Below, in pieces: positions 1 through 64,000 of a stretch of DNA of 64,000 bases; the stretch's first letter is position 1; every line of letters starts with the position of its first letter. Source of the stretch: an uncultured Acidobacteriota bacterium. Lineage in GTDB: Bacteria; Acidobacteriota; Thermoanaerobaculia; Multivoradales; UBA5704. The DNA is taken from the NCBI GenBank assembly GCA_963700145.1, contig OY969474.1:1472001-1536000 (forward strand), given 5' to 3'. A program made the position numbers and the translations under genes. The notes under the pieces are model-generated. The model saw only the letters and a program-made list of their open reading frames with translations, had not been told where the DNA came from and did no database searches.

Positions 1-2
1 GG

Positions 3-1517
3 CTCGACCGGCTGCTCGGCATGCCGCTCGCCGAGCCGCTGCAGGAGCGCTTCCTCGAAGCGCAGCGGACGGCGGCCGGCGGCACCGTGCTGGCCGCGCA
101 GCGCGCGCTCGCCCGCCGCGGCGCCGCCGTCAACCTGGGCGGCGGCCTCCACCACGCCTTCGCCGACCGCGGCGAGCGGCTCTGCGCCTACAACGACGTC
201 GCCGTGGCGCTCGCCGAGCGCCGCGCCGCCGGCTTCAGCGGGCGGGCGCTGGTCGTCGACCTCGACCTCCACGATCCTGACGGCCTGCGCGCCCTCCTCG
301 CCGCCGATCCGGCCGCCCATATCTTTTCCATCCACGCCCGCTCCGCCGAGGAGTCCGGCCCGGACGCCACTTACGTCTCGCTCGGCGACGGCGTCGAGGA
401 CGCGGTCTACCTCGACGCCCTGCGCCGCCACCTGCCGGAGGTCCTCGCCCGCTTCCCGCCCGACCTGGCCTTCTTCCTCGCCGGCGCCGACCCCGCCGCG
501 GACGACGAGCTGGGCTCCTGGAAGCTCTCGGCCGAAGGGCTCCTGGAGCGCGACCGCGCCGTCTTCGCGGCGCTGCGCGGCGTGCCGCTCGTCGTGCTCC
601 TGGCCGGCGGCTACGGCCCGGGGGCCTGGCGCTACCCGGCGCGCTCGCTTGCCTGGCTGCTCGGCGGGCGGGCCCTCGAGCCGCCGACGACCGCCGAGAC
701 GGTCCTCAACCGCTACCGCCGCCTGACCAGCGCCGCGGAGCCGCGGCCGGAGGGCGAGGAGTGGGCGCTCCGCCCCGACGACCTCGACGCCGCGGCCGGC
801 GGCTTCGCGCCGCCGCGCCGCCTCCTCGGCGCCTTTTCGCGCGAGGCGCTGGAGCTGCTCCTCGAGCGCGCCGGCCTGCTCGAGCGCCTGCGGGCGCGCG
901 GCTTCACCCGCCCCACCCTCGACCTCGAGGTCGGCGGGCCGGCTGGCGACACCCTCCGCCTCTGGGGGGACGAACGGCGGCGCGAGCTCCTCCTCGAGCT
1001 GCGCCTGTCGCGCGACCGCCGCACCCTGCCCGGCTTCGATCTCCTACGCCTCGAGTGGCTGCTCCTCCAGGACCCGCGCAGCCCCTTCACGCCGCAGCGC
1101 CCGCCGCTGCCGGGGCAGCGCCACCCCGGGCTCGGGCTGTTGCAGGACGTGGCGGCGCTGCTGATCCTCGCCGGCGAGCGGCTGCAGCTCGACGGGCTGG
1201 TCTTCGTCCCCTCGCACTACCACCTGGCGAGCCAGGGGAAGCGCTGGCTGCGCTTCGTCGATGCCGCCGAGGAGGGGCGCTTCCGCGCCCTCCAGGAAGC
1301 GCTGCGCGGAGTGCCGCTGGCCGAGGCGACCCACGCGGTCGAAAGCGGGCGGGTGGTGGAGGCGGACGGCGCGCCGTTCGTCTGGCGGCCGGCGCCGATG
1401 GTGCTGCCGCTCAGTGCGGCGCTGCGCGATCGGGTGGGCGGCGAGGAGTACGAGGACCGCGCCGCAGCCGCGGCGGCGGGCCACCGCCCGGCGCTGCGCG
1501 GGGGCGCGGCGGCGTAG
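3..1517 (+). CDS. Histone deacetylase (AcuC/HDAC)-family protein with an extra C-terminal domain; probably 5'-truncated by the window edge
   Basis: GGGLHHA, DLDLH, GADP..DD.LG and GGY motifs; frame is open back to base 3. Confidence 0.8.
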   Translation, partial: LDRLLGMPLAEPLQERFLEAQRTAAGGTVLAAQRALARRGAAVNLGGGLHHAFADRGERLCAYNDVAVALAERRAAGFSGRALVVDLDLHDPDGLRALLAADPAAHIFSIHARSAEESGPDATYVSLGDGVEDAVYLDALRRHLPEVLARFPPDLAFFLAGADPAADDELGSWKLSAEGLLERDRAVFAALRGVPLVVLLAGGYGPGAWRYPARSLAWLLGGRALEPPTTAETVLNRYRRLTSAAEPRPEGEEWALRPDDLDAAAGGFAPPRRLLGAFSREALELLLERAGLLERLRARGFTRPTLDLEVGGPAGDTLRLWGDERRRELLLELRLSRDRRTLPGFDLLRLEWLLLQDPRSPFTPQRPPLPGQRHPGLGLLQDVAALLILAGERLQLDGLVFVPSHYHLASQGKRWLRFVDAAEEGRFRALQEALRGVPLAEATHAVESGRVVEADGAPFVWRPAPMVLPLSAALRDRVGGEEYEDRAAAAAAGHRPALRGGAAA

Positions 1518-2331
1518 GCAGCCGGCGCTCGAGGCGCCGGGCGCGGAGCGCCGCGGCCTCGGCCTGGAGCGGCCGGCCGGCGGCGGCGAGCGCGGCCGCG
1601 AGGCGGCGGTGGAGGCTGGCGGCGAGCGGCGGGTCGGCGGCGGGGCCGAGCCGCCGCAGCGCGCGCTCGAGGAGGCGCAGGGCGCGGTCCGGCTCCCCGA
1701 TCTCGTTGCGGACCTCGGCGGCGGCGAGCAGGACGCCGGCCTCCAGCTCCCGCTCGTCCAGCCGGCGGTAGGTCGCCGCGGCGCTGCGCAGCAGGTCGAG
1801 GGCCTCGGCCGGCCGCCCCTGCGCCTGCCGCAGCCGCGCCGCCAGCGCGAAGAGCTGCGCCCGCTCCATGCAGTCGCCGGTGCCGCGGCGCAGGTAGGCG
1901 GCGGCGGCGGCGAACGCCGCTTCGGCGCCGGCGAGGTCGCCGCCGCGGCGCCGGGCGTCGGCGAGCTGGCCCCAGGCGCGGGCGCGGAAGTCTTCCAGCA
2001 CGGCTTCGCCGTAGAGCGCCGGGTCGAGCGCGTCGAGCCCGACCAGCACCAGCCGCGCCAGCGCCGCGTCGGCCGCGGGCTCGCCGTCGCCGCCGCCGCG
2101 CAGCAGCAGCTCGCAGAGCGCCAGGCTGCGGAAACGGCCGCTGTTGCGCAGCAGCAGCTCCCACCGCTCCGGCGGGTGGCGGCGCAGCGCGTCGAGGAGG
2201 TAGGGGGCCGCGGCGCGCTCGCGGGCCATCGCCAGCAGGCGCGGCGTGCAGGCGCGCAGCAGGCCGTCGATCGCCGTGCCGTAGTCGCCGGCCGCCTGCA
2301 GCTCCTCCCTCTTCGAGCGGTGCTCGGTCAT
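1411..2331 (-). CDS. Hypothetical TPR-like helical repeat protein
   Basis: Ala/Leu-rich helical repeats (AWGQLADARRRGGDLAGAEAAF; LRQAQGRPAEALDLL); GAGGGG RBS-like sequence upstream; 3' end overlaps the convergent gene by ~100 bp. Confidence 0.6.
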   Translation of the reverse strand: MTEHRSKREELQAAGDYGTAIDGLLRACTPRLLAMARERAAAPYLLDALRRHPPERWELLLRNSGRFRSLALCELLLRGGGDGEPAADAALARLVLVGLDALDPALYGEAVLEDFRARAWGQLADARRRGGDLAGAEAAFAAAAAYLRRGTGDCMERAQLFALAARLRQAQGRPAEALDLLRSAAATYRRLDERELEAGVLLAAAEVRNEIGEPDRALRLLERALRRLGPAADPPLAASLHRRLAAALAAAGRPLQAEAAALRARRLERRLPTPPRPRAAPGGGPPPRLRRGPRTPRRPPDRAAPH

Positions 2332-2456
2332 CCCCTCCTCCGCCGGCGCGCCTCGCGCGCTCGCGCCTTCGTCTCTCTACTAAAGTCTCCGCCGGCCGGG
2401 AATCCGGGACACCCCGCCGGGGCCCGGGCTGCTACCATGCCGCGGCGACTCACCCG

Positions 2457-3893
2457 ATGACCCGAAGCGTCAGCTTCCCCCTCTGGCTGGCGGCGTTGCT
2501 CGTCCTCCTCGCCGCCTGGGCGGCCCTCGACCGGCTGCTCGTCCCCAGCGTGCGCTGGTACCTGCGGCGGCGGGTCAACCGCCTGATCGACGAGGTCAAC
2601 GCCCGCCTGCGGCTGGAGATCCGCCCCTTCCAGCGCACCCGCCGCCGCGTGCTCATCGAGCGGCTGACCTACGACCCGAAGGTCTTGCAGGCGGCCGAGG
2701 CCCACGCCCAGGAGTCCGGCATGCCGCGCGAGGTGGCGCTCGGACGCGTCGAGCGCTACGCGCGCGAGATCGTGCCGGCCTTCAACGCCTACGTCTACTT
2801 CCGTCTCGGCTACCGGCTGGCGCGCGGCGCGGCGCGCCTGCTCTACCGCGTCCGGCTCGGCTTCTCCGACGAGGCGGGCCTGGCGGCGATCGAGCCCGGG
2901 GCGACGGTCGTCTTCCTGATGAACCACCGCAGCAACATGGACTACATCCTGGTCGCCTACCTCGCCGCCGACCGCACGACGCTCTCCTACGCCGTCGGCG
3001 AGTGGGCGCGGGTCTGGCCGCTGCAGACCCTGGTGCGCTCGATGGGCGCTTACTTCGTGCGCCGCAACTCGCGCGACCCGCTCTACCGGCGCGTCCTCGA
3101 GCGCTACGTCCACATGGCGACCGAAGGCGGAGTGACCCAGGCGGTCTACCCCGAAGGGGGCCTGTCGCGCGACGGGCGGCTGCGGCCGCCGAAGCTCGGC
3201 CTGCTCGATTACATGCTGCGCGGCTTCGACCCGCGCGGCGAGCGCGACCTGGTCTTCGTGCCGGTGGGGATCAACTACGACCGCGTGCTGGAGGACCGGA
3301 CGCTGCTGCTCGACCTGGACCCGGCGGCGAAGCGCGGCGGCGCGCGCGAGGCCCTGGCCAACACGCTCCGCTTCGCCGGCCGCAACCTGGCGCTCGTGGC
3401 GCGCCGGCGCTGGCACCGCTTCGGCTACGCCTGCGCCAACTTCGGCACGCCGGTGTCGATGCGCCGCTGGCTGGGCGGCCGCGGGCTCGACCTGCGCGGC
3501 CTCGCCAAGGAGGAGCGGGCGGCGCACCTCGAGCGGCTGGGCGGCGAGCTCATGGCCGGGGTCGGGGCGGTCATCCCGGTGCTGCCGGTGCCGCTCGTCG
3601 CGACGGTGCTGCTCGCCGCCGGCGAGCCGCTCTCCGAGCTGGAGGTCAAGGCGCGCGCCCACCGGCGAATGGCCCAGCTCGAGGCCGCCGGCGCCCACGT
3701 CTACATCCCCCGCAAGGACCAGGACTACGCCGTGACCGCCGGCCTCCGCGCCCTGGTCGAGCGCCACCTCGCGACCTGCCGCGACGGCCTCTACGCCGCC
3801 GACCCCGCCGAGCTCCCCCTCCTCCGCTACTACGCCAACTCGATCGCGCACCTGGACGCCGCGGCCGCGAACCCTCGCCCCGCCGCCGCGTAG
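2457..3893 (+). CDS. Glycerol-3-phosphate / lysophospholipid acyltransferase (PlsB/PlsC-like)
   Basis: NHRSNMD (HxxxxD), GAYFVRR and YPEGGLSRDG motifs; N-terminal TM helix. Confidence 0.85.
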   Translation: MTRSVSFPLWLAALLVLLAAWAALDRLLVPSVRWYLRRRVNRLIDEVNARLRLEIRPFQRTRRRVLIERLTYDPKVLQAAEAHAQESGMPREVALGRVERYAREIVPAFNAYVYFRLGYRLARGAARLLYRVRLGFSDEAGLAAIEPGATVVFLMNHRSNMDYILVAYLAADRTTLSYAVGEWARVWPLQTLVRSMGAYFVRRNSRDPLYRRVLERYVHMATEGGVTQAVYPEGGLSRDGRLRPPKLGLLDYMLRGFDPRGERDLVFVPVGINYDRVLEDRTLLLDLDPAAKRGGAREALANTLRFAGRNLALVARRRWHRFGYACANFGTPVSMRRWLGGRGLDLRGLAKEERAAHLERLGGELMAGVGAVIPVLPVPLVATVLLAAGEPLSELEVKARAHRRMAQLEAAGAHVYIPRKDQDYAVTAGLRALVERHLATCRDGLYAADPAELPLLRYYANSIAHLDAAAANPRPAAA

Positions 3894-3901
3894 AAGGGTT
3901 G

Positions 3902-5056
3902 ATGGCCGCCCCCTCCTCCTCCCGCCGCGGGCCCCGCGCCGTGCGCCGCGTCGACGACTTCGTGCGCTCCTACACCAAGGGGTTCTCGAAGAAGGACTTC
4001 CAGCGTCTCTTCGACCGCGACGCGGCGCGCGCCTACTCCGTCCTCACTCGCGACCAGGACCTCGGGCCGGAGCCGAAGGCGGGCTTCCGGCAGTTCGTCC
4101 ACCGCGCCCGCATGATCTTCCTCGGCCTCTCCTACAAGCTCTCGCCGGCGCGGCGCGTCCTCTTCGCCGTCGCCCTCGTCCTGGCGCTCGTCGCGACCTT
4201 CCCCGATATCGAATGGAGCGGCAGCGGCGAGCGCGTCCACTTCTCCATCGACGGCTCGCCGACGTTCTACCTGCTCAGCGTCGGGTTCCTGATCTTCCTG
4301 CTGGCGCTCGAGCTGGTCGACCGGGTGCGGGTGCGCGACGAGCTGGAGGTGGCGCGGCAGCTCCAGGCCGACCTCCTGCCGCGCGACCTGGCCGCGGTCG
4401 CGGGGTACCGGTTCGCGCACTCTTACCGCACCGCCAACGAAGTGGGCGGCGACTACTACGACGTGACGCCGCTGCCGGACGGCCGGCTGGCGCTGTCGGT
4501 CGGCGACGCCAGCGGCCACGGCATCGCGGCGGGGCTGGTGATGGCGATCGCCAACGCCACCCTCAAGACGGCGCTCGACCTCGACCCGGCACCGTCCCTC
4601 GTGCTGCGGGTGATGAACCGCACCCTCTGCCGCACCGGCGGCAAGCGCACCTTCATGAGCCTCTTCTACGCCCTCCTGGACCCGGAGACCGGGCGGCTGG
4701 ACTACGTCTGCGCCGGCCACCCCTACCCGCTGCTGCGGCGGGCGGACGGCACGGTCGAGGAGCTGGGGTGCGGCTCTCTGCCGCTCGGCCTGCGCGAGCC
4801 GCTGGAGGTGCCGGTCTTCACCGCCCGCCTCGAGCCCGGGGACCTCCTCCTGCTCTTCACCGACGGCCTCGTCGAGGCCACCCGCGGCGAGGCCGGCGAG
4901 GCCTTCGGCTTCGAGCGCCTGGCGGCCGTCGTCGCCGCCGGCGGCGCCCCGCAGCGCGTCCACGACGCCGCCCTCCGCGCCTTCGACGCCCACGTCGGCG
5001 AGGAGCCGTTGCGCGACGACCTGACGCTGCTGGTGCTCGGCAGGCTGCCGGAGTAG
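3902..5056 (+). CDS. Membrane-anchored PP2C/SpoIIE (RsbU-like) serine phosphatase
   Basis: VGGDYYD, GDASGHG, FTDGLVE and DDLT motifs; ATG at 3902 inside the longer ORF-track frame. Confidence 0.9.
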   Translation: MAAPSSSRRGPRAVRRVDDFVRSYTKGFSKKDFQRLFDRDAARAYSVLTRDQDLGPEPKAGFRQFVHRARMIFLGLSYKLSPARRVLFAVALVLALVATFPDIEWSGSGERVHFSIDGSPTFYLLSVGFLIFLLALELVDRVRVRDELEVARQLQADLLPRDLAAVAGYRFAHSYRTANEVGGDYYDVTPLPDGRLALSVGDASGHGIAAGLVMAIANATLKTALDLDPAPSLVLRVMNRTLCRTGGKRTFMSLFYALLDPETGRLDYVCAGHPYPLLRRADGTVEELGCGSLPLGLREPLEVPVFTARLEPGDLLLLFTDGLVEATRGEAGEAFGFERLAAVVAAGGAPQRVHDAALRAFDAHVGEEPLRDDLTLLVLGRLPE

Positions 5057-5098
5057 GATCGGCGCCAGCCAACCGCTTCTCGAAAGGGGCAAACCCGC

Positions 5099-7996
5099 AT
5101 GAGCAGACTCATCGGTTTGCGGACCGCAGTCCTCCTCGCCGCACTGCTGCTCGCGGCGACCGCGCCCGCCGCGGCGCAGCTCCAGACCGGCGACCTCTAC
5201 GGCACGACGCAGGACCAGGACGGCCAGCCGCTCCCCGGCGTGACGGTCACCCTCACCGGGGTCGGCGCCCCCCGCGTCCAGGTCACCGACGAGCAGGGGC
5301 GCTTCCGCTTCCTGCAGCTCTTCCCGGGCACCTACGCGCTGACCGCCGAGCTCCAGGGGTTCTCGCCGCTCGAGTATCCCGACCTCGCCGTCCGCATCGG
5401 CGGCAGGAGCGAGATCGAGCTGACGCTCAACGCGGCGGTGACCGACACCATCACGATCACCGGCGCCGCGCCGCTCATCGACGAGCGGGGGGTGAACCGC
5501 GGCGCGACGGTGGCGGCGGCCGAGCTGGACAGCGTGCCCACGGCGCGCGACCCCTGGTCTCTCCTCAGCCTGGCGCCGGGCGTCCAGGTCGACCGCGTCA
5601 ACGTCGGCGGCAACGAGAGCGGCCAGCAGTCGGGCTTCCTCGGCCCCGGTTCGCTCGACACCGAGAACACCTTCTCGGTGGACGGCGTGATCCTCAACGA
5701 CATGGCGGCGATCGGCGGCTCGGCGACCTACTTCGACTTCGGCGCCTTCGAGGAGGTGCAGATCACGGTCTCCAGCGCCGACGTCACGATCGCCACCGCC
5801 GGCGTCACCATCAACCAGGTCACCAAGCGCGGCACCAACGACTGGCGCGCCGCCGCCCGCTATCTGCAAACCGACGGCGGCCTGCAGTCGGAGCCGACCG
5901 TCGAGAACGGCAACAAGATCGACTCGGTCGAGGAGTACGGCGCCGACATCGGCGGGCCGCTGGTCAAGGACCGCCTCTGGATCTGGGCCTCCTACGGCGA
6001 AAGCGACATCCGCAACCTGGCGCCCAACCCGACCGGCGTCGGCCGCCTGGCGGACCGCACCGTCCTCGAGGACCTCAACGGCAAGCTCAACTTCCAGCTC
6101 GGGGACGCCAACTCCGGCGTCGGCCACTACTGGACCAACGACAAGCTCAAGTTCGGCCGGGTCTTCACCTTCCTCGGCAACCCGCTGGAGGAATCGACCC
6201 ACGACCAGACCACCCCCCAGACGATCCTCAAGGTCGAGGACACCCACCTCTTCGGCTCCAACTTCACGCTCACCGGGCTGTGGAGCAAGGATCACCCCGC
6301 GGAGTTCACCCTGACCCCGAAGGGGGGCCGCGACGCGGATATGTTCACCGACGCCGACAACATCCTGCACGGCACGAGCTTCGACTTCGCCCAGGACGCG
6401 GTGATCGAACAGGCGCGGCTCGACGCCAACTACTTCTTCACCGCCGGCTCGACCGACAACGAGCTGCGCTTCGGCGCCGGCTTCCGCGAGCAGGAGAACA
6501 ACTCGACGACCGTCTGGCCGCGCAACGTCAACGTCTTCTATTACGACGGGAGCCTGGCCATCGCCCGCTTCCCGCGCAGCCGCGTGCTGTCGATCAAGAC
6601 CGAGTACGACTCGGCGTGGATCCAGGACACGTTGAGCGTCGGCCCCTGGACGGTCGCCGCCGGTGTGCGCTACGACAAGCAGGGAGGCGAGAACCTGCCG
6701 AGCGTCAGCCCCGAGAACCCGAAGGCCCAGGGGCTCATTCCCGAGCTGCGCTTCCAGGGCAACGACGGCAACGAACTGGAGTGGGAGACGCTGGTGCCGC
6801 GGCTCTCCGTCACCCGCGCCTTCGGCGAGGAGCGCGGCACTCTGGCGCGGGCGACCTTCTCGCAGTTCGCCCAGCAGCTCGGGCAGAACTACTTCCTGCG
6901 CGTCAACCCGGCGGGCGGCTACTCCTACGCCTACTTCTACTTCACCGACGCCAACGGCAACCTGGTCCTCGACCAGGGCGAGGTGCCGAGCCTGTACTTC
7001 GCCTATCCCTACGGCTTCAACCCCGACGACCCCGGCAGCCTGGTGAGCGCCAACGTCAACGACCCCGACCTCGACCCGATGATGACCGACGAGGTGACGC
7101 TGGGCGTCGAGCACCGCTTCCGGTCCGACTTCGCGGGCGGCCTCACCCTCACCATGCGCCGGCTCAGAGACATCCCCACCGACGACGAATCACAGGGAAT
7201 GGTCGTCGACCCGGTGAGCGGGCTGGTGCGGCCGTGGACGCGCGCCGACTTCGAGCTCAAGGACACGGTCACCGGCACGAACCCCGACGGCTCGTCCTCG
7301 GGACCGATCCCGGTCTACGGCCTGCGCGACGACGTCGTCTTCACCGGCGGCTTCCTGTTGGCCAACACCGACAGCGAGCAGGACTACCTCGGCCTCTCCG
7401 CCAACTTCAACAAACGGTTGTCCAACCGCTGGTCGTCCCGCGGGCACGTCACCTGGAACGATTGGGAGTGGGACGTCGGCCCCCAGTCGATCCTCCACGA
7501 CGACCCGACCAACACCACCGACGACGGCTTGACCGCCGGCGACGGCAACGAGGTCTACGCCTCCGAGTCGGGGGGCGCCAAGGCGGACGTGTTCATCGGC
7601 TCGCGCTGGTCGTTCAACCTCTACGGCCTCTATCAAGTGGCGCCCGAGCGCCCCTGGGGCTTCAACGTCGCGGCGGGCGTCACCGGGCGTGAGGGGTACC
7701 CGTCGCCGCCGGTCTTCCGGGCGTCGCGCGGCGATCCGGGGCGGGTCCTGGCGCAGACGACGAGCGCGATCGACGAGTTCCGCAACGACGACATCATCGT
7801 GTTCGACGCCCGCGTCGAGAAGGAGTTCGAGGTCGGCGACGTCACCCTGCTCGTGGGGATCGACGGCTTCAACCTGACCAACGAGAACTACATCCTGCAG
7901 CGCGACCGGCGGCTCGACCTCGGGAGCGCGAACGTGGTGCGGGAGCGGCTGAGCCCGCGGGTCGTGCGGTTGGGGCTGACCTTGCGCTGGCGCTAG
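5099..7996 (+). CDS. TonB-dependent receptor with N-terminal carboxypeptidase-regulatory-like domain (Oar type)
   Basis: Signal peptide; LPGVTVTLTG..TDEQGRFRF..PGTY; plug region ARDPW..L.PGV and VTKRGTN; C-terminal aromatic W. Confidence 0.9.
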   Translation: MSRLIGLRTAVLLAALLLAATAPAAAQLQTGDLYGTTQDQDGQPLPGVTVTLTGVGAPRVQVTDEQGRFRFLQLFPGTYALTAELQGFSPLEYPDLAVRIGGRSEIELTLNAAVTDTITITGAAPLIDERGVNRGATVAAAELDSVPTARDPWSLLSLAPGVQVDRVNVGGNESGQQSGFLGPGSLDTENTFSVDGVILNDMAAIGGSATYFDFGAFEEVQITVSSADVTIATAGVTINQVTKRGTNDWRAAARYLQTDGGLQSEPTVENGNKIDSVEEYGADIGGPLVKDRLWIWASYGESDIRNLAPNPTGVGRLADRTVLEDLNGKLNFQLGDANSGVGHYWTNDKLKFGRVFTFLGNPLEESTHDQTTPQTILKVEDTHLFGSNFTLTGLWSKDHPAEFTLTPKGGRDADMFTDADNILHGTSFDFAQDAVIEQARLDANYFFTAGSTDNELRFGAGFREQENNSTTVWPRNVNVFYYDGSLAIARFPRSRVLSIKTEYDSAWIQDTLSVGPWTVAAGVRYDKQGGENLPSVSPENPKAQGLIPELRFQGNDGNELEWETLVPRLSVTRAFGEERGTLARATFSQFAQQLGQNYFLRVNPAGGYSYAYFYFTDANGNLVLDQGEVPSLYFAYPYGFNPDDPGSLVSANVNDPDLDPMMTDEVTLGVEHRFRSDFAGGLTLTMRRLRDIPTDDESQGMVVDPVSGLVRPWTRADFELKDTVTGTNPDGSSSGPIPVYGLRDDVVFTGGFLLANTDSEQDYLGLSANFNKRLSNRWSSRGHVTWNDWEWDVGPQSILHDDPTNTTDDGLTAGDGNEVYASESGGAKADVFIGSRWSFNLYGLYQVAPERPWGFNVAAGVTGREGYPSPPVFRASRGDPGRVLAQTTSAIDEFRNDDIIVFDARVEKEFEVGDVTLLVGIDGFNLTNENYILQRDRRLDLGSANVVRERLSPRVVRLGLTLRWR

Positions 7997-8037
7997 GAGC
8001 CCGTCGCGCTGGTCGCGCGACGGAAAGCGCTCCTAGC
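7992..8037 (+). terminator. Long GC-rich stem-loop after the TonB receptor gene (stabiliser or terminator)
   Basis: GCTAGGAGC/GCTCCTAGC and CCGTCGCGC/GCGCGACGG arms; no U-tract. Confidence 0.45.
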
Positions 8038-8052
8038 CATTGATCGGAGCCC

Positions 8053-8100
8053 GGCGCGAAAGCTTTCGCGCCTTTTCGCGCCGGGTGTCGCCGTTAGAAT
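8053..8100 (+). promoter_or_regulatory. Perfect 20-bp palindrome followed by a -10 box (TAGAAT) 6 nt before the ATG; likely leaderless promoter with operator
   Basis: GGCGCGAAAGCTTTCGCGCC at 8053-8072; TAGAAT at 8095-8100; ATG at 8107; no SD sequence. Confidence 0.45.
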
Positions 8101-8106
8101 CCTGCC

Positions 8107-10176
8107 ATGCTCAGGGCAGCCGGGGCGCTCCTCGTCCTCCTCGCATCGCCGGCCGCCGCGGCGCCGCGGCCGGACGTCCTGCTCGTCACCATCGACACCC
8201 TGCGCGCCGACGCTCCCGGCTTCGCCGGCAACCGGCGCGCCGCGACGCCGAACCTCGACGGCCTGGCCGCGAGCGGGCGGGTCTTCACCGCCGCGCACGC
8301 CCACAACGTCGTCACCCTGCCGTCGCACGCCAACATCCTCACCGGCCTCTACCCCTACCAGCACGGCATCCGCGACAACAGCGGCTTCCGGCTGCCGGCG
8401 ACGCTGCCCACGCTAGCGACGGTGCTGCGCCAGGCCGGCTATGCCACCGGCGCCTTCGTCGGCGCCTACCCGCTCGACTCGCGCTACGGGCTCGACCGCG
8501 GCTTCCAGGTCTACGACGACCGCACCACCCAGGGCGCCGACGAGACCCAGTTCGTGCTCGCCGAGCGGCCGGGCAACGAGGTCGTCGCGGCGGCGCTCGC
8601 CTGGTGGCAGGCGCGGCGCGGCAAGCCGCGCTTCGCCTGGGTGCACCTCTACGATCCGCACGCCCGCTATGCGCCGCCCGAGCCCTGGGCGACGCGCTTC
8701 AAGAGCGATCCCTACGCCGGCGAGGTGGCCGCCACCGACGCCTTCCTGGCGCCTCTCCTGCGCCCCCATCTCGAGGGACGCGAGCCGCCCTGCCTCGTCG
8801 TCGTCACGGGCGACCACGGCGAGGGCCTGGGCGACCACGGCGAGGAGACCCATGGCCTCTTCGCCTACGAAGCGACCTTGAAGGTGCCGCTCGTCCTCTG
8901 GGGCGCCGGCGTGGCGCGCGGCCGCGACGGGCGCGCCGCACGCCACGTTGACATCTTCCCGACGGTCCTCGGGGCGCTGGGGCTGCCGGCCCCCGCCGCG
9001 GCGGGACAGGTGCGCCCGGGGCGGTCGCTCCTTGCCGGCTGGAAGGACGAGCCCGACACCTACTTCGAGGCCCTGTCGGCGGCGCTCAACCGCGGCTGGG
9101 CGCCGCTGCGCGGCGTCCTGCGCCGCGCCGGTCCGCGGGCGCTCAAGTTCATCGCGCTGCCGCTGCCCGAGGTCTACGACCTGACCGCCGACGCAGCCGA
9201 AAGCCGGAACCGCCTCGACCAGGAGCGGCGGGCGGCGCGCGCCGCCTTCGACCTCCTGCCCGCCGAGTCGCAGTGGCCGCCGCCGCGCGGGGCCGTCAGC
9301 GCCGAGGAGGAGGCGCGGCTGCGCACCCTGGGCTACATCGCCGCCTCGGGGTCCGCGGCGCGGACCAGCTTCGGGCCCGAGGACGATCCCAAGAACCTCG
9401 TCGCGCTCGACCGCAAGATCCACCAGCTCATCGACGCCTATTCCCTGGGCGACCTGCCGCGCGCGCTCCAGCACGCCCGGGAGCTGGTGGCGACGCGGCC
9501 GATGCCGCTCGGCTACGACCTGCTGGTCAACTGCCTGCTCGAGGCGGAGCGCGAGGCGGAGGCCCTCGCCGTCATGGAGAAGGCGCGCGCCACGGGCAAG
9601 GCCTCCGACAGCCTGCGCCGCCAGCTCGGCCTGACGCTGGCCGGCGCCGGCCGGACCGGCGACGCGATCGCCGTCCTCCAGCCGCTCGCCGACGCCGGCG
9701 ACCTCGACGCGCTGAACGCGCTCGCGGTGGCCCACTCGGAGGCCGGCCGGCAGCGCGAGGCCTACGAGACGCTCCAGCGGGTGCTGGCCACTGACGCCGA
9801 GAACCCCAAGGCCTGGGAGTCGATCGGCCTGGTCGAGCTCCGCCTCGGCCACTGGCAGCAGGCGCGCGACGCCTCGCGCAAGGCGCTCGCCAGGCGGGCG
9901 GGGCTGGCCCAGGCCTGGAACAACCTCGGCGTCGCCCTCTTCCAGCTCGGCGACGTCAAGGGTGCCCTCGAGGCCTGGAGCGAGGCGGTCGAGCGCCGGC
10001 CCGACCTCTGGGACGCGCTCTGGAACCTGGGCCTGCAGGCGGCGAAGCACGGCCGCCCCGACCTGGCGCGGCCGGCGCTGGCGCGCTTCGCCGCCGACGC
10101 CCCGGCCGCCAAGTACGCCGAGGACCGCGCCCGCGCCCGCACGCTCCTCGACCAGCTCCCGAAGGGGCCGGGTTGA
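8107..10176 (+). CDS. Sulfatase-like hydrolase (alkaline phosphatase superfamily) with C-terminal TPRs
   Basis: IDTLRAD, TLPSHANILTG, HLYDPH and DHGE motifs; TPRs (AWNNLGVAL); signal peptide. Confidence 0.9.
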   Translation: MLRAAGALLVLLASPAAAAPRPDVLLVTIDTLRADAPGFAGNRRAATPNLDGLAASGRVFTAAHAHNVVTLPSHANILTGLYPYQHGIRDNSGFRLPATLPTLATVLRQAGYATGAFVGAYPLDSRYGLDRGFQVYDDRTTQGADETQFVLAERPGNEVVAAALAWWQARRGKPRFAWVHLYDPHARYAPPEPWATRFKSDPYAGEVAATDAFLAPLLRPHLEGREPPCLVVVTGDHGEGLGDHGEETHGLFAYEATLKVPLVLWGAGVARGRDGRAARHVDIFPTVLGALGLPAPAAAGQVRPGRSLLAGWKDEPDTYFEALSAALNRGWAPLRGVLRRAGPRALKFIALPLPEVYDLTADAAESRNRLDQERRAARAAFDLLPAESQWPPPRGAVSAEEEARLRTLGYIAASGSAARTSFGPEDDPKNLVALDRKIHQLIDAYSLGDLPRALQHARELVATRPMPLGYDLLVNCLLEAEREAEALAVMEKARATGKASDSLRRQLGLTLAGAGRTGDAIAVLQPLADAGDLDALNALAVAHSEAGRQREAYETLQRVLATDAENPKAWESIGLVELRLGHWQQARDASRKALARRAGLAQAWNNLGVALFQLGDVKGALEAWSEAVERRPDLWDALWNLGLQAAKHGRPDLARPALARFAADAPAAKYAEDRARARTLLDQLPKGPG

Positions 10177-12371
10177 AGCCGGGCGGCGCCGCGGCCGTCG
10201 CCCTGGCCCTGGTCGTCCTCGCCGGCTGCGCCCGCGGCGGCGCGCCGGGGGTGGCGGCCGGGACGCCCGTCGTCCTCGTCTCGATCGACACCCTGCGCTC
10301 CGACCACCTGCCGGCCTACGGCTATCGGGGCGTCGAGACGCCGGCGATCGACGCGCTGCGTCGCGACGGCGTCCTCTTCGAGCGCGCCTACACGGTGACC
10401 CCGCTCACCTTCCCCGCCCACGCCTCGCTCCTGACCGGCCTCTGGCCGGAGGCGCACGGCGTGCGCGACAACGTCGGCTATCCGCTCGACGAGGCGAAGA
10501 TCGCCGCCGGCGACCTCCCCTATCTGCCGCACCTCCTGCGCACGGCCGGCTACGCCACCGGCGCCGCGGTGTCGGCCTACGTGCTCCAGGGGCGGGGCGG
10601 GCTGCGCGCCGGCTTCGACCTCTACGAGGACGACATCGAGTACCAGACCGGCCGCGGGCTGGGCGGGCTGCAGCGCGCCGGCGGCGAGACCCTGCGCCCG
10701 GCGCTCGCGTGGCTGCGCGGCGTCGCCGGGAAACCGTTCTTCCTCTTCCTCCACCTCTACGAGCCGCACACCCCGTACGACCCGCCGGCGCCGTTCGCCA
10801 AGCCCGGCCGGTCGCCCTACGACGGCGAGATCGCCGCCGCCGACGCCGTCGTCGGCGACCTCCTGGCGGAGCTGCGCCGGCTCGGGGTCTACGACCGGGC
10901 GATCGTCCTGCTGGTCTCCGACCACGGCGAGGGGCTGGGCGAGCACGGTGAGGCGGAGCACGGCGTCCTGCTCTACCGCGAGGCGATCCAGGTGCCGCTG
11001 CTGCTCAAGCTCCCGGACGGGCAGCGCGCCGGGACGAGCGTCGCGGCGCCGGTCTCGCTCGTCGACGTGGCGCCCACCCTGGCCGAGCTGCTCGACCTGC
11101 CGCGCTCGCCGGCCTGGCCCGGCCGGTCGCTCCTGGAAGACGCCGGCGGCGCCGCCGGCGAGCGGGCGATCTACGCCGAGACCTTCTACCCGCGGCTGCA
11201 CTTCGGCTGGAGCGAGCTCGCCGCGGTCGTGCAGGGCGACCGGCATCTCATCGAGGGCCCGGACCCGGAGCTCTACGACCTGCGGCGCGACCCGGCGGAG
11301 CGCCGGAACCTGCGCGCCAGCGAGCGGCGGGCCTTCGCGGCGCTGCGGCGGGCCCTCGACGACCACGACCGCCGCCTGCGGCCGCCGGCGGCGGTGGACG
11401 AGGAGTCGCGCCGCGCCATGATCGCCCTGGGCTACGTCGGCAGCGGCGGCGGAGGCGAGACGTCCGGCGAGCCGCTCCCCGATCCCAAGACGCGAGTGGG
11501 ATCGCTCGGCGACCTCCAGACCGGCTTCCGCCACGCCGCCCGCCGCGAGCACGCGGCCGCCGCGGCCGCCTTCCGGCGGGTCCTCGCCGAGAACCCGCGG
11601 ATGCCCGACGCCTGGGAGTTCCTGGGCCACAGCCTGGCCAAGCTCGAGCGGCCCGAGGAGGCGCTCGCCGCCTATCGCGAGGCGCTGCGCGCCAGCGAGG
11701 GCTCGCCGCACATCGCCATGTCGGCGGCCTCGCTCTACCTCGAGCTCGGACGGCTGGAAGACGCCGAGCAGCACGCCCGCCTGGCGCTCGTCGCCCACCC
11801 CTCGTTCGCGCACGGGCTCTTGGCGCAGATCGCCCTGGCGCGCGGCGACCTCGCCGCGGCCGAGAGCGCGGCGCAGGCCTCGGCCGAGAAGGGATCGGCG
11901 CGCGTCCGGCCGCTCCTCACCCTCGCCGCCGTGCGCCACGCCCAGGAGCGCTACGAGGAGGCGCTGCGGCTGATCGACCAGGCGGTGCTGGTCTACCGGG
12001 AGCGCAGGACGCCGGACCCGGAGCTGCTGCAGGGGCTCCACCTGCTGCGCGGCCGGGCCCTGGCCGATCTCGGCGACGTCGCCGCCGCCGAGGCCGCCTT
12101 CCAGCGCGAGATCGAGCTCTTCCCCGCCGACCCGCGCGCCTACTCCAACCTGGCGCTGCTCTACGCCCTCGCCGGCCGCCCGCGCGCCGTCGGCCCCACC
12201 CTGCGACGGATGGTCGAGGACCACCCCTCGGCCGCCGCCTACGCCGAGGCAGTCAAGACCCTGCGCGTCCTCGAGCTGCGCGCCGAGGCCGAGCAGGTCT
12301 TGCGCAAGGGGCGCCGCCTCTATCCCGGGAACCCGCTGCTCACAACACTGGCGACGAAGGCGACCGGGTGA
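10173..12371 (+). CDS. Sulfatase-like hydrolase with TPRs, lipoprotein
   Basis: IDTLRSDH, TFPAHASLLTG, HLYEPH and SDHGE motifs; lipobox LAGC; TTG start overlaps the previous stop. Confidence 0.9.
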   Translation: MKPGGAAAVALALVVLAGCARGGAPGVAAGTPVVLVSIDTLRSDHLPAYGYRGVETPAIDALRRDGVLFERAYTVTPLTFPAHASLLTGLWPEAHGVRDNVGYPLDEAKIAAGDLPYLPHLLRTAGYATGAAVSAYVLQGRGGLRAGFDLYEDDIEYQTGRGLGGLQRAGGETLRPALAWLRGVAGKPFFLFLHLYEPHTPYDPPAPFAKPGRSPYDGEIAAADAVVGDLLAELRRLGVYDRAIVLLVSDHGEGLGEHGEAEHGVLLYREAIQVPLLLKLPDGQRAGTSVAAPVSLVDVAPTLAELLDLPRSPAWPGRSLLEDAGGAAGERAIYAETFYPRLHFGWSELAAVVQGDRHLIEGPDPELYDLRRDPAERRNLRASERRAFAALRRALDDHDRRLRPPAAVDEESRRAMIALGYVGSGGGGETSGEPLPDPKTRVGSLGDLQTGFRHAARREHAAAAAAFRRVLAENPRMPDAWEFLGHSLAKLERPEEALAAYREALRASEGSPHIAMSAASLYLELGRLEDAEQHARLALVAHPSFAHGLLAQIALARGDLAAAESAAQASAEKGSARVRPLLTLAAVRHAQERYEEALRLIDQAVLVYRERRTPDPELLQGLHLLRGRALADLGDVAAAEAAFQREIELFPADPRAYSNLALLYALAGRPRAVGPTLRRMVEDHPSAAAYAEAVKTLRVLELRAEAEQVLRKGRRLYPGNPLLTTLATKATG

Positions 12372-12463
12372 GCGCCGGCGCCGCCGGCAAGCCCGAAACC
12401 GCCGCATTCGCCGGCGCGTAGTCTGGAGGGCGCAGGCACTTCTCGAACCTCGGAGGTCGCGCC

Positions 12464-12853
12464 ATGTCCGAAGACGTCTCGACGCTCCGCCTGTATCTGA
12501 TGAGGTTCCTGTATCTGGGCAACTTCGTAGGGCTCGGGCTCTCGGTTTGGCCCGCGATCATCAACCACGAGGGAACCTGGGACCCGGTGCGCGGCGTGGC
12601 CTTCTGCTTCTGGGCGGCGCTGTCGGCGCTGTCGGGGTTGGGGATCCGCTACCCGCTCAAGATGTTGCCGGTGCTCCTCATGCAACTGCTCTACAAGGCG
12701 ATCTGGTTGACCGTGGTCTGGCTCCCGTTGAGGGCCGCCGGCCAAACGACGGGGCTCACCAAGGGCATGGTCATCGGGCTGGTCGCGGACCTGATCGTCA
12801 TTCCCTGGCCCTACGTGTGGTCGAATTACGTGACGAAGCGTGGAGATCGATAG
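12464..12853 (+). CDS. Small multi-pass membrane protein
   Basis: About four hydrophobic helices; GGAGG RBS; GIRYPLKMLP.LL..L.YK.IW pattern. Confidence 0.75.
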   Translation: MSEDVSTLRLYLMRFLYLGNFVGLGLSVWPAIINHEGTWDPVRGVAFCFWAALSALSGLGIRYPLKMLPVLLMQLLYKAIWLTVVWLPLRAAGQTTGLTKGMVIGLVADLIVIPWPYVWSNYVTKRGDR

Positions 12854-12855
12854 CG

Positions 12856-13425
12856 ATGATCCGGACCCTTCTGATCGCGGCGATCGGCCTCCTGGCCGGG
12901 TGCCTGGGGTCCGACCAGCCGACGCGCGATGCCGGGCTCGACTACCGGGGCGACGGCGAGTTCGTCGATCACGGGCCCGACGCGGCCATCCGGCGCTACG
13001 TGCTCGATCTCGGAAAGCTCGACCTCACCGCCGTGGGGAGCCGCGAGTTCTCGCTCGCCGGGCTGCCGGCCGAGGAGCTCACCGTCGGGCTGCAGGTCGT
13101 CGCCCGCGCCGAGCCGCGCGAGGCGCTGTACGACACCTCCCCGCTCGGCGCCACGCTCCGGCTGGAGCTGGTCGACGAGCGCGGGGATGCCCTCATCGCG
13201 GAGGAGGCGCCGCTGACGGCCTGGACCTGGTCCGGCACCGGCGGAGAGAAGTCCTGGTCCTTCGTCTACCTGCGCGGCGACACCGGCGGGGACTCCTCGT
13301 TCACCGCTCGCCCCGGCGGCAGGTACAAGGCGACCTTCACGGTCGTCCGACCCGATCCGGGCGCGGCGGCCTACGTGGTCACCGCCAGGGCCTCCGGCGG
13401 AGGCTGGAAGGTGCCGGGGGAGTGA
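12856..13425 (+). CDS. Hypothetical lipoprotein
   Basis: MIRTLLIAAIGLLAGC lipobox; starts 2 nt after the previous stop. Confidence 0.7.
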   Translation: MIRTLLIAAIGLLAGCLGSDQPTRDAGLDYRGDGEFVDHGPDAAIRRYVLDLGKLDLTAVGSREFSLAGLPAEELTVGLQVVARAEPREALYDTSPLGATLRLELVDERGDALIAEEAPLTAWTWSGTGGEKSWSFVYLRGDTGGDSSFTARPGGRYKATFTVVRPDPGAAAYVVTARASGGGWKVPGE

Positions 13426-13502
13426 TGAGACCCCTGCGCATCGCGCAGGCCAAGACGTCGAGCGCGACCGATGACCGACACCCGCCGCCAGGAGGCCTGC
13501 GC

Positions 13503-13796
13503 ATGACGATCTCCGCAATGCTGAAGCGCCCTAGCGCGTTCCTGCCGCTGGTCCTCGCGTCCGGCGCAGTTCTCACCATCCTCGTCCACCTTGCCCGTTT
13601 TGGCCCCGCGCCGCAAGCCGACGAGGGCACGGCCGCCCACGTCTGGCAGCTGCTCATGCTCCTGCAGCTGCCTGCCATGGGGTTCTTCGCGATCAAGTGG
13701 CTGCCGGAGGCCCCGAGGCAGGCGCTGATCGTCCTGGCGCTGCAAGTCGCCGCCATCGGCGCGGCCTTGGCGCCCGTGGCTTTGCTTCACTGGTGA
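13503..13796 (+). CDS. Small membrane protein (DEGTAAHVWQLLM-type)
   Basis: GGAGG RBS at 13491; three hydrophobic segments. Confidence 0.7.
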   Translation: MTISAMLKRPSAFLPLVLASGAVLTILVHLARFGPAPQADEGTAAHVWQLLMLLQLPAMGFFAIKWLPEAPRQALIVLALQVAAIGAALAPVALLHW

Positions 13797-13805
13797 CCGA
13801 TCGGC

Positions 13806-14081
13806 ATGGCCAAGCGCATCGTGACGGCGATCGTCGGCAGCATCCTCGCGATGTTGTTTACGGCCGTTGGAGTGCTGGGGTCGTGGATGTACTTCGCGAG
13901 CCGAAGCGTAGGACTGTACATGGACATCCAGCTCGGAGCGGTGAGGCTGACGGGCGAGCCCTTACTGGCCGTGTTCGGCATCCTGTTGACCCTGGCCGCC
14001 GTCTTCGGCGTGCTCGGAGTCCGTGTTCTTTCGTCCCGCAAGGACGGCTCGATCAGCTGGGTGCGCATGTCCGCGGTATGA
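13806..14081 (+). CDS. Small 2-TM hypothetical protein
   Basis: Two hydrophobic helices; operon-like spacing. Confidence 0.55.
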   Translation: MAKRIVTAIVGSILAMLFTAVGVLGSWMYFASRSVGLYMDIQLGAVRLTGEPLLAVFGILLTLAAVFGVLGVRVLSSRKDGSISWVRMSAV

Positions 14082-14147
14082 GTCGCTGTGTTGGCCGGCA
14101 GCGCCGCCTGTTTCATCGTGCTCGGAGGTATCTTTCTCAGCGATTAG

Positions 14148-15485
14148 ATGAGCGACGCCCTGCCGCCGCCCCTCGCCGGCCCCCTCTTCCGCCGCCGCCT
14201 CGACGGCTCGCTGCCGCTCGCCGTGCGCGGTGCGGGATGCTGGATCGAGGACGCCGCCGGCCGGCGCTACCTCGACGCGGTGGGCGGCGCCTACACCGTC
14301 AACCTCGGCCACGGCGTCGAGGAGATCGCGCGGGCGATCGGCGAGCAGGCGCGCACGCTCGCCTACGTCAACGGCATGCAGTTCACCAACGCGGCGGCCG
14401 AGGAGCTGGCGGCCGAGCTCGCCGAGGTGCTGCCGCCGCCGCTCCGCCATAGCTACTTCCTGACCAGCGGCTCGGACGCGATCGAGGCCGCGGTCAAGCT
14501 GGCCCGCCAAGTCTGGGTGGAGCGCGGGCGGCCGGGAAAGTGGAAGGTGATCAGCCGCCGCCCCTCGTACCACGGCAACACCCTGGCAGCGTTGGCTCTC
14601 TCGGGGCGCGAGTCCTACCGGCGGCCGTACTTGCCGCTCCTCCTCGACCTGCCGTCCGTCCCGGCCCCCGACCCCTACCGCAATCCCGCTTCTCCGGCCT
14701 GCACCGGGGAGGCACTGGTCGAGGAGCTCGAGCGGCAGGGCCCGGAGACCGTCGCCGCCTTCCTCTTCGAGCCGGTCCTCGGCAGCGCCGGCGGCGCGGT
14801 CGTGCCCGGCCCGGCGCACTACGAGCGGATCGCGGCGCTCTGCCGCGAGCACGACGTCCTGCTCATCGCCGACGAGGTGCTGACCGGGATGGGGCGCACC
14901 GGCCGCTGGCTGGCGATCGACCACTACGATCTCGCGCCCGACGTCCTGGTCCTCGGCAAGGGCCTCTCCGGCGGGTACGCTCCGCTCTCGGCGATGGTCG
15001 CGACCGACGAGATCCTCGACACCCTGCGGCAAGGCAGCGGGAACTTCGTGCACGCCCAGACCTTCTCGCACACCCCGGTCGTCTGCGCCGCCGGGCTGGC
15101 GGCGCTGCGAGTCTTGAAGCGCGACCGGCTGGTCGAGCGCTGCGCGGCGCTCGCGCCCCGGCTGCGCGCCGCGCTCCAGCCGCTCGCCGCGCTGCCGCTG
15201 GTCGGGGACGTGCGGTCGATCGGCCTCTTCGCCGCGGTCGAGCTGGTCGCCGACCGGGAGAGCCGGGAGCCGCTGCCGCGCGCGCGGCGGCTGGCCGAGC
15301 GCGTCGCGGCGCGGGCCCGCGACCACGGGTTGCTAGTGTGGTCGAACGGCGGCCACATCGACGGCGAGCGCGGCGACCTCGTGCTCGTGGCGCCGCCGTT
15401 CACGATCGCCGAGGACGAGCTAGACGAGATCGGCGCGCGTCTCGGGCGGGCGCTCGCCGAGGTGGCGCAGGAGGAGGCGCGATGA
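14148..15485 (+). CDS. Class III PLP-dependent aminotransferase
   Basis: SGSDAIEAAVK, SYHGNT, IADEVLTGMGRTG and LGKGLSGG (PLP Lys) motifs. Confidence 0.95.
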   Translation: MSDALPPPLAGPLFRRRLDGSLPLAVRGAGCWIEDAAGRRYLDAVGGAYTVNLGHGVEEIARAIGEQARTLAYVNGMQFTNAAAEELAAELAEVLPPPLRHSYFLTSGSDAIEAAVKLARQVWVERGRPGKWKVISRRPSYHGNTLAALALSGRESYRRPYLPLLLDLPSVPAPDPYRNPASPACTGEALVEELERQGPETVAAFLFEPVLGSAGGAVVPGPAHYERIAALCREHDVLLIADEVLTGMGRTGRWLAIDHYDLAPDVLVLGKGLSGGYAPLSAMVATDEILDTLRQGSGNFVHAQTFSHTPVVCAAGLAALRVLKRDRLVERCAALAPRLRAALQPLAALPLVGDVRSIGLFAAVELVADRESREPLPRARRLAERVAARARDHGLLVWSNGGHIDGERGDLVLVAPPFTIAEDELDEIGARLGRALAEVAQEEAR

Positions 15486-17050
15486 GCGAGCCGGGGAAGG
15501 TCACCTACACCACGATCAGCGGCTCCGAAGAGACCCACGCGGCCTTCGACGCCGCGGCGGCCGCGGTCGAGGGCCGCTTCGGCGAGCTCTGCGCCAACGC
15601 GATCGGCGGCGGGCCGTCGCCGGAGGGCCGGGAGCGCGAGCTGCGCTCGCCGGTGGACACCCGGGTGGTGGTCGGCCGGGCGCAGCGCGCCACCGCCGCC
15701 GAGGCGGCGCGCGCCGTCGAGCTCGCCGACGCCGCCTTCCCGGCCTGGCGCGGGCTCGGCTGGCCGCGGCGCGTGGCGATCCTGCGCGCGGCCGCCGAGC
15801 GCATCGGCGAGCGCACCCACGAGCTGGCGGCGCTCATGGCCTGGGAGGTGGGCAAGAACCGCCTCGAGGCCTTGGGCGAGGTCGCGGAGACCGCCGACCT
15901 GCTGCGCTACTACGCCGGCCTCCTCGAGGAGAACGCCGGCTACGCCCGCCCGCTGGCGCGCCTCCAGCCCCACGAGTCGACCGAGAGCGTGCTGCTGCCC
16001 TACGGCGTCTTCGGCGTCGTCTCCCCCTTCAACTTCCCGCTGGCACTCGCCGGCGGCATGGTCGGCGCGGCACTGGTCGCCGGCAACACCGTCGTCTTCA
16101 AGCCGTCGAGCCAGGCGCCGTTCTCGGGCGCGGCGCTCTGTCGGGCGCTGTGGGAGGCCGGGGTGCCCGCCGACGTCCTTCACCTCGTCGCCGGCGACGG
16201 CGAGGAGGTCGGGCGCGTGCTGCGCGAGCATCCGCGGGTCGGCGGCCTCGCCTTCACCGGCTCCTCCGACGTCGGGCTGGCGCTCCACCGCGAGGGATCG
16301 CGGCCCTGGCCGCGGCCGGTGGTCGTCGAGATGGGCGGCAAGAACCCGGCGATCGTCACTTCGCATGCCGACCTCGACGCGGCGGCCGAGGGCATCGCGC
16401 GCTCGGCCTTCGGCTACGGCGGCCAGAAGTGCAGCGCCTGCTCGCGCGTCTACGTCGAGCGGGAGGTCGAGGAGCCGTTCCTCGCGCGCCTGCTCGAGCG
16501 CACGGCGGCGCTCGTCGTCGGCAACCCGCTGCGGCGCGAGACCTTCCTGGGGCCGCTCATCGACGCCCCGGCGGTCGGCAAGCTCGAGCGCGCGGTCGAG
16601 CGCGTTCGCGAAGCGGGCGGCGAGGTGCTGGCGGGAGGCCAGGCCCGGCGCGACGGCGACCTCGCCCACGGCCACTACGTCGAGCCGACCGTGGCGCGGC
16701 TCGCCGATCCGGCGCACGCGCTCTACGCCGAGGAGCTGTTCGTCCCCCTCCTTCTTGTCTGCCCGGTGGCCGACCTGGGCGAGGCGTTGCGGCGCGCCAA
16801 CGACGTTCCCTACGGCCTGACCGCCGGGATCTTCAGCGCCGACCCCGCGGAGGTGCGGACCTTCCTCGACGGCATCGAGGCGGGCGTCCTCTACGTCAAC
16901 CGCCGCGCCGGCGCCACCACCGGCGCCTGGCCGGGGGTCAACCCGTTCGGCGGCTGGAAGGCCTCGGGCTCGACCGGCCCGGCGGCGCTCGGGCCCTACT
17001 ACCTGCTCAAGTTCCTGCGCGAGCAGAGCCGGACGGTGAGCGGCGTATGA
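15482..17050 (+). CDS. Aldehyde dehydrogenase (P5C dehydrogenase-like)
   Basis: SPFNFP, FTGS, EMGGKN, GQKCSA, EELFVP and PFGGWK.SG motifs; ATG overlaps the previous stop. Confidence 0.93.
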   Translation: MSEPGKVTYTTISGSEETHAAFDAAAAAVEGRFGELCANAIGGGPSPEGRERELRSPVDTRVVVGRAQRATAAEAARAVELADAAFPAWRGLGWPRRVAILRAAAERIGERTHELAALMAWEVGKNRLEALGEVAETADLLRYYAGLLEENAGYARPLARLQPHESTESVLLPYGVFGVVSPFNFPLALAGGMVGAALVAGNTVVFKPSSQAPFSGAALCRALWEAGVPADVLHLVAGDGEEVGRVLREHPRVGGLAFTGSSDVGLALHREGSRPWPRPVVVEMGGKNPAIVTSHADLDAAAEGIARSAFGYGGQKCSACSRVYVEREVEEPFLARLLERTAALVVGNPLRRETFLGPLIDAPAVGKLERAVERVREAGGEVLAGGQARRDGDLAHGHYVEPTVARLADPAHALYAEELFVPLLLVCPVADLGEALRRANDVPYGLTAGIFSADPAEVRTFLDGIEAGVLYVNRRAGATTGAWPGVNPFGGWKASGSTGPAALGPYYLLKFLREQSRTVSGV

Positions 17051-17958
17051 GCAGCGACAAGCTCACTTCGATGCGCGAGGCGGTCGCGCGGCTGGTGCGC
17101 GACGGCGACACCGTGGTCATCGAGGGCTTCACCCACTTGATCTGCTTCGCCGCCGGCCACGAGATCATCCGCCAGGGGCGGCGCGACCTCACCCTCTGTC
17201 GCCTCACGCCGGACCTGATCTACGACCAGATGATCGCCGCCGGCTGTGCCCGTAGGCTGGTCTTCTCCTGGGCCGGCAACCCCGGCGCCGGGCCCCTCTA
17301 CGGCCTGCGCCGCGCCGTCGAGCAGCAGGTGCCGCGGCCGCTCAAGCTCGACGAGTATTCGCACTTCGGCATGGTGGCGCGCTTCGCCGCCGGCGCCGCC
17401 GGGCTCCCCTTCTGGCCGCTGCGCAGCTTCACCGGCAGCGACCTGCCGCGGGTCAACGCCGACATCCGTACCGTCCGGTGCCCCTTCACCGGCGAGGAGC
17501 TGGCGGCGGTGCCGCCGCTGCGCCCCGACGTCGCGATCGTCCACGTGCAGCGCGCCGACCGCCGCGGCGACGCCCAGGTCTGGGGCCTCCTCGGGGTGCA
17601 GAAGGAGGCGGCCTTCGCCGCCGCCCGGGTCATCGTCGTGGCCGAGGAGATCGTCGAGGAGAGCGTGCTGCGCGCCGACCCCAACCGCACCCTAATCCCC
17701 GGCCTGGTGGTGGACGCCGTGGTCCACGAGCCCTTCGGCTGCCATCCGTCCTACGCCCAGGGCTACTACGACCGCGACAACGCCTTCTACGTCGGCTGGC
17801 GGGAGATCTCCGAGGACCGCGGGCGGCTTGAGGCGTACCTCGACGAGTGGGTGCACGGCGTCCCCGACCGGGCGGCCTACACCGCGAAGCTCGGGGAGCG
17901 GGTGGGAGAGCTGCGGGCGCGTCCGCGGGTAGCGGGGGCGGTCGATTATGGGTTCTAG
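17047..17958 (+). CDS. CoA-transferase subunit A (glutaconate/3-oxoadipate type)
   Basis: SMREAVARLVRDGD..EGFTHLI, PDVAIVHVQRAD and HPSYAQGYYDRD motifs. Confidence 0.92.
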   Translation: MSSDKLTSMREAVARLVRDGDTVVIEGFTHLICFAAGHEIIRQGRRDLTLCRLTPDLIYDQMIAAGCARRLVFSWAGNPGAGPLYGLRRAVEQQVPRPLKLDEYSHFGMVARFAAGAAGLPFWPLRSFTGSDLPRVNADIRTVRCPFTGEELAAVPPLRPDVAIVHVQRADRRGDAQVWGLLGVQKEAAFAAARVIVVAEEIVEESVLRADPNRTLIPGLVVDAVVHEPFGCHPSYAQGYYDRDNAFYVGWREISEDRGRLEAYLDEWVHGVPDRAAYTAKLGERVGELRARPRVAGAVDYGF

Positions 17959-17959
17959 C

Positions 17960-18069
17960 CAGGATGTCATCCTGAGCGTGAGCGAACCCGCGCTCCGATC
18001 AACGCCTGCTCCGGCAGGCGACCTCTCGGGTAGCGGCGCCCATCACAGGGCGCCGCAAGGATCTGGGGG
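17960..18069. repeat. REP-like intergenic element (TGTCATCCTGAG...AAGGATCT type) with an expanded centre
   Basis: TGTCATCCTGAGCGTGAGCGAA at 17965; GCAAGGATCTGGGGG at ~18055; CAGGATG/CATCCTG and GCGGCGCCC/GGGCGCCGC hairpins. Confidence 0.55.
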
Positions 18070-18081
18070 CCGGGCGGCGCG

Positions 18082-18840
18082 ATGACCGCCGCCTACACTC
18101 CGTCGGAGCTGATGGTCTGCCGCGCCGCCCGCGAGCTACGCGACGGCGAGGTCGTCTTCGTCGGCATCGGCCTGCCGAACTTGGCCTGCAACCTAGCGCT
18201 CCGCCGGCACGCCCCGGAGCTGGTTCTGATCTACGAGTCGGGCGCGGTCGGCGCGGTGCCGGAGCGGGTGCCGGTGTCGATCGGCGACCCAGCGCTGGTC
18301 ACCGGCGCGCTCGCCGTCTGCTCGATGCAGGAGGTCTTCACCAACTACCTCCAAGGCGGACGGATCGACGTCGGCTTCCTGCAGGGTGCGCAGATCGACC
18401 GCCACGGCAACCTCAACACGACGGTGATCGGACCGTACGAGCGCCCGGCGGTGCGCCTGCCCGGCAGCGGCGGCGCCTGCGAGATCGCGATCCTGGCCAA
18501 GCGGGTCGTGGTGGTCGCCCGCCAGACCCGGCGGAGCTTCCCCGAGCGCGTCGATTTCGTGACCTCCCCAGGCTTCCTCGACGGCGGCGACGCGCGCCAA
18601 CGTCTCGGCATGCCCGGCGGCGGTCCGTCGCTCGTCGTCACCGACCTCGGCTGCTACGACTTCGTGGACGGCGAGATGACGCTGGTCTCGCTCCATCCGG
18701 GAGTGACGCTCGAGCAGGTGCGGGCCGCGATCGGCTGGGAGCTGCAGGTCACGGACGACCTCGCGACCACCGAGCCGCCGGGCGAGGACGAGCTTCGCGT
18801 GCTGCGGGAGCTCGACCGCGACTGTCTCTATCTCGGCTGA
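18082..18840 (+). CDS. CoA-transferase subunit B
   Basis: VFVGIGLP, IYESG, GAQIDRHGNLNTT, RLPGSGG and VDFVTSPG motifs. Confidence 0.92.
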   Translation: MTAAYTPSELMVCRAARELRDGEVVFVGIGLPNLACNLALRRHAPELVLIYESGAVGAVPERVPVSIGDPALVTGALAVCSMQEVFTNYLQGGRIDVGFLQGAQIDRHGNLNTTVIGPYERPAVRLPGSGGACEIAILAKRVVVVARQTRRSFPERVDFVTSPGFLDGGDARQRLGMPGGGPSLVVTDLGCYDFVDGEMTLVSLHPGVTLEQVRAAIGWELQVTDDLATTEPPGEDELRVLRELDRDCLYLG

Positions 18841-18865
18841 CGCCACTTCGTCGCTGGTATCGTAA

Positions 18866-18927
18866 ACTCAAACCCGGGGCCTGCAGCTGATGCTTGGCGG
18901 CGCCGCTGAGTCCCGGCAGCGTTGGGC
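18866..18927 (+). mobile_element. Degenerate integron attC-like site
   Basis: ..AAAC-CCGGGGCCTGCAGC...GCTGAGTCCCGG-CAGC-GTTGGGC; perfect GTTRRRY; imperfect inverted arms with bulged bases. Confidence 0.55.
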
Positions 18928-19001
18928 GTCGGAAGAAGCGCCGCCTTACTGCGGCCGATCTTCCTAGATCTCCGTCCCCCCAATAGCGAGGAGCAGGGCA
19001 A

Positions 19002-19754
19002 ATGACTAATACGCATCTCGGAGCGAAGCTCCTGTCCACTCTCCTCTGGCGGGGGCTTGCCGTTCTCACTAGCCATCGAGACGACAAGCGCCGCCCGCAT
19101 GACGCGACGGCGTTGTCACATCCATCCGATGCCGAATCAGCCGCTCAGGCACAGTTTCACGCGGCTGAATATGCCTCCGAGAGAAACAGCGTGGACGTCT
19201 GGAAGACACTCCAATACGCACTTGTGCCGATCATGCTCAATGTGTGGTATCTCCTGATCCAGGTTTCTTCGATCATGCCGCTTGTCGTCTTCAGGTGGGC
19301 GTGTGCCGCGGTCCTTCCTCTGTGCTTGATTGCCTATCAGAAGGCCATGGTCGACGCATTGACAGGCGTACTGCTCATCGAGGAGCGCGTTCGGCCTCTG
19401 GCTATTCGACTGGCTGGCACAGACGAATTCTGGCTCCATGAACCGGTGTATCGGAAGCAGGTACCTCCGGATGCTGCATATGGGTGGTACACACCCCCCA
19501 TCCTCTCATTCTTGTCACCGCTGGCAATGTTAGCTTACCGCGTTACCGTAGATCCTTCTTTGCCGCGCGTCATTTCGTGGGCCGACATGGTTGGCTACAC
19601 GCTTTGCTGCTTAGCGGCACGGTTCGTCGGCGGTCTTAGCAAGAAGGGGCTCGCACTCAATCGGGACATTGACAAACATATTCGCAAGCGCGACTTCAGC
19701 TGGCTCAGAGCTGAAGCGCGCCTCTCTAGCCTGCCCTTTGGTAGGTCGAGTTAA
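19002..19754 (+). CDS. Hypothetical ~4-TM membrane protein (putative gene cassette)
   Basis: GAGGAG RBS; lower GC than the host; follows the attC-like site. Confidence 0.65.
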   Translation: MTNTHLGAKLLSTLLWRGLAVLTSHRDDKRRPHDATALSHPSDAESAAQAQFHAAEYASERNSVDVWKTLQYALVPIMLNVWYLLIQVSSIMPLVVFRWACAAVLPLCLIAYQKAMVDALTGVLLIEERVRPLAIRLAGTDEFWLHEPVYRKQVPPDAAYGWYTPPILSFLSPLAMLAYRVTVDPSLPRVISWADMVGYTLCCLAARFVGGLSKKGLALNRDIDKHIRKRDFSWLRAEARLSSLPFGRSS

Positions 19755-20016
19755 GTTTCTTAGCCATGGCGCTGAGCTGGTAGGCGAGGACGCTCGTCTG
19801 CCGGGTCACGCCAACCAAGTCGCCGAGCGGCACCGGATCGGCAGCGACAGCGCCGCCTGGCCGCTGGAGGCCCAACCAGTCGAACTGCGACGGCGAACAG
19901 CCGGCGGTTATCCCTTTCGTCGGTCGGTTGACGGAGCGAGGCTCGGGAGGGATCCCAGAGAGGCGGGAGCTACGGTAGGAACGGCTGAGGATAAGGGAGC
20001 AAGCGTTCCGGACATA

Positions 20017-20275
20017 TCCTCAGCGGCTGATACGACGTCCTCAGCCGCTGATACGACATCCTCAACGCCTGATACGACATCCTCGGCGGCTAATACGTTG
20101 TCCTCAGCGGCTAATACGACCTCCTCAGAGCTTCCGGATACATCCTCAGCGGCTGATACAACATCCTCAGGGGCTGATACGACATCCTCAGGGCCAGATA
20201 CCGCATCTCCAGGCCCTGGGGAGACGTCCGGAGGCCCCCCGACGACCTCCTGAGAGGACGCGCCGAGGTCCTCCG
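20017..20275. repeat. 21-bp tandem array, consensus TCCTCAGCGGCTGATACGACA, ~12 units decaying rightwards
   Basis: TCC/TCT anchor every 21 nt from 20017 to 20269 with no indel. Confidence 0.9.
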
Positions 20276-20806
20276 TCGCCGGGCGCCTCGCCCGCCGACC
20301 GGATCGTCACCGGGCCGTTGACTCCCGCGCCTGGTGAGGGGCGGGACCGCGCGCTAGGGCGATTGAGGGGTTGGGCCTCGGCCGTTCGTTGTTCATCTTG
20401 CAGGGCAACGTAAGGAGCTTCGCATGAGCCATTTCCTCGGGGTCGCCGTCCACGACGGCCGCACTCTCAACCAGACCACAGGCCTTGACCTGACACCTCG
20501 CGTCGGCTCGCTCGGCGGCCCCATAGGTGGTGGTGATCCTGATGCCGAAATCGGACCAACCCTGAACGACGCCTTAGTCGGACGCTTCAGCCCGCAGGAG
20601 CGCCGGTCAGGCGGATCACGGTCCGCTTCGGCGGGCCATGACTAACTGACCGGTGATCACATGGGCCTCGAGCCACTCGCTCCGGCGCTGCATTCTGCTC
20701 CCCTCGCTCCAGATGAAGATCGGAAGCGCAGATTCAGGCAGGCATTCGGCCGTATAGCGCGGCTTGAGCCTGCGAAAAGCTCTACATAAACCTAAGGAGA
20801 CGCATT

Positions 20807-22444
20807 ATGATCAACCAGAACTGGGTATTTGGCAAGAACGCCGGATTGGATTTCTCGACAAGCACCCCGACGCCATCATCGAACAACGTCATTAATACGT
20901 CCGAGGGCTGTGCATCCATCTCGGATGCGAACGGAAACCTCCTTCTGTACACTGATGGACAGAAGGTATGGGATGGCACGAACACCCAAAGGGCAACGGG
21001 CCTGTCGGGAAATCCATCCTCCACACAATCAGCGATCATCGTTCCCGACCCTGCTAACGCCGCTCGATACTACGTTTTTACAGCCGACGGGGCATCCGGC
21101 GGCAACAACCACGTCGATGGCCGACGGATTGACACGAGCACATGGGCTGTCACACAGTTGTCATCGATCATGGCGATGCCCTCGACCACTGGCTTCTCGC
21201 CGACAGAGAAACTCACAGCCATCCAGCACGCGAACTGCAAGGACTTCTGGGTCATAACAATCATTCAAGCAGGGCAGACTCAGCTTGCAAATGGACTCGG
21301 CACGCTTCGCGTGTTCCTAATCAATTCGACCGGAGTTCAGCATGTTGGGGATACACCGATGAACGTCAATGTTCATGATCTGGGGTATCTGAAGGGAAGC
21401 CCAGACGGCAAGCGAGTCGCTATCGCAAACTGGTCCAACCATAACGTGCTCGTCTATCCATTCGACAATTCGACCGGTACCATCGACCTGTCGAATCTGA
21501 TCACCATTCCGGTCCCCGCTATCCCTATCCAGAACCACCCGCGGGTCACATATGGTGTCGAGTTTTCGCTGAACGGCGATATCCTCTATTACACAGTGCT
21601 GGGTGCTTCAGTAGGTACCATTCCTCAGGCAAACGGGTATGTTTTTCAGCATAATCTTCTAGTCTCTTCCGCCTCGGTTCAGGTAGGAATGCACCCGAAC
21701 GCCGGGGGGCCGCCGCCGCGATACGCCCTGGGAGCACTCCAGTTGGGGATTAACGATCTCATTTATATAGCGCAGGACGGCGAGAATGCCTTGGGCGTCA
21801 TCGCGAATCCAACCGTGCTGGGAGCTGGCTGCGGCCTGACATTTAGCGCGCTTCCTCTTGCCCCCAATACCACATGTTACCTTGGTCTTCCCAACCTAAT
21901 TCCTAATCCGTGCGGATGCGCCTGCGAGAAGGGTAATTGCGACGATGCGGTGGACAAGGCAAACCAAATCCTCAACACAACGGCCGACACGAAGTTCTTC
22001 ACGATCATTGCTAACGGCCAAGCGGTACCGCCAAATTGCGGCCTGGCATTCCAGCAGACGAACTTCGAACCGCTCTTCTCGCTACACTGGGGAGACGGAC
22101 CAACCGACCAGTTCGAATCGCATGACACTGAGATCATTTATATCAGAGTCCAAAACCTCTTCAGGAACCTGATATACCGAGGAGTAAAAATCTTTAATAT
22201 CAGGGTCACCCCTAATCAGGTGCTGCCGAGCGGCGAGGCTGCCTTGCAGTTGATTCCTGCGGAGATCGTCTGCTTTGATGAGATCGAACCTTGCTCGTAT
22301 GTCTCCAGAGACTTTGCATTTTTCATTCAGAATGCAGTCGTACAAGGCTACCAGATTACATTCGACTATTGCATCGAAGAGACGGCCATCGTGTCACCCA
22401 ACGATGGCAGCGCAGCATTTAACGTTCAGGTAGTTGCGAGCTGA
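20807..22444 (+). CDS. Low-GC beta-propeller-like protein (NWxFGxNAGLDF N-terminus) with an unknown C-terminal domain
   Basis: AAGGAG RBS; EGCASISDANGNLLLYTDG, SSTQSAIIVP, SPDGK, YGVEFS and GLPN motifs recall Bacteroidota PKD/gliding-associated propellers; no signal peptide. Confidence 0.8.
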   Translation: MINQNWVFGKNAGLDFSTSTPTPSSNNVINTSEGCASISDANGNLLLYTDGQKVWDGTNTQRATGLSGNPSSTQSAIIVPDPANAARYYVFTADGASGGNNHVDGRRIDTSTWAVTQLSSIMAMPSTTGFSPTEKLTAIQHANCKDFWVITIIQAGQTQLANGLGTLRVFLINSTGVQHVGDTPMNVNVHDLGYLKGSPDGKRVAIANWSNHNVLVYPFDNSTGTIDLSNLITIPVPAIPIQNHPRVTYGVEFSLNGDILYYTVLGASVGTIPQANGYVFQHNLLVSSASVQVGMHPNAGGPPPRYALGALQLGINDLIYIAQDGENALGVIANPTVLGAGCGLTFSALPLAPNTTCYLGLPNLIPNPCGCACEKGNCDDAVDKANQILNTTADTKFFTIIANGQAVPPNCGLAFQQTNFEPLFSLHWGDGPTDQFESHDTEIIYIRVQNLFRNLIYRGVKIFNIRVTPNQVLPSGEAALQLIPAEIVCFDEIEPCSYVSRDFAFFIQNAVVQGYQITFDYCIEETAIVSPNDGSAAFNVQVVAS

Positions 22445-22529
22445 TCGATCAACTTTACGTCTTGAGGTTCTAACCAAGGCCATTGTGGAAGCAACCAGCG
22501 CCCAATGCTGACCGCTCGATGAGGTCGGC

Positions 22530-22592
22530 GCCCAACCCGCCGATCGAGCGGACGGCAAACGGCGGCGCCGCTCATCGGCAGGGGCGTTATTC
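22530..22592 (+). mobile_element. Integron attC site
   Basis: R'' GCCCAAC; arms GCCGAT-C-GAGCGG-A-CG / CG-CCGCTC-ATCGGC with two extrahelical bases (G and T on the bottom strand); R' GTTATTC; 63 bp. Confidence 0.75.
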
Positions 22593-22619
22593 GGCCGAGA
22601 ACAGGGGGGGAAGGTGATC

Positions 22620-23073
22620 GTGAACCGGGAGACAATGATTCTGCTGTTCTCGGTGGGCCTGCTGTTGGTGGGTTGCGCCTCCAACTCTGGAGTCGGGCCA
22701 GTCGGGCCTGACACATTCATGGCCTCTAGGCAGGCTTTTTTCAGGACTTGGTAGCTAAAGGCCGACGCCCCTTGAGGAGGCGAGCCGATACTTGTGCAGG
22801 CCAGAAGAAGGAGCTACAGGTGGTAAGCACTAGTGAGTCGAAGCTACCATACGTGTTTGGCAACTTTCCTCCAGCCGAGGTCAGTTCATGTGCCTCGATA
22901 CGAAAGACCCTGAGCTCGCTCGGCCGAAGCTGCAACCACAGCCGGAGGTGGTCATCCAGACCGCCCCGCAATTGGAGCTCGTCAGCAACAAGCAACAGCC
23001 GAGCTTGTTCCCGTCTCAATCGAATCCGAGCCAGCCGGCGCAGACGCCTACCTCGATGGCGCTTCGTCGGTAG
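22620..23073 (+). pseudogene. Frameshifted lipoprotein gene cassette
   Basis: LLLVGC-ASNSGVGPVGPDTFMASRQA, continuing in other frames as FSGLGS..ADA.EEASRY, CAGQKKELQVVST..PYVFGNFPPAEV and FMCLDTKDPELARPKL. Confidence 0.65.
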
Positions 23074-23167
23074 CACTCCTCTTCTGAAGACGTCGTCCGT
23101 GACCTAACCTCCCGGTCGTTAGCAAACTGCCCATGCGTGCCGCCTGTGTGTCAAAAAAACCGCCTAG

Positions 23168-24437
23168 CAGGCCGCTGAGAAACGGCCTTCAACGGCGGGT
23201 GCGAGGCTGACAGCGATCTGGGAGCGGGCGATGTCGCGTGCGCGGGTGGAAGGGGAGGGCAACAGGCGCCTTGTGGGCGCGTTTGAGCGCCGCTGGTTTT
23301 GCTGGGCAGGACCTTTTTGGGCTATGCCGGCACGAGCAGGCGACTTAATCGGAGCAGGTTGTACGCTGCGGCGGCGAGGCGGGCGGCCAGCTGCGTCCTC
23401 GCCACGCCTCGGACCCTGGTCCGGTGCAGCCCTGCGCAGGTCTTGAGCCAGCCGAAGATCGTCTCGATTCGCCGCCGTACGACCTGACTGATCCGGTAGC
23501 CGGGACGGCGCGTTGTTCGCCGGTCGATTGCCGAGCGCCTGCGCCGGTGGGCATTCTGGGTGACGTGGGGGGTGACGCCGAGCTCTCGGCAGGCAGCCAC
23601 GAAGCCCTTGGTGTCGTAGCTCTTATCGGCGCCCACCGTCTTGCGCCGCGAGCCTTCGAGCCGCGCGAGCAGACCCAGAGCTTCGCGACGCTCGGCGAAC
23701 CCATCGGCCTGGGCCACCACGAAGTCCACCAACAATCCGTTGCGGTTCTCCATCAGAGCGTGGCCGGAAAACGAGAGCTTCGCCTCGTGCCCATCCCCCT
23801 TGCGGGCCAGGCGCGCTTCCGGGTCGGTCGTCGAGGCGTGCGTCTCGTTGCTCCGCTTCGTCCCCGTGAAATCGCTCCAGCCGTTGGCGTCTCCGCCCGG
23901 TGGCCCGTCCTTGGGCCGGAAGCTCTTCATCGACGCCCAGGCCTCGATCAGCGTCCCATCCACCGAGAAGTGCTCGCTCGACAGCAGCCGCTGCACGCTC
24001 GCCTCAGCCACGATCGCCGCCAAAAACCGCTCGGCCACCTCGTGCCGGATCAGCCGCTCCCGGTTGCGTGAAAACGTGCTCGCGTCAAACGACGGCTCGT
24101 CGAGCTCCAGATCCAAAAACCAGCGAAACAGCAGGTTGTACTCGAGCTGCTCGCAAAACTGCCGGTCGCTCCGCACCGAAAACAGCGCGATCAGCAGCTG
24201 CGCCTTGAGCAGCCGCTCCGGCGGCACCGACGGCCGCCCCGTCTCGGCGTACATCACCGCAAACACCTCACTCAACTGCCCGAGAGCCCGGTCGGCCAGC
24301 CCCTTGATCCGCCGGATCGGATGCGCCGCCGGAATCCGCTCCTCCAACGACCCCACCATCAACAACGTCCTCTGCTCGCGCGCTTTCCCTCGCATGGCCT
24401 GCAAGGGTAGCGCGAACCGGGGTTTTTCAGCAGCCTG
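23168..24437 (-). mobile_element. Complete IS5-family (IS5/IS1182-like) insertion sequence, ~1.27 kb
   Basis: TIRs CAGGCCGCTGAGAAAC / CAGGCTGCTGAAAAAC (14/16); CTAG duplicated at 23164-23167 and 24438-24441. Confidence 0.92.
23322..24395 (-). CDS. IS5-family DDE transposase
   Basis: GRPSVPPERLLKA..RSDRQ..EQLEYNLLFRWF, SVDGTLIEAWAS, GADKSYD and RRRIETIFGW motifs. Confidence 0.95.
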   Translation of the reverse strand: MRGKAREQRTLLMVGSLEERIPAAHPIRRIKGLADRALGQLSEVFAVMYAETGRPSVPPERLLKAQLLIALFSVRSDRQFCEQLEYNLLFRWFLDLELDEPSFDASTFSRNRERLIRHEVAERFLAAIVAEASVQRLLSSEHFSVDGTLIEAWASMKSFRPKDGPPGGDANGWSDFTGTKRSNETHASTTDPEARLARKGDGHEAKLSFSGHALMENRNGLLVDFVVAQADGFAERREALGLLARLEGSRRKTVGADKSYDTKGFVAACRELGVTPHVTQNAHRRRRSAIDRRTTRRPGYRISQVVRRRIETIFGWLKTCAGLHRTRVRGVARTQLAARLAAAAYNLLRLSRLLVPA

Positions 24438-24454
24438 CTAGGCATCCCCTTTCC

Positions 24455-25801
24455 CTAACTCCACCCGATGGCGTGGGCGATGAGGAGGAGCCCCAGGCCG
24501 GCGACCAGCCAGGCGAGCTGAAGGGGCCAGATGAAGCGGGCCCAGCGGGTCCAGGGGATCCCGGCCAAGGCTAGCGCCGCCATGAAGTAGCCCTGGGTCG
24601 GGGTCAGGATGTTCGAGAAGCCGTCGCCGAGCTGGTAGGCGAGGACGCTGGTCTGCCGGGTTACGCCGACCAGGTCGCCGAGGGGCACCAGGATCGGCAA
24701 CGATAGAGCCGCCTGGCCGCTGCCCGACGGGACGACGTAGCTGAGCACGACCTGGACGCCGTACATGCCGGCGAGGGTCGCCGCCGACGGCAGCGCCCGC
24801 ACGGTCTCGACCAGGGCGTGGAGGATGGTGTCGGTGACCTGGGCGCCGTCGAAGATGACCAGGACGCCGCGTGCCAGGCCGACGACGAGGGCGCCGGGGA
24901 CGATGGCCGCCGCTCCCTCGAGGAAACGGTCGGCCGTGCCGTTGGCGCCGAGGCCGCCGGCCAGGCCGGCGGCGATCGCCAGCCCCACGAACAAGCCGGA
25001 GAGCTCGAGCAGGCCCCAGCTCCAGCGCATCGCGCCGACGACGAGGATTGCGATCGTCGCCCCGAGGAGCGCCAGCACTACCCGCTGCCGTAAGCTCGCG
25101 CAGGCCGGCGCCGCGCTCACCTCGTCGCCCGGCCCGGCGGCCTCCGGAACGCGGATCCGCCGCGCGTACCACTCGACGTACACGATCGCCAGCGCCGTGA
25201 GCACCGTCCAGACGATCAGCCGGTAGCCCATCCCCGAGAAGAGCGGCAGGCCGGCGATCGCCTGCCCGACGCCGACGGTGAACGGGTTGATGAACGCACC
25301 CGAGAACCCGGCGCCGGCGCCGACCAGCGCGATCGCCGCGCCGGTCGTCTCGTCGTAGCCCAGCCGGCGCGCCAAAAGGACCAGCGGCGGGATGAAGGGC
25401 AGGGTCTCCTCGGCCAGGCCGATCGTGCCGCCGCCGAGCGCGAAGACGAAGAGCAGCAGCGCCAGCGCCAGCGGGCCGCGGCCGCCGCTCGCCCGCACCA
25501 GCGCCGCGAGCGCCGCCTCGATTGCGCCGGTCGCCTGGAGGACACCGAAGGCGCCGCCAATCAGAAAAATGTAGACGACGATCGGCGCTGTGGCGATGAG
25601 CCCGCGCGGGTAGGCGAGCAGGACCTCGGACCAGCCGGCGGGACGCGACGGGAGCGGATGGTAGGAGCCGGGATCGACGACCTCGCGGCCGTCGCGGACG
25701 ACGCGGTCGTAGGCGCCGGCCGGGATGAAATGCGTGGCGGCGGCGGCGAAGGCGATGAGGACGAACAGCAGGACGAAGGTGTGGGGGAAGCGGGCGCTCA
25801 C
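24455..25801 (-). CDS. YfcC/DcuC-family (short-chain acid or arginine-ornithine type) transporter
   Basis: PHTFVLLF, IPAGAYDR, NPFTVGVGQAIAGLPLFSG and PSGSGQA motifs; many TM helices. Confidence 0.88.
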   Translation of the reverse strand: MSARFPHTFVLLFVLIAFAAAATHFIPAGAYDRVVRDGREVVDPGSYHPLPSRPAGWSEVLLAYPRGLIATAPIVVYIFLIGGAFGVLQATGAIEAALAALVRASGGRGPLALALLLFVFALGGGTIGLAEETLPFIPPLVLLARRLGYDETTGAAIALVGAGAGFSGAFINPFTVGVGQAIAGLPLFSGMGYRLIVWTVLTALAIVYVEWYARRIRVPEAAGPGDEVSAAPACASLRQRVVLALLGATIAILVVGAMRWSWGLLELSGLFVGLAIAAGLAGGLGANGTADRFLEGAAAIVPGALVVGLARGVLVIFDGAQVTDTILHALVETVRALPSAATLAGMYGVQVVLSYVVPSGSGQAALSLPILVPLGDLVGVTRQTSVLAYQLGDGFSNILTPTQGYFMAALALAGIPWTRWARFIWPLQLAWLVAGLGLLLIAHAIGWS

Positions 25802-25810
25802 CCCCGGCTC

Positions 25811-26494
25811 TCAGGGCTTGGCGGCCGCGAGCTCGACCGCGCCCTTCGGGCACTGCAGCTTGAAGACGAGCCCCGGCGCCGCCGCCTTCTCGACGACGAG
25901 CGGGAGCCCGAGGCGCTCGCCAAGGCGCTTCAAGGGCTCGGGCTCGGCGTCGTGGAGCTTCAGGGCGTCGAGCGTGCAGCCGCCGGGGGAGGTCGTCGAG
26001 GGGTGCGCCGCGCCCGCCTTCCATTCGATGAAGAACGGCAGCGCGGGGTTCGTGCTCTTGAGCGCCACGATCTTCCATTCGAGCACCTGGCCGTCGGGCT
26101 TGACGCGCGAGCCCGGAAACGGCCCGAGGGCCTTGTGGCCGAGCGCCTGGAGCTCCGGGACGATCGCCGCGGCGTCCGCGACGCCGACCGCCCAGGTGAG
26201 CGGCGTCAACTGCTCGAGGCCGGCGAGCTGGGCGAAGCTGGCATCGAGCTTCTCGCCCGGGACCGGCGCGATGATCTCGAGATAGGTCCCGCCCCCGAGC
26301 GACGCCAGCGCATTCTGCGTGCCGCCACTCGGGTGCTTGCCGCCGAAGACGGGCTCGACGCCGGTCAGTGCCCGGAACTGCGCCACGCCGGCGTCCAGGT
26401 TGGCGACTCCGAGCACGAGGTGATCGATCGTCGCGGCGCCGGCAGGCGCGGCGACGAGGGCGGTGGCGACGGCGGCGAGGGCGGCGGCGCGCAT
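25811..26494 (-). CDS. VOC/glyoxalase-like protein with a signal peptide
   Basis: IDHLVLGV, GGKHP..GTQNAL, YLEIIA and LPFFIEW motifs. Confidence 0.85.
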   Translation of the reverse strand: MRAAALAAVATALVAAPAGAATIDHLVLGVANLDAGVAQFRALTGVEPVFGGKHPSGGTQNALASLGGGTYLEIIAPVPGEKLDASFAQLAGLEQLTPLTWAVGVADAAAIVPELQALGHKALGPFPGSRVKPDGQVLEWKIVALKSTNPALPFFIEWKAGAAHPSTTSPGGCTLDALKLHDAEPEPLKRLGERLGLPLVVEKAAAPGLVFKLQCPKGAVELAAAKP

Positions 26495-26572
26495 GACTTT
26501 CCTCCTGCCTCCTGAGAAGATGAAGTCGCGTCACGCTACACCACTCAGCCAGCACACTGAAAGGCGGGGCCC

Positions 26573-27310
26573 ATGGAACAGTACGACGCGATCGCCGGCG
26601 ATTATCAGGAGATCGCGGCCGCCGTGCCGATGCGGGAGCCCGAGTGGTACTCGCTCCGCCTCCGGCTCGGCGACCTCGCCGGGCTCTCCGTCCTCGACCT
26701 CGCCTGCGGCGACGGGATGGGCAGCCGCCTCCTCAAGCGCTGGGGAGCCGCCCGAGTGGTGGCCGTCGACATCTCGCCGGAGATGATCCGGCTCGCTCAG
26801 CAGGAAGAAGAGGCGCGACCTTTGGGCATCGAGTACCGCGTCGCGGACGCCGCGGCGCTGGGGAAGATCGGCGAGTTCGACCGCGTCACCGCCTCGTACT
26901 TCTTGCACTACGCCCAGGACCGGGAGCAGCTCCTCCGCATGGTGCGGACCGTCTACGACAACCTCGAGCCGGGCCAGCTCTTCGTCGGGAGCAACGCCAA
27001 TCCGAACCGGCCGCCGCAACCGGTCATCGACCAGCGGCAATACGGCCTCAGGTACCAGCTCGTGGACGAGCCCCTCCGCGAGGGCTCGCGACTCCGCGCC
27101 ACGCTCTTCCTCGGCGAGAAGACGGTGGAGTTCGACTTCTACTGGCTGCCCTGGACGGCCTACGAGGAGGCGTTCCGGACCGTCGGGTTCCGCTCCTGGA
27201 GGCTCGAGCCCTACCTGATCACTCCGGGCTCCGAACGCAAGTACGGCGAGGGCTTCTGGGACGAGTACGTCGCCACGCCGTCGGTCGTCCATCTCATCTG
27301 TCAGAAGTAG
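26573..27310 (+). CDS. Class I SAM-dependent methyltransferase (ToxA-like)
   Basis: VLDLACGDG, VDISPEMI and FD.VTA.YFLHYA motifs. Confidence 0.88.
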   Translation: MEQYDAIAGDYQEIAAAVPMREPEWYSLRLRLGDLAGLSVLDLACGDGMGSRLLKRWGAARVVAVDISPEMIRLAQQEEEARPLGIEYRVADAAALGKIGEFDRVTASYFLHYAQDREQLLRMVRTVYDNLEPGQLFVGSNANPNRPPQPVIDQRQYGLRYQLVDEPLREGSRLRATLFLGEKTVEFDFYWLPWTAYEEAFRTVGFRSWRLEPYLITPGSERKYGEGFWDEYVATPSVVHLICQK

Positions 27311-27454
27311 CGGTCGCCGCCCCTGAAACTGCTGCGCTCCCTGCGCGTGCAGGACGTCCCGCGTCGCGGGCCGCGGTCCCCACTTTGCCGGCCTGACGCA
27401 CCTCAGATTACGGAGGCGACAACGGTGTCGCTACGAACCTCGCGAGGTGCCCCC

Positions 27455-27814
27455 ATGACCATGAAACAGGTCCCGCTCCTCTTTGTCGTTCTGCTAGGCA
27501 TGGTCGCCCTATCAACCGCCGCGGCAGTCGCTTCGGACTGCGATACAACCAGGTGCGGTGCGGGCGTCGACGACGATGGAAAGTGCAAGACGCACGCGGA
27601 CTTCAGCTGCGATGAGGTCTGCAACGACAACGGGTGCGATGGGGGCGACTCCGTGGGTGGAGAGTTCAACTGCGGCGGCGTCGGTCCCTGGAAGATGTGC
27701 CAGTGCAACGACTGTGACCTTCTCATGGAAATGGTTTCCTTCGAGCGTACTTGGGGCTTTTCCTCCCTGGCGTCATCCTGCCCTGGCGATGCCTTGATGA
27801 ACGCTGCTAGGTGA
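27455..27814 (+). CDS. Small secreted cysteine-rich protein
   Basis: GAGG RBS; signal peptide ending AVA; 11 Cys including CxxxC and CxC. Confidence 0.65.
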   Translation: MTMKQVPLLFVVLLGMVALSTAAAVASDCDTTRCGAGVDDDGKCKTHADFSCDEVCNDNGCDGGDSVGGEFNCGGVGPWKMCQCNDCDLLMEMVSFERTWGFSSLASSCPGDALMNAAR

Positions 27815-29036
27815 CGGAGGGATCGCCGCAGAAGGCGAGGGCGCTCAGGGCGTAGATGCGGGCGGCCTCGGCGACCTCGGCCAAGGGCACCGACTCGTCG
27901 GGGCCGTGGGCGAGCGCGAGGTCGCCGGGACCGAGGACGACGGTGGGGATGCCGGCCTCGGCGGCCAGCAGGGCGCCGTCGGTCCAGGCGGGGAAGGCCA
28001 CCGGCCCCTCGCGGCGGCCGCGCACGGCGGCCGCCGCGCCGGCGATCGCGGCGGCGAGCGGATGCTCGGCGGGCGTGAGCAACGGGCCGTGCGCCATGGT
28101 CGCCATCCCGCCGGGCTGGCGCCGGACGTTCCAGCCGAGCCCGGGGAATCCCGCGGCGACACGGCCGCACAGCTCGGCAAGCTCCTCGATCGCCGCGTCC
28201 GCGGTCTCGCCGGGGACGAGCCGCCGGTCGGCGGCGAGGACGCAGCGCGCCGCGACGGTCGACGGCTGGTCGCCGCCCCGGATCGTCCCGACGTTGAGGG
28301 TCGGCGCGCCGAGCAGCGGGTAGGCGCGGGCGGCGAGGCGAGGCGCGAGGTCGCTCTCGATCAGCCCGAGCAGGCGGCCGGCGGCGGCGATCGCGCTCAC
28401 TCCGCGCTGCGGCGTGCCGCCGTGCGCCGCCCGCCCGACCAGCTCGATCTCCAGCCATTCGAGCCCCTTGTGGCCGAGGGCGAGGCGATTCTCCGTGGGC
28501 TCGCCGACGATCGCGCCGTCGGCGCGCGGGCCGCTCCGCACCAGCCGCTCGGCGCCCAGGCTCTCCATCTCCTCGTCGACGACGGCGGCCAGGGTCACCG
28601 ACCCGGCGGCGAGCGCGCCGCTCCCATCGAGCGCCACGATCGCCGCCGCCATCGCCGCCAGCGCCCCCTTCATGTCGACCGCGCCGCGGCCGTAGAGGCG
28701 CCCGTCGCGCACCGCGGCGGAGAAGCCGACGCCGGGATCGCCGGCGTTGAGCGGCACCGTGTCGGTGTGAGCGCAGAGCAGGAGGGACGGGCCGGGACGC
28801 GCCGCGGCGATCGTCGCGACGAGGTTCGGGCGGCCGGGTGCGGCCTCGTCGAGCGTCGCCGCGATGCCGTGGGCGGCCAGGAACGCGGCGAGCCGGCGCA
28901 CCACCGCTTCCTCCTGCCGCGGCACACCGGGGTGGCTCGGCGTCGCCACCAGGTCGGCCAGCAGCTCCCGCCATCCGGAGCGGTCGATCCGCTCGCCCAG
29001 GTCCTGCAAGAGCTCGCGCACGGGCGGCGCGAGCAT
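27807..29036 (-). CDS. M20 metallopeptidase (ArgE/DapE-like)
   Basis: AHTDTVP, GRGAVDMKG, DEE, GEPT, HKG and AHGPDE motifs. Confidence 0.92.
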   Translation of the reverse strand: MLAPPVRELLQDLGERIDRSGWRELLADLVATPSHPGVPRQEEAVVRRLAAFLAAHGIAATLDEAAPGRPNLVATIAAARPGPSLLLCAHTDTVPLNAGDPGVGFSAAVRDGRLYGRGAVDMKGALAAMAAAIVALDGSGALAAGSVTLAAVVDEEMESLGAERLVRSGPRADGAIVGEPTENRLALGHKGLEWLEIELVGRAAHGGTPQRGVSAIAAAGRLLGLIESDLAPRLAARAYPLLGAPTLNVGTIRGGDQPSTVAARCVLAADRRLVPGETADAAIEELAELCGRVAAGFPGLGWNVRRQPGGMATMAHGPLLTPAEHPLAAAIAGAAAAVRGRREGPVAFPAWTDGALLAAEAGIPTVVLGPGDLALAHGPDESVPLAEVAEAARIYALSALAFCGDPSVT

Positions 29037-29069
29037 AGCCCGCGAAGGCTGTATCCTTGTAGCGCTCCG

Positions 29070-29897
29070 ATGACGCCTAGATTCCTCTGCCTGCTCGCGC
29101 TGGCGCTCGGCGCCGTGCTTCCCGCCGCCGCGCAACCGCCGCCGGCGGAGAAATCCGCCGAACCCGCCCGCGCCGAGGTGCTGGTCCTCGGCACCTACCA
29201 CATGGCCAACCCGGGACGCGACATCTTCAACATGCAGGCCGACGACGTGCTCGCGCCCAAGCGCCAGGCCGAGATCGCAGAGGTCGTCGCGGCCCTCAAG
29301 CGGTTCAACCCCACGAAGGTCGCGGTAGAAGCCGACGTCGGCGACGACCGCATCCCCAAGCGCTACGCCGACTACCTGGCCGGCACCTACGAGCTGACGC
29401 GCAACGAGACCGAGCAGATCGGCTTCCGGCTCGCCAAGGAGCTCGGCCACAAGACCGTGTACCCGGTGGACGTCGAGGGCGACTTCCCGTTCCAGCGCCT
29501 CGCCAACTTCGCCAAGGCGAGCGGCCGCTCGCCGGAGCTCGACGCGATGATGGGCGAGGTCGGCGGCATCGTCGAGGCGCAGGGCGCGTATCTCGCCTCC
29601 CACACCATCCTCGAGACGCTGCTCTACATGAACGCCGACGACAAGGTCGCCGCGGACGTGGGCTTCTACTACCGGCTGGCGCACTTCGGCGAGCCCGGCG
29701 ATTGGGCCGGCGCCGACCTGGTCTCCGAGTGGTTCCGGCGCAACATGCGCATCTACACCAACGTCGTGCAGCTCGCCGACTCTCCGAACGAGCGCCTGCT
29801 GGTCGTCTTCGGAGCGGGGCACCTCGGCTGGCTGCAACAGGACTTCGCCAGCAACCCCAACCTCCGCCTGCGCAAGCTCGCCGAGTTCGCCAGGTAA
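29070..29897 (+). CDS. Secreted DUF5694-like protein
   Basis: Signal peptide; VLGTYHMANP, FNPTKVAVE, NE..QIGFRLA, W..RN.RIY and FGAGH motifs. Confidence 0.8.
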   Translation: MTPRFLCLLALALGAVLPAAAQPPPAEKSAEPARAEVLVLGTYHMANPGRDIFNMQADDVLAPKRQAEIAEVVAALKRFNPTKVAVEADVGDDRIPKRYADYLAGTYELTRNETEQIGFRLAKELGHKTVYPVDVEGDFPFQRLANFAKASGRSPELDAMMGEVGGIVEAQGAYLASHTILETLLYMNADDKVAADVGFYYRLAHFGEPGDWAGADLVSEWFRRNMRIYTNVVQLADSPNERLLVVFGAGHLGWLQQDFASNPNLRLRKLAEFAR

Positions 29898-29900
29898 GGC

Positions 29901-30187
29901 CGCTTTTCGAGAGGGAAGCTTCCCTACCGGAAAGGCAAGCTTCGCTTTTCAAGAGGGAAGCTTCGCCTTTGAAGAGGGAAGCTTCGCCATCCAAAAGGGA
30001 AGCCTCGCTTTTCAAGAGGGAAGCTTCGCCATTCAAAGGAGAAGCTTAGCTTTTCAAAAGGGAGGCTTCCCTACCCGAAGGGGAAGCTTCGCTTTTCAAA
30101 GGTGAAGCTTCCCTTTCCGAAGGCGAAGCTTCGCTTTTCAAAAGGGAAGCTTCCCTTTCGGGGAGGCAAGCCTCCCCTTGCGAGGAA
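29901..30187. repeat. 21-bp self-complementary tandem array, consensus GAAGCTTCGCTTTTCAAAAGG, 13 units
   Basis: Units start at 29915+21n up to 30167 with no indels; lies between two convergent stop codons. Confidence 0.93.
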
Positions 30188-30215
30188 TGTCCTCGCCAGG
30201 GGACGAGGACTGTTA

Positions 30216-32912
30216 CTATTCGTAGCGCAGCGCCTGGGTCGGCGCGATCCGGGAGGCTCTGCGCGCGGGCACGTAGGCCGCCAGCATGGTCACGAGCACC
30301 ATCGACGGCACGACGACGAGATACGCCACGACGTCGACCCCGCCGGCGTCGAAGAGCATGGAGTTCATGAGCTTCTCGAGGGCGAAGCCCATCGCCAGGC
30401 CCATCGCGGTTCCCAACCCCACGAGCACGAGGCTCTTGCTCATCACCAGGCGCAGCACGGCGAGCGGTCCCGCTCCGATCGCCATGCGGATGCCGATCTC
30501 GCGCGTCCGGCGGGTGACGTTGTAGGACACCAGCCCGTACAGGCCGGCGATCGCCAGCAGGAGGCCCACGGCGCCCATCGTGCTGACCAGCCGGACCGCG
30601 ACCGCCGGGCCTTCCACGGCGTGGTACCGGTACAGGTTCTCGTAGCTCCTCGCCTCGATCAGCGGCATGTTCGGATCGAGCGCGCGGACGATCTCCTTCA
30701 CCGGCTCGACCCAGCGCAGCGGATCGCCGCTCGTGCGCACCAGCAGGACCATGCGCGCCTTCGGGTCCTGCGCCAGCGGCAGGTAGACGTTGTCCGTCGG
30801 CTTCTCGCTGGTATCGCGGTACTTGATGGTCTGCGCGACGCCGACGATCTCGATCGGCGTGCCGTCGCGGCGGCCGAGCCGGAGGCGCTTGCCCACCGCC
30901 TCGGTGCCCGGCCAATAGCGCTTCGCGAAGTGCTCGTTGACGATCGCAACACGCGGCGAGTCCGCGGTGTCCGAAGCCAGGAAGCCGCGGCCGCTCAGGA
31001 TCCGCACCCCCAAGGTCTCGAAGTATCCCTCGTCGACGATGTCCATCATCGAGGTGAAGCTGTCGTGATCGGGCGGCATCTGGAAGCCCTCGGGCACGAA
31101 GGAGAGGGCGGCGAAGGCGCCCAGCCCGAGCGGCGGGTTCTGCGCCAGGGCCGCGGCGCGGACCCCGGGCGCCTGCCGGACGCGGTCGGACAGCAGCTCG
31201 TAGAACCGCTCCGTCCGCGCCGCGTCGTACTGCACCAGGCGCGGATCGAACCTCGCCAGCAGCAGGTGGTCGTGCGCGAACCCGACCCCCTCGCCGAGGC
31301 CCTGCCGGAAACCCCTCGCCATCAGGAACGAGGCCGTCAACAGCGTCAGGGACAGGGCGACCTGCGCCACCACCAGGACGTTGCGGGCCCAGAGGCGTTG
31401 GCTCCCGGGCACCTCGACGTCGGCCGTCTTGAGCCCGTTCGCGAGGTCCGGGCGCGTCGACTGCAGCGCCGGCGCCAGCCCGCAGACGAACGCGCTCACG
31501 ACGGACAGCGCGACGCTCAGCAGCAGCACGCGCGTGTCCATCCGGAAGGGGACCGTCACCGGCAGCTCGGCCGGGATGCTGAAGTCCTGCAGCAGCCCGA
31601 TGACGCCGTAGCCGAGGGCGATCCCGCCCAGGCCGCCCAGGAAGGACAGGATCAGGCTTTCGGTCAGGAGCAGCCGGACCACCCGGGAGCGCCCGGCGCC
31701 CAGCGCCAGCCGCACGGCGATCTCGCGGGTGCGCGTGGCGGCCCGGCTCAACAGCAGCCCCGCCACGTTGGTGCACGCCACCAGCAGCACCGTCAGCGCG
31801 AGGACGGTGAAGATCACGCCGAACCGCCAGTTGATGTCGTCGCCCCGCGTCCGCATCTCGAACTGGGTGCGCACCTCGGCGCCGCGGCCGTGGTTGAGCG
31901 CCGGGTGCTCGCGCTCGAAATTGCGCGCGACGACGGCAAGCTCGGCCCGCGCCTCCTCGAGGCTCGCGCCCTCCTGCAGGCGCGCCTTGACGCTCAGCTC
32001 GCGGTCGTCCCGGTCCTCGAAGAAGCGCTTCTGCGGGTCGGTCGAGAAGACGGGCGCCATCGCCAGCGGCACGTAGAGATCGGGGCGGGCGAAGATCAGC
32101 ATCCCCCGGAACTCCTCCGGCGCGACGCCGATCACGGTGAACTCCGTACCGTTCAAGCGGATCGTCCGGCCGACGACGGCGGGGTCGCCCCCGAACTCGT
32201 ACTTCCAGAAGTCCCACCCGAGCACCGCCACCGCGTCGCGGCCGGGCACCTCGTCCTCGTCCTTGCGGAAGCCGCGCCCCAACGGCGGCTCGACGCCGAG
32301 CACGGAGAAGTAGTTGCCGGAGACCAGCATGCCGATCTTGACCCGCGGCGTGGCTCCCGGCTCGGCGGCGAAGCCGACGGCCTGGGCCGAAGTGTTGGCG
32401 ATCACGCCTTCGTAGCTTCTCGTCTGGTCCCGGATGTCCAGGTACTCGCGGTACGAGAAGTGGTCGTAGCGGTTGTCGCGCGACGTGCTCGCCAGCCAGA
32501 CGACGTCCTCCGGGTTCGGCACCGGATGCGGCCGGAAGATCAGCGCGTCGAGCATGCTGAAAGGCGTCGCGGTCATCCCGATCCCCACGGCGAGCGTGAC
32601 CACCACGAAGGCGGCCAGCCCGGGGTTGCGCAGCAGGCTCCGGACGGCGTAGCGCGTATCGGCGAAGAAATCAGTCAACCAGTTGACGCGTCGCATGTCC
32701 CGCATCTCCTCTTTCCGTTGTTCCAGCCCGCCCATCGCGCGCATGGCCCGGCGGCGCGCCTCGTCCGGGGGCAGCCCTTGGGCGATGCCTTCCTCGATCT
32801 TGTGCTCGAGGTGGAACTGCAGCTCCTCGTCGAGCTCCTGCTCCACCCGGCGGCGGCGGAAGATGGACCGCAGCCGCAACGGCGCCGTGAACCACCAGTG
32901 TTCGATCCGCAT
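30216..32912 (-). CDS. Acidobacterial duplicated orphan ABC permease (ADOP, MacB/FtsX x2)
   Basis: ELDEELQFHLE prefix; D.RYAVRSL; REIAVRLALGAGR and REIGIRMAIGA; PARRASRI.P..ALRYE. Confidence 0.93.
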   Translation of the reverse strand: MRIEHWWFTAPLRLRSIFRRRRVEQELDEELQFHLEHKIEEGIAQGLPPDEARRRAMRAMGGLEQRKEEMRDMRRVNWLTDFFADTRYAVRSLLRNPGLAAFVVVTLAVGIGMTATPFSMLDALIFRPHPVPNPEDVVWLASTSRDNRYDHFSYREYLDIRDQTRSYEGVIANTSAQAVGFAAEPGATPRVKIGMLVSGNYFSVLGVEPPLGRGFRKDEDEVPGRDAVAVLGWDFWKYEFGGDPAVVGRTIRLNGTEFTVIGVAPEEFRGMLIFARPDLYVPLAMAPVFSTDPQKRFFEDRDDRELSVKARLQEGASLEEARAELAVVARNFEREHPALNHGRGAEVRTQFEMRTRGDDINWRFGVIFTVLALTVLLVACTNVAGLLLSRAATRTREIAVRLALGAGRSRVVRLLLTESLILSFLGGLGGIALGYGVIGLLQDFSIPAELPVTVPFRMDTRVLLLSVALSVVSAFVCGLAPALQSTRPDLANGLKTADVEVPGSQRLWARNVLVVAQVALSLTLLTASFLMARGFRQGLGEGVGFAHDHLLLARFDPRLVQYDAARTERFYELLSDRVRQAPGVRAAALAQNPPLGLGAFAALSFVPEGFQMPPDHDSFTSMMDIVDEGYFETLGVRILSGRGFLASDTADSPRVAIVNEHFAKRYWPGTEAVGKRLRLGRRDGTPIEIVGVAQTIKYRDTSEKPTDNVYLPLAQDPKARMVLLVRTSGDPLRWVEPVKEIVRALDPNMPLIEARSYENLYRYHAVEGPAVAVRLVSTMGAVGLLLAIAGLYGLVSYNVTRRTREIGIRMAIGAGPLAVLRLVMSKSLVLVGLGTAMGLAMGFALEKLMNSMLFDAGGVDVVAYLVVVPSMVLVTMLAAYVPARRASRIAPTQALRYE

Positions 32913-32923
32913 GGCTTTTCTCG

Positions 32924-33613
32924 CTACTCGTTGATCGGCGTTCGTATTCCCTTGACCAGCAGCCAGATGCCCAGACCGACTTCGTAGATCCCTATCGGCG
33001 CCATGTAGGTCAGCCCCATGGCACCCAGACTCGGGAACACCATGATGGCCAGCGTGACGCCCGACAGCACCAACGACGCGAAGATCCCCCAAGCGGCCAG
33101 CGCCCGCGGGATGTAGCGCGACCTGAGCCAGAGGTAGCTGAAGAGGGCCGATCCCAGGCCGAGAAAGACGAAGGCGATCCTGAGCCCCTGCCCCTGCACG
33201 CCGATGAAGAGGCGCGCCAGCGCCTGCAACTGCTCCGGGTCGACCGCCCGCAAGTACTCGGCGCCGCCCAGGAGCCGCAAGGCCACGAAGCCGTTCAAGA
33301 CGGCGACCGCGCCGACGGCGTTCTCGGCCAGCCGCCAGAACGCCGCCAGCAAGGCCAGATGCCGGTTGACCGGCGCCAGCACGACGTAGAGCGCCACGAT
33401 CAGCGCGATGACGGTCACCGCCGTCATCAGGTCGCTTGCCAGACCGATGCGGAAGAGGCGGTCGGACGCCGCCAGGTTCGCGGCGGTCTGCGCGGCGTCG
33501 CGGGTCACGACCTGGCCTTTCGCCCAGAACCCGAAGACCCCGGTCGCCATCTGCAGCAGGTAGAGGAAGCCGGCCGCCTTGGCCGCGGTGCGTTGTGCCG
33601 GTTCGAGCGCCAT
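32924..33613 (-). CDS. DUF4386-like membrane protein
   Basis: AAGFLYLL..TAANL...LFRIG; YL.LRSRYIPR; E..LG.WLLVKG. Confidence 0.8.
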   Translation of the reverse strand: MALEPAQRTAAKAAGFLYLLQMATGVFGFWAKGQVVTRDAAQTAANLAASDRLFRIGLASDLMTAVTVIALIVALYVVLAPVNRHLALLAAFWRLAENAVGAVAVLNGFVALRLLGGAEYLRAVDPEQLQALARLFIGVQGQGLRIAFVFLGLGSALFSYLWLRSRYIPRALAAWGIFASLVLSGVTLAIMVFPSLGAMGLTYMAPIGIYEVGLGIWLLVKGIRTPINE

Positions 33614-33615
33614 CC

Positions 33616-33951
33616 CTAAGCCTCTGAAAGCTGGAGGACGTGCGAGATGGCGGCCGACAGCCGCTGCCAGTTCGCCGCCTCCGATTCGAGCTGCTTCCTG
33701 CCCAGGCGGGTGAGCGCGTAGAACTTCGCGCGCCGGTTGTTCTCCGTCTGCTTCCACTCCGCCTTGATCCAGCCTTCCTGCTCCAGCTTGTGCAGGGCCG
33801 GGTAGAGCGAGCCTTCGCTGACCTGCAGCACGTCGCCGGAGATGGATCGCAGGCGCAGGCCGATGGCCCAGCCGTGCAGGGGCTCCAGCGCCAGCAGCTT
33901 CAGCAGGAGCAGGTCGAGGGTGCCGAGGACGAGGTCGTTGGGCTTGCTCAT
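33616..33951 (-). CDS. PadR-family transcriptional regulator (acidobacterial type)
   Basis: GTLDLLLLK, HGW.I, GSLYPALHKLE and ENNRRAKFY.LT motifs. Confidence 0.95.
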   Translation of the reverse strand: MSKPNDLVLGTLDLLLLKLLALEPLHGWAIGLRLRSISGDVLQVSEGSLYPALHKLEQEGWIKAEWKQTENNRRAKFYALTRLGRKQLESEAANWQRLSAAISHVLQLSEA

Positions 33952-34002
33952 ATCGGTTTCCTAGGGGAGAATACACAGACTCCCCTCGGTAAGCAAGGGG
34001 AG
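33947..34002 (-). promoter_or_regulatory. Tandem putative PadR operators flanking an extended -10 box
   Basis: CTCCCCTCGGTAAGCAAGGGGAG (33980-34002, palindromic ends) and CTCATATCGGTTTCCTAGGGGAG (33947-33969, over the start codon), 33 bp apart; TGTGTATTCT on the minus strand between them. Confidence 0.6.
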
Positions 34003-34049
34003 GGCGTCGGAGACTGGGAGGACCTACGCAGGCTGGAGCGGTAAGGCCT

Positions 34050-35423
34050 TCAATCCGATCCGGCGGTGTACCAGGTCCCGCCGGGCCCGGTGAAGCTGTC
34101 GCCTTCGCCCCAGACGAGGTGATTGCGGCCGCCGGCGTCGACGGCGATCTCCAGGTAATCGCCGTAGGGGAAGCGGTAGCCGTTGGCGTGCTTGTAGGGG
34201 GCGCCGCTCGTCTGGTCGGAGAGACGCACGGCGGCGCTCCACGTCGCGCCGCCGTTGCGCGTCTCGCGGAACCAGGTGTTCCAGGAGTCCGTCCCGCCGC
34301 CGCGCGTGTCCTGCCAGACCAGGCGGAAGTCACCGGCCGCGCCTCCGGCGCCGAGCGCGGGGAAGCCGTTGTACACCGCCGGATCGGGGACCGACACCCG
34401 GAGCCGCGCGCTCCAGGTGGCGCCGCCGTCGGTGGAGGTGCGGACGTACATCGGCTGCGGCGCCCCCGCAGCGCCGCCGGCGTGGTAGGCGACGACCACG
34501 GTCCCGGCGAGGTCGGCGGCCACGCCGACGGAGGGCCCGAAGAACCCGAAGTAGCAGCCCACCGCCCAGGGGCAGTCAGGCATCTCGCTCGAGGTGTCCA
34601 GCCGGGTGTGCGTCCAGGTCGCGCCGCCGTCGCTCGACTTCAGCACCCCGACGTGGGAGTCGCCCGAGTAGTCCTGGCTGTAGTCGGCGGTGGCGAAGAA
34701 GACGTCGCCGTCCGGCGCCACGGCGCCGGCGCTGTGGAACCAGTAGCGGGTGTCGTTGCTGGTCTTGACCGCCGGCGCGAAGCTGGCCCCGTAATCATGC
34801 GAGGCGGCGACCCAACTGTCGCTGGCGTTGAAGGCCACGTAGACGTCGCGGCCGTCGGGCGAGATGGCGAGGACCGGCCGGTCGGACCAGCTCGGCTTCT
34901 TCCCTTTGCCGGTGAACGCGATGGGCTCCGACCAGGTGGCCCCGCGGTCGGCCGACTTGATGAACTTCACGCCCGGCCGGTAGTCGTCGAGCCAGGCGGC
35001 GTAGATGGTGCCGTCGGTCGCCACCTCGATCTGCGGGTCGTTCTGCGGCTTCCTGGTGAGGGGGAAGAAGCGGTCGGGTCCCCAGGTGCCGCCGCCGTCG
35101 GCCGAGGCGCGGAAGACGATCACCGGGAAGGGGCAGTTCGGGCAGGCCTTGGGGCCGCTGTAGCGCGTCGTGAGCTGATAGACGAAGCTCGAGGAAGGGT
35201 CCGCCGCGACGGCCGGCTCCCAGTCGTCGTGGCCGCTCCACACGCGCTCGGCGTCGAACCCGGAAGCGGCGGCCGACGCGAAGGGCGCGCGCTCGACGAC
35301 AGTCGTCGCGAGGTAGGAGCGGCCGCTGGGGAGCTTCCTCCCCTCGCCCCTCTCCCCGACCTGGCTACAGGTGATCGCGACCGCGCCCAGCAGCAACGAG
35401 GAGAGAAGAGGTTGGCGGTTCAT
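34050..35423 (-). CDS. Secreted BNR/Asp-box (sialidase-fold) protein
   Basis: Six SxDxGxTW-type boxes; N-terminal signal with a possible lipobox. Confidence 0.85.
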   Translation of the reverse strand: MNRQPLLSSLLLGAVAITCSQVGERGEGRKLPSGRSYLATTVVERAPFASAAASGFDAERVWSGHDDWEPAVAADPSSSFVYQLTTRYSGPKACPNCPFPVIVFRASADGGGTWGPDRFFPLTRKPQNDPQIEVATDGTIYAAWLDDYRPGVKFIKSADRGATWSEPIAFTGKGKKPSWSDRPVLAISPDGRDVYVAFNASDSWVAASHDYGASFAPAVKTSNDTRYWFHSAGAVAPDGDVFFATADYSQDYSGDSHVGVLKSSDGGATWTHTRLDTSSEMPDCPWAVGCYFGFFGPSVGVAADLAGTVVVAYHAGGAAGAPQPMYVRTSTDGGATWSARLRVSVPDPAVYNGFPALGAGGAAGDFRLVWQDTRGGGTDSWNTWFRETRNGGATWSAAVRLSDQTSGAPYKHANGYRFPYGDYLEIAVDAGGRNHLVWGEGDSFTGPGGTWYTAGSD

Positions 35424-35471
35424 GAGCCCTCCCTTTCCAGCGCGAATGGAACGAGCTACCCGCAACAGACT

Positions 35472-35849
35472 CTACTCCCGCTTGGCTTGAGCGGCCTCGG
35501 CGTCGAGTCGGGCGAGGAGGGCACGGATGCGCGACTCGGCAGCCGGGGCGTCCGCCGTAGCGCTATGCCACACCGTCTCGAGATCGACCTCGAAGTAGCC
35601 GTGCGCGAGACGATCACGCATGCCAGCGATCGCTGCCCACGGGACCTCCGGCGCCAACGCACGCACCTCGGAGGGAACGTGCTTCGCCGCTTCACCCACG
35701 ATCAACAGAGCTTGGACCACCGCATATCGGCTCATGCGATCTGACGCCAAGTCGTCAGGCGACGAAAGCCGTGCGCAGAACTCCTGAGCCAAGCGCAGGT
35801 TCTCCACCATGTCCGCCAAACGCACCCGGACGTCGCGGGGCTCGGTCAT
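35472..35849 (-). CDS. HEPN/DUF86 RNase toxin (HepT-like)
   Basis: IVGEAAK, PW..IAGMRDRLAHGY (Rx4H) and VD...VW motifs. Confidence 0.92.
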   Translation of the reverse strand: MTEPRDVRVRLADMVENLRLAQEFCARLSSPDDLASDRMSRYAVVQALLIVGEAAKHVPSEVRALAPEVPWAAIAGMRDRLAHGYFEVDLETVWHSATADAPAAESRIRALLARLDAEAAQAKRE

Positions 35850-36154
35850 ACCGGCACCGCAGCGCCCAGAATGCGTTCCTTGAGCCGCGGCTTGATCGAC
35901 GTCGGAGTCAGTACGTCAACCTTGACACCGAAGCGGTCACTCAGCTCCTGCTCCATCCCTACGAGCTCGAACAGGCCAACCGGCCTCTCGAACGTCACCA
36001 ATAGATCGAGGTCGCTCTCGGCGGTAAAGTCGTCGCGGACGCGGGAGCCGAAGACCGCCATTGTCCCGATGCCGTAGCGCTCCCGCAGCTCGGGCAGCAG
36101 CTCGCCTAGCTGCGCGAGAAGGCCCTTGAGGTCGGTGGCGAGAGCGGATGTCAT
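35846..36154 (-). CDS. Minimal nucleotidyltransferase antitoxin (MntA-like)
   Basis: FGSRVR......SDLDLLV and KVDVL motifs; overlaps the HEPN gene start. Confidence 0.92.
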   Translation of the reverse strand: MTSALATDLKGLLAQLGELLPELRERYGIGTMAVFGSRVRDDFTAESDLDLLVTFERPVGLFELVGMEQELSDRFGVKVDVLTPTSIKPRLKERILGAAVPV

Positions 36155-36172
36155 GAGCGATCGCGGTCCCGG

Positions 36173-37657
36173 TCAATCCCGCTCCACCACCATCGCGAAT
36201 CCCACCCCGCCGGCCGCGCAGACCGTGGCGAGGCCGAGGTTGCCGCCGCGGCGGCGGAGCTCGTAGAGGAGCTGGGTGACGACGCGGGCGCCGGTGGCGC
36301 CGAAGGGGTGGCCGATGGCGATCGAGCCGCCGGTGACGTTGAGGCGCTCGAAGTCCACCTCGCCGAGCGGCGCGCTGCGGCCCAGCTCGCGCTCGGCGAA
36401 CTTGCGCGAGGCGAAGGCCTTGAGGTTCGAGAGGATCTGCGCCGCGAAGGCCTCGTGCATCTCGACGAGGTCCATGTCGGCGAGGGTGGCGCCGGCGCCG
36501 TCGAGCGCCTCCGGCGCCGCGTAGGCCGGCCCCTGGAGGAGCTGCTCGCCCGGGTTGAGCGCCGTGAAGGCCCAGGAGCGGACGTAGCCGAGCGGCTGGT
36601 AGCCGAGCGCCGCGGCCTTCTGCTCGCTCATCAAGAGGACCGCCGAGCCGCCGTCGGTGAGCGGGCTGGAGTTGCCGGCGGTGAGCGTGCCGTAGCGCTT
36701 GTCGAAGACCGGCGGCAGCTTGGCCAGGGCCTCGAGCGAGCTGTCGGCGCGGATGCCGTTGTCGCGCGCCACCGCCTTGTCGTAGCGCGGCGGCGGGAAG
36801 GTGGGGGCGATCTGCGCCGCCAGCCGCCCGTCGGCGGTCGCCGCGGCGGCGCGCTGGTGCGACAGCAGCGCGATCTCGTCCTGCGCGCGGCGCGAGATGT
36901 CGTTCTCCTTCGCCATCTTCTCGGTCGACTCCCCCATCGTCAGCCCGGTCGAGTACTCCGAGATCGACGGCGGCACCGGCGCCAGGTCGGCGGGGCGGAG
37001 CTTGCCCAGCACCGCCAGCTTCTGCGGCAGCGACTTCGCCTTCGACAGCTCCATGAAGGTGCGCGCCGCCTTGCGCGAGAACTGGATGGGGACGTTGGAG
37101 AGCGACTCGGCGCCGCCGGCCAGCACCACGTCGCACTCGCCGGCGAGGATCGCCTGCGCGCCGAAGGCGATGGCACGGCTGGAGGAGGCGCAGGCGAGGT
37201 TGACGGTCACCCCAGGCACCCGCAGCGGCATCGAGGTGCGGATGACGACCTCGCGCCCGAGGTTGGGGGCGTGGAGGGCGGGCACGACGACGCCGAAGAC
37301 CGACAATTCGACGTTCTCGGGGTCGAGCGCGGCGCGGGTCAGCAGCTCCGAGGCCGCGGCGCTCGCCAGGTCGATGACGTCCATGCCCTGGAAGTCGGTG
37401 CCGGCCTTGGTGAACGGCGTGCGGCAGCCGTCGACGATCGCCACCCGCCCGCGCGGGCCGCGCAGCTCGCGCCGGGAGACTCGCTGGGTGGGGGCGTAGG
37501 CGGGGCGGCGGGCGGGTGCGCTGCCGTTGCCCTCGGCGTGCGTCCAGACGGTGTCCGCCCGCTCCCGCACCTCCTCGACGGCGCTCGCTTCGTTCGGCGG
37601 GCGGAGCGGCGGCGGAAAGTCGTTCTGCGGCTGCGGCTCCGGCGCGTCCTCGGCCAT
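36173..37657 (-). CDS. fadI: Acetyl-CoA C-acyltransferase (FadI-like thiolase)
   Basis: [32 protein letters not shown] and CAAGG motifs. Confidence 0.9.
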
Positions 37658-37684
37658 GGCGCTCCTCCGATCGGCCCAGTTATA

Positions 37685-38278
37685 TCAGCCGCCGTCGCCG
37701 GCGGCCGGCAGCGGCACGACGGCCACGCCGCGGGCCCGCCAGAACGCGAGGTCGCCCGAGGCGAGCGGCGCCGGGCCGGTGACGACCAGGGAGTGGAGCC
37801 GCCGCAGGGCAGCCCGCGGCGCGCCGGCGGCGGCGCGGCGCAAGGCGGCAAGGCGCGGGGGGTCGCCGTGGAAGACGGTCGGCCGGGCCCAGAGTGCGGA
37901 AGGGACCAGAGCCGCGGGCTCCGGCTCGAGGACGAGCGCCGCGCCGGCGAGGAGGGACCAGGTGAAGAGGACCCGGTCCGCGGGCTCCGGCAGGTCGGCG
38001 GGGAGGACTAGGACTTCGCGGCGCGAGCGGCCGAGGTCGCGGCCGGGCGGCAGGGCGGCCTCCAGCGCCCGGGCGGCGGCGGCGAGGGTACCGGCATTCG
38101 GCGCTCCCAGGACCTCCTCGACCGCCGGCGGTAGGCCCCCCCCGGCGGCCGCCCGCCCCCACCCGATCCAGTCCCAATCCCCGCCGCGCGGCACGAAGAG
38201 CCAGGGCTCCTCCGGCGCCGCCGCGGCGCGGGCGGCGAGGGCCGCGCGGAGCGGGTCGGGGGCGTCGGGCCCCGGCAT
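37685..38278 (-). CDS. Hypothetical protein resembling a shortened AMP-binding domain
   Basis: LAARAAAAPEEPWLF..GDW, GAALVL and RPTVFHG segments; no P-loop. Confidence 0.5.
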   Translation of the reverse strand: MPGPDAPDPLRAALAARAAAAPEEPWLFVPRGGDWDWIGWGRAAAGGGLPPAVEEVLGAPNAGTLAAAARALEAALPPGRDLGRSRREVLVLPADLPEPADRVLFTWSLLAGAALVLEPEPAALVPSALWARPTVFHGDPPRLAALRRAAAGAPRAALRRLHSLVVTGPAPLASGDLAFWRARGVAVVPLPAAGDGG

Positions 38279-38300
38279 GGGCTCTAGGGTCGGGGGAGCG

Positions 38301-38582
38301 CTAGGCCGCCGCGGCGGCGCGCATGACCTGGGTGATCTTCTGCTCGATGACCGGGCGCATGAGCGAGGCGGGGGGGCCGAGCTGGGCCTCGCCGACCAGG
38401 CGGGCCTCCTCGAGGCGGATGGTGCCCGTCGCGCCCGGGCCGTTGAGGTGCATCACCTCGCCGTCCCAGCGCCATTTCAGCATCCCCCCCGGGAAGGCCG
38501 CCTTGAGGCCGGCGTCGAGGAGCGGCCGCAGCTCCTCCATCGAGCGCTTCAGGGTCTCGACGACGATCGTCACACTGCTCAT
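38301..38582 (-). CDS. Small protein, polyhydroxyalkanoate-system-like family
   Basis: WRWDGEVMHL.GPGATGTI pattern; ~93 aa. Confidence 0.6.
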   Translation of the reverse strand: MSSVTIVVETLKRSMEELRPLLDAGLKAAFPGGMLKWRWDGEVMHLNGPGATGTIRLEEARLVGEAQLGPPASLMRPVIEQKITQVMRAAAAA

Positions 38583-38607
38583 GGGAGGCGGATGCTACCA
38601 TTCGCCA

Positions 38608-40347
38608 ATGAGCCGCCGTCTCCTCGCCGCCGCCCTCCTCCTCATCCTCCCCGCGAGCGCGGCGCCCCTCGCCGCCCAGGCCGTCTCCGACCCCGACCTC
38701 TACGGCAAGAGCCTCAAGGTGGCGCAGCAGGCGCTCCTCCACTACGGCGCCTACGACAACGAGACCGAGATCGAGCGGGTGAACCGCATCGGCTACGAGC
38801 TGGCCCGGCACGCGACCTCGCAGAAGTTCCCCTTCACCTTCGGCCTGGTGGACGTCGGCGTGCCCAACGCCTTCGCCCTGCCCGGCGGCCAGATCTTCGT
38901 CACCCGCGGCATGCTCGACCTGGGGCTCAGCGACGACATGCTGGCGAGCCTCCTCGGCCACGAGATCGCCCACGTCACCCTCGCCCACTACAAGCGGATG
39001 CAGCGCAAGGCGCAGCTGATGAACGTGCTGTCGACGCTGCTCGTCGCCGGCGTCGTCATCGGCTCCGACGGCGGCCGCGACGACCGCGGCCCGGCCCCGT
39101 ACGACCCACGCCAGCCGGAGCGGGACTCGCGCGGCAACCTGGTGCAGGGGGCCGCCGCCGCCAGCCTGGTCATCTCCGAGCTCCTGCTGCGCAGCTACAG
39201 CCGCGAGCACGAGACCGAGGCCGACGAGGAGGGGCAGCGCCTGGCCGCCGCCGCCGGCTACGACCCGATCGGCGCGCGCCAGCTCTGGGAGCTGATGCTC
39301 ACCCATTTCCCGCACGCCAAGGAGTACGGCTACTGGCAGACCCACCCCTTCCCCGACGAGCGGATGCGCGCCGCCGAGACGCGGCGCGGCCTGCTCAGCG
39401 TGGCGGCGCGGCAGCCGGCGGACGACTACCGCCTGCGCACCCAGGCCGCCCTGCTGACCTACCTCGACCGGCACGAGCCGACGCCGGAGGAGACCGATTT
39501 TCTCGAAGCGGCGGCGCTCCTCGCCTGGCCGCAGGGGAAGGCGGCCGACGAGCTGCGGCGCGAGGAGCTGGCGGCGCTGCGCGACGCCGAGCTGGCGAAG
39601 CCGCTGCTGTCGCGCGATTACGGCAGCCTCCTCGCCGCCTACCGCAAGGGGATCGAGGCGGTGCGCCGGGTGACGCCGGCGGGGGCGCCGGAGAGCCCGC
39701 TCGTCGCCGAGCTGCAGCGCGAAGTGGCAGGCTTCGAGGCGAGCCTCGGGGACCTCTACCCCAGGGCCAAGGAGGTGCTGGCCGGCGGGGTCTACGAGAC
39801 CTCGTTCCTGACCGGCTTCCTCTCGAACTTCGCCGACAAGCCCGAGGTGCCGCAGGTGGCGCTGGCCCTGGGCGACGCCTACGCCCGCCTGGGCAACGCC
39901 ACCGCCGCCGTCGAGCAGTACCTGCGCGCCTGGGAGGCGGACCCGCAGGGGACGGCGGGGAAGCGCGCCGCGACGGGCCTGCGCAACCTGGCGCCGGCGC
40001 TCGAGCAGCTCGCCGCCCTGCAGCAGCTCGTCGATCAGAAGCGCGACCCCGAGCTGCAGCGCCTGGCCGCCGAGCGCCTGGCCAAGATGGCGGCGAGCTA
40101 CCGCGAGCTTTCCAACGGCGCCGAGTACCTGCGCCGCTTCCCCGAGGCGGCGCAGGCGCAGGCGGTGCTCGGCCGGCTCGACTCCCTGGCCGACAACCTC
40201 TACGGCGAGGTCGTGCTCTACCAGGGGGTGGGCGACAACGTGAAGGCGCTCGAGCGGATGAACGCCATCCTCACCCACGCTCCCCTCTCCCCCGCCGCCG
40301 AGCGCCTGCGCGACCGCGCCGTCCTCGACCTCGAGCGGCGATCCTAG
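38608..40347 (+). CDS. M48 (BepA-like) zinc metalloprotease with TPR region
   Basis: PNAFALPGG, GHEIAH, YSREHE.EAD and THP motifs; signal peptide; TGCTACCAT -10 box 6 nt upstream. Confidence 0.9.
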   Translation: MSRRLLAAALLLILPASAAPLAAQAVSDPDLYGKSLKVAQQALLHYGAYDNETEIERVNRIGYELARHATSQKFPFTFGLVDVGVPNAFALPGGQIFVTRGMLDLGLSDDMLASLLGHEIAHVTLAHYKRMQRKAQLMNVLSTLLVAGVVIGSDGGRDDRGPAPYDPRQPERDSRGNLVQGAAAASLVISELLLRSYSREHETEADEEGQRLAAAAGYDPIGARQLWELMLTHFPHAKEYGYWQTHPFPDERMRAAETRRGLLSVAARQPADDYRLRTQAALLTYLDRHEPTPEETDFLEAAALLAWPQGKAADELRREELAALRDAELAKPLLSRDYGSLLAAYRKGIEAVRRVTPAGAPESPLVAELQREVAGFEASLGDLYPRAKEVLAGGVYETSFLTGFLSNFADKPEVPQVALALGDAYARLGNATAAVEQYLRAWEADPQGTAGKRAATGLRNLAPALEQLAALQQLVDQKRDPELQRLAAERLAKMAASYRELSNGAEYLRRFPEAAQAQAVLGRLDSLADNLYGEVVLYQGVGDNVKALERMNAILTHAPLSPAAERLRDRAVLDLERRS

Positions 40348-40350
40348 GCG

Positions 40351-41397
40351 CTAGGGCACGATGTACCCCTCGAAGATCGCGTCCCACGTCAGGTTGGGGT
40401 TGCCCGACGGGTTCGCCGAGTTGAAAGCAAAGGCATAGACCTGCAGGTCGTTGTTGAAGTTCGGCACGTTCTCGATCGAGACCCAGCCCGACAGCGTGCC
40501 GATGACCTCGATCACGTTGACGACGTGGTCGAGGCGCGTGACCGAGTCGACGAGCGGGTTCCCGGCCTCGTCGTAGCGCTTGTACGGGTAGGTGACGGCG
40601 CAGGGCTCGGGCGACGCCTCGCACAGCTCCGACGGTCCGCCGCCGGTCGAGAAAGTGTTCCAGGTGAAGATCACCAGCTTGCTCCGGCCGCTCAACGGCG
40701 CCGAGCCGAAGTGGCGCAGGTGGATGCGCTCGAGGACGGCGTTGGCGTCGCCGGTGCACTCGACGCCGGTGGTGAGCTGCTGGGCGCAGAGCCGCGCGTC
40801 GGCGTCGAGCTCCTCCCGCGAGCCGCCGCCGGCGTAGAAGTCGCGCAGCAGCGAGTTGGTGGAGGCGGGGACGAACTCGAGCGGCACCATCGCCAGGCCG
40901 TTGGCCGAGCCCTGCGACAGGCGCGTGTAATAGATGTACCCTTCGAGCGCGGCGGTGTTGGCGAAGGGGAAGGCGCCTTGGAGCGGATGGAGCGCGGTCG
41001 GCGCCGTCACCAGGTCGATGGTGAGGAAGCCGCGGTAGAACTCGCCGTCGGTGAGCTGGGCCTTGATCGGCGCCGACGCCGGCGTGATGAGGTCGCGCAG
41101 CGCCACCGACCAGGTGTCCCGCGCGGTGAGGACGACGTTGCCCTGCAGGCCGGTGGCGTTGCCGTCGATGTCCCAGAACTGGTAGTGGATGGTCTGGCCG
41201 GCGTCGAGCACGTTGGTCACCACCAGCAGCGTGTCGTGCGGATGGGTCGTCGAGTTGATGCCGGTCTCGAAGAAGGGCACCAGCAGCGACGGGGCCGGCA
41301 CGCGGTCGGTGGCGCCGGCGATGGCGCCCGCCGGCGCGGCGGCGACGGCGGCGGCCAGAAGGCAGAGCAAAACGAGCGGCAGGGGTTTTCTTCGCAT
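40351..41397 (-). CDS. Secreted hypothetical protein (DxVPAxSLLxPFFE N-terminal type)
   Basis: GGAGG RBS; signal peptide; beta-rich; Cys pairs. Confidence 0.75.
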   Translation of the reverse strand: MRRKPLPLVLLCLLAAAVAAAPAGAIAGATDRVPAPSLLVPFFETGINSTTHPHDTLLVVTNVLDAGQTIHYQFWDIDGNATGLQGNVVLTARDTWSVALRDLITPASAPIKAQLTDGEFYRGFLTIDLVTAPTALHPLQGAFPFANTAALEGYIYYTRLSQGSANGLAMVPLEFVPASTNSLLRDFYAGGGSREELDADARLCAQQLTTGVECTGDANAVLERIHLRHFGSAPLSGRSKLVIFTWNTFSTGGGPSELCEASPEPCAVTYPYKRYDEAGNPLVDSVTRLDHVVNVIEVIGTLSGWVSIENVPNFNNDLQVYAFAFNSANPSGNPNLTWDAIFEGYIVP

Positions 41398-41519
41398 TTG
41401 TTGGTCTCCTCCCAATGGGTGTCCCCCGACGCGTGCAGGGAGCGTGCCCCCGTCCCGGGGACGACGGGCGGCGACACCTGGGGAATGCTGGACGGTCCCG
41501 TCCTGAAAGGTAGAGAACT

Positions 41520-49852
<8,333 letters not shown>

Positions 49853-49856
<4 letters not shown>

Positions 49857-51427
49857 CACGGCGCCTCGCCGCCGCCGCCGCGCTCCTTCTCCTCGCCCTC
49901 CCGCCGGCGCCGGCGCCCGCCGCCGAAGGCCCCTTCCCCCGCCTCATCCTCCGCGGCGCGACCCTGATCGACGGCACCGGCGCCCCCGCCGTCGGCCCGG
50001 TGGACATCGTGATCGAGAAGGAGCGCATCGCGCAGGTGGCGATCGTCGGCGCGCCGGGCGTGCCGATCGACCCGGACGACCGCCCGAAGGCCGAGCCCAG
50101 CGACCGCGAGCTGGACCTCGCCGGGATGTACGTGCTGCCCGGCTTCATCGACCTCTACGGCCACCTCCACGAGCCCTTCGACTACAGCGCCAAGCTCTTC
50201 CTGGCCCACGGCGTCACCACCGCCCGCGAGCCGATATGCGCCGCCGGCGTGCCGCGCTGCCTGGCGTTGCGCGACGAGACCGCCAAGGGGACGAGCGTGG
50301 CGCCGCGGGTCGTGCCCTACGTCTACTTCGGCCTCACCGGACCGCAGCAGACGGCGCTGCTGCCCGACGAGGCCGCGGCCCGCCGCTGGGTGGCGGAGAC
50401 CGCCAAGGCCGGCGCCGCCGGCGTGCGCTTCCGCGACTTCTCCCCCGCGGTCCTCGCCGCGGCGGTCGACGAGGCGCACAAGCGCGGCCTCCGCACCTCC
50501 GCCCACCTCGACCAGCTCCTGGTGGCGCGCGCCGACGCCCTCGACGCGGCGCGCGCCGGGCTCGACATCCTGGAGCACTGGTACGGCCTCCCCGAGGCGC
50601 TCCTCGAGGGCCGCACCCTCCAGGACTTCCCGCCCGACTACAACTACAACGAGGTGCAGCAGCGCTTCGCCGCCGCCGGCAGGCTCTGGCGGCAGGCGGC
50701 GCCGCCGGGGAGCGAGCGCTGGAACGCGGTGCTCGCCGAGCTGGCGGAAGAGGGGCTGGTGCTGGTCCCCACCTTGAGCCTCTACGAGGCCAACCGCGAC
50801 CTGATGCGCGCCCGCACCGCCGAGTGGCACGCGCTCTACACCCTGCCGGCGCTCTGGGACTCCTTCGCCCCCGACCGCGCCGCCCACGCCGCGCACTGGT
50901 TCTACTGGACGACAGAGGAAGAGGTGGAGTGGGGGCGCAACTACCGCCTCTGGATGGAGCTCCTCAACGCCTACAAGAACCGCGGCGGCCCGGTGGCGGT
51001 GGGCTCGGACTCCGGCTTCATGTACAGCCTCCACGGCTTCGCTTACGTGCGCGAGCTGGAGCTGCTGCGCGAGGCGGGCTTCCACCCGCTGGAGGTGATC
51101 CGCGCCGCCACCCTAGAAGGCGCCCGGGCCCTCGGCCTCGACGCCGACTTGGGCAGCGTCGAGCCCGGCAAGCGCGCCGACCTCGTCGTCGTCGCCGAGA
51201 ACCCCCTCGCCAACCTGAAGGTCCTCTACGGCACCGGCGCCTTGAAGCTCGACGCCGACAACCGCCCCATCCGCGTCGGCGGCGTCCGCTGGACGATCAA
51301 GGACGGCGTCCTCCACGACGCGCCCGCGCTCCTCGCCGAGGTGCGGAAGACGGTCGCCGAGGCATGGGCGAAGGCGGGGCGCTCACCCGCGCAACCAGGG
51401 CTGGAGCCCGCGACGCCGAAGCCGTAG
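49853..51427 (+). CDS. Exported amidohydrolase-family protein
   Basis: LIDGTGAP, VLPGFID, HGVTT.R, GSDSG, AAT..GA and GSVEPGKRADL motifs; signal peptide; overlaps the NRPS1 stop. Confidence 0.88.
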
Positions 51428-53677
51428 TTACTGCAGCCAGGCGTAGCCCACCTTGACGAAGAAGGCGCGGTCGCGTTGTCGGAGGTCGATCTCGACGCTC
51501 CCCTCGTAGTCGTCCGAGTAGCCCACCAGCAGCACCGTCTGCGGGTTCAGCTTGTAGGAGAAGAGGAACTGGGTGAAGAGGGTCTCCTCCTCGGGCGCCA
51601 CCGGGAAGGTCCAGCGCTCGACCTCCCGCTCGACGTCGAGGTACTGCACGATGACGCGCGCGAAGGAGCGGACGTTGAAGTGGTAGAGGAGCTTGCCCTG
51701 GGTCAGGTTCGCCTCCTGGAACCGCGGGCCGCTCTTGATGTCGAAGGTCTGCCAGGTGTGGTCGAACGACCCCTGGACGTGCCGGCCGATGCGGAAGTCG
51801 ATCGTCGGCTGGATGAGCTCGAACTCGGCCTGCCGGGCGTTGTTGAAGTCGATGATCTCGCCGCCGCGGATGAAGAGCTGGAGGCCGAGGTTGCCGCTCG
51901 GGCGCAGGCCGAGCAGCAGGTCGCGGCGGAAGTTCTCGTACTCGACGCCGCGGAAGGCCTCCTTGTTGGGGCGCAGCCCGAGGCGCGCGAGGCTCTGCAG
52001 CGCGCCCTCGTAGGTGAAGACGATGTTGGTGCTCTTCTCGAAGAGGTCGCCGTCGAAGGTCCGCGCGTCGTTGGTGTTGAGGTCGAATTGCAGGCGCGAG
52101 AACCAGCCGCCCTCGCGCCCCCACACCGTGCGCACTACCTGGCCGTAGGCCTCCTTGATGTCCACCTGCGGCAGGAAGCCGCTGTCGGCGCGGAACTCCG
52201 GATCGCGGGAGTTGTAGCCGAAGTCCCAGGCCCAGTTGCGGGTGGCGTGCGAGTAGTCGACGCGCCAGGCCGGGCCGCTGAGCTCGTCGAGCGGCTGGCC
52301 GTTGTCGATCGCCACCTGCCGGTCGTAGCGGGTCTCGGAGTTGACCGCCTGGAAGCGGATGGTGTCGGCGTCGGTCGGGCGCAGCGAGCCGTCGAGGCCG
52401 TAGACGCGGTTGAAGTAGTCGCCGTCCCCCTCGCGGTCGGCGAGGAGGACGCCCAAAGTCGAGGTCTTGCCGATGTCGCGCCGCCAGCGCACGACGGCGC
52501 TGCGCACGTCCTCGTCGAGCGAGGTGAAGCCCGACTCCTCGGCGCCGGGGAAGATCAGGTTGTTGATGCGGTCCTCGGCGGCGAAGACGCCGAAGGCGTT
52601 GCTCCCTTCCTTGCCGGTGAGCTTGAGCCCGACCTTGGGGTCGGCGACCGTGCGGGTGAAGACGACCTGGTAGGGGGTGGCGAAGAAGTCCGCCCCCTCG
52701 AGGAAGAACGGCCGCTTCTCAGGGAAGAAGAGGGCGAAGCGCTCGTTGACGTTGAGCTGGGCGACGTCGGCCTCGACCTGCGAGAAGTCGGGGTTGACGG
52801 CGGCGTTGAGCGCCACGTTGGGCGTGATCGCCCAGCGCACTGAGACGCCGGCCTCGAACTCCTCGTCCCCCGACGCCAGCGGCTGGTCGAGGGCCGACCG
52901 CTCGTCGGTGCGCTTGGCGGTCACCGTCGGGACGACCTCCAGGTTGTAGCCGCTCTCGACACGCTGGAACCCCTCGATCGAGTCGAACTGGCAGACCAGG
53001 CAGTCGAGGCTGCGGTCGTTGCGCGTCGAGCGGAGCTGGTGGAGGACCGAGCGCGGGTAGGCGCGCAGCGCCAGGAACCCCCAGGTCTGCGGCCGCTCGC
53101 CGCGCGGGAAGCGGAGCTGCTTCCAGGGGACGGCGATCTCCACCTCGTAGCCGTCCGTGGTGATCCTGCCGGCCGAGTCCCAGATGGCGTCCCAGGAGAA
53201 GTCCTCGGTGGCGTCGACGTCGCTCACCGTCGCCTCCATCTGCACCCCCAGCGGGTTGACGCGGAACTCGAAGGCGCGGCGGCGGTCGTTGAAGGTGTCG
53301 ATCATGAAGCCGACGGCGTCGTCGTTGAAGGCGGTGTCGCGGTCGGCCAGGTAGGCGCGGATCGCGCCCGGCTCGGGGTCGTGGGCGCGGAAGCCGACGT
53401 AGAGGTTCTCGTCGTCGAAGGTGACCAGGCACTCGGTGGCAACCGGCGGCGGGGTGTTGTCGCCCGGCAGCCACTCGTGAGTGAGCGGGACGACCGCGGC
53501 GGTCTCCCAGGCGGTCTCAGAAAGGGCGCCGTCCACCGCGATGTCCGAGGCGGCCGGGGCGACGGGGAAATAGTTGCGGCCCGGCTTCTCGCCGGGGTCG
53601 GCCTGCTGGGCGGTGGCGATCAGGGCGGGGCAGAACAGCACGACAAAACACGCCGCGAGGCGCGCAAAGGCTCCCAT
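51428..53677 (-). CDS. CBM9-like/DUF5916 outer-membrane protein
   Basis: VDGALSE..W, WDAIW.S, NPDFSQVEAD and FPEKRPFFLEG motifs; C-terminal FVKVGYAW. Confidence 0.85.
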   Translation of the reverse strand: MGAFARLAACFVVLFCPALIATAQQADPGEKPGRNYFPVAPAASDIAVDGALSETAWETAAVVPLTHEWLPGDNTPPPVATECLVTFDDENLYVGFRAHDPEPGAIRAYLADRDTAFNDDAVGFMIDTFNDRRRAFEFRVNPLGVQMEATVSDVDATEDFSWDAIWDSAGRITTDGYEVEIAVPWKQLRFPRGERPQTWGFLALRAYPRSVLHQLRSTRNDRSLDCLVCQFDSIEGFQRVESGYNLEVVPTVTAKRTDERSALDQPLASGDEEFEAGVSVRWAITPNVALNAAVNPDFSQVEADVAQLNVNERFALFFPEKRPFFLEGADFFATPYQVVFTRTVADPKVGLKLTGKEGSNAFGVFAAEDRINNLIFPGAEESGFTSLDEDVRSAVVRWRRDIGKTSTLGVLLADREGDGDYFNRVYGLDGSLRPTDADTIRFQAVNSETRYDRQVAIDNGQPLDELSGPAWRVDYSHATRNWAWDFGYNSRDPEFRADSGFLPQVDIKEAYGQVVRTVWGREGGWFSRLQFDLNTNDARTFDGDLFEKSTNIVFTYEGALQSLARLGLRPNKEAFRGVEYENFRRDLLLGLRPSGNLGLQLFIRGGEIIDFNNARQAEFELIQPTIDFRIGRHVQGSFDHTWQTFDIKSGPRFQEANLTQGKLLYHFNVRSFARVIVQYLDVEREVERWTFPVAPEEETLFTQFLFSYKLNPQTVLLVGYSDDYEGSVEIDLRQRDRAFFVKVGYAWLQ

Positions 53678-53768
53678 GTGAGGATCCTCCTCGTTTCCAG
53701 AGTGTCCCATGAAGGCTACCGGGAGACGGAGCGCTAGACTCGGGCCCGGAATCCGAAGGAGGCGAGCG

Positions 53769-55328
53769 ATGCGGCAGAGCTGGAAGCGGCGGGCGTGGCG
53801 GTCGGCGGCGGCGGTGGTGATCCTCTCGGCCTTCGCGATGGCGGGCTGCCGGTCGGCGGGACCGGCCAAGCCGGGGGTGGTGGTCGAGCCGGCCCCGGCG
53901 CCCGGCGCGGCGGCGGGCGCCGTCATGCTGCCGCCGCGGGTCGAGCTGGCCCCGTGCGGTCCGGCGCAGCTCGGCCCGCAGCCCGCGCCGGAGATGGCCG
54001 GCGCGCAGTGCGGCGTCTACGAGGTCTTCGAGAACCAGCGCACGCGCGCCGGCCGCACCATCCCGCTGCAGGTCCTGGTGCTGCCCGCGACCGGCCCCGA
54101 GCGGCAGCCGGACCCTCTCCTGGTGCTGCTCGGCGGCCCCGGCCAGGGCGCGGTCGCCGCGGCGCCGATCTTCGCCAAGGCGTTCGCGCCGCTGCGGCAG
54201 AAGCGCGACCTGGTCTTCATCGACCAGCGCGGCACCGGCGGCTCGCGCCCGCTACACTGCCCGCTGCCCGGCAGCGACGACGACCCGCAGGCCTTCCTCG
54301 GCGACTTCCTGCCGGTCGAGGCCGTGCGCGCCTGCCTCGCCGCGCTCGACGCCGACCCGCGCCTCTACACCACGACGCACGCGGTCGAGGACCTCGAGGA
54401 GGTGCGCTCGGCCCTCCAGTACCCGCGCCTCAACGTCTTCGGCCACTCCTACGGCTCGCGCACGGCGCTGGTCTGGATGCGCACCTTCCCGGCGAGCGTG
54501 CGCGCCGCGGTCCTCTACGGCGCGGCGCCCACCGACATGCACCCCCCCCTCAACCACGCGCCCGACGCCCAACGCGCGCTCGACCGCCTGCTGGCGGAGT
54601 GCGCCGCCGACGCCGCCTGCGGCGCCGCCTACCCCGACCTGCCGGGCAAGCTCCAAGAGGTGCTGGCGCGGCTGGCGGCGGCGCCGGCGGAAGTCGAGAT
54701 CGAGGACCCGAAGACCAAGCGGCCGGTGCGGCTGCGGTTGTCCCGTGACCTCTATGCCGAGGTGCTGCGCTGGCGCCTCTACGACGAGCGGGCGGCGAGC
54801 CTGCCGTCGTTCATCGCCGCCGCCCACGCCGGCGACTTCGCGCCGGTGGCCCGCGCGGCGCTCGGGCTGCGGCGGGCGGGCGCCACCGGCGCGCTCCTGG
54901 CGGTCGGGACGTTCCTCTCGACGACCTGCGCCGAGGACGTGCCCGAGATCGAGAAGGCGGAGGCCGACCGGCTGGCGAAGGGGACCTTCCTCGGCAGCTA
55001 CCGCGTGGATCAGCAGCGCCGCGCCTGCGAGGTCTGGCCGCGCAACGACCTGCCGCGCGGCTACGAGGCCCCGGTCACCGCGCCGGTCCCGACCCTCGTC
55101 GTCTCCGGCGAGCGCGACCCGGTGACCCCGCCGCGCTGGGGCGAGAAGGTCACGAGCCACCTGCCACGTGCCAGCCACCTCGTCCTCCCCCACGGCGCCC
55201 ACGGCGTCCCCGGCCCCTGCCTGGCCGAAGTCTTCGCCGAATTCCTCGACCGCGCCGACCCGCAAGGGCTCGACACGAGCTGTGTCGAGAAGATCGAGCG
55301 GCCGGCGTTCGTGCTGCCTGGGGGGTAA
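53769..55328 (+). CDS. TAP-like alpha/beta hydrolase (aminopeptidase) lipoprotein
   Basis: GGPGQ, DQRGTG, GHSYG nucleophile, DPVTP and H.AH motifs; lipobox AMAGC; AAGGAGG RBS. Confidence 0.88.
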   Translation: MRQSWKRRAWRSAAAVVILSAFAMAGCRSAGPAKPGVVVEPAPAPGAAAGAVMLPPRVELAPCGPAQLGPQPAPEMAGAQCGVYEVFENQRTRAGRTIPLQVLVLPATGPERQPDPLLVLLGGPGQGAVAAAPIFAKAFAPLRQKRDLVFIDQRGTGGSRPLHCPLPGSDDDPQAFLGDFLPVEAVRACLAALDADPRLYTTTHAVEDLEEVRSALQYPRLNVFGHSYGSRTALVWMRTFPASVRAAVLYGAAPTDMHPPLNHAPDAQRALDRLLAECAADAACGAAYPDLPGKLQEVLARLAAAPAEVEIEDPKTKRPVRLRLSRDLYAEVLRWRLYDERAASLPSFIAAAHAGDFAPVARAALGLRRAGATGALLAVGTFLSTTCAEDVPEIEKAEADRLAKGTFLGSYRVDQQRRACEVWPRNDLPRGYEAPVTAPVPTLVVSGERDPVTPPRWGEKVTSHLPRASHLVLPHGAHGVPGPCLAEVFAEFLDRADPQGLDTSCVEKIERPAFVLPGG

Positions 55329-55331
55329 AGC

Positions 55332-55439
55332 TCAGCCGCTGGTCGTGCCGCGCGCTTTCGCCACGTCGGCGAGGGCGGCCAGGAACACGTCGGGATTGGG
55401 ATCTTCCAACGCCGCGGTCAGGTACTCCGCAATCGTCTC
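55332..55439 (-). pseudogene. Fragment of an HI1420-family addiction-module antidote gene
   Basis: ETIAEYLTAALEDPNPDVFLAALADVAKARG, then an early stop; HTH and N-terminus missing. Confidence 0.7.
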
Positions 55440-55452
55440 CACCGCGGCCGCC

Positions 55453-55683
55453 GACCCACTCGGTTCCGCTGCGGACCCACTCGGTTCGGCCGGTGGACCC
55501 AGTCGGTTCCGTCGCGGACCCACTCAGTTCGCCGCTGGACCCACTCGGTTCGGCCGATGACCCACCCGGTTCGCCGCCGGACCCACTCGGTTCAGCCGCC
55601 GATCCAGCCGGTTCGGCCGCTGCTCCAGTCGGTTCGGCCGCCGACCCACTTGGTTCGGCCGCCGACCCACCCATTCGGCCGCC
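55453..55683. repeat. 21-bp tandem array, consensus GACCCACTCGGTTCGGCCGCC, 11 units
   Basis: GACCCA..GGTTC recurs every 21 nt (one 22-nt and one 20-nt unit). Confidence 0.92.
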
Positions 55684-55767
55684 GGTTTACCCTGTCCCGC
55701 TCGCGGGCTGGGCGAACACCGTACAATTGGCGCTCGCGGCGGAGGGGGACGTGTGCCGCAACACGAA

Positions 55768-56757
55768 ATGACTCAGCGACTTCGCGGATGGTCTACGGTG
55801 AGGACGGCAGCACTGCTGCTCTGCGCCGTTTTGTGCGCCGGCGGCGCCTGGGCCGTGCCGAACGGGCCGGTCGCGGCCGCCGCCCCGGCTCCCGGTCTCG
55901 AGGGGCTGTGGGAGGGGCTGATCGTCTATCGCTCCGCCGAGGTCGAGATCGAGTTCGCCGTCGAGGTCGCGCGCGACGCGAACGGCAAGCTGGTGGGGAC
56001 GATCGACATCCCGAACCAGCAGCTCCAGTTCCACCCCCTCGACCGCGTGGCGCTCGACGGGCGCAAGGGGGAGCTTGCGTTCACCTGGTTCGTGCCGCAC
56101 GCGCAGCAGAACGTCTCGACGACCTTCACCGGCACCCTGACCGGCGACGGCAAGAGCTTCGCCGGCACCCTGGTCGAGAGCGACGCGCCGGAGACCAGCG
56201 TCCCCTTCACCATGCGCCGGGTCGGCGACCCCGGCACGCCGCGCCCGGAGACCAAGCAGGGCGCGCTCCTGCCCCTCTCCCCCGCCGCCGCCGAGCTCAA
56301 GGAAGCCTTCAACCGCGACGCCGGGAAGACCCGCCTCGTCATGCTCCTCTCCCCGACGTGAGGGGTGTGCCTGATCAGCGCCCGGGTGGTGCAACGTTAC
56401 GTGCTGGACGAGATCGCGAGCGACGACCTGCGGGTCTACACGGTCTGGGGGCCGATGCTGGGCGACGAGAAGGAGCCCGACGCCCGACGCGCCACGGTCT
56501 CTCTCCCCGATCCGCGGGTGAGTCACTTCTGGACCGATGCGCACGGCGTCGCCGAGGCGTTCCAGGCGCCGCTCGCGCTGACCGCGGAGCGCGCCTGGGA
56601 TACTTTCCTGCTCTACCCGCCGGACGCCCGCTGGGCGGAGGCGGCTCCCGCGCCGACCTACTACATGCACGTCGGCAAGCCGCTCCCCAAGGAGCGGCGG
56701 CTGAACGGGCAGAAGCTGGCCGACCAGGTGCGCGCCACGCTCGGGGGGGCCAGATAG
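55768..56757 (+). CDS. Putative exported selenoprotein: beta-rich N-domain plus thioredoxin-like UxxC domain
   Basis: In-frame TGA at 56359-56361 joins two ORFs as LLSPT-U-GVC-LISAR; SECIS-like hairpin at 56378-56392; signal peptide; TACAAT box at 55722. Confidence 0.8.
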
Positions 56758-56770
56758 GTCACCCGGGCTG

Positions 56771-64000
<7,230 letters not shown>

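Follow-up and report, generated by a model that had tools for sequence, protein, structure and literature searches.

A clade-restricted class of 21-bp tandem arrays linked to a small coiled-coil gene in Thermoanaerobaculia

Three repeat arrays and their surroundings

The window analyzed in this work comprises 64,000 nucleotides from the genome of an uncultured Acidobacteriota bacterium (class Thermoanaerobaculia; contig OY969474.1, positions 1,472,001 to 1,536,000) and contains three tandem arrays with a repeat unit of 21 bp. Array 1 (20017..20289) consists of about 13 units with the consensus TCCTCAGCGGCTGATACGACA and the dyad TCAGC-G-GCTGA; nine units are well kept and are followed by four decayed units in phase. 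Judged from the adjoining remnant of a gene A junction described below, it probably lies on the minus strand. Array 2 (29901..30187, strand unassigned) is composed of 13-14 units of 21 bp, CGCTTTTCAAGAGGGAAGCTT. The unit is self-complementary over nearly its full length, with dyads at GAAGCTTC and CTTTTCAAAAG, and the array occupies the entire interval that separates a DUF5694 gene from a MacB/FtsX permease gene, two genes that converge on it with their stop codons. Array 3 (55446..55683, strand unassigned) comprises 11 units of 20-22 bp, GGACCCACTCGGTTCGGCCGC, and is devoid of a strong dyad (stem of 3).

The presence of arrays at these three sites, which had been proposed from inspection of the sequence, was confirmed by Tandem Repeats Finder (TRF) and by stacking of 21-mers. 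The arrays received the highest scores among 148 TRF rows (next best score 108), each with a period of 21: array 1 at 20016-20191 (8.4 copies, score 199) and additionally at 20140-20213, array 2 at 29901-30158 (12.3 copies, score 242) and array 3 at 55445-55682 (11.3 copies, score 253). In the stacked 21-mers, decayed in-phase units extend arrays 1 and 2 to about 20289 and 30187, respectively. From anchor to anchor, all 12 steps of array 2 measure 21 bp. Array 1 has 11 in-register steps, one of them across two units, before a final two-unit step which is 7 bases short, and one of the nine steps of array 3 is longer by one base. The consensus units are unrelated to each other, as had been claimed: comparison in all rotations and on both strands gave best matches of 9, 10 and 10 of 21 positions, which equals the mode of shuffled pairs. 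The near-invariant anchor ascribed to each unit fared less well, since unequal conservation of the columns gave p = 0.21, 0.04 and 0.81 for somewhat wider intervals. The intergenic status of the arrays holds at the level of crude gene calls and of Pfam matches of the flanking genes.

Two of the arrays adjoin foreign or decayed DNA, in agreement with the original description. Array 1 is flanked on one side by a remnant (19902..20000, minus strand) that was recognized by sequence identity as the end of an array, the 5' leader and the start of gene A. It shares 82-83% identity over 96 nt with the junctions at genome positions 2032893-2032988 and 4827761-4827856, and the same stretch accompanies arrays of the array 1 type in the genomes G001, G003 and G004. 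Next to it lies a partial dcuC copy of 97 bp (19770..19866, minus strand) with 91% identity to part of the dcuC gene at 24625-24722. The 4.85 kb bracketed by the two dcuC copies contain array 1 together with low-GC genes and an IS element. On its other side the array faces a low-GC stretch with an IS element. Array 3 is separated from the stop codon of a hydrolase gene by a fragment of an addiction-module antidote gene (HigA-like; 55332..55445, minus strand; PF21716, profile positions 14-47 of 90). None of the three arrays has an intact gene A beside it; array 1 retains the junction remnant only.

Orthologous sites can do without an array: G003 lacks array 3, with neither a clean boundary nor a duplication at the empty site, and array 2 is missing in G004 as one block together with a neighboring gene. 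At orthologous sites the number of units differs (0, 11 and 13), and the antidote fragment next to array 3 occurs only in the genome of the window (G000), being missing at the same site in G004. Contigs of four DNA sequencing runs were compared with window positions 19000-31000. An identical contig of 860 bp, probably derived from the source sample, spans array 1. A single joint in these contigs skips 29021-30125.

A genome-wide class of arrays

For the period spectrum the self-identity at each offset was determined over the whole genome of 5.46 Mb. There are 118 stretches (106 loci) that are self-periodic at 21 bp, compared with 16 at 20, 13 at 18, 8 at 24 and one each at 19, 22 and 23. Exact 14-mers repeated at an offset of 21 were found 134 times (18 times at 18, 12 at 24, none at 19 and 22). 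Further loci are periodic at 42 only (12 loci) or at 40 (14 loci), and within the class the periods are restricted to 20, 21 and their multiples. A period of 21 bp is thus enriched throughout the genome, and the lack of such enrichment, named beforehand as a finding that would speak against a common mechanism, was not encountered. The arrays are arranged head-to-tail and typically measure about 275 bp, with a median of about 13 units and a range of roughly 10-30. Among single-unit anchor steps, 709 are of 21 bp, 16 of 20 and 13 of 22; altogether 57 of 930 steps are off-register, although the units differ at roughly a quarter of their positions. To read this as a depletion of indels leans on the typical ratio of indels to substitutions. 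Within arrays, steps of +1 and -1 did not compensate each other significantly (13 of opposite and 9 of same sign).

Most arrays bear short dyad-symmetric cores, whose sequences are many and different; array 3 and some others have no clear dyad. A consensus stem of at least 5 is present at 61 of the 106 loci and in 19% of the shuffles. Columns within the dyad arms are conserved at 0.755, compared with 0.639 elsewhere, and conservation is higher in the arms in 41 of 51 arrays, a result with some circularity, as well-kept columns make a palindrome easier to spot. Moreover, 248 pairs of arrays share at least 15 of 21 positions, versus 16 in shuffles, and these pairs form chain-linked sequence families.

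The three arrays of the window belong to a single class of non-coding DNA elements that occurs in one family of the Thermoanaerobaculia. This class consists of tandem repeats of one kind at 106 loci of the genome, with sequence families and a constant, helically phased direct-repeat spacing within the range of about 10-22 bp; 71 of the 106 loci fall outside gene calls, which cover 81% of the genome. The earlier notion that independent slippage would not converge on one period is borne out, as the arrays form a single genome-wide, clade-restricted class of common origin whose period is under constraint.

Two known kinds of repeats were rejected as an identity of the class. The arrays are not CRISPR, in which near-identical repeats alternate with unrelated unique spacers: here the blocks that vary have diverged from each other and share the dyad of the unit, and the units measure 21 bp in all. 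REP/BIME elements and REPINs are short imperfect palindromes, abundant, intergenic, sometimes clustered and divided into sequence families within one genome. Their spacing is variable or their orientation alternating, whereas the arrays described here are strictly head-to-tail with a fixed step of 20/21 bp. Further, a Y1/RAYT gene (PF01797) gave no match in G000, while the same search was positive for 6 of 14 control genomes.

Association with two small genes

Gene A is an unannotated coiled-coil gene of about 130 amino acids with 16 copies in the genome. All 16 copies carry a directly adjoining array upstream, and this link is new here. The period is 21 at 12 of the loci; the others show 42, 20/40, 20/40 and a weak 21. 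Gene B (71 amino acids) encodes a truncated protein similar to pterin dehydratase/DCoH and in this genus often ends just before an array. In six modules the array takes up the whole space from the stop codon of B to the ribosome-binding site of A. Both borders of the array, with the stop codon of B on one side and the leader of A on the other, are kept at the nucleotide level, with fixed distances, in many copies. The modules sit within a repeated element of 6 kb. Between copies of this element the flanks are 85-92% and the A genes 78% identical, while the arrays are unalignable. In total at least 26 of the 106 arrays adjoin A or B genes or their remnants, and profile matches to A or B lie within 700 bp of 18 of the 106 (0 and 1 of 318 random sites). 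About 75% of the arrays have no remnant of A or B, and we infer their descent from such modules from the shared form and the sequence families only.

For protein A a helix of residues 6-23 and a second helix of 60 residues are predicted (pLDDT 73), which would form a helical hairpin whose long helix is conserved and rich in arginine and whose tail is disordered and acidic to neutral; residues R57, R59, R65 and R71 are invariant. Searches of A and B in Pfam, PHROGs, NCBIfam and PADLOC yielded no family match, and Foldseek against the PDB no match at E <= 0.001. Among DNA-binding families there was no match for A, ribbon-helix-helix and winged-helix included. In the Protein Atlas A falls in unnamed Acidobacteriota clusters and B has no match above 0.75. 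The remaining ORFs of the 6-kb element (L065; 9 to 14 per library) were searched in the same four libraries and gave no match to ParA, ParM, TubZ or Rep families; the only hits were weak TPR matches and one weak match to the PADLOC candidate family PDC-S09.

Of 21 other genomes of this family, 19 contain gene A; it is found in none of 129 genomes from eleven other families of the order. All five A loci of G012 possess an upstream array. In 18 further genomes this applies to 17 of 28 A loci, all with a period of 20, 21 or 40-43; downstream control regions were periodic at 2 of the 28. The array is not strictly required by A, because the other 11 of these 28 loci, in other genera, are below the array threshold, and at one A locus of G006 a full-length pterin-dehydratase-like gene and A lie 145 bp apart with no array in between. 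Samples of 200 kb from four genomes agree with the link between A and arrays, a sample size too small to decide: of the two genomes with A, G006 contained about three arrays of period 20, 21 or 42 (unstacked) and G400 one array of the class, and none occurred in G434, in which A was not found, or in G025 from another family. Literature searches retrieved no report of comparable arrays from Acidobacteria or Thermoanaerobaculia.

Candidate functions and evolution of the arrays

Four mechanisms had been suggested at the outset, namely phased protein-binding arrays, templated repeat synthesis, processed small RNAs and cryptic heptad peptides. The first fits best because the dyad symmetry is at the level of DNA, the basic periods are only 20 and 21 bp and the arrays are positioned upstream of A. 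Our tentative reading, which falls somewhat short of probable, is that the arrays are phased docking sites on double-stranded DNA cognate to A, and that the three in the window are orphaned or decayed copies. The element is a row of about 10-30 units, each of exactly 20 or 21 bp or two turns of the DNA helix, that in its complete form lies directly upstream of A and, in this genus, immediately after B. The protein docking there would be a dimer, most probably of A, with one dimer per two helical turns and all dimers on the same face of the DNA, as in plasmid centromere or operator arrays. Pairs of A and array would diversify into separate specificities, and decay of the genes would leave solo arrays, the putative state of those in the window. 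Three A paralogues with 73% identity have arrays of three different sequence families; simple sequence-specific recognition is therefore poorly fitting.

Plasmid centromere/operator arrays and iterons resemble the arrays in their unit of near two helical turns, which is 20 bp in pSK41 and 17-22 bp in iterons. The systems compared were type II parC-ParR of pSK41 and R1, the omega sites of pSM19035, tubC-TubR and the iterons of theta plasmids. According to the parts of the review PMC5016525 considered here, their short tandem repeats form one block that lies directly upstream of the operon of the binding protein, binds one dimer per repeat and serves as operator and centromere. The abstract of PMC9426499 describes about ten ParMRC families on related plasmids, in which the binding specificity of ParR sets incompatibility, a diversity that resembles the many array families found here. 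Plasmid systems have one array per replicon, whereas more than 100 chromosomal arrays of 10-30 units, mostly solo, are present here; ParM, ParA, TubZ or Rep adjoin the plasmid arrays and none was recognized beside the A module in the searches above. Moreover, plasmid binders are ribbon-helix-helix, winged-helix or Rep proteins, while the putative binder A is a predicted helical hairpin.

A bolder extension, which we consider rather improbable, regards the pair of A and array as a new self-specifying nucleoprotein unit. Coiled-coil dimers would polymerize on dyads two helical turns apart and might be stabilized by B, in the way that DCoH stabilizes HNF1 dimers. The genome would then hold at least 10 mutually orthogonal specificities of protein and array, and its approximately 100 solo arrays would be live docking or titration sites acting in trans, either as a chromosome-wide scaffold or as an addiction/incompatibility network. 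The footprint of the bound protein might even set the 20/21-bp unit by which arrays grow.

The arrays could alternatively be a selfish or neutral satellite with an inherited period, a possibility we regard as somewhat unlikely. One ancestral 21-bp array would have spread with the 6-kb element, and unequal exchange would conserve the length of the unit during the turnover of its sequence; the arrays would be inert and their dyads and period historical. The chain-linked sequence families, the position of modules within a repeated element and the variable presence and unit number at orthologous sites are consistent with such a history, as are young cores of identical units bordered by decayed in-phase units, which are expected from unequal exchange. 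Mapped on a tree of 47 A proteins, the period labels cluster and are therefore inherited. The same tree also speaks against a mere satellite: the label changes several times, solely between 20 and 21, and none of the 38 periodic A loci has another basic period, which is a constraint beyond pure inheritance. Off-register steps are rare in spite of the divergence of the units. Dyad arms are maintained across a wide variety of sequences, so both arms must have changed in concert, and the array keeps its position before A across genera. Finally, the arrays diverge far more than the adjoining DNA, contrary to neutral drift at the mutation rate. Among satellites of prokaryotes, non-coding tandem repeats at many sites of one genome are a shared feature; the portions of Subirana and Messeguer (2019, PMC6749651) used here report transposed non-coding families only in Leptospira interrogans and Methanocella conradii. 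Neither a fixed period of two helical turns nor dyad cores nor an obligate gene-family link is among the features reported in these portions, and a term search of the text found no mention of Acidobacteria, 21 bp or helical phasing.

It is very unlikely that the array acts as RNA, be it as a row of small hairpins that controls the stability or the translation of A from within a B-A transcript, or as a processed repeat RNA that neutralizes A. In the sections of PMC3401426 consulted, a tandem array immediately upstream of a small protein gene is the hallmark of type III toxin-antitoxin systems (toxIN, cptIN, tenpIN), and their loci occur in multiple chromosomal copies. B and A are co-oriented, a consensus scan of one module (L065, 4000-5300) found no promoter-like site between them, and the dyad cores could fold into hairpins of 5-9 pairs. 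In the same scan no terminator-like hairpin was present between array and A. The three known type III families have a terminator hairpin and a ToxN-type endoribonuclease, and their repeats measure 31-62 nt and number 1.9-5.6 copies (Table 2 of PMC3401426), in contrast to 10-30 copies of 20-21 nt here. The predicted helical hairpin of A has no Pfam match, ToxN/CptN/TenpN-type toxins included. A strand-specific pairing signal is lacking: mismatches are strand-symmetric over all arrays (GT 365 vs. AC 377), and in the 16 arrays of known orientation G-U-compatible mismatches number 76 on the sense and 76 on the antisense strand, which leaves the suggested processed small RNAs without support. Solo arrays have no preferred direction with respect to neighboring genes, the orientations of the flanking genes of arrays number 32, 32, 22 and 20 and are likewise unbiased, and Rfam gave no match at the gathering score over the whole window.

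Still less probable are recombination or insertion hot spots of an attachment-like nature, in which the linkage with A, B, SymE and IS genes would reflect targeting of the arrays. IS3-family transposase and SymE toxin genes recur next to arrays, array 1 borders the IS-bearing segment between the 97-bp repeats, array 2 is missing as a block with its neighbor in G004, and the antidote fragment is wedged beside array 3 in G000 only. The conserved junctions of B, array and A leader indicate one unit instead of a series of separate insertions, the neighborhood of the arrays contains no recurrent integrase or recombinase family, and the empty site in G003 has neither a clean boundary nor a duplication. 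Templated repeat synthesis found no support either, as no recurrent enzyme besides A, B, SymE and IS genes was detected among the neighbors and the three reverse-transcriptase genes of the genome do not adjoin arrays (nearest array about 3 kb away); a trans-acting enzyme may nevertheless carry it out. Translation as seven-codon repeats or heptad peptides is rejected, because members with 20-bp units exist, the arrays have no coding GC3 signal, many of their frames are closed by stops, the array of a module is enclosed by a stop codon and a ribosome-binding site, and array 2 lies between two stops.

Acidobacteria are a dominant and poorly studied phylum of soil. To our knowledge bacterial genomes hold few non-coding satellites, and the abundant repeats we know of (REP, CRISPR, MITEs) have each proved to be the marker of a dedicated protein machinery. 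In the genome studied here about 0.5% of the sequence consists of arrays whose period is held at two helical turns across genera and which are tied to an uncharacterized, multi-copy and fast-diversifying gene pair. If inert, the arrays would represent a rare case of bacterial satellite DNA under concerted evolution with conserved unit length. If they are docking sites, they would constitute a new, experimentally tractable system of DNA-protein recognition with many natural orthogonal pairs, and would offer a handle on chromosome organization in Acidobacteria.

Three arrays of the window and their genome-wide class

Three arrays with a period of 21 bp were recovered in the window by TRF: array 1 at 20016-20213 (two overlapping rows, score 199), array 2 at 29901-30158 (score 242) and array 3 at 55445-55682 (score 253), the next best of the 148 rows having a score of 108. 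Laying out the sequence in 21-mers revealed decayed units in phase, which extend arrays 1 and 2 to ~20289 and ~30187, respectively. In the best rotation and strand the consensus units share 9, 10 and 10 of 21 positions, which is the mode for shuffled units, so the arrays are unrelated in sequence at a common period, as the original prediction had stated. Crude gene calls and Pfam matches on the neighbouring genes support their intergenic placement. A DUF5694 gene (29055-29897, +) and a MacB/FtsX permease gene (30216-33092, -) converge on array 2, which fills the space between their stop codons. The neighbours of array 3 are an S33-type alpha/beta hydrolase gene (53709-55328) on the left and an unannotated gene (55753-56361) on the right. 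Two arrays had also been placed beside foreign or decayed DNA, and rightly: array 3 adjoins a fragment of an addiction module's antidote gene (PF21716, profile positions 14-47 of 90), and the DNA around array 1 has 55-61% G+C and contains unannotated ORFs as well as an IS element. At 1.1 kb beyond the right end of array 3 begins a gene for a large non-ribosomal peptide synthetase, called by eye from condensation, adenylation and carrier-type motifs (56771-61276 and beyond).

Genome-wide enrichment at 21 bp, set beforehand as a test, is present in the genome (one contig of 5,455,767 bp, 71.5% G+C, on which the window occupies 1472001-1536000). By TRF, period 21 accounts for 405 of 1520 non-overlapping arrays, with 190 at period 18, 152 at 15 and 127 at 24; among the 36 arrays with at least five copies and a period of at least 10, 18 have period 21, five period 20 and two period 42. 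Exact 14-mers recur 134 times at an offset of 21, 133 times at 42 and 101 times at 63, compared with 18 at 18, 18 at 20, 12 at 24 and none at 19 or 22 in the whole-genome count. With 105-nt windows and at least 62% self-identity at the respective offset, 118 self-periodic stretches were found at 21 (29.2 kb), 16 at 20, 13 at 18, 10 at 27, eight each at 15 and 24, three at 30 and one each at 19, 22 and 23. Merging of the period-21 stretches resulted in 106 loci, to which 12 loci with a 42-bp period alone (a 42-bp-unit array was located by the period scan at genome 4650040-4650545), 14 at 40 and 13 at 60 are added; the remaining periods from 30 to 66 gave at most three loci each outside the 21-bp arrays. 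As 12 of the 106 loci reach 76% G+C or more and resemble coding or low-complexity DNA, the size of the class is estimated at ~90-120 arrays. The three arrays are members of this genome-wide class and not coincidences. Seven of the 36 long TRF arrays cluster within 137 kb around the window (genome 1445412-1582413); at a looser threshold arrays are spread chromosome-wide, with 0-11 per 200 kb.

The arrays have a median length of 275 bp (interquartile range 211-329), or ~13 units, and a mean G+C of 64% versus 71.5% for the genome. Crude, GC3-based gene calls, covering 81% of the genome, leave 71 of the 106 loci outside genes; 23 further loci are found under ORF calls, and in several inspected cases the ORF simply crosses the array. 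No coding signature was detected in the codon-position G+C of the arrays, and the suggested cryptic heptad peptides are rejected. Flanking genes are oriented without bias (32 ++, 32 --, 22 -+, 20 +-), hence the arrays are bound to neither starts nor ends of genes.

Unit spacing is rigid: single-unit steps from anchor to anchor measure 21 bp in 709 cases, 20 bp in 16 and 22 bp in 13, and off-register steps number only 57 of 930, though neighbouring copies in the 18 long TRF arrays of period 21 match at just 65-90%. An inverted repeat with arms of at least five is contained in 61 of the 106 consensus units versus 19% of shuffled units. The dyad cores are highly diverse (GGAAGCTTCC, GGAGATATATCTCC, CGGATGTATCCG, GTACCGCGGTAC, GGTATC..GATACC, TCCTCTGG.CCAGAGGA and others), and in several units, that of array 2 included, self-complementarity extends to almost every one of the 21 bases. 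Conservation is greater in arm columns than elsewhere (0.755 versus 0.639; higher in 41 of 51 arrays), a result which is partly circular because well-kept columns make dyads easier to detect. The near-invariant anchor ascribed to the arrays of the window is at most weakly supported: none of the three reaches p < 0.01 for unequal column conservation (p = 0.21, 0.04, 0.81), a level attained by 34 of 95 arrays.

Linkage to gene families A and B

Clustering of the nearest genes of all arrays yielded no recurrent enzyme family, so that the templated repeat synthesis proposed initially found no support; small unannotated families recur instead. No reverse-transcriptase gene lies beside an array, the genome's three such genes being at least ~3 kb from the nearest one. 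Membership in the REP elements with RAYT was excluded, as no Y1 transposase was found in the genome. Two of the recurrent families are a coiled-coil family of ~130 aa (A; 16 loci by tblastn in this genome), which carries motifs such as LHEFGLRP and matches no Pfam family, and a truncated pterin-dehydratase-like family of 71 aa with the C-terminus LEKVA (B; nine loci, each at most 333 bp from an array). At 12 of the 16 A loci a period-21 array ends within ~50 bp upstream, and the upstream arrays of the other four have periods of 42 (self-identity 0.88), 20/40 (0.82 and 0.70) and a weak 21 (0.60), so that all 16 are preceded by an array. Downstream of the six full-length B copies the array begins 9-41 bp past the stop codon. 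Six aligned modules are composed of the B stop, ~20-40 bp, 10-13 units, ~25-45 bp with AAGGAG and the A start. In six-frame translations, A or B profile matches were located within 700 bp of 18 of the 106 arrays, while 318 random sites gave none for B and one for A; at the DNA level 17 arrays adjoin B genes or their 3' ends and 17 adjoin A genes or their 5' ends, in union 26 of 106.

To the left of array 1, window 19902-20000 (-) is 82-83% identical over 96 nt to a stretch running from array end through A leader to A start (genome 2032893-2032988 and 4827761-4827856). A stretch of this type also accompanies array-1-type arrays in three other genomes (G001, G003, G004), and by this similarity array 1 is assigned to the A-linked arrays. 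No A or B remnant was found beside array 2 or array 3; for array 2, 19 of 21 positions agree with an A-linked array at 1445412, and for array 3, 15 of 21 agree with an A/B-linked array at 333269.

Relatives of A and B are exclusively hypothetical proteins from Thermoanaerobaculia-type metagenome sequences, except that one B homologue is labelled pterin-4a-carbinolamine dehydratase (PCD) in one source. In genome G006 a full-length gene of ~100 aa, which we take to be of PCD type from its motifs and family features, occupies the position of B; between it and A lie 145 bp that show no periodicity. This locus marks B as a truncated DCoH/PCD-like protein and shows that the gene pair also occurs where no array is present. 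AlphaFold2 predicts for A a helix (6-23), a 60-residue helix (28-87) carrying the invariant residues R57, R59, E60, R65 and R71, and a disordered P/T/A/E-rich tail (pLDDT 73), and for B an alpha-beta-beta-alpha fold (pLDDT 71); Foldseek returned no significant PDB match for either.

The module is part of a multi-copy element of ~6 kb with unannotated genes (genome 3384130-3390221, corresponding to 1131-7222 of locus L065; copies near 3889403, 3203857, 3107252 and 2032277), the copies of which are 80-92% identical outside the array. The other ORFs tried have no Pfam, PHROGs or NCBIfam family beyond weak TPR matches in one 440-aa ORF, and one ORF weakly matches the PADLOC candidate family PDC-S09. 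Two compared copies agree at 85-92% in the flanks and at 78% in A, and their arrays are of different sequence families; judged from this comparison, the part of the element that evolves fast is A-plus-array.

Two arrays have a SymE-family toxin gene (PF08845, E = 1.7e-12) directly upstream (genome 1630930-1631286 and 3498988-3499422), and several others are flanked by IS3-family transposase genes. The arrays seem to be located in spots of gene flux.

Turnover and distribution

Empty and filled sites were compared between genomes, as had been proposed. The site of array 3 holds 11 units in the source genome, 13 units in the same-genus genome G004, where they start ~20 bp past the hydrolase stop and the antidote fragment is missing, and none in G003, in which a hairpin-containing unique sequence of ~80 bp is found instead. 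The last unit is common to the source genome and G004; the inner units are not the same, those of G004 including a GATCCAC subfamily. Array 2 and the DUF5694 gene (a 1.18-kb block, window 29037-30216) are replaced by 12 bp in G004, and the array-2 sequence family occurs at other sites within the source genus only. One metagenome contig displays a similar skip, from 29021 to 30125.

Array 1 is retained at the syntenic G004 site, from which the low-GC genes are missing. A 97-bp direct repeat (91% identical; 19770-19866 and 24625-24722, one copy within the 3' portion of the dcuC carrier gene at 24455-25801, -), of which G004 keeps both copies, encloses 4.85 kb with array 1, two low-GC unannotated genes and a complete IS element (23162-24443). 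The latter encodes a DDE transposase with DUF772 (23322-24404, -), has terminal inverted repeats of 22 nt (91% complementary, at 23162 and 24443) and is covered by metagenome contigs over its exact stretch at ~10x flank depth, as expected of a multi-copy element. A further stretch of ~75-100 bp (17964-18067) is present in many copies (85-95% identical) in G001, G002 and G004 and matched no tRNA or other Rfam family in a search of the whole window.

Within the family, 19 of 21 other genomes matched the A profile, with 3-13 matches each (genus g9 4/4, g3 1/1, g5 14/14, g10 0/2), and the 129 genomes searched from eleven further families of the order gave no match; with a single A sequence as query, two of 301 genomes sampled phylum-wide were positive. 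Full-length B is confined to the source genus, its N-terminal part alone matching elsewhere. Upstream arrays (self-identity at least 0.60) precede 17 of 28 A loci from 18 further genomes, all with periods of 20, 21 or 40-43, compared with two of 28 downstream controls, and in G012 all five A loci have one. In G018 (8 x 20 bp) and G424 (4-5 x 21 bp), a young core of identical units passes on either side into decayed ones that keep the phase. Samples of 200 kb contained ~3 arrays of period 20, 21 or 42 in G006 (counted without inspection of stacking) and one class array in G400; the equally small samples of G434, in which A was not found, and of G025 from another family contained none.

In a maximum-likelihood tree built from 47 A proteins, loci with the same period label group together, with five changes for period 20 versus 9.2 when shuffled and seven versus 15 for period 21 (0 of 500 shuffles as low in either case). 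The label nevertheless switches several times, at least three switches being forced by well-supported branches, and exclusively between 20 and 21. As kinship inflates this test, weight is placed on the restricted period states and not on the p-value.

Possible function of the arrays

The arrays represent a clade-restricted non-coding class with a 20/21-bp step, dyads at the duplex level and turnover of units; every A gene of the source genome has a class array upstream, and most arrays survive as solo arrays. Tentatively, and with slightly less than even confidence, we propose for them a role as phased docking sites, at which protein dimers, most likely of A, would sit every two helical turns along one face of the helix. 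Such docking would resemble that at parC-ParR or omega sites as outlined in PMC5016525. Against it stand the lack of a known DNA-binding fold in A, 73%-identical A paralogues with quite different arrays, one A locus without an array and the dispensability of arrays at orthologous sites. An inert satellite with an inherited period is a somewhat unlikely explanation. A role as RNA, comparable to type III toxin-antitoxin loci or rows of hairpins, is quite improbable. In RNA hairpins, mismatches compatible with G-U pairing would be commoner on the transcribed strand; over 61 arrays the dyad pairs comprise 3114 Watson-Crick, 365 G-T type, 377 A-C type and 1032 other pairs, and in 16 arrays with a usable stem, oriented by their flanking genes, such mismatches number 76 sense versus 76 antisense. 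This equality marks the dyad symmetry as a property of the duplex and not of one transcript, and, with no Rfam match in the window, the processed small RNAs of the original prediction found no support. That the arrays are recombination hot spots is very improbable.

Under the docking proposal, A-plus-array pairs would diverge into separate specificities, and the diversified specificities of ParR families (PMC9426499) offer a likeness. Literature searches, and a term search in a general survey of prokaryote satellites (PMC6749651), turned up no account of such arrays. New are the genome-wide census of the arrays, the finding that across genera their period is limited to 20 and 21 bp, and their association with genes A and B.
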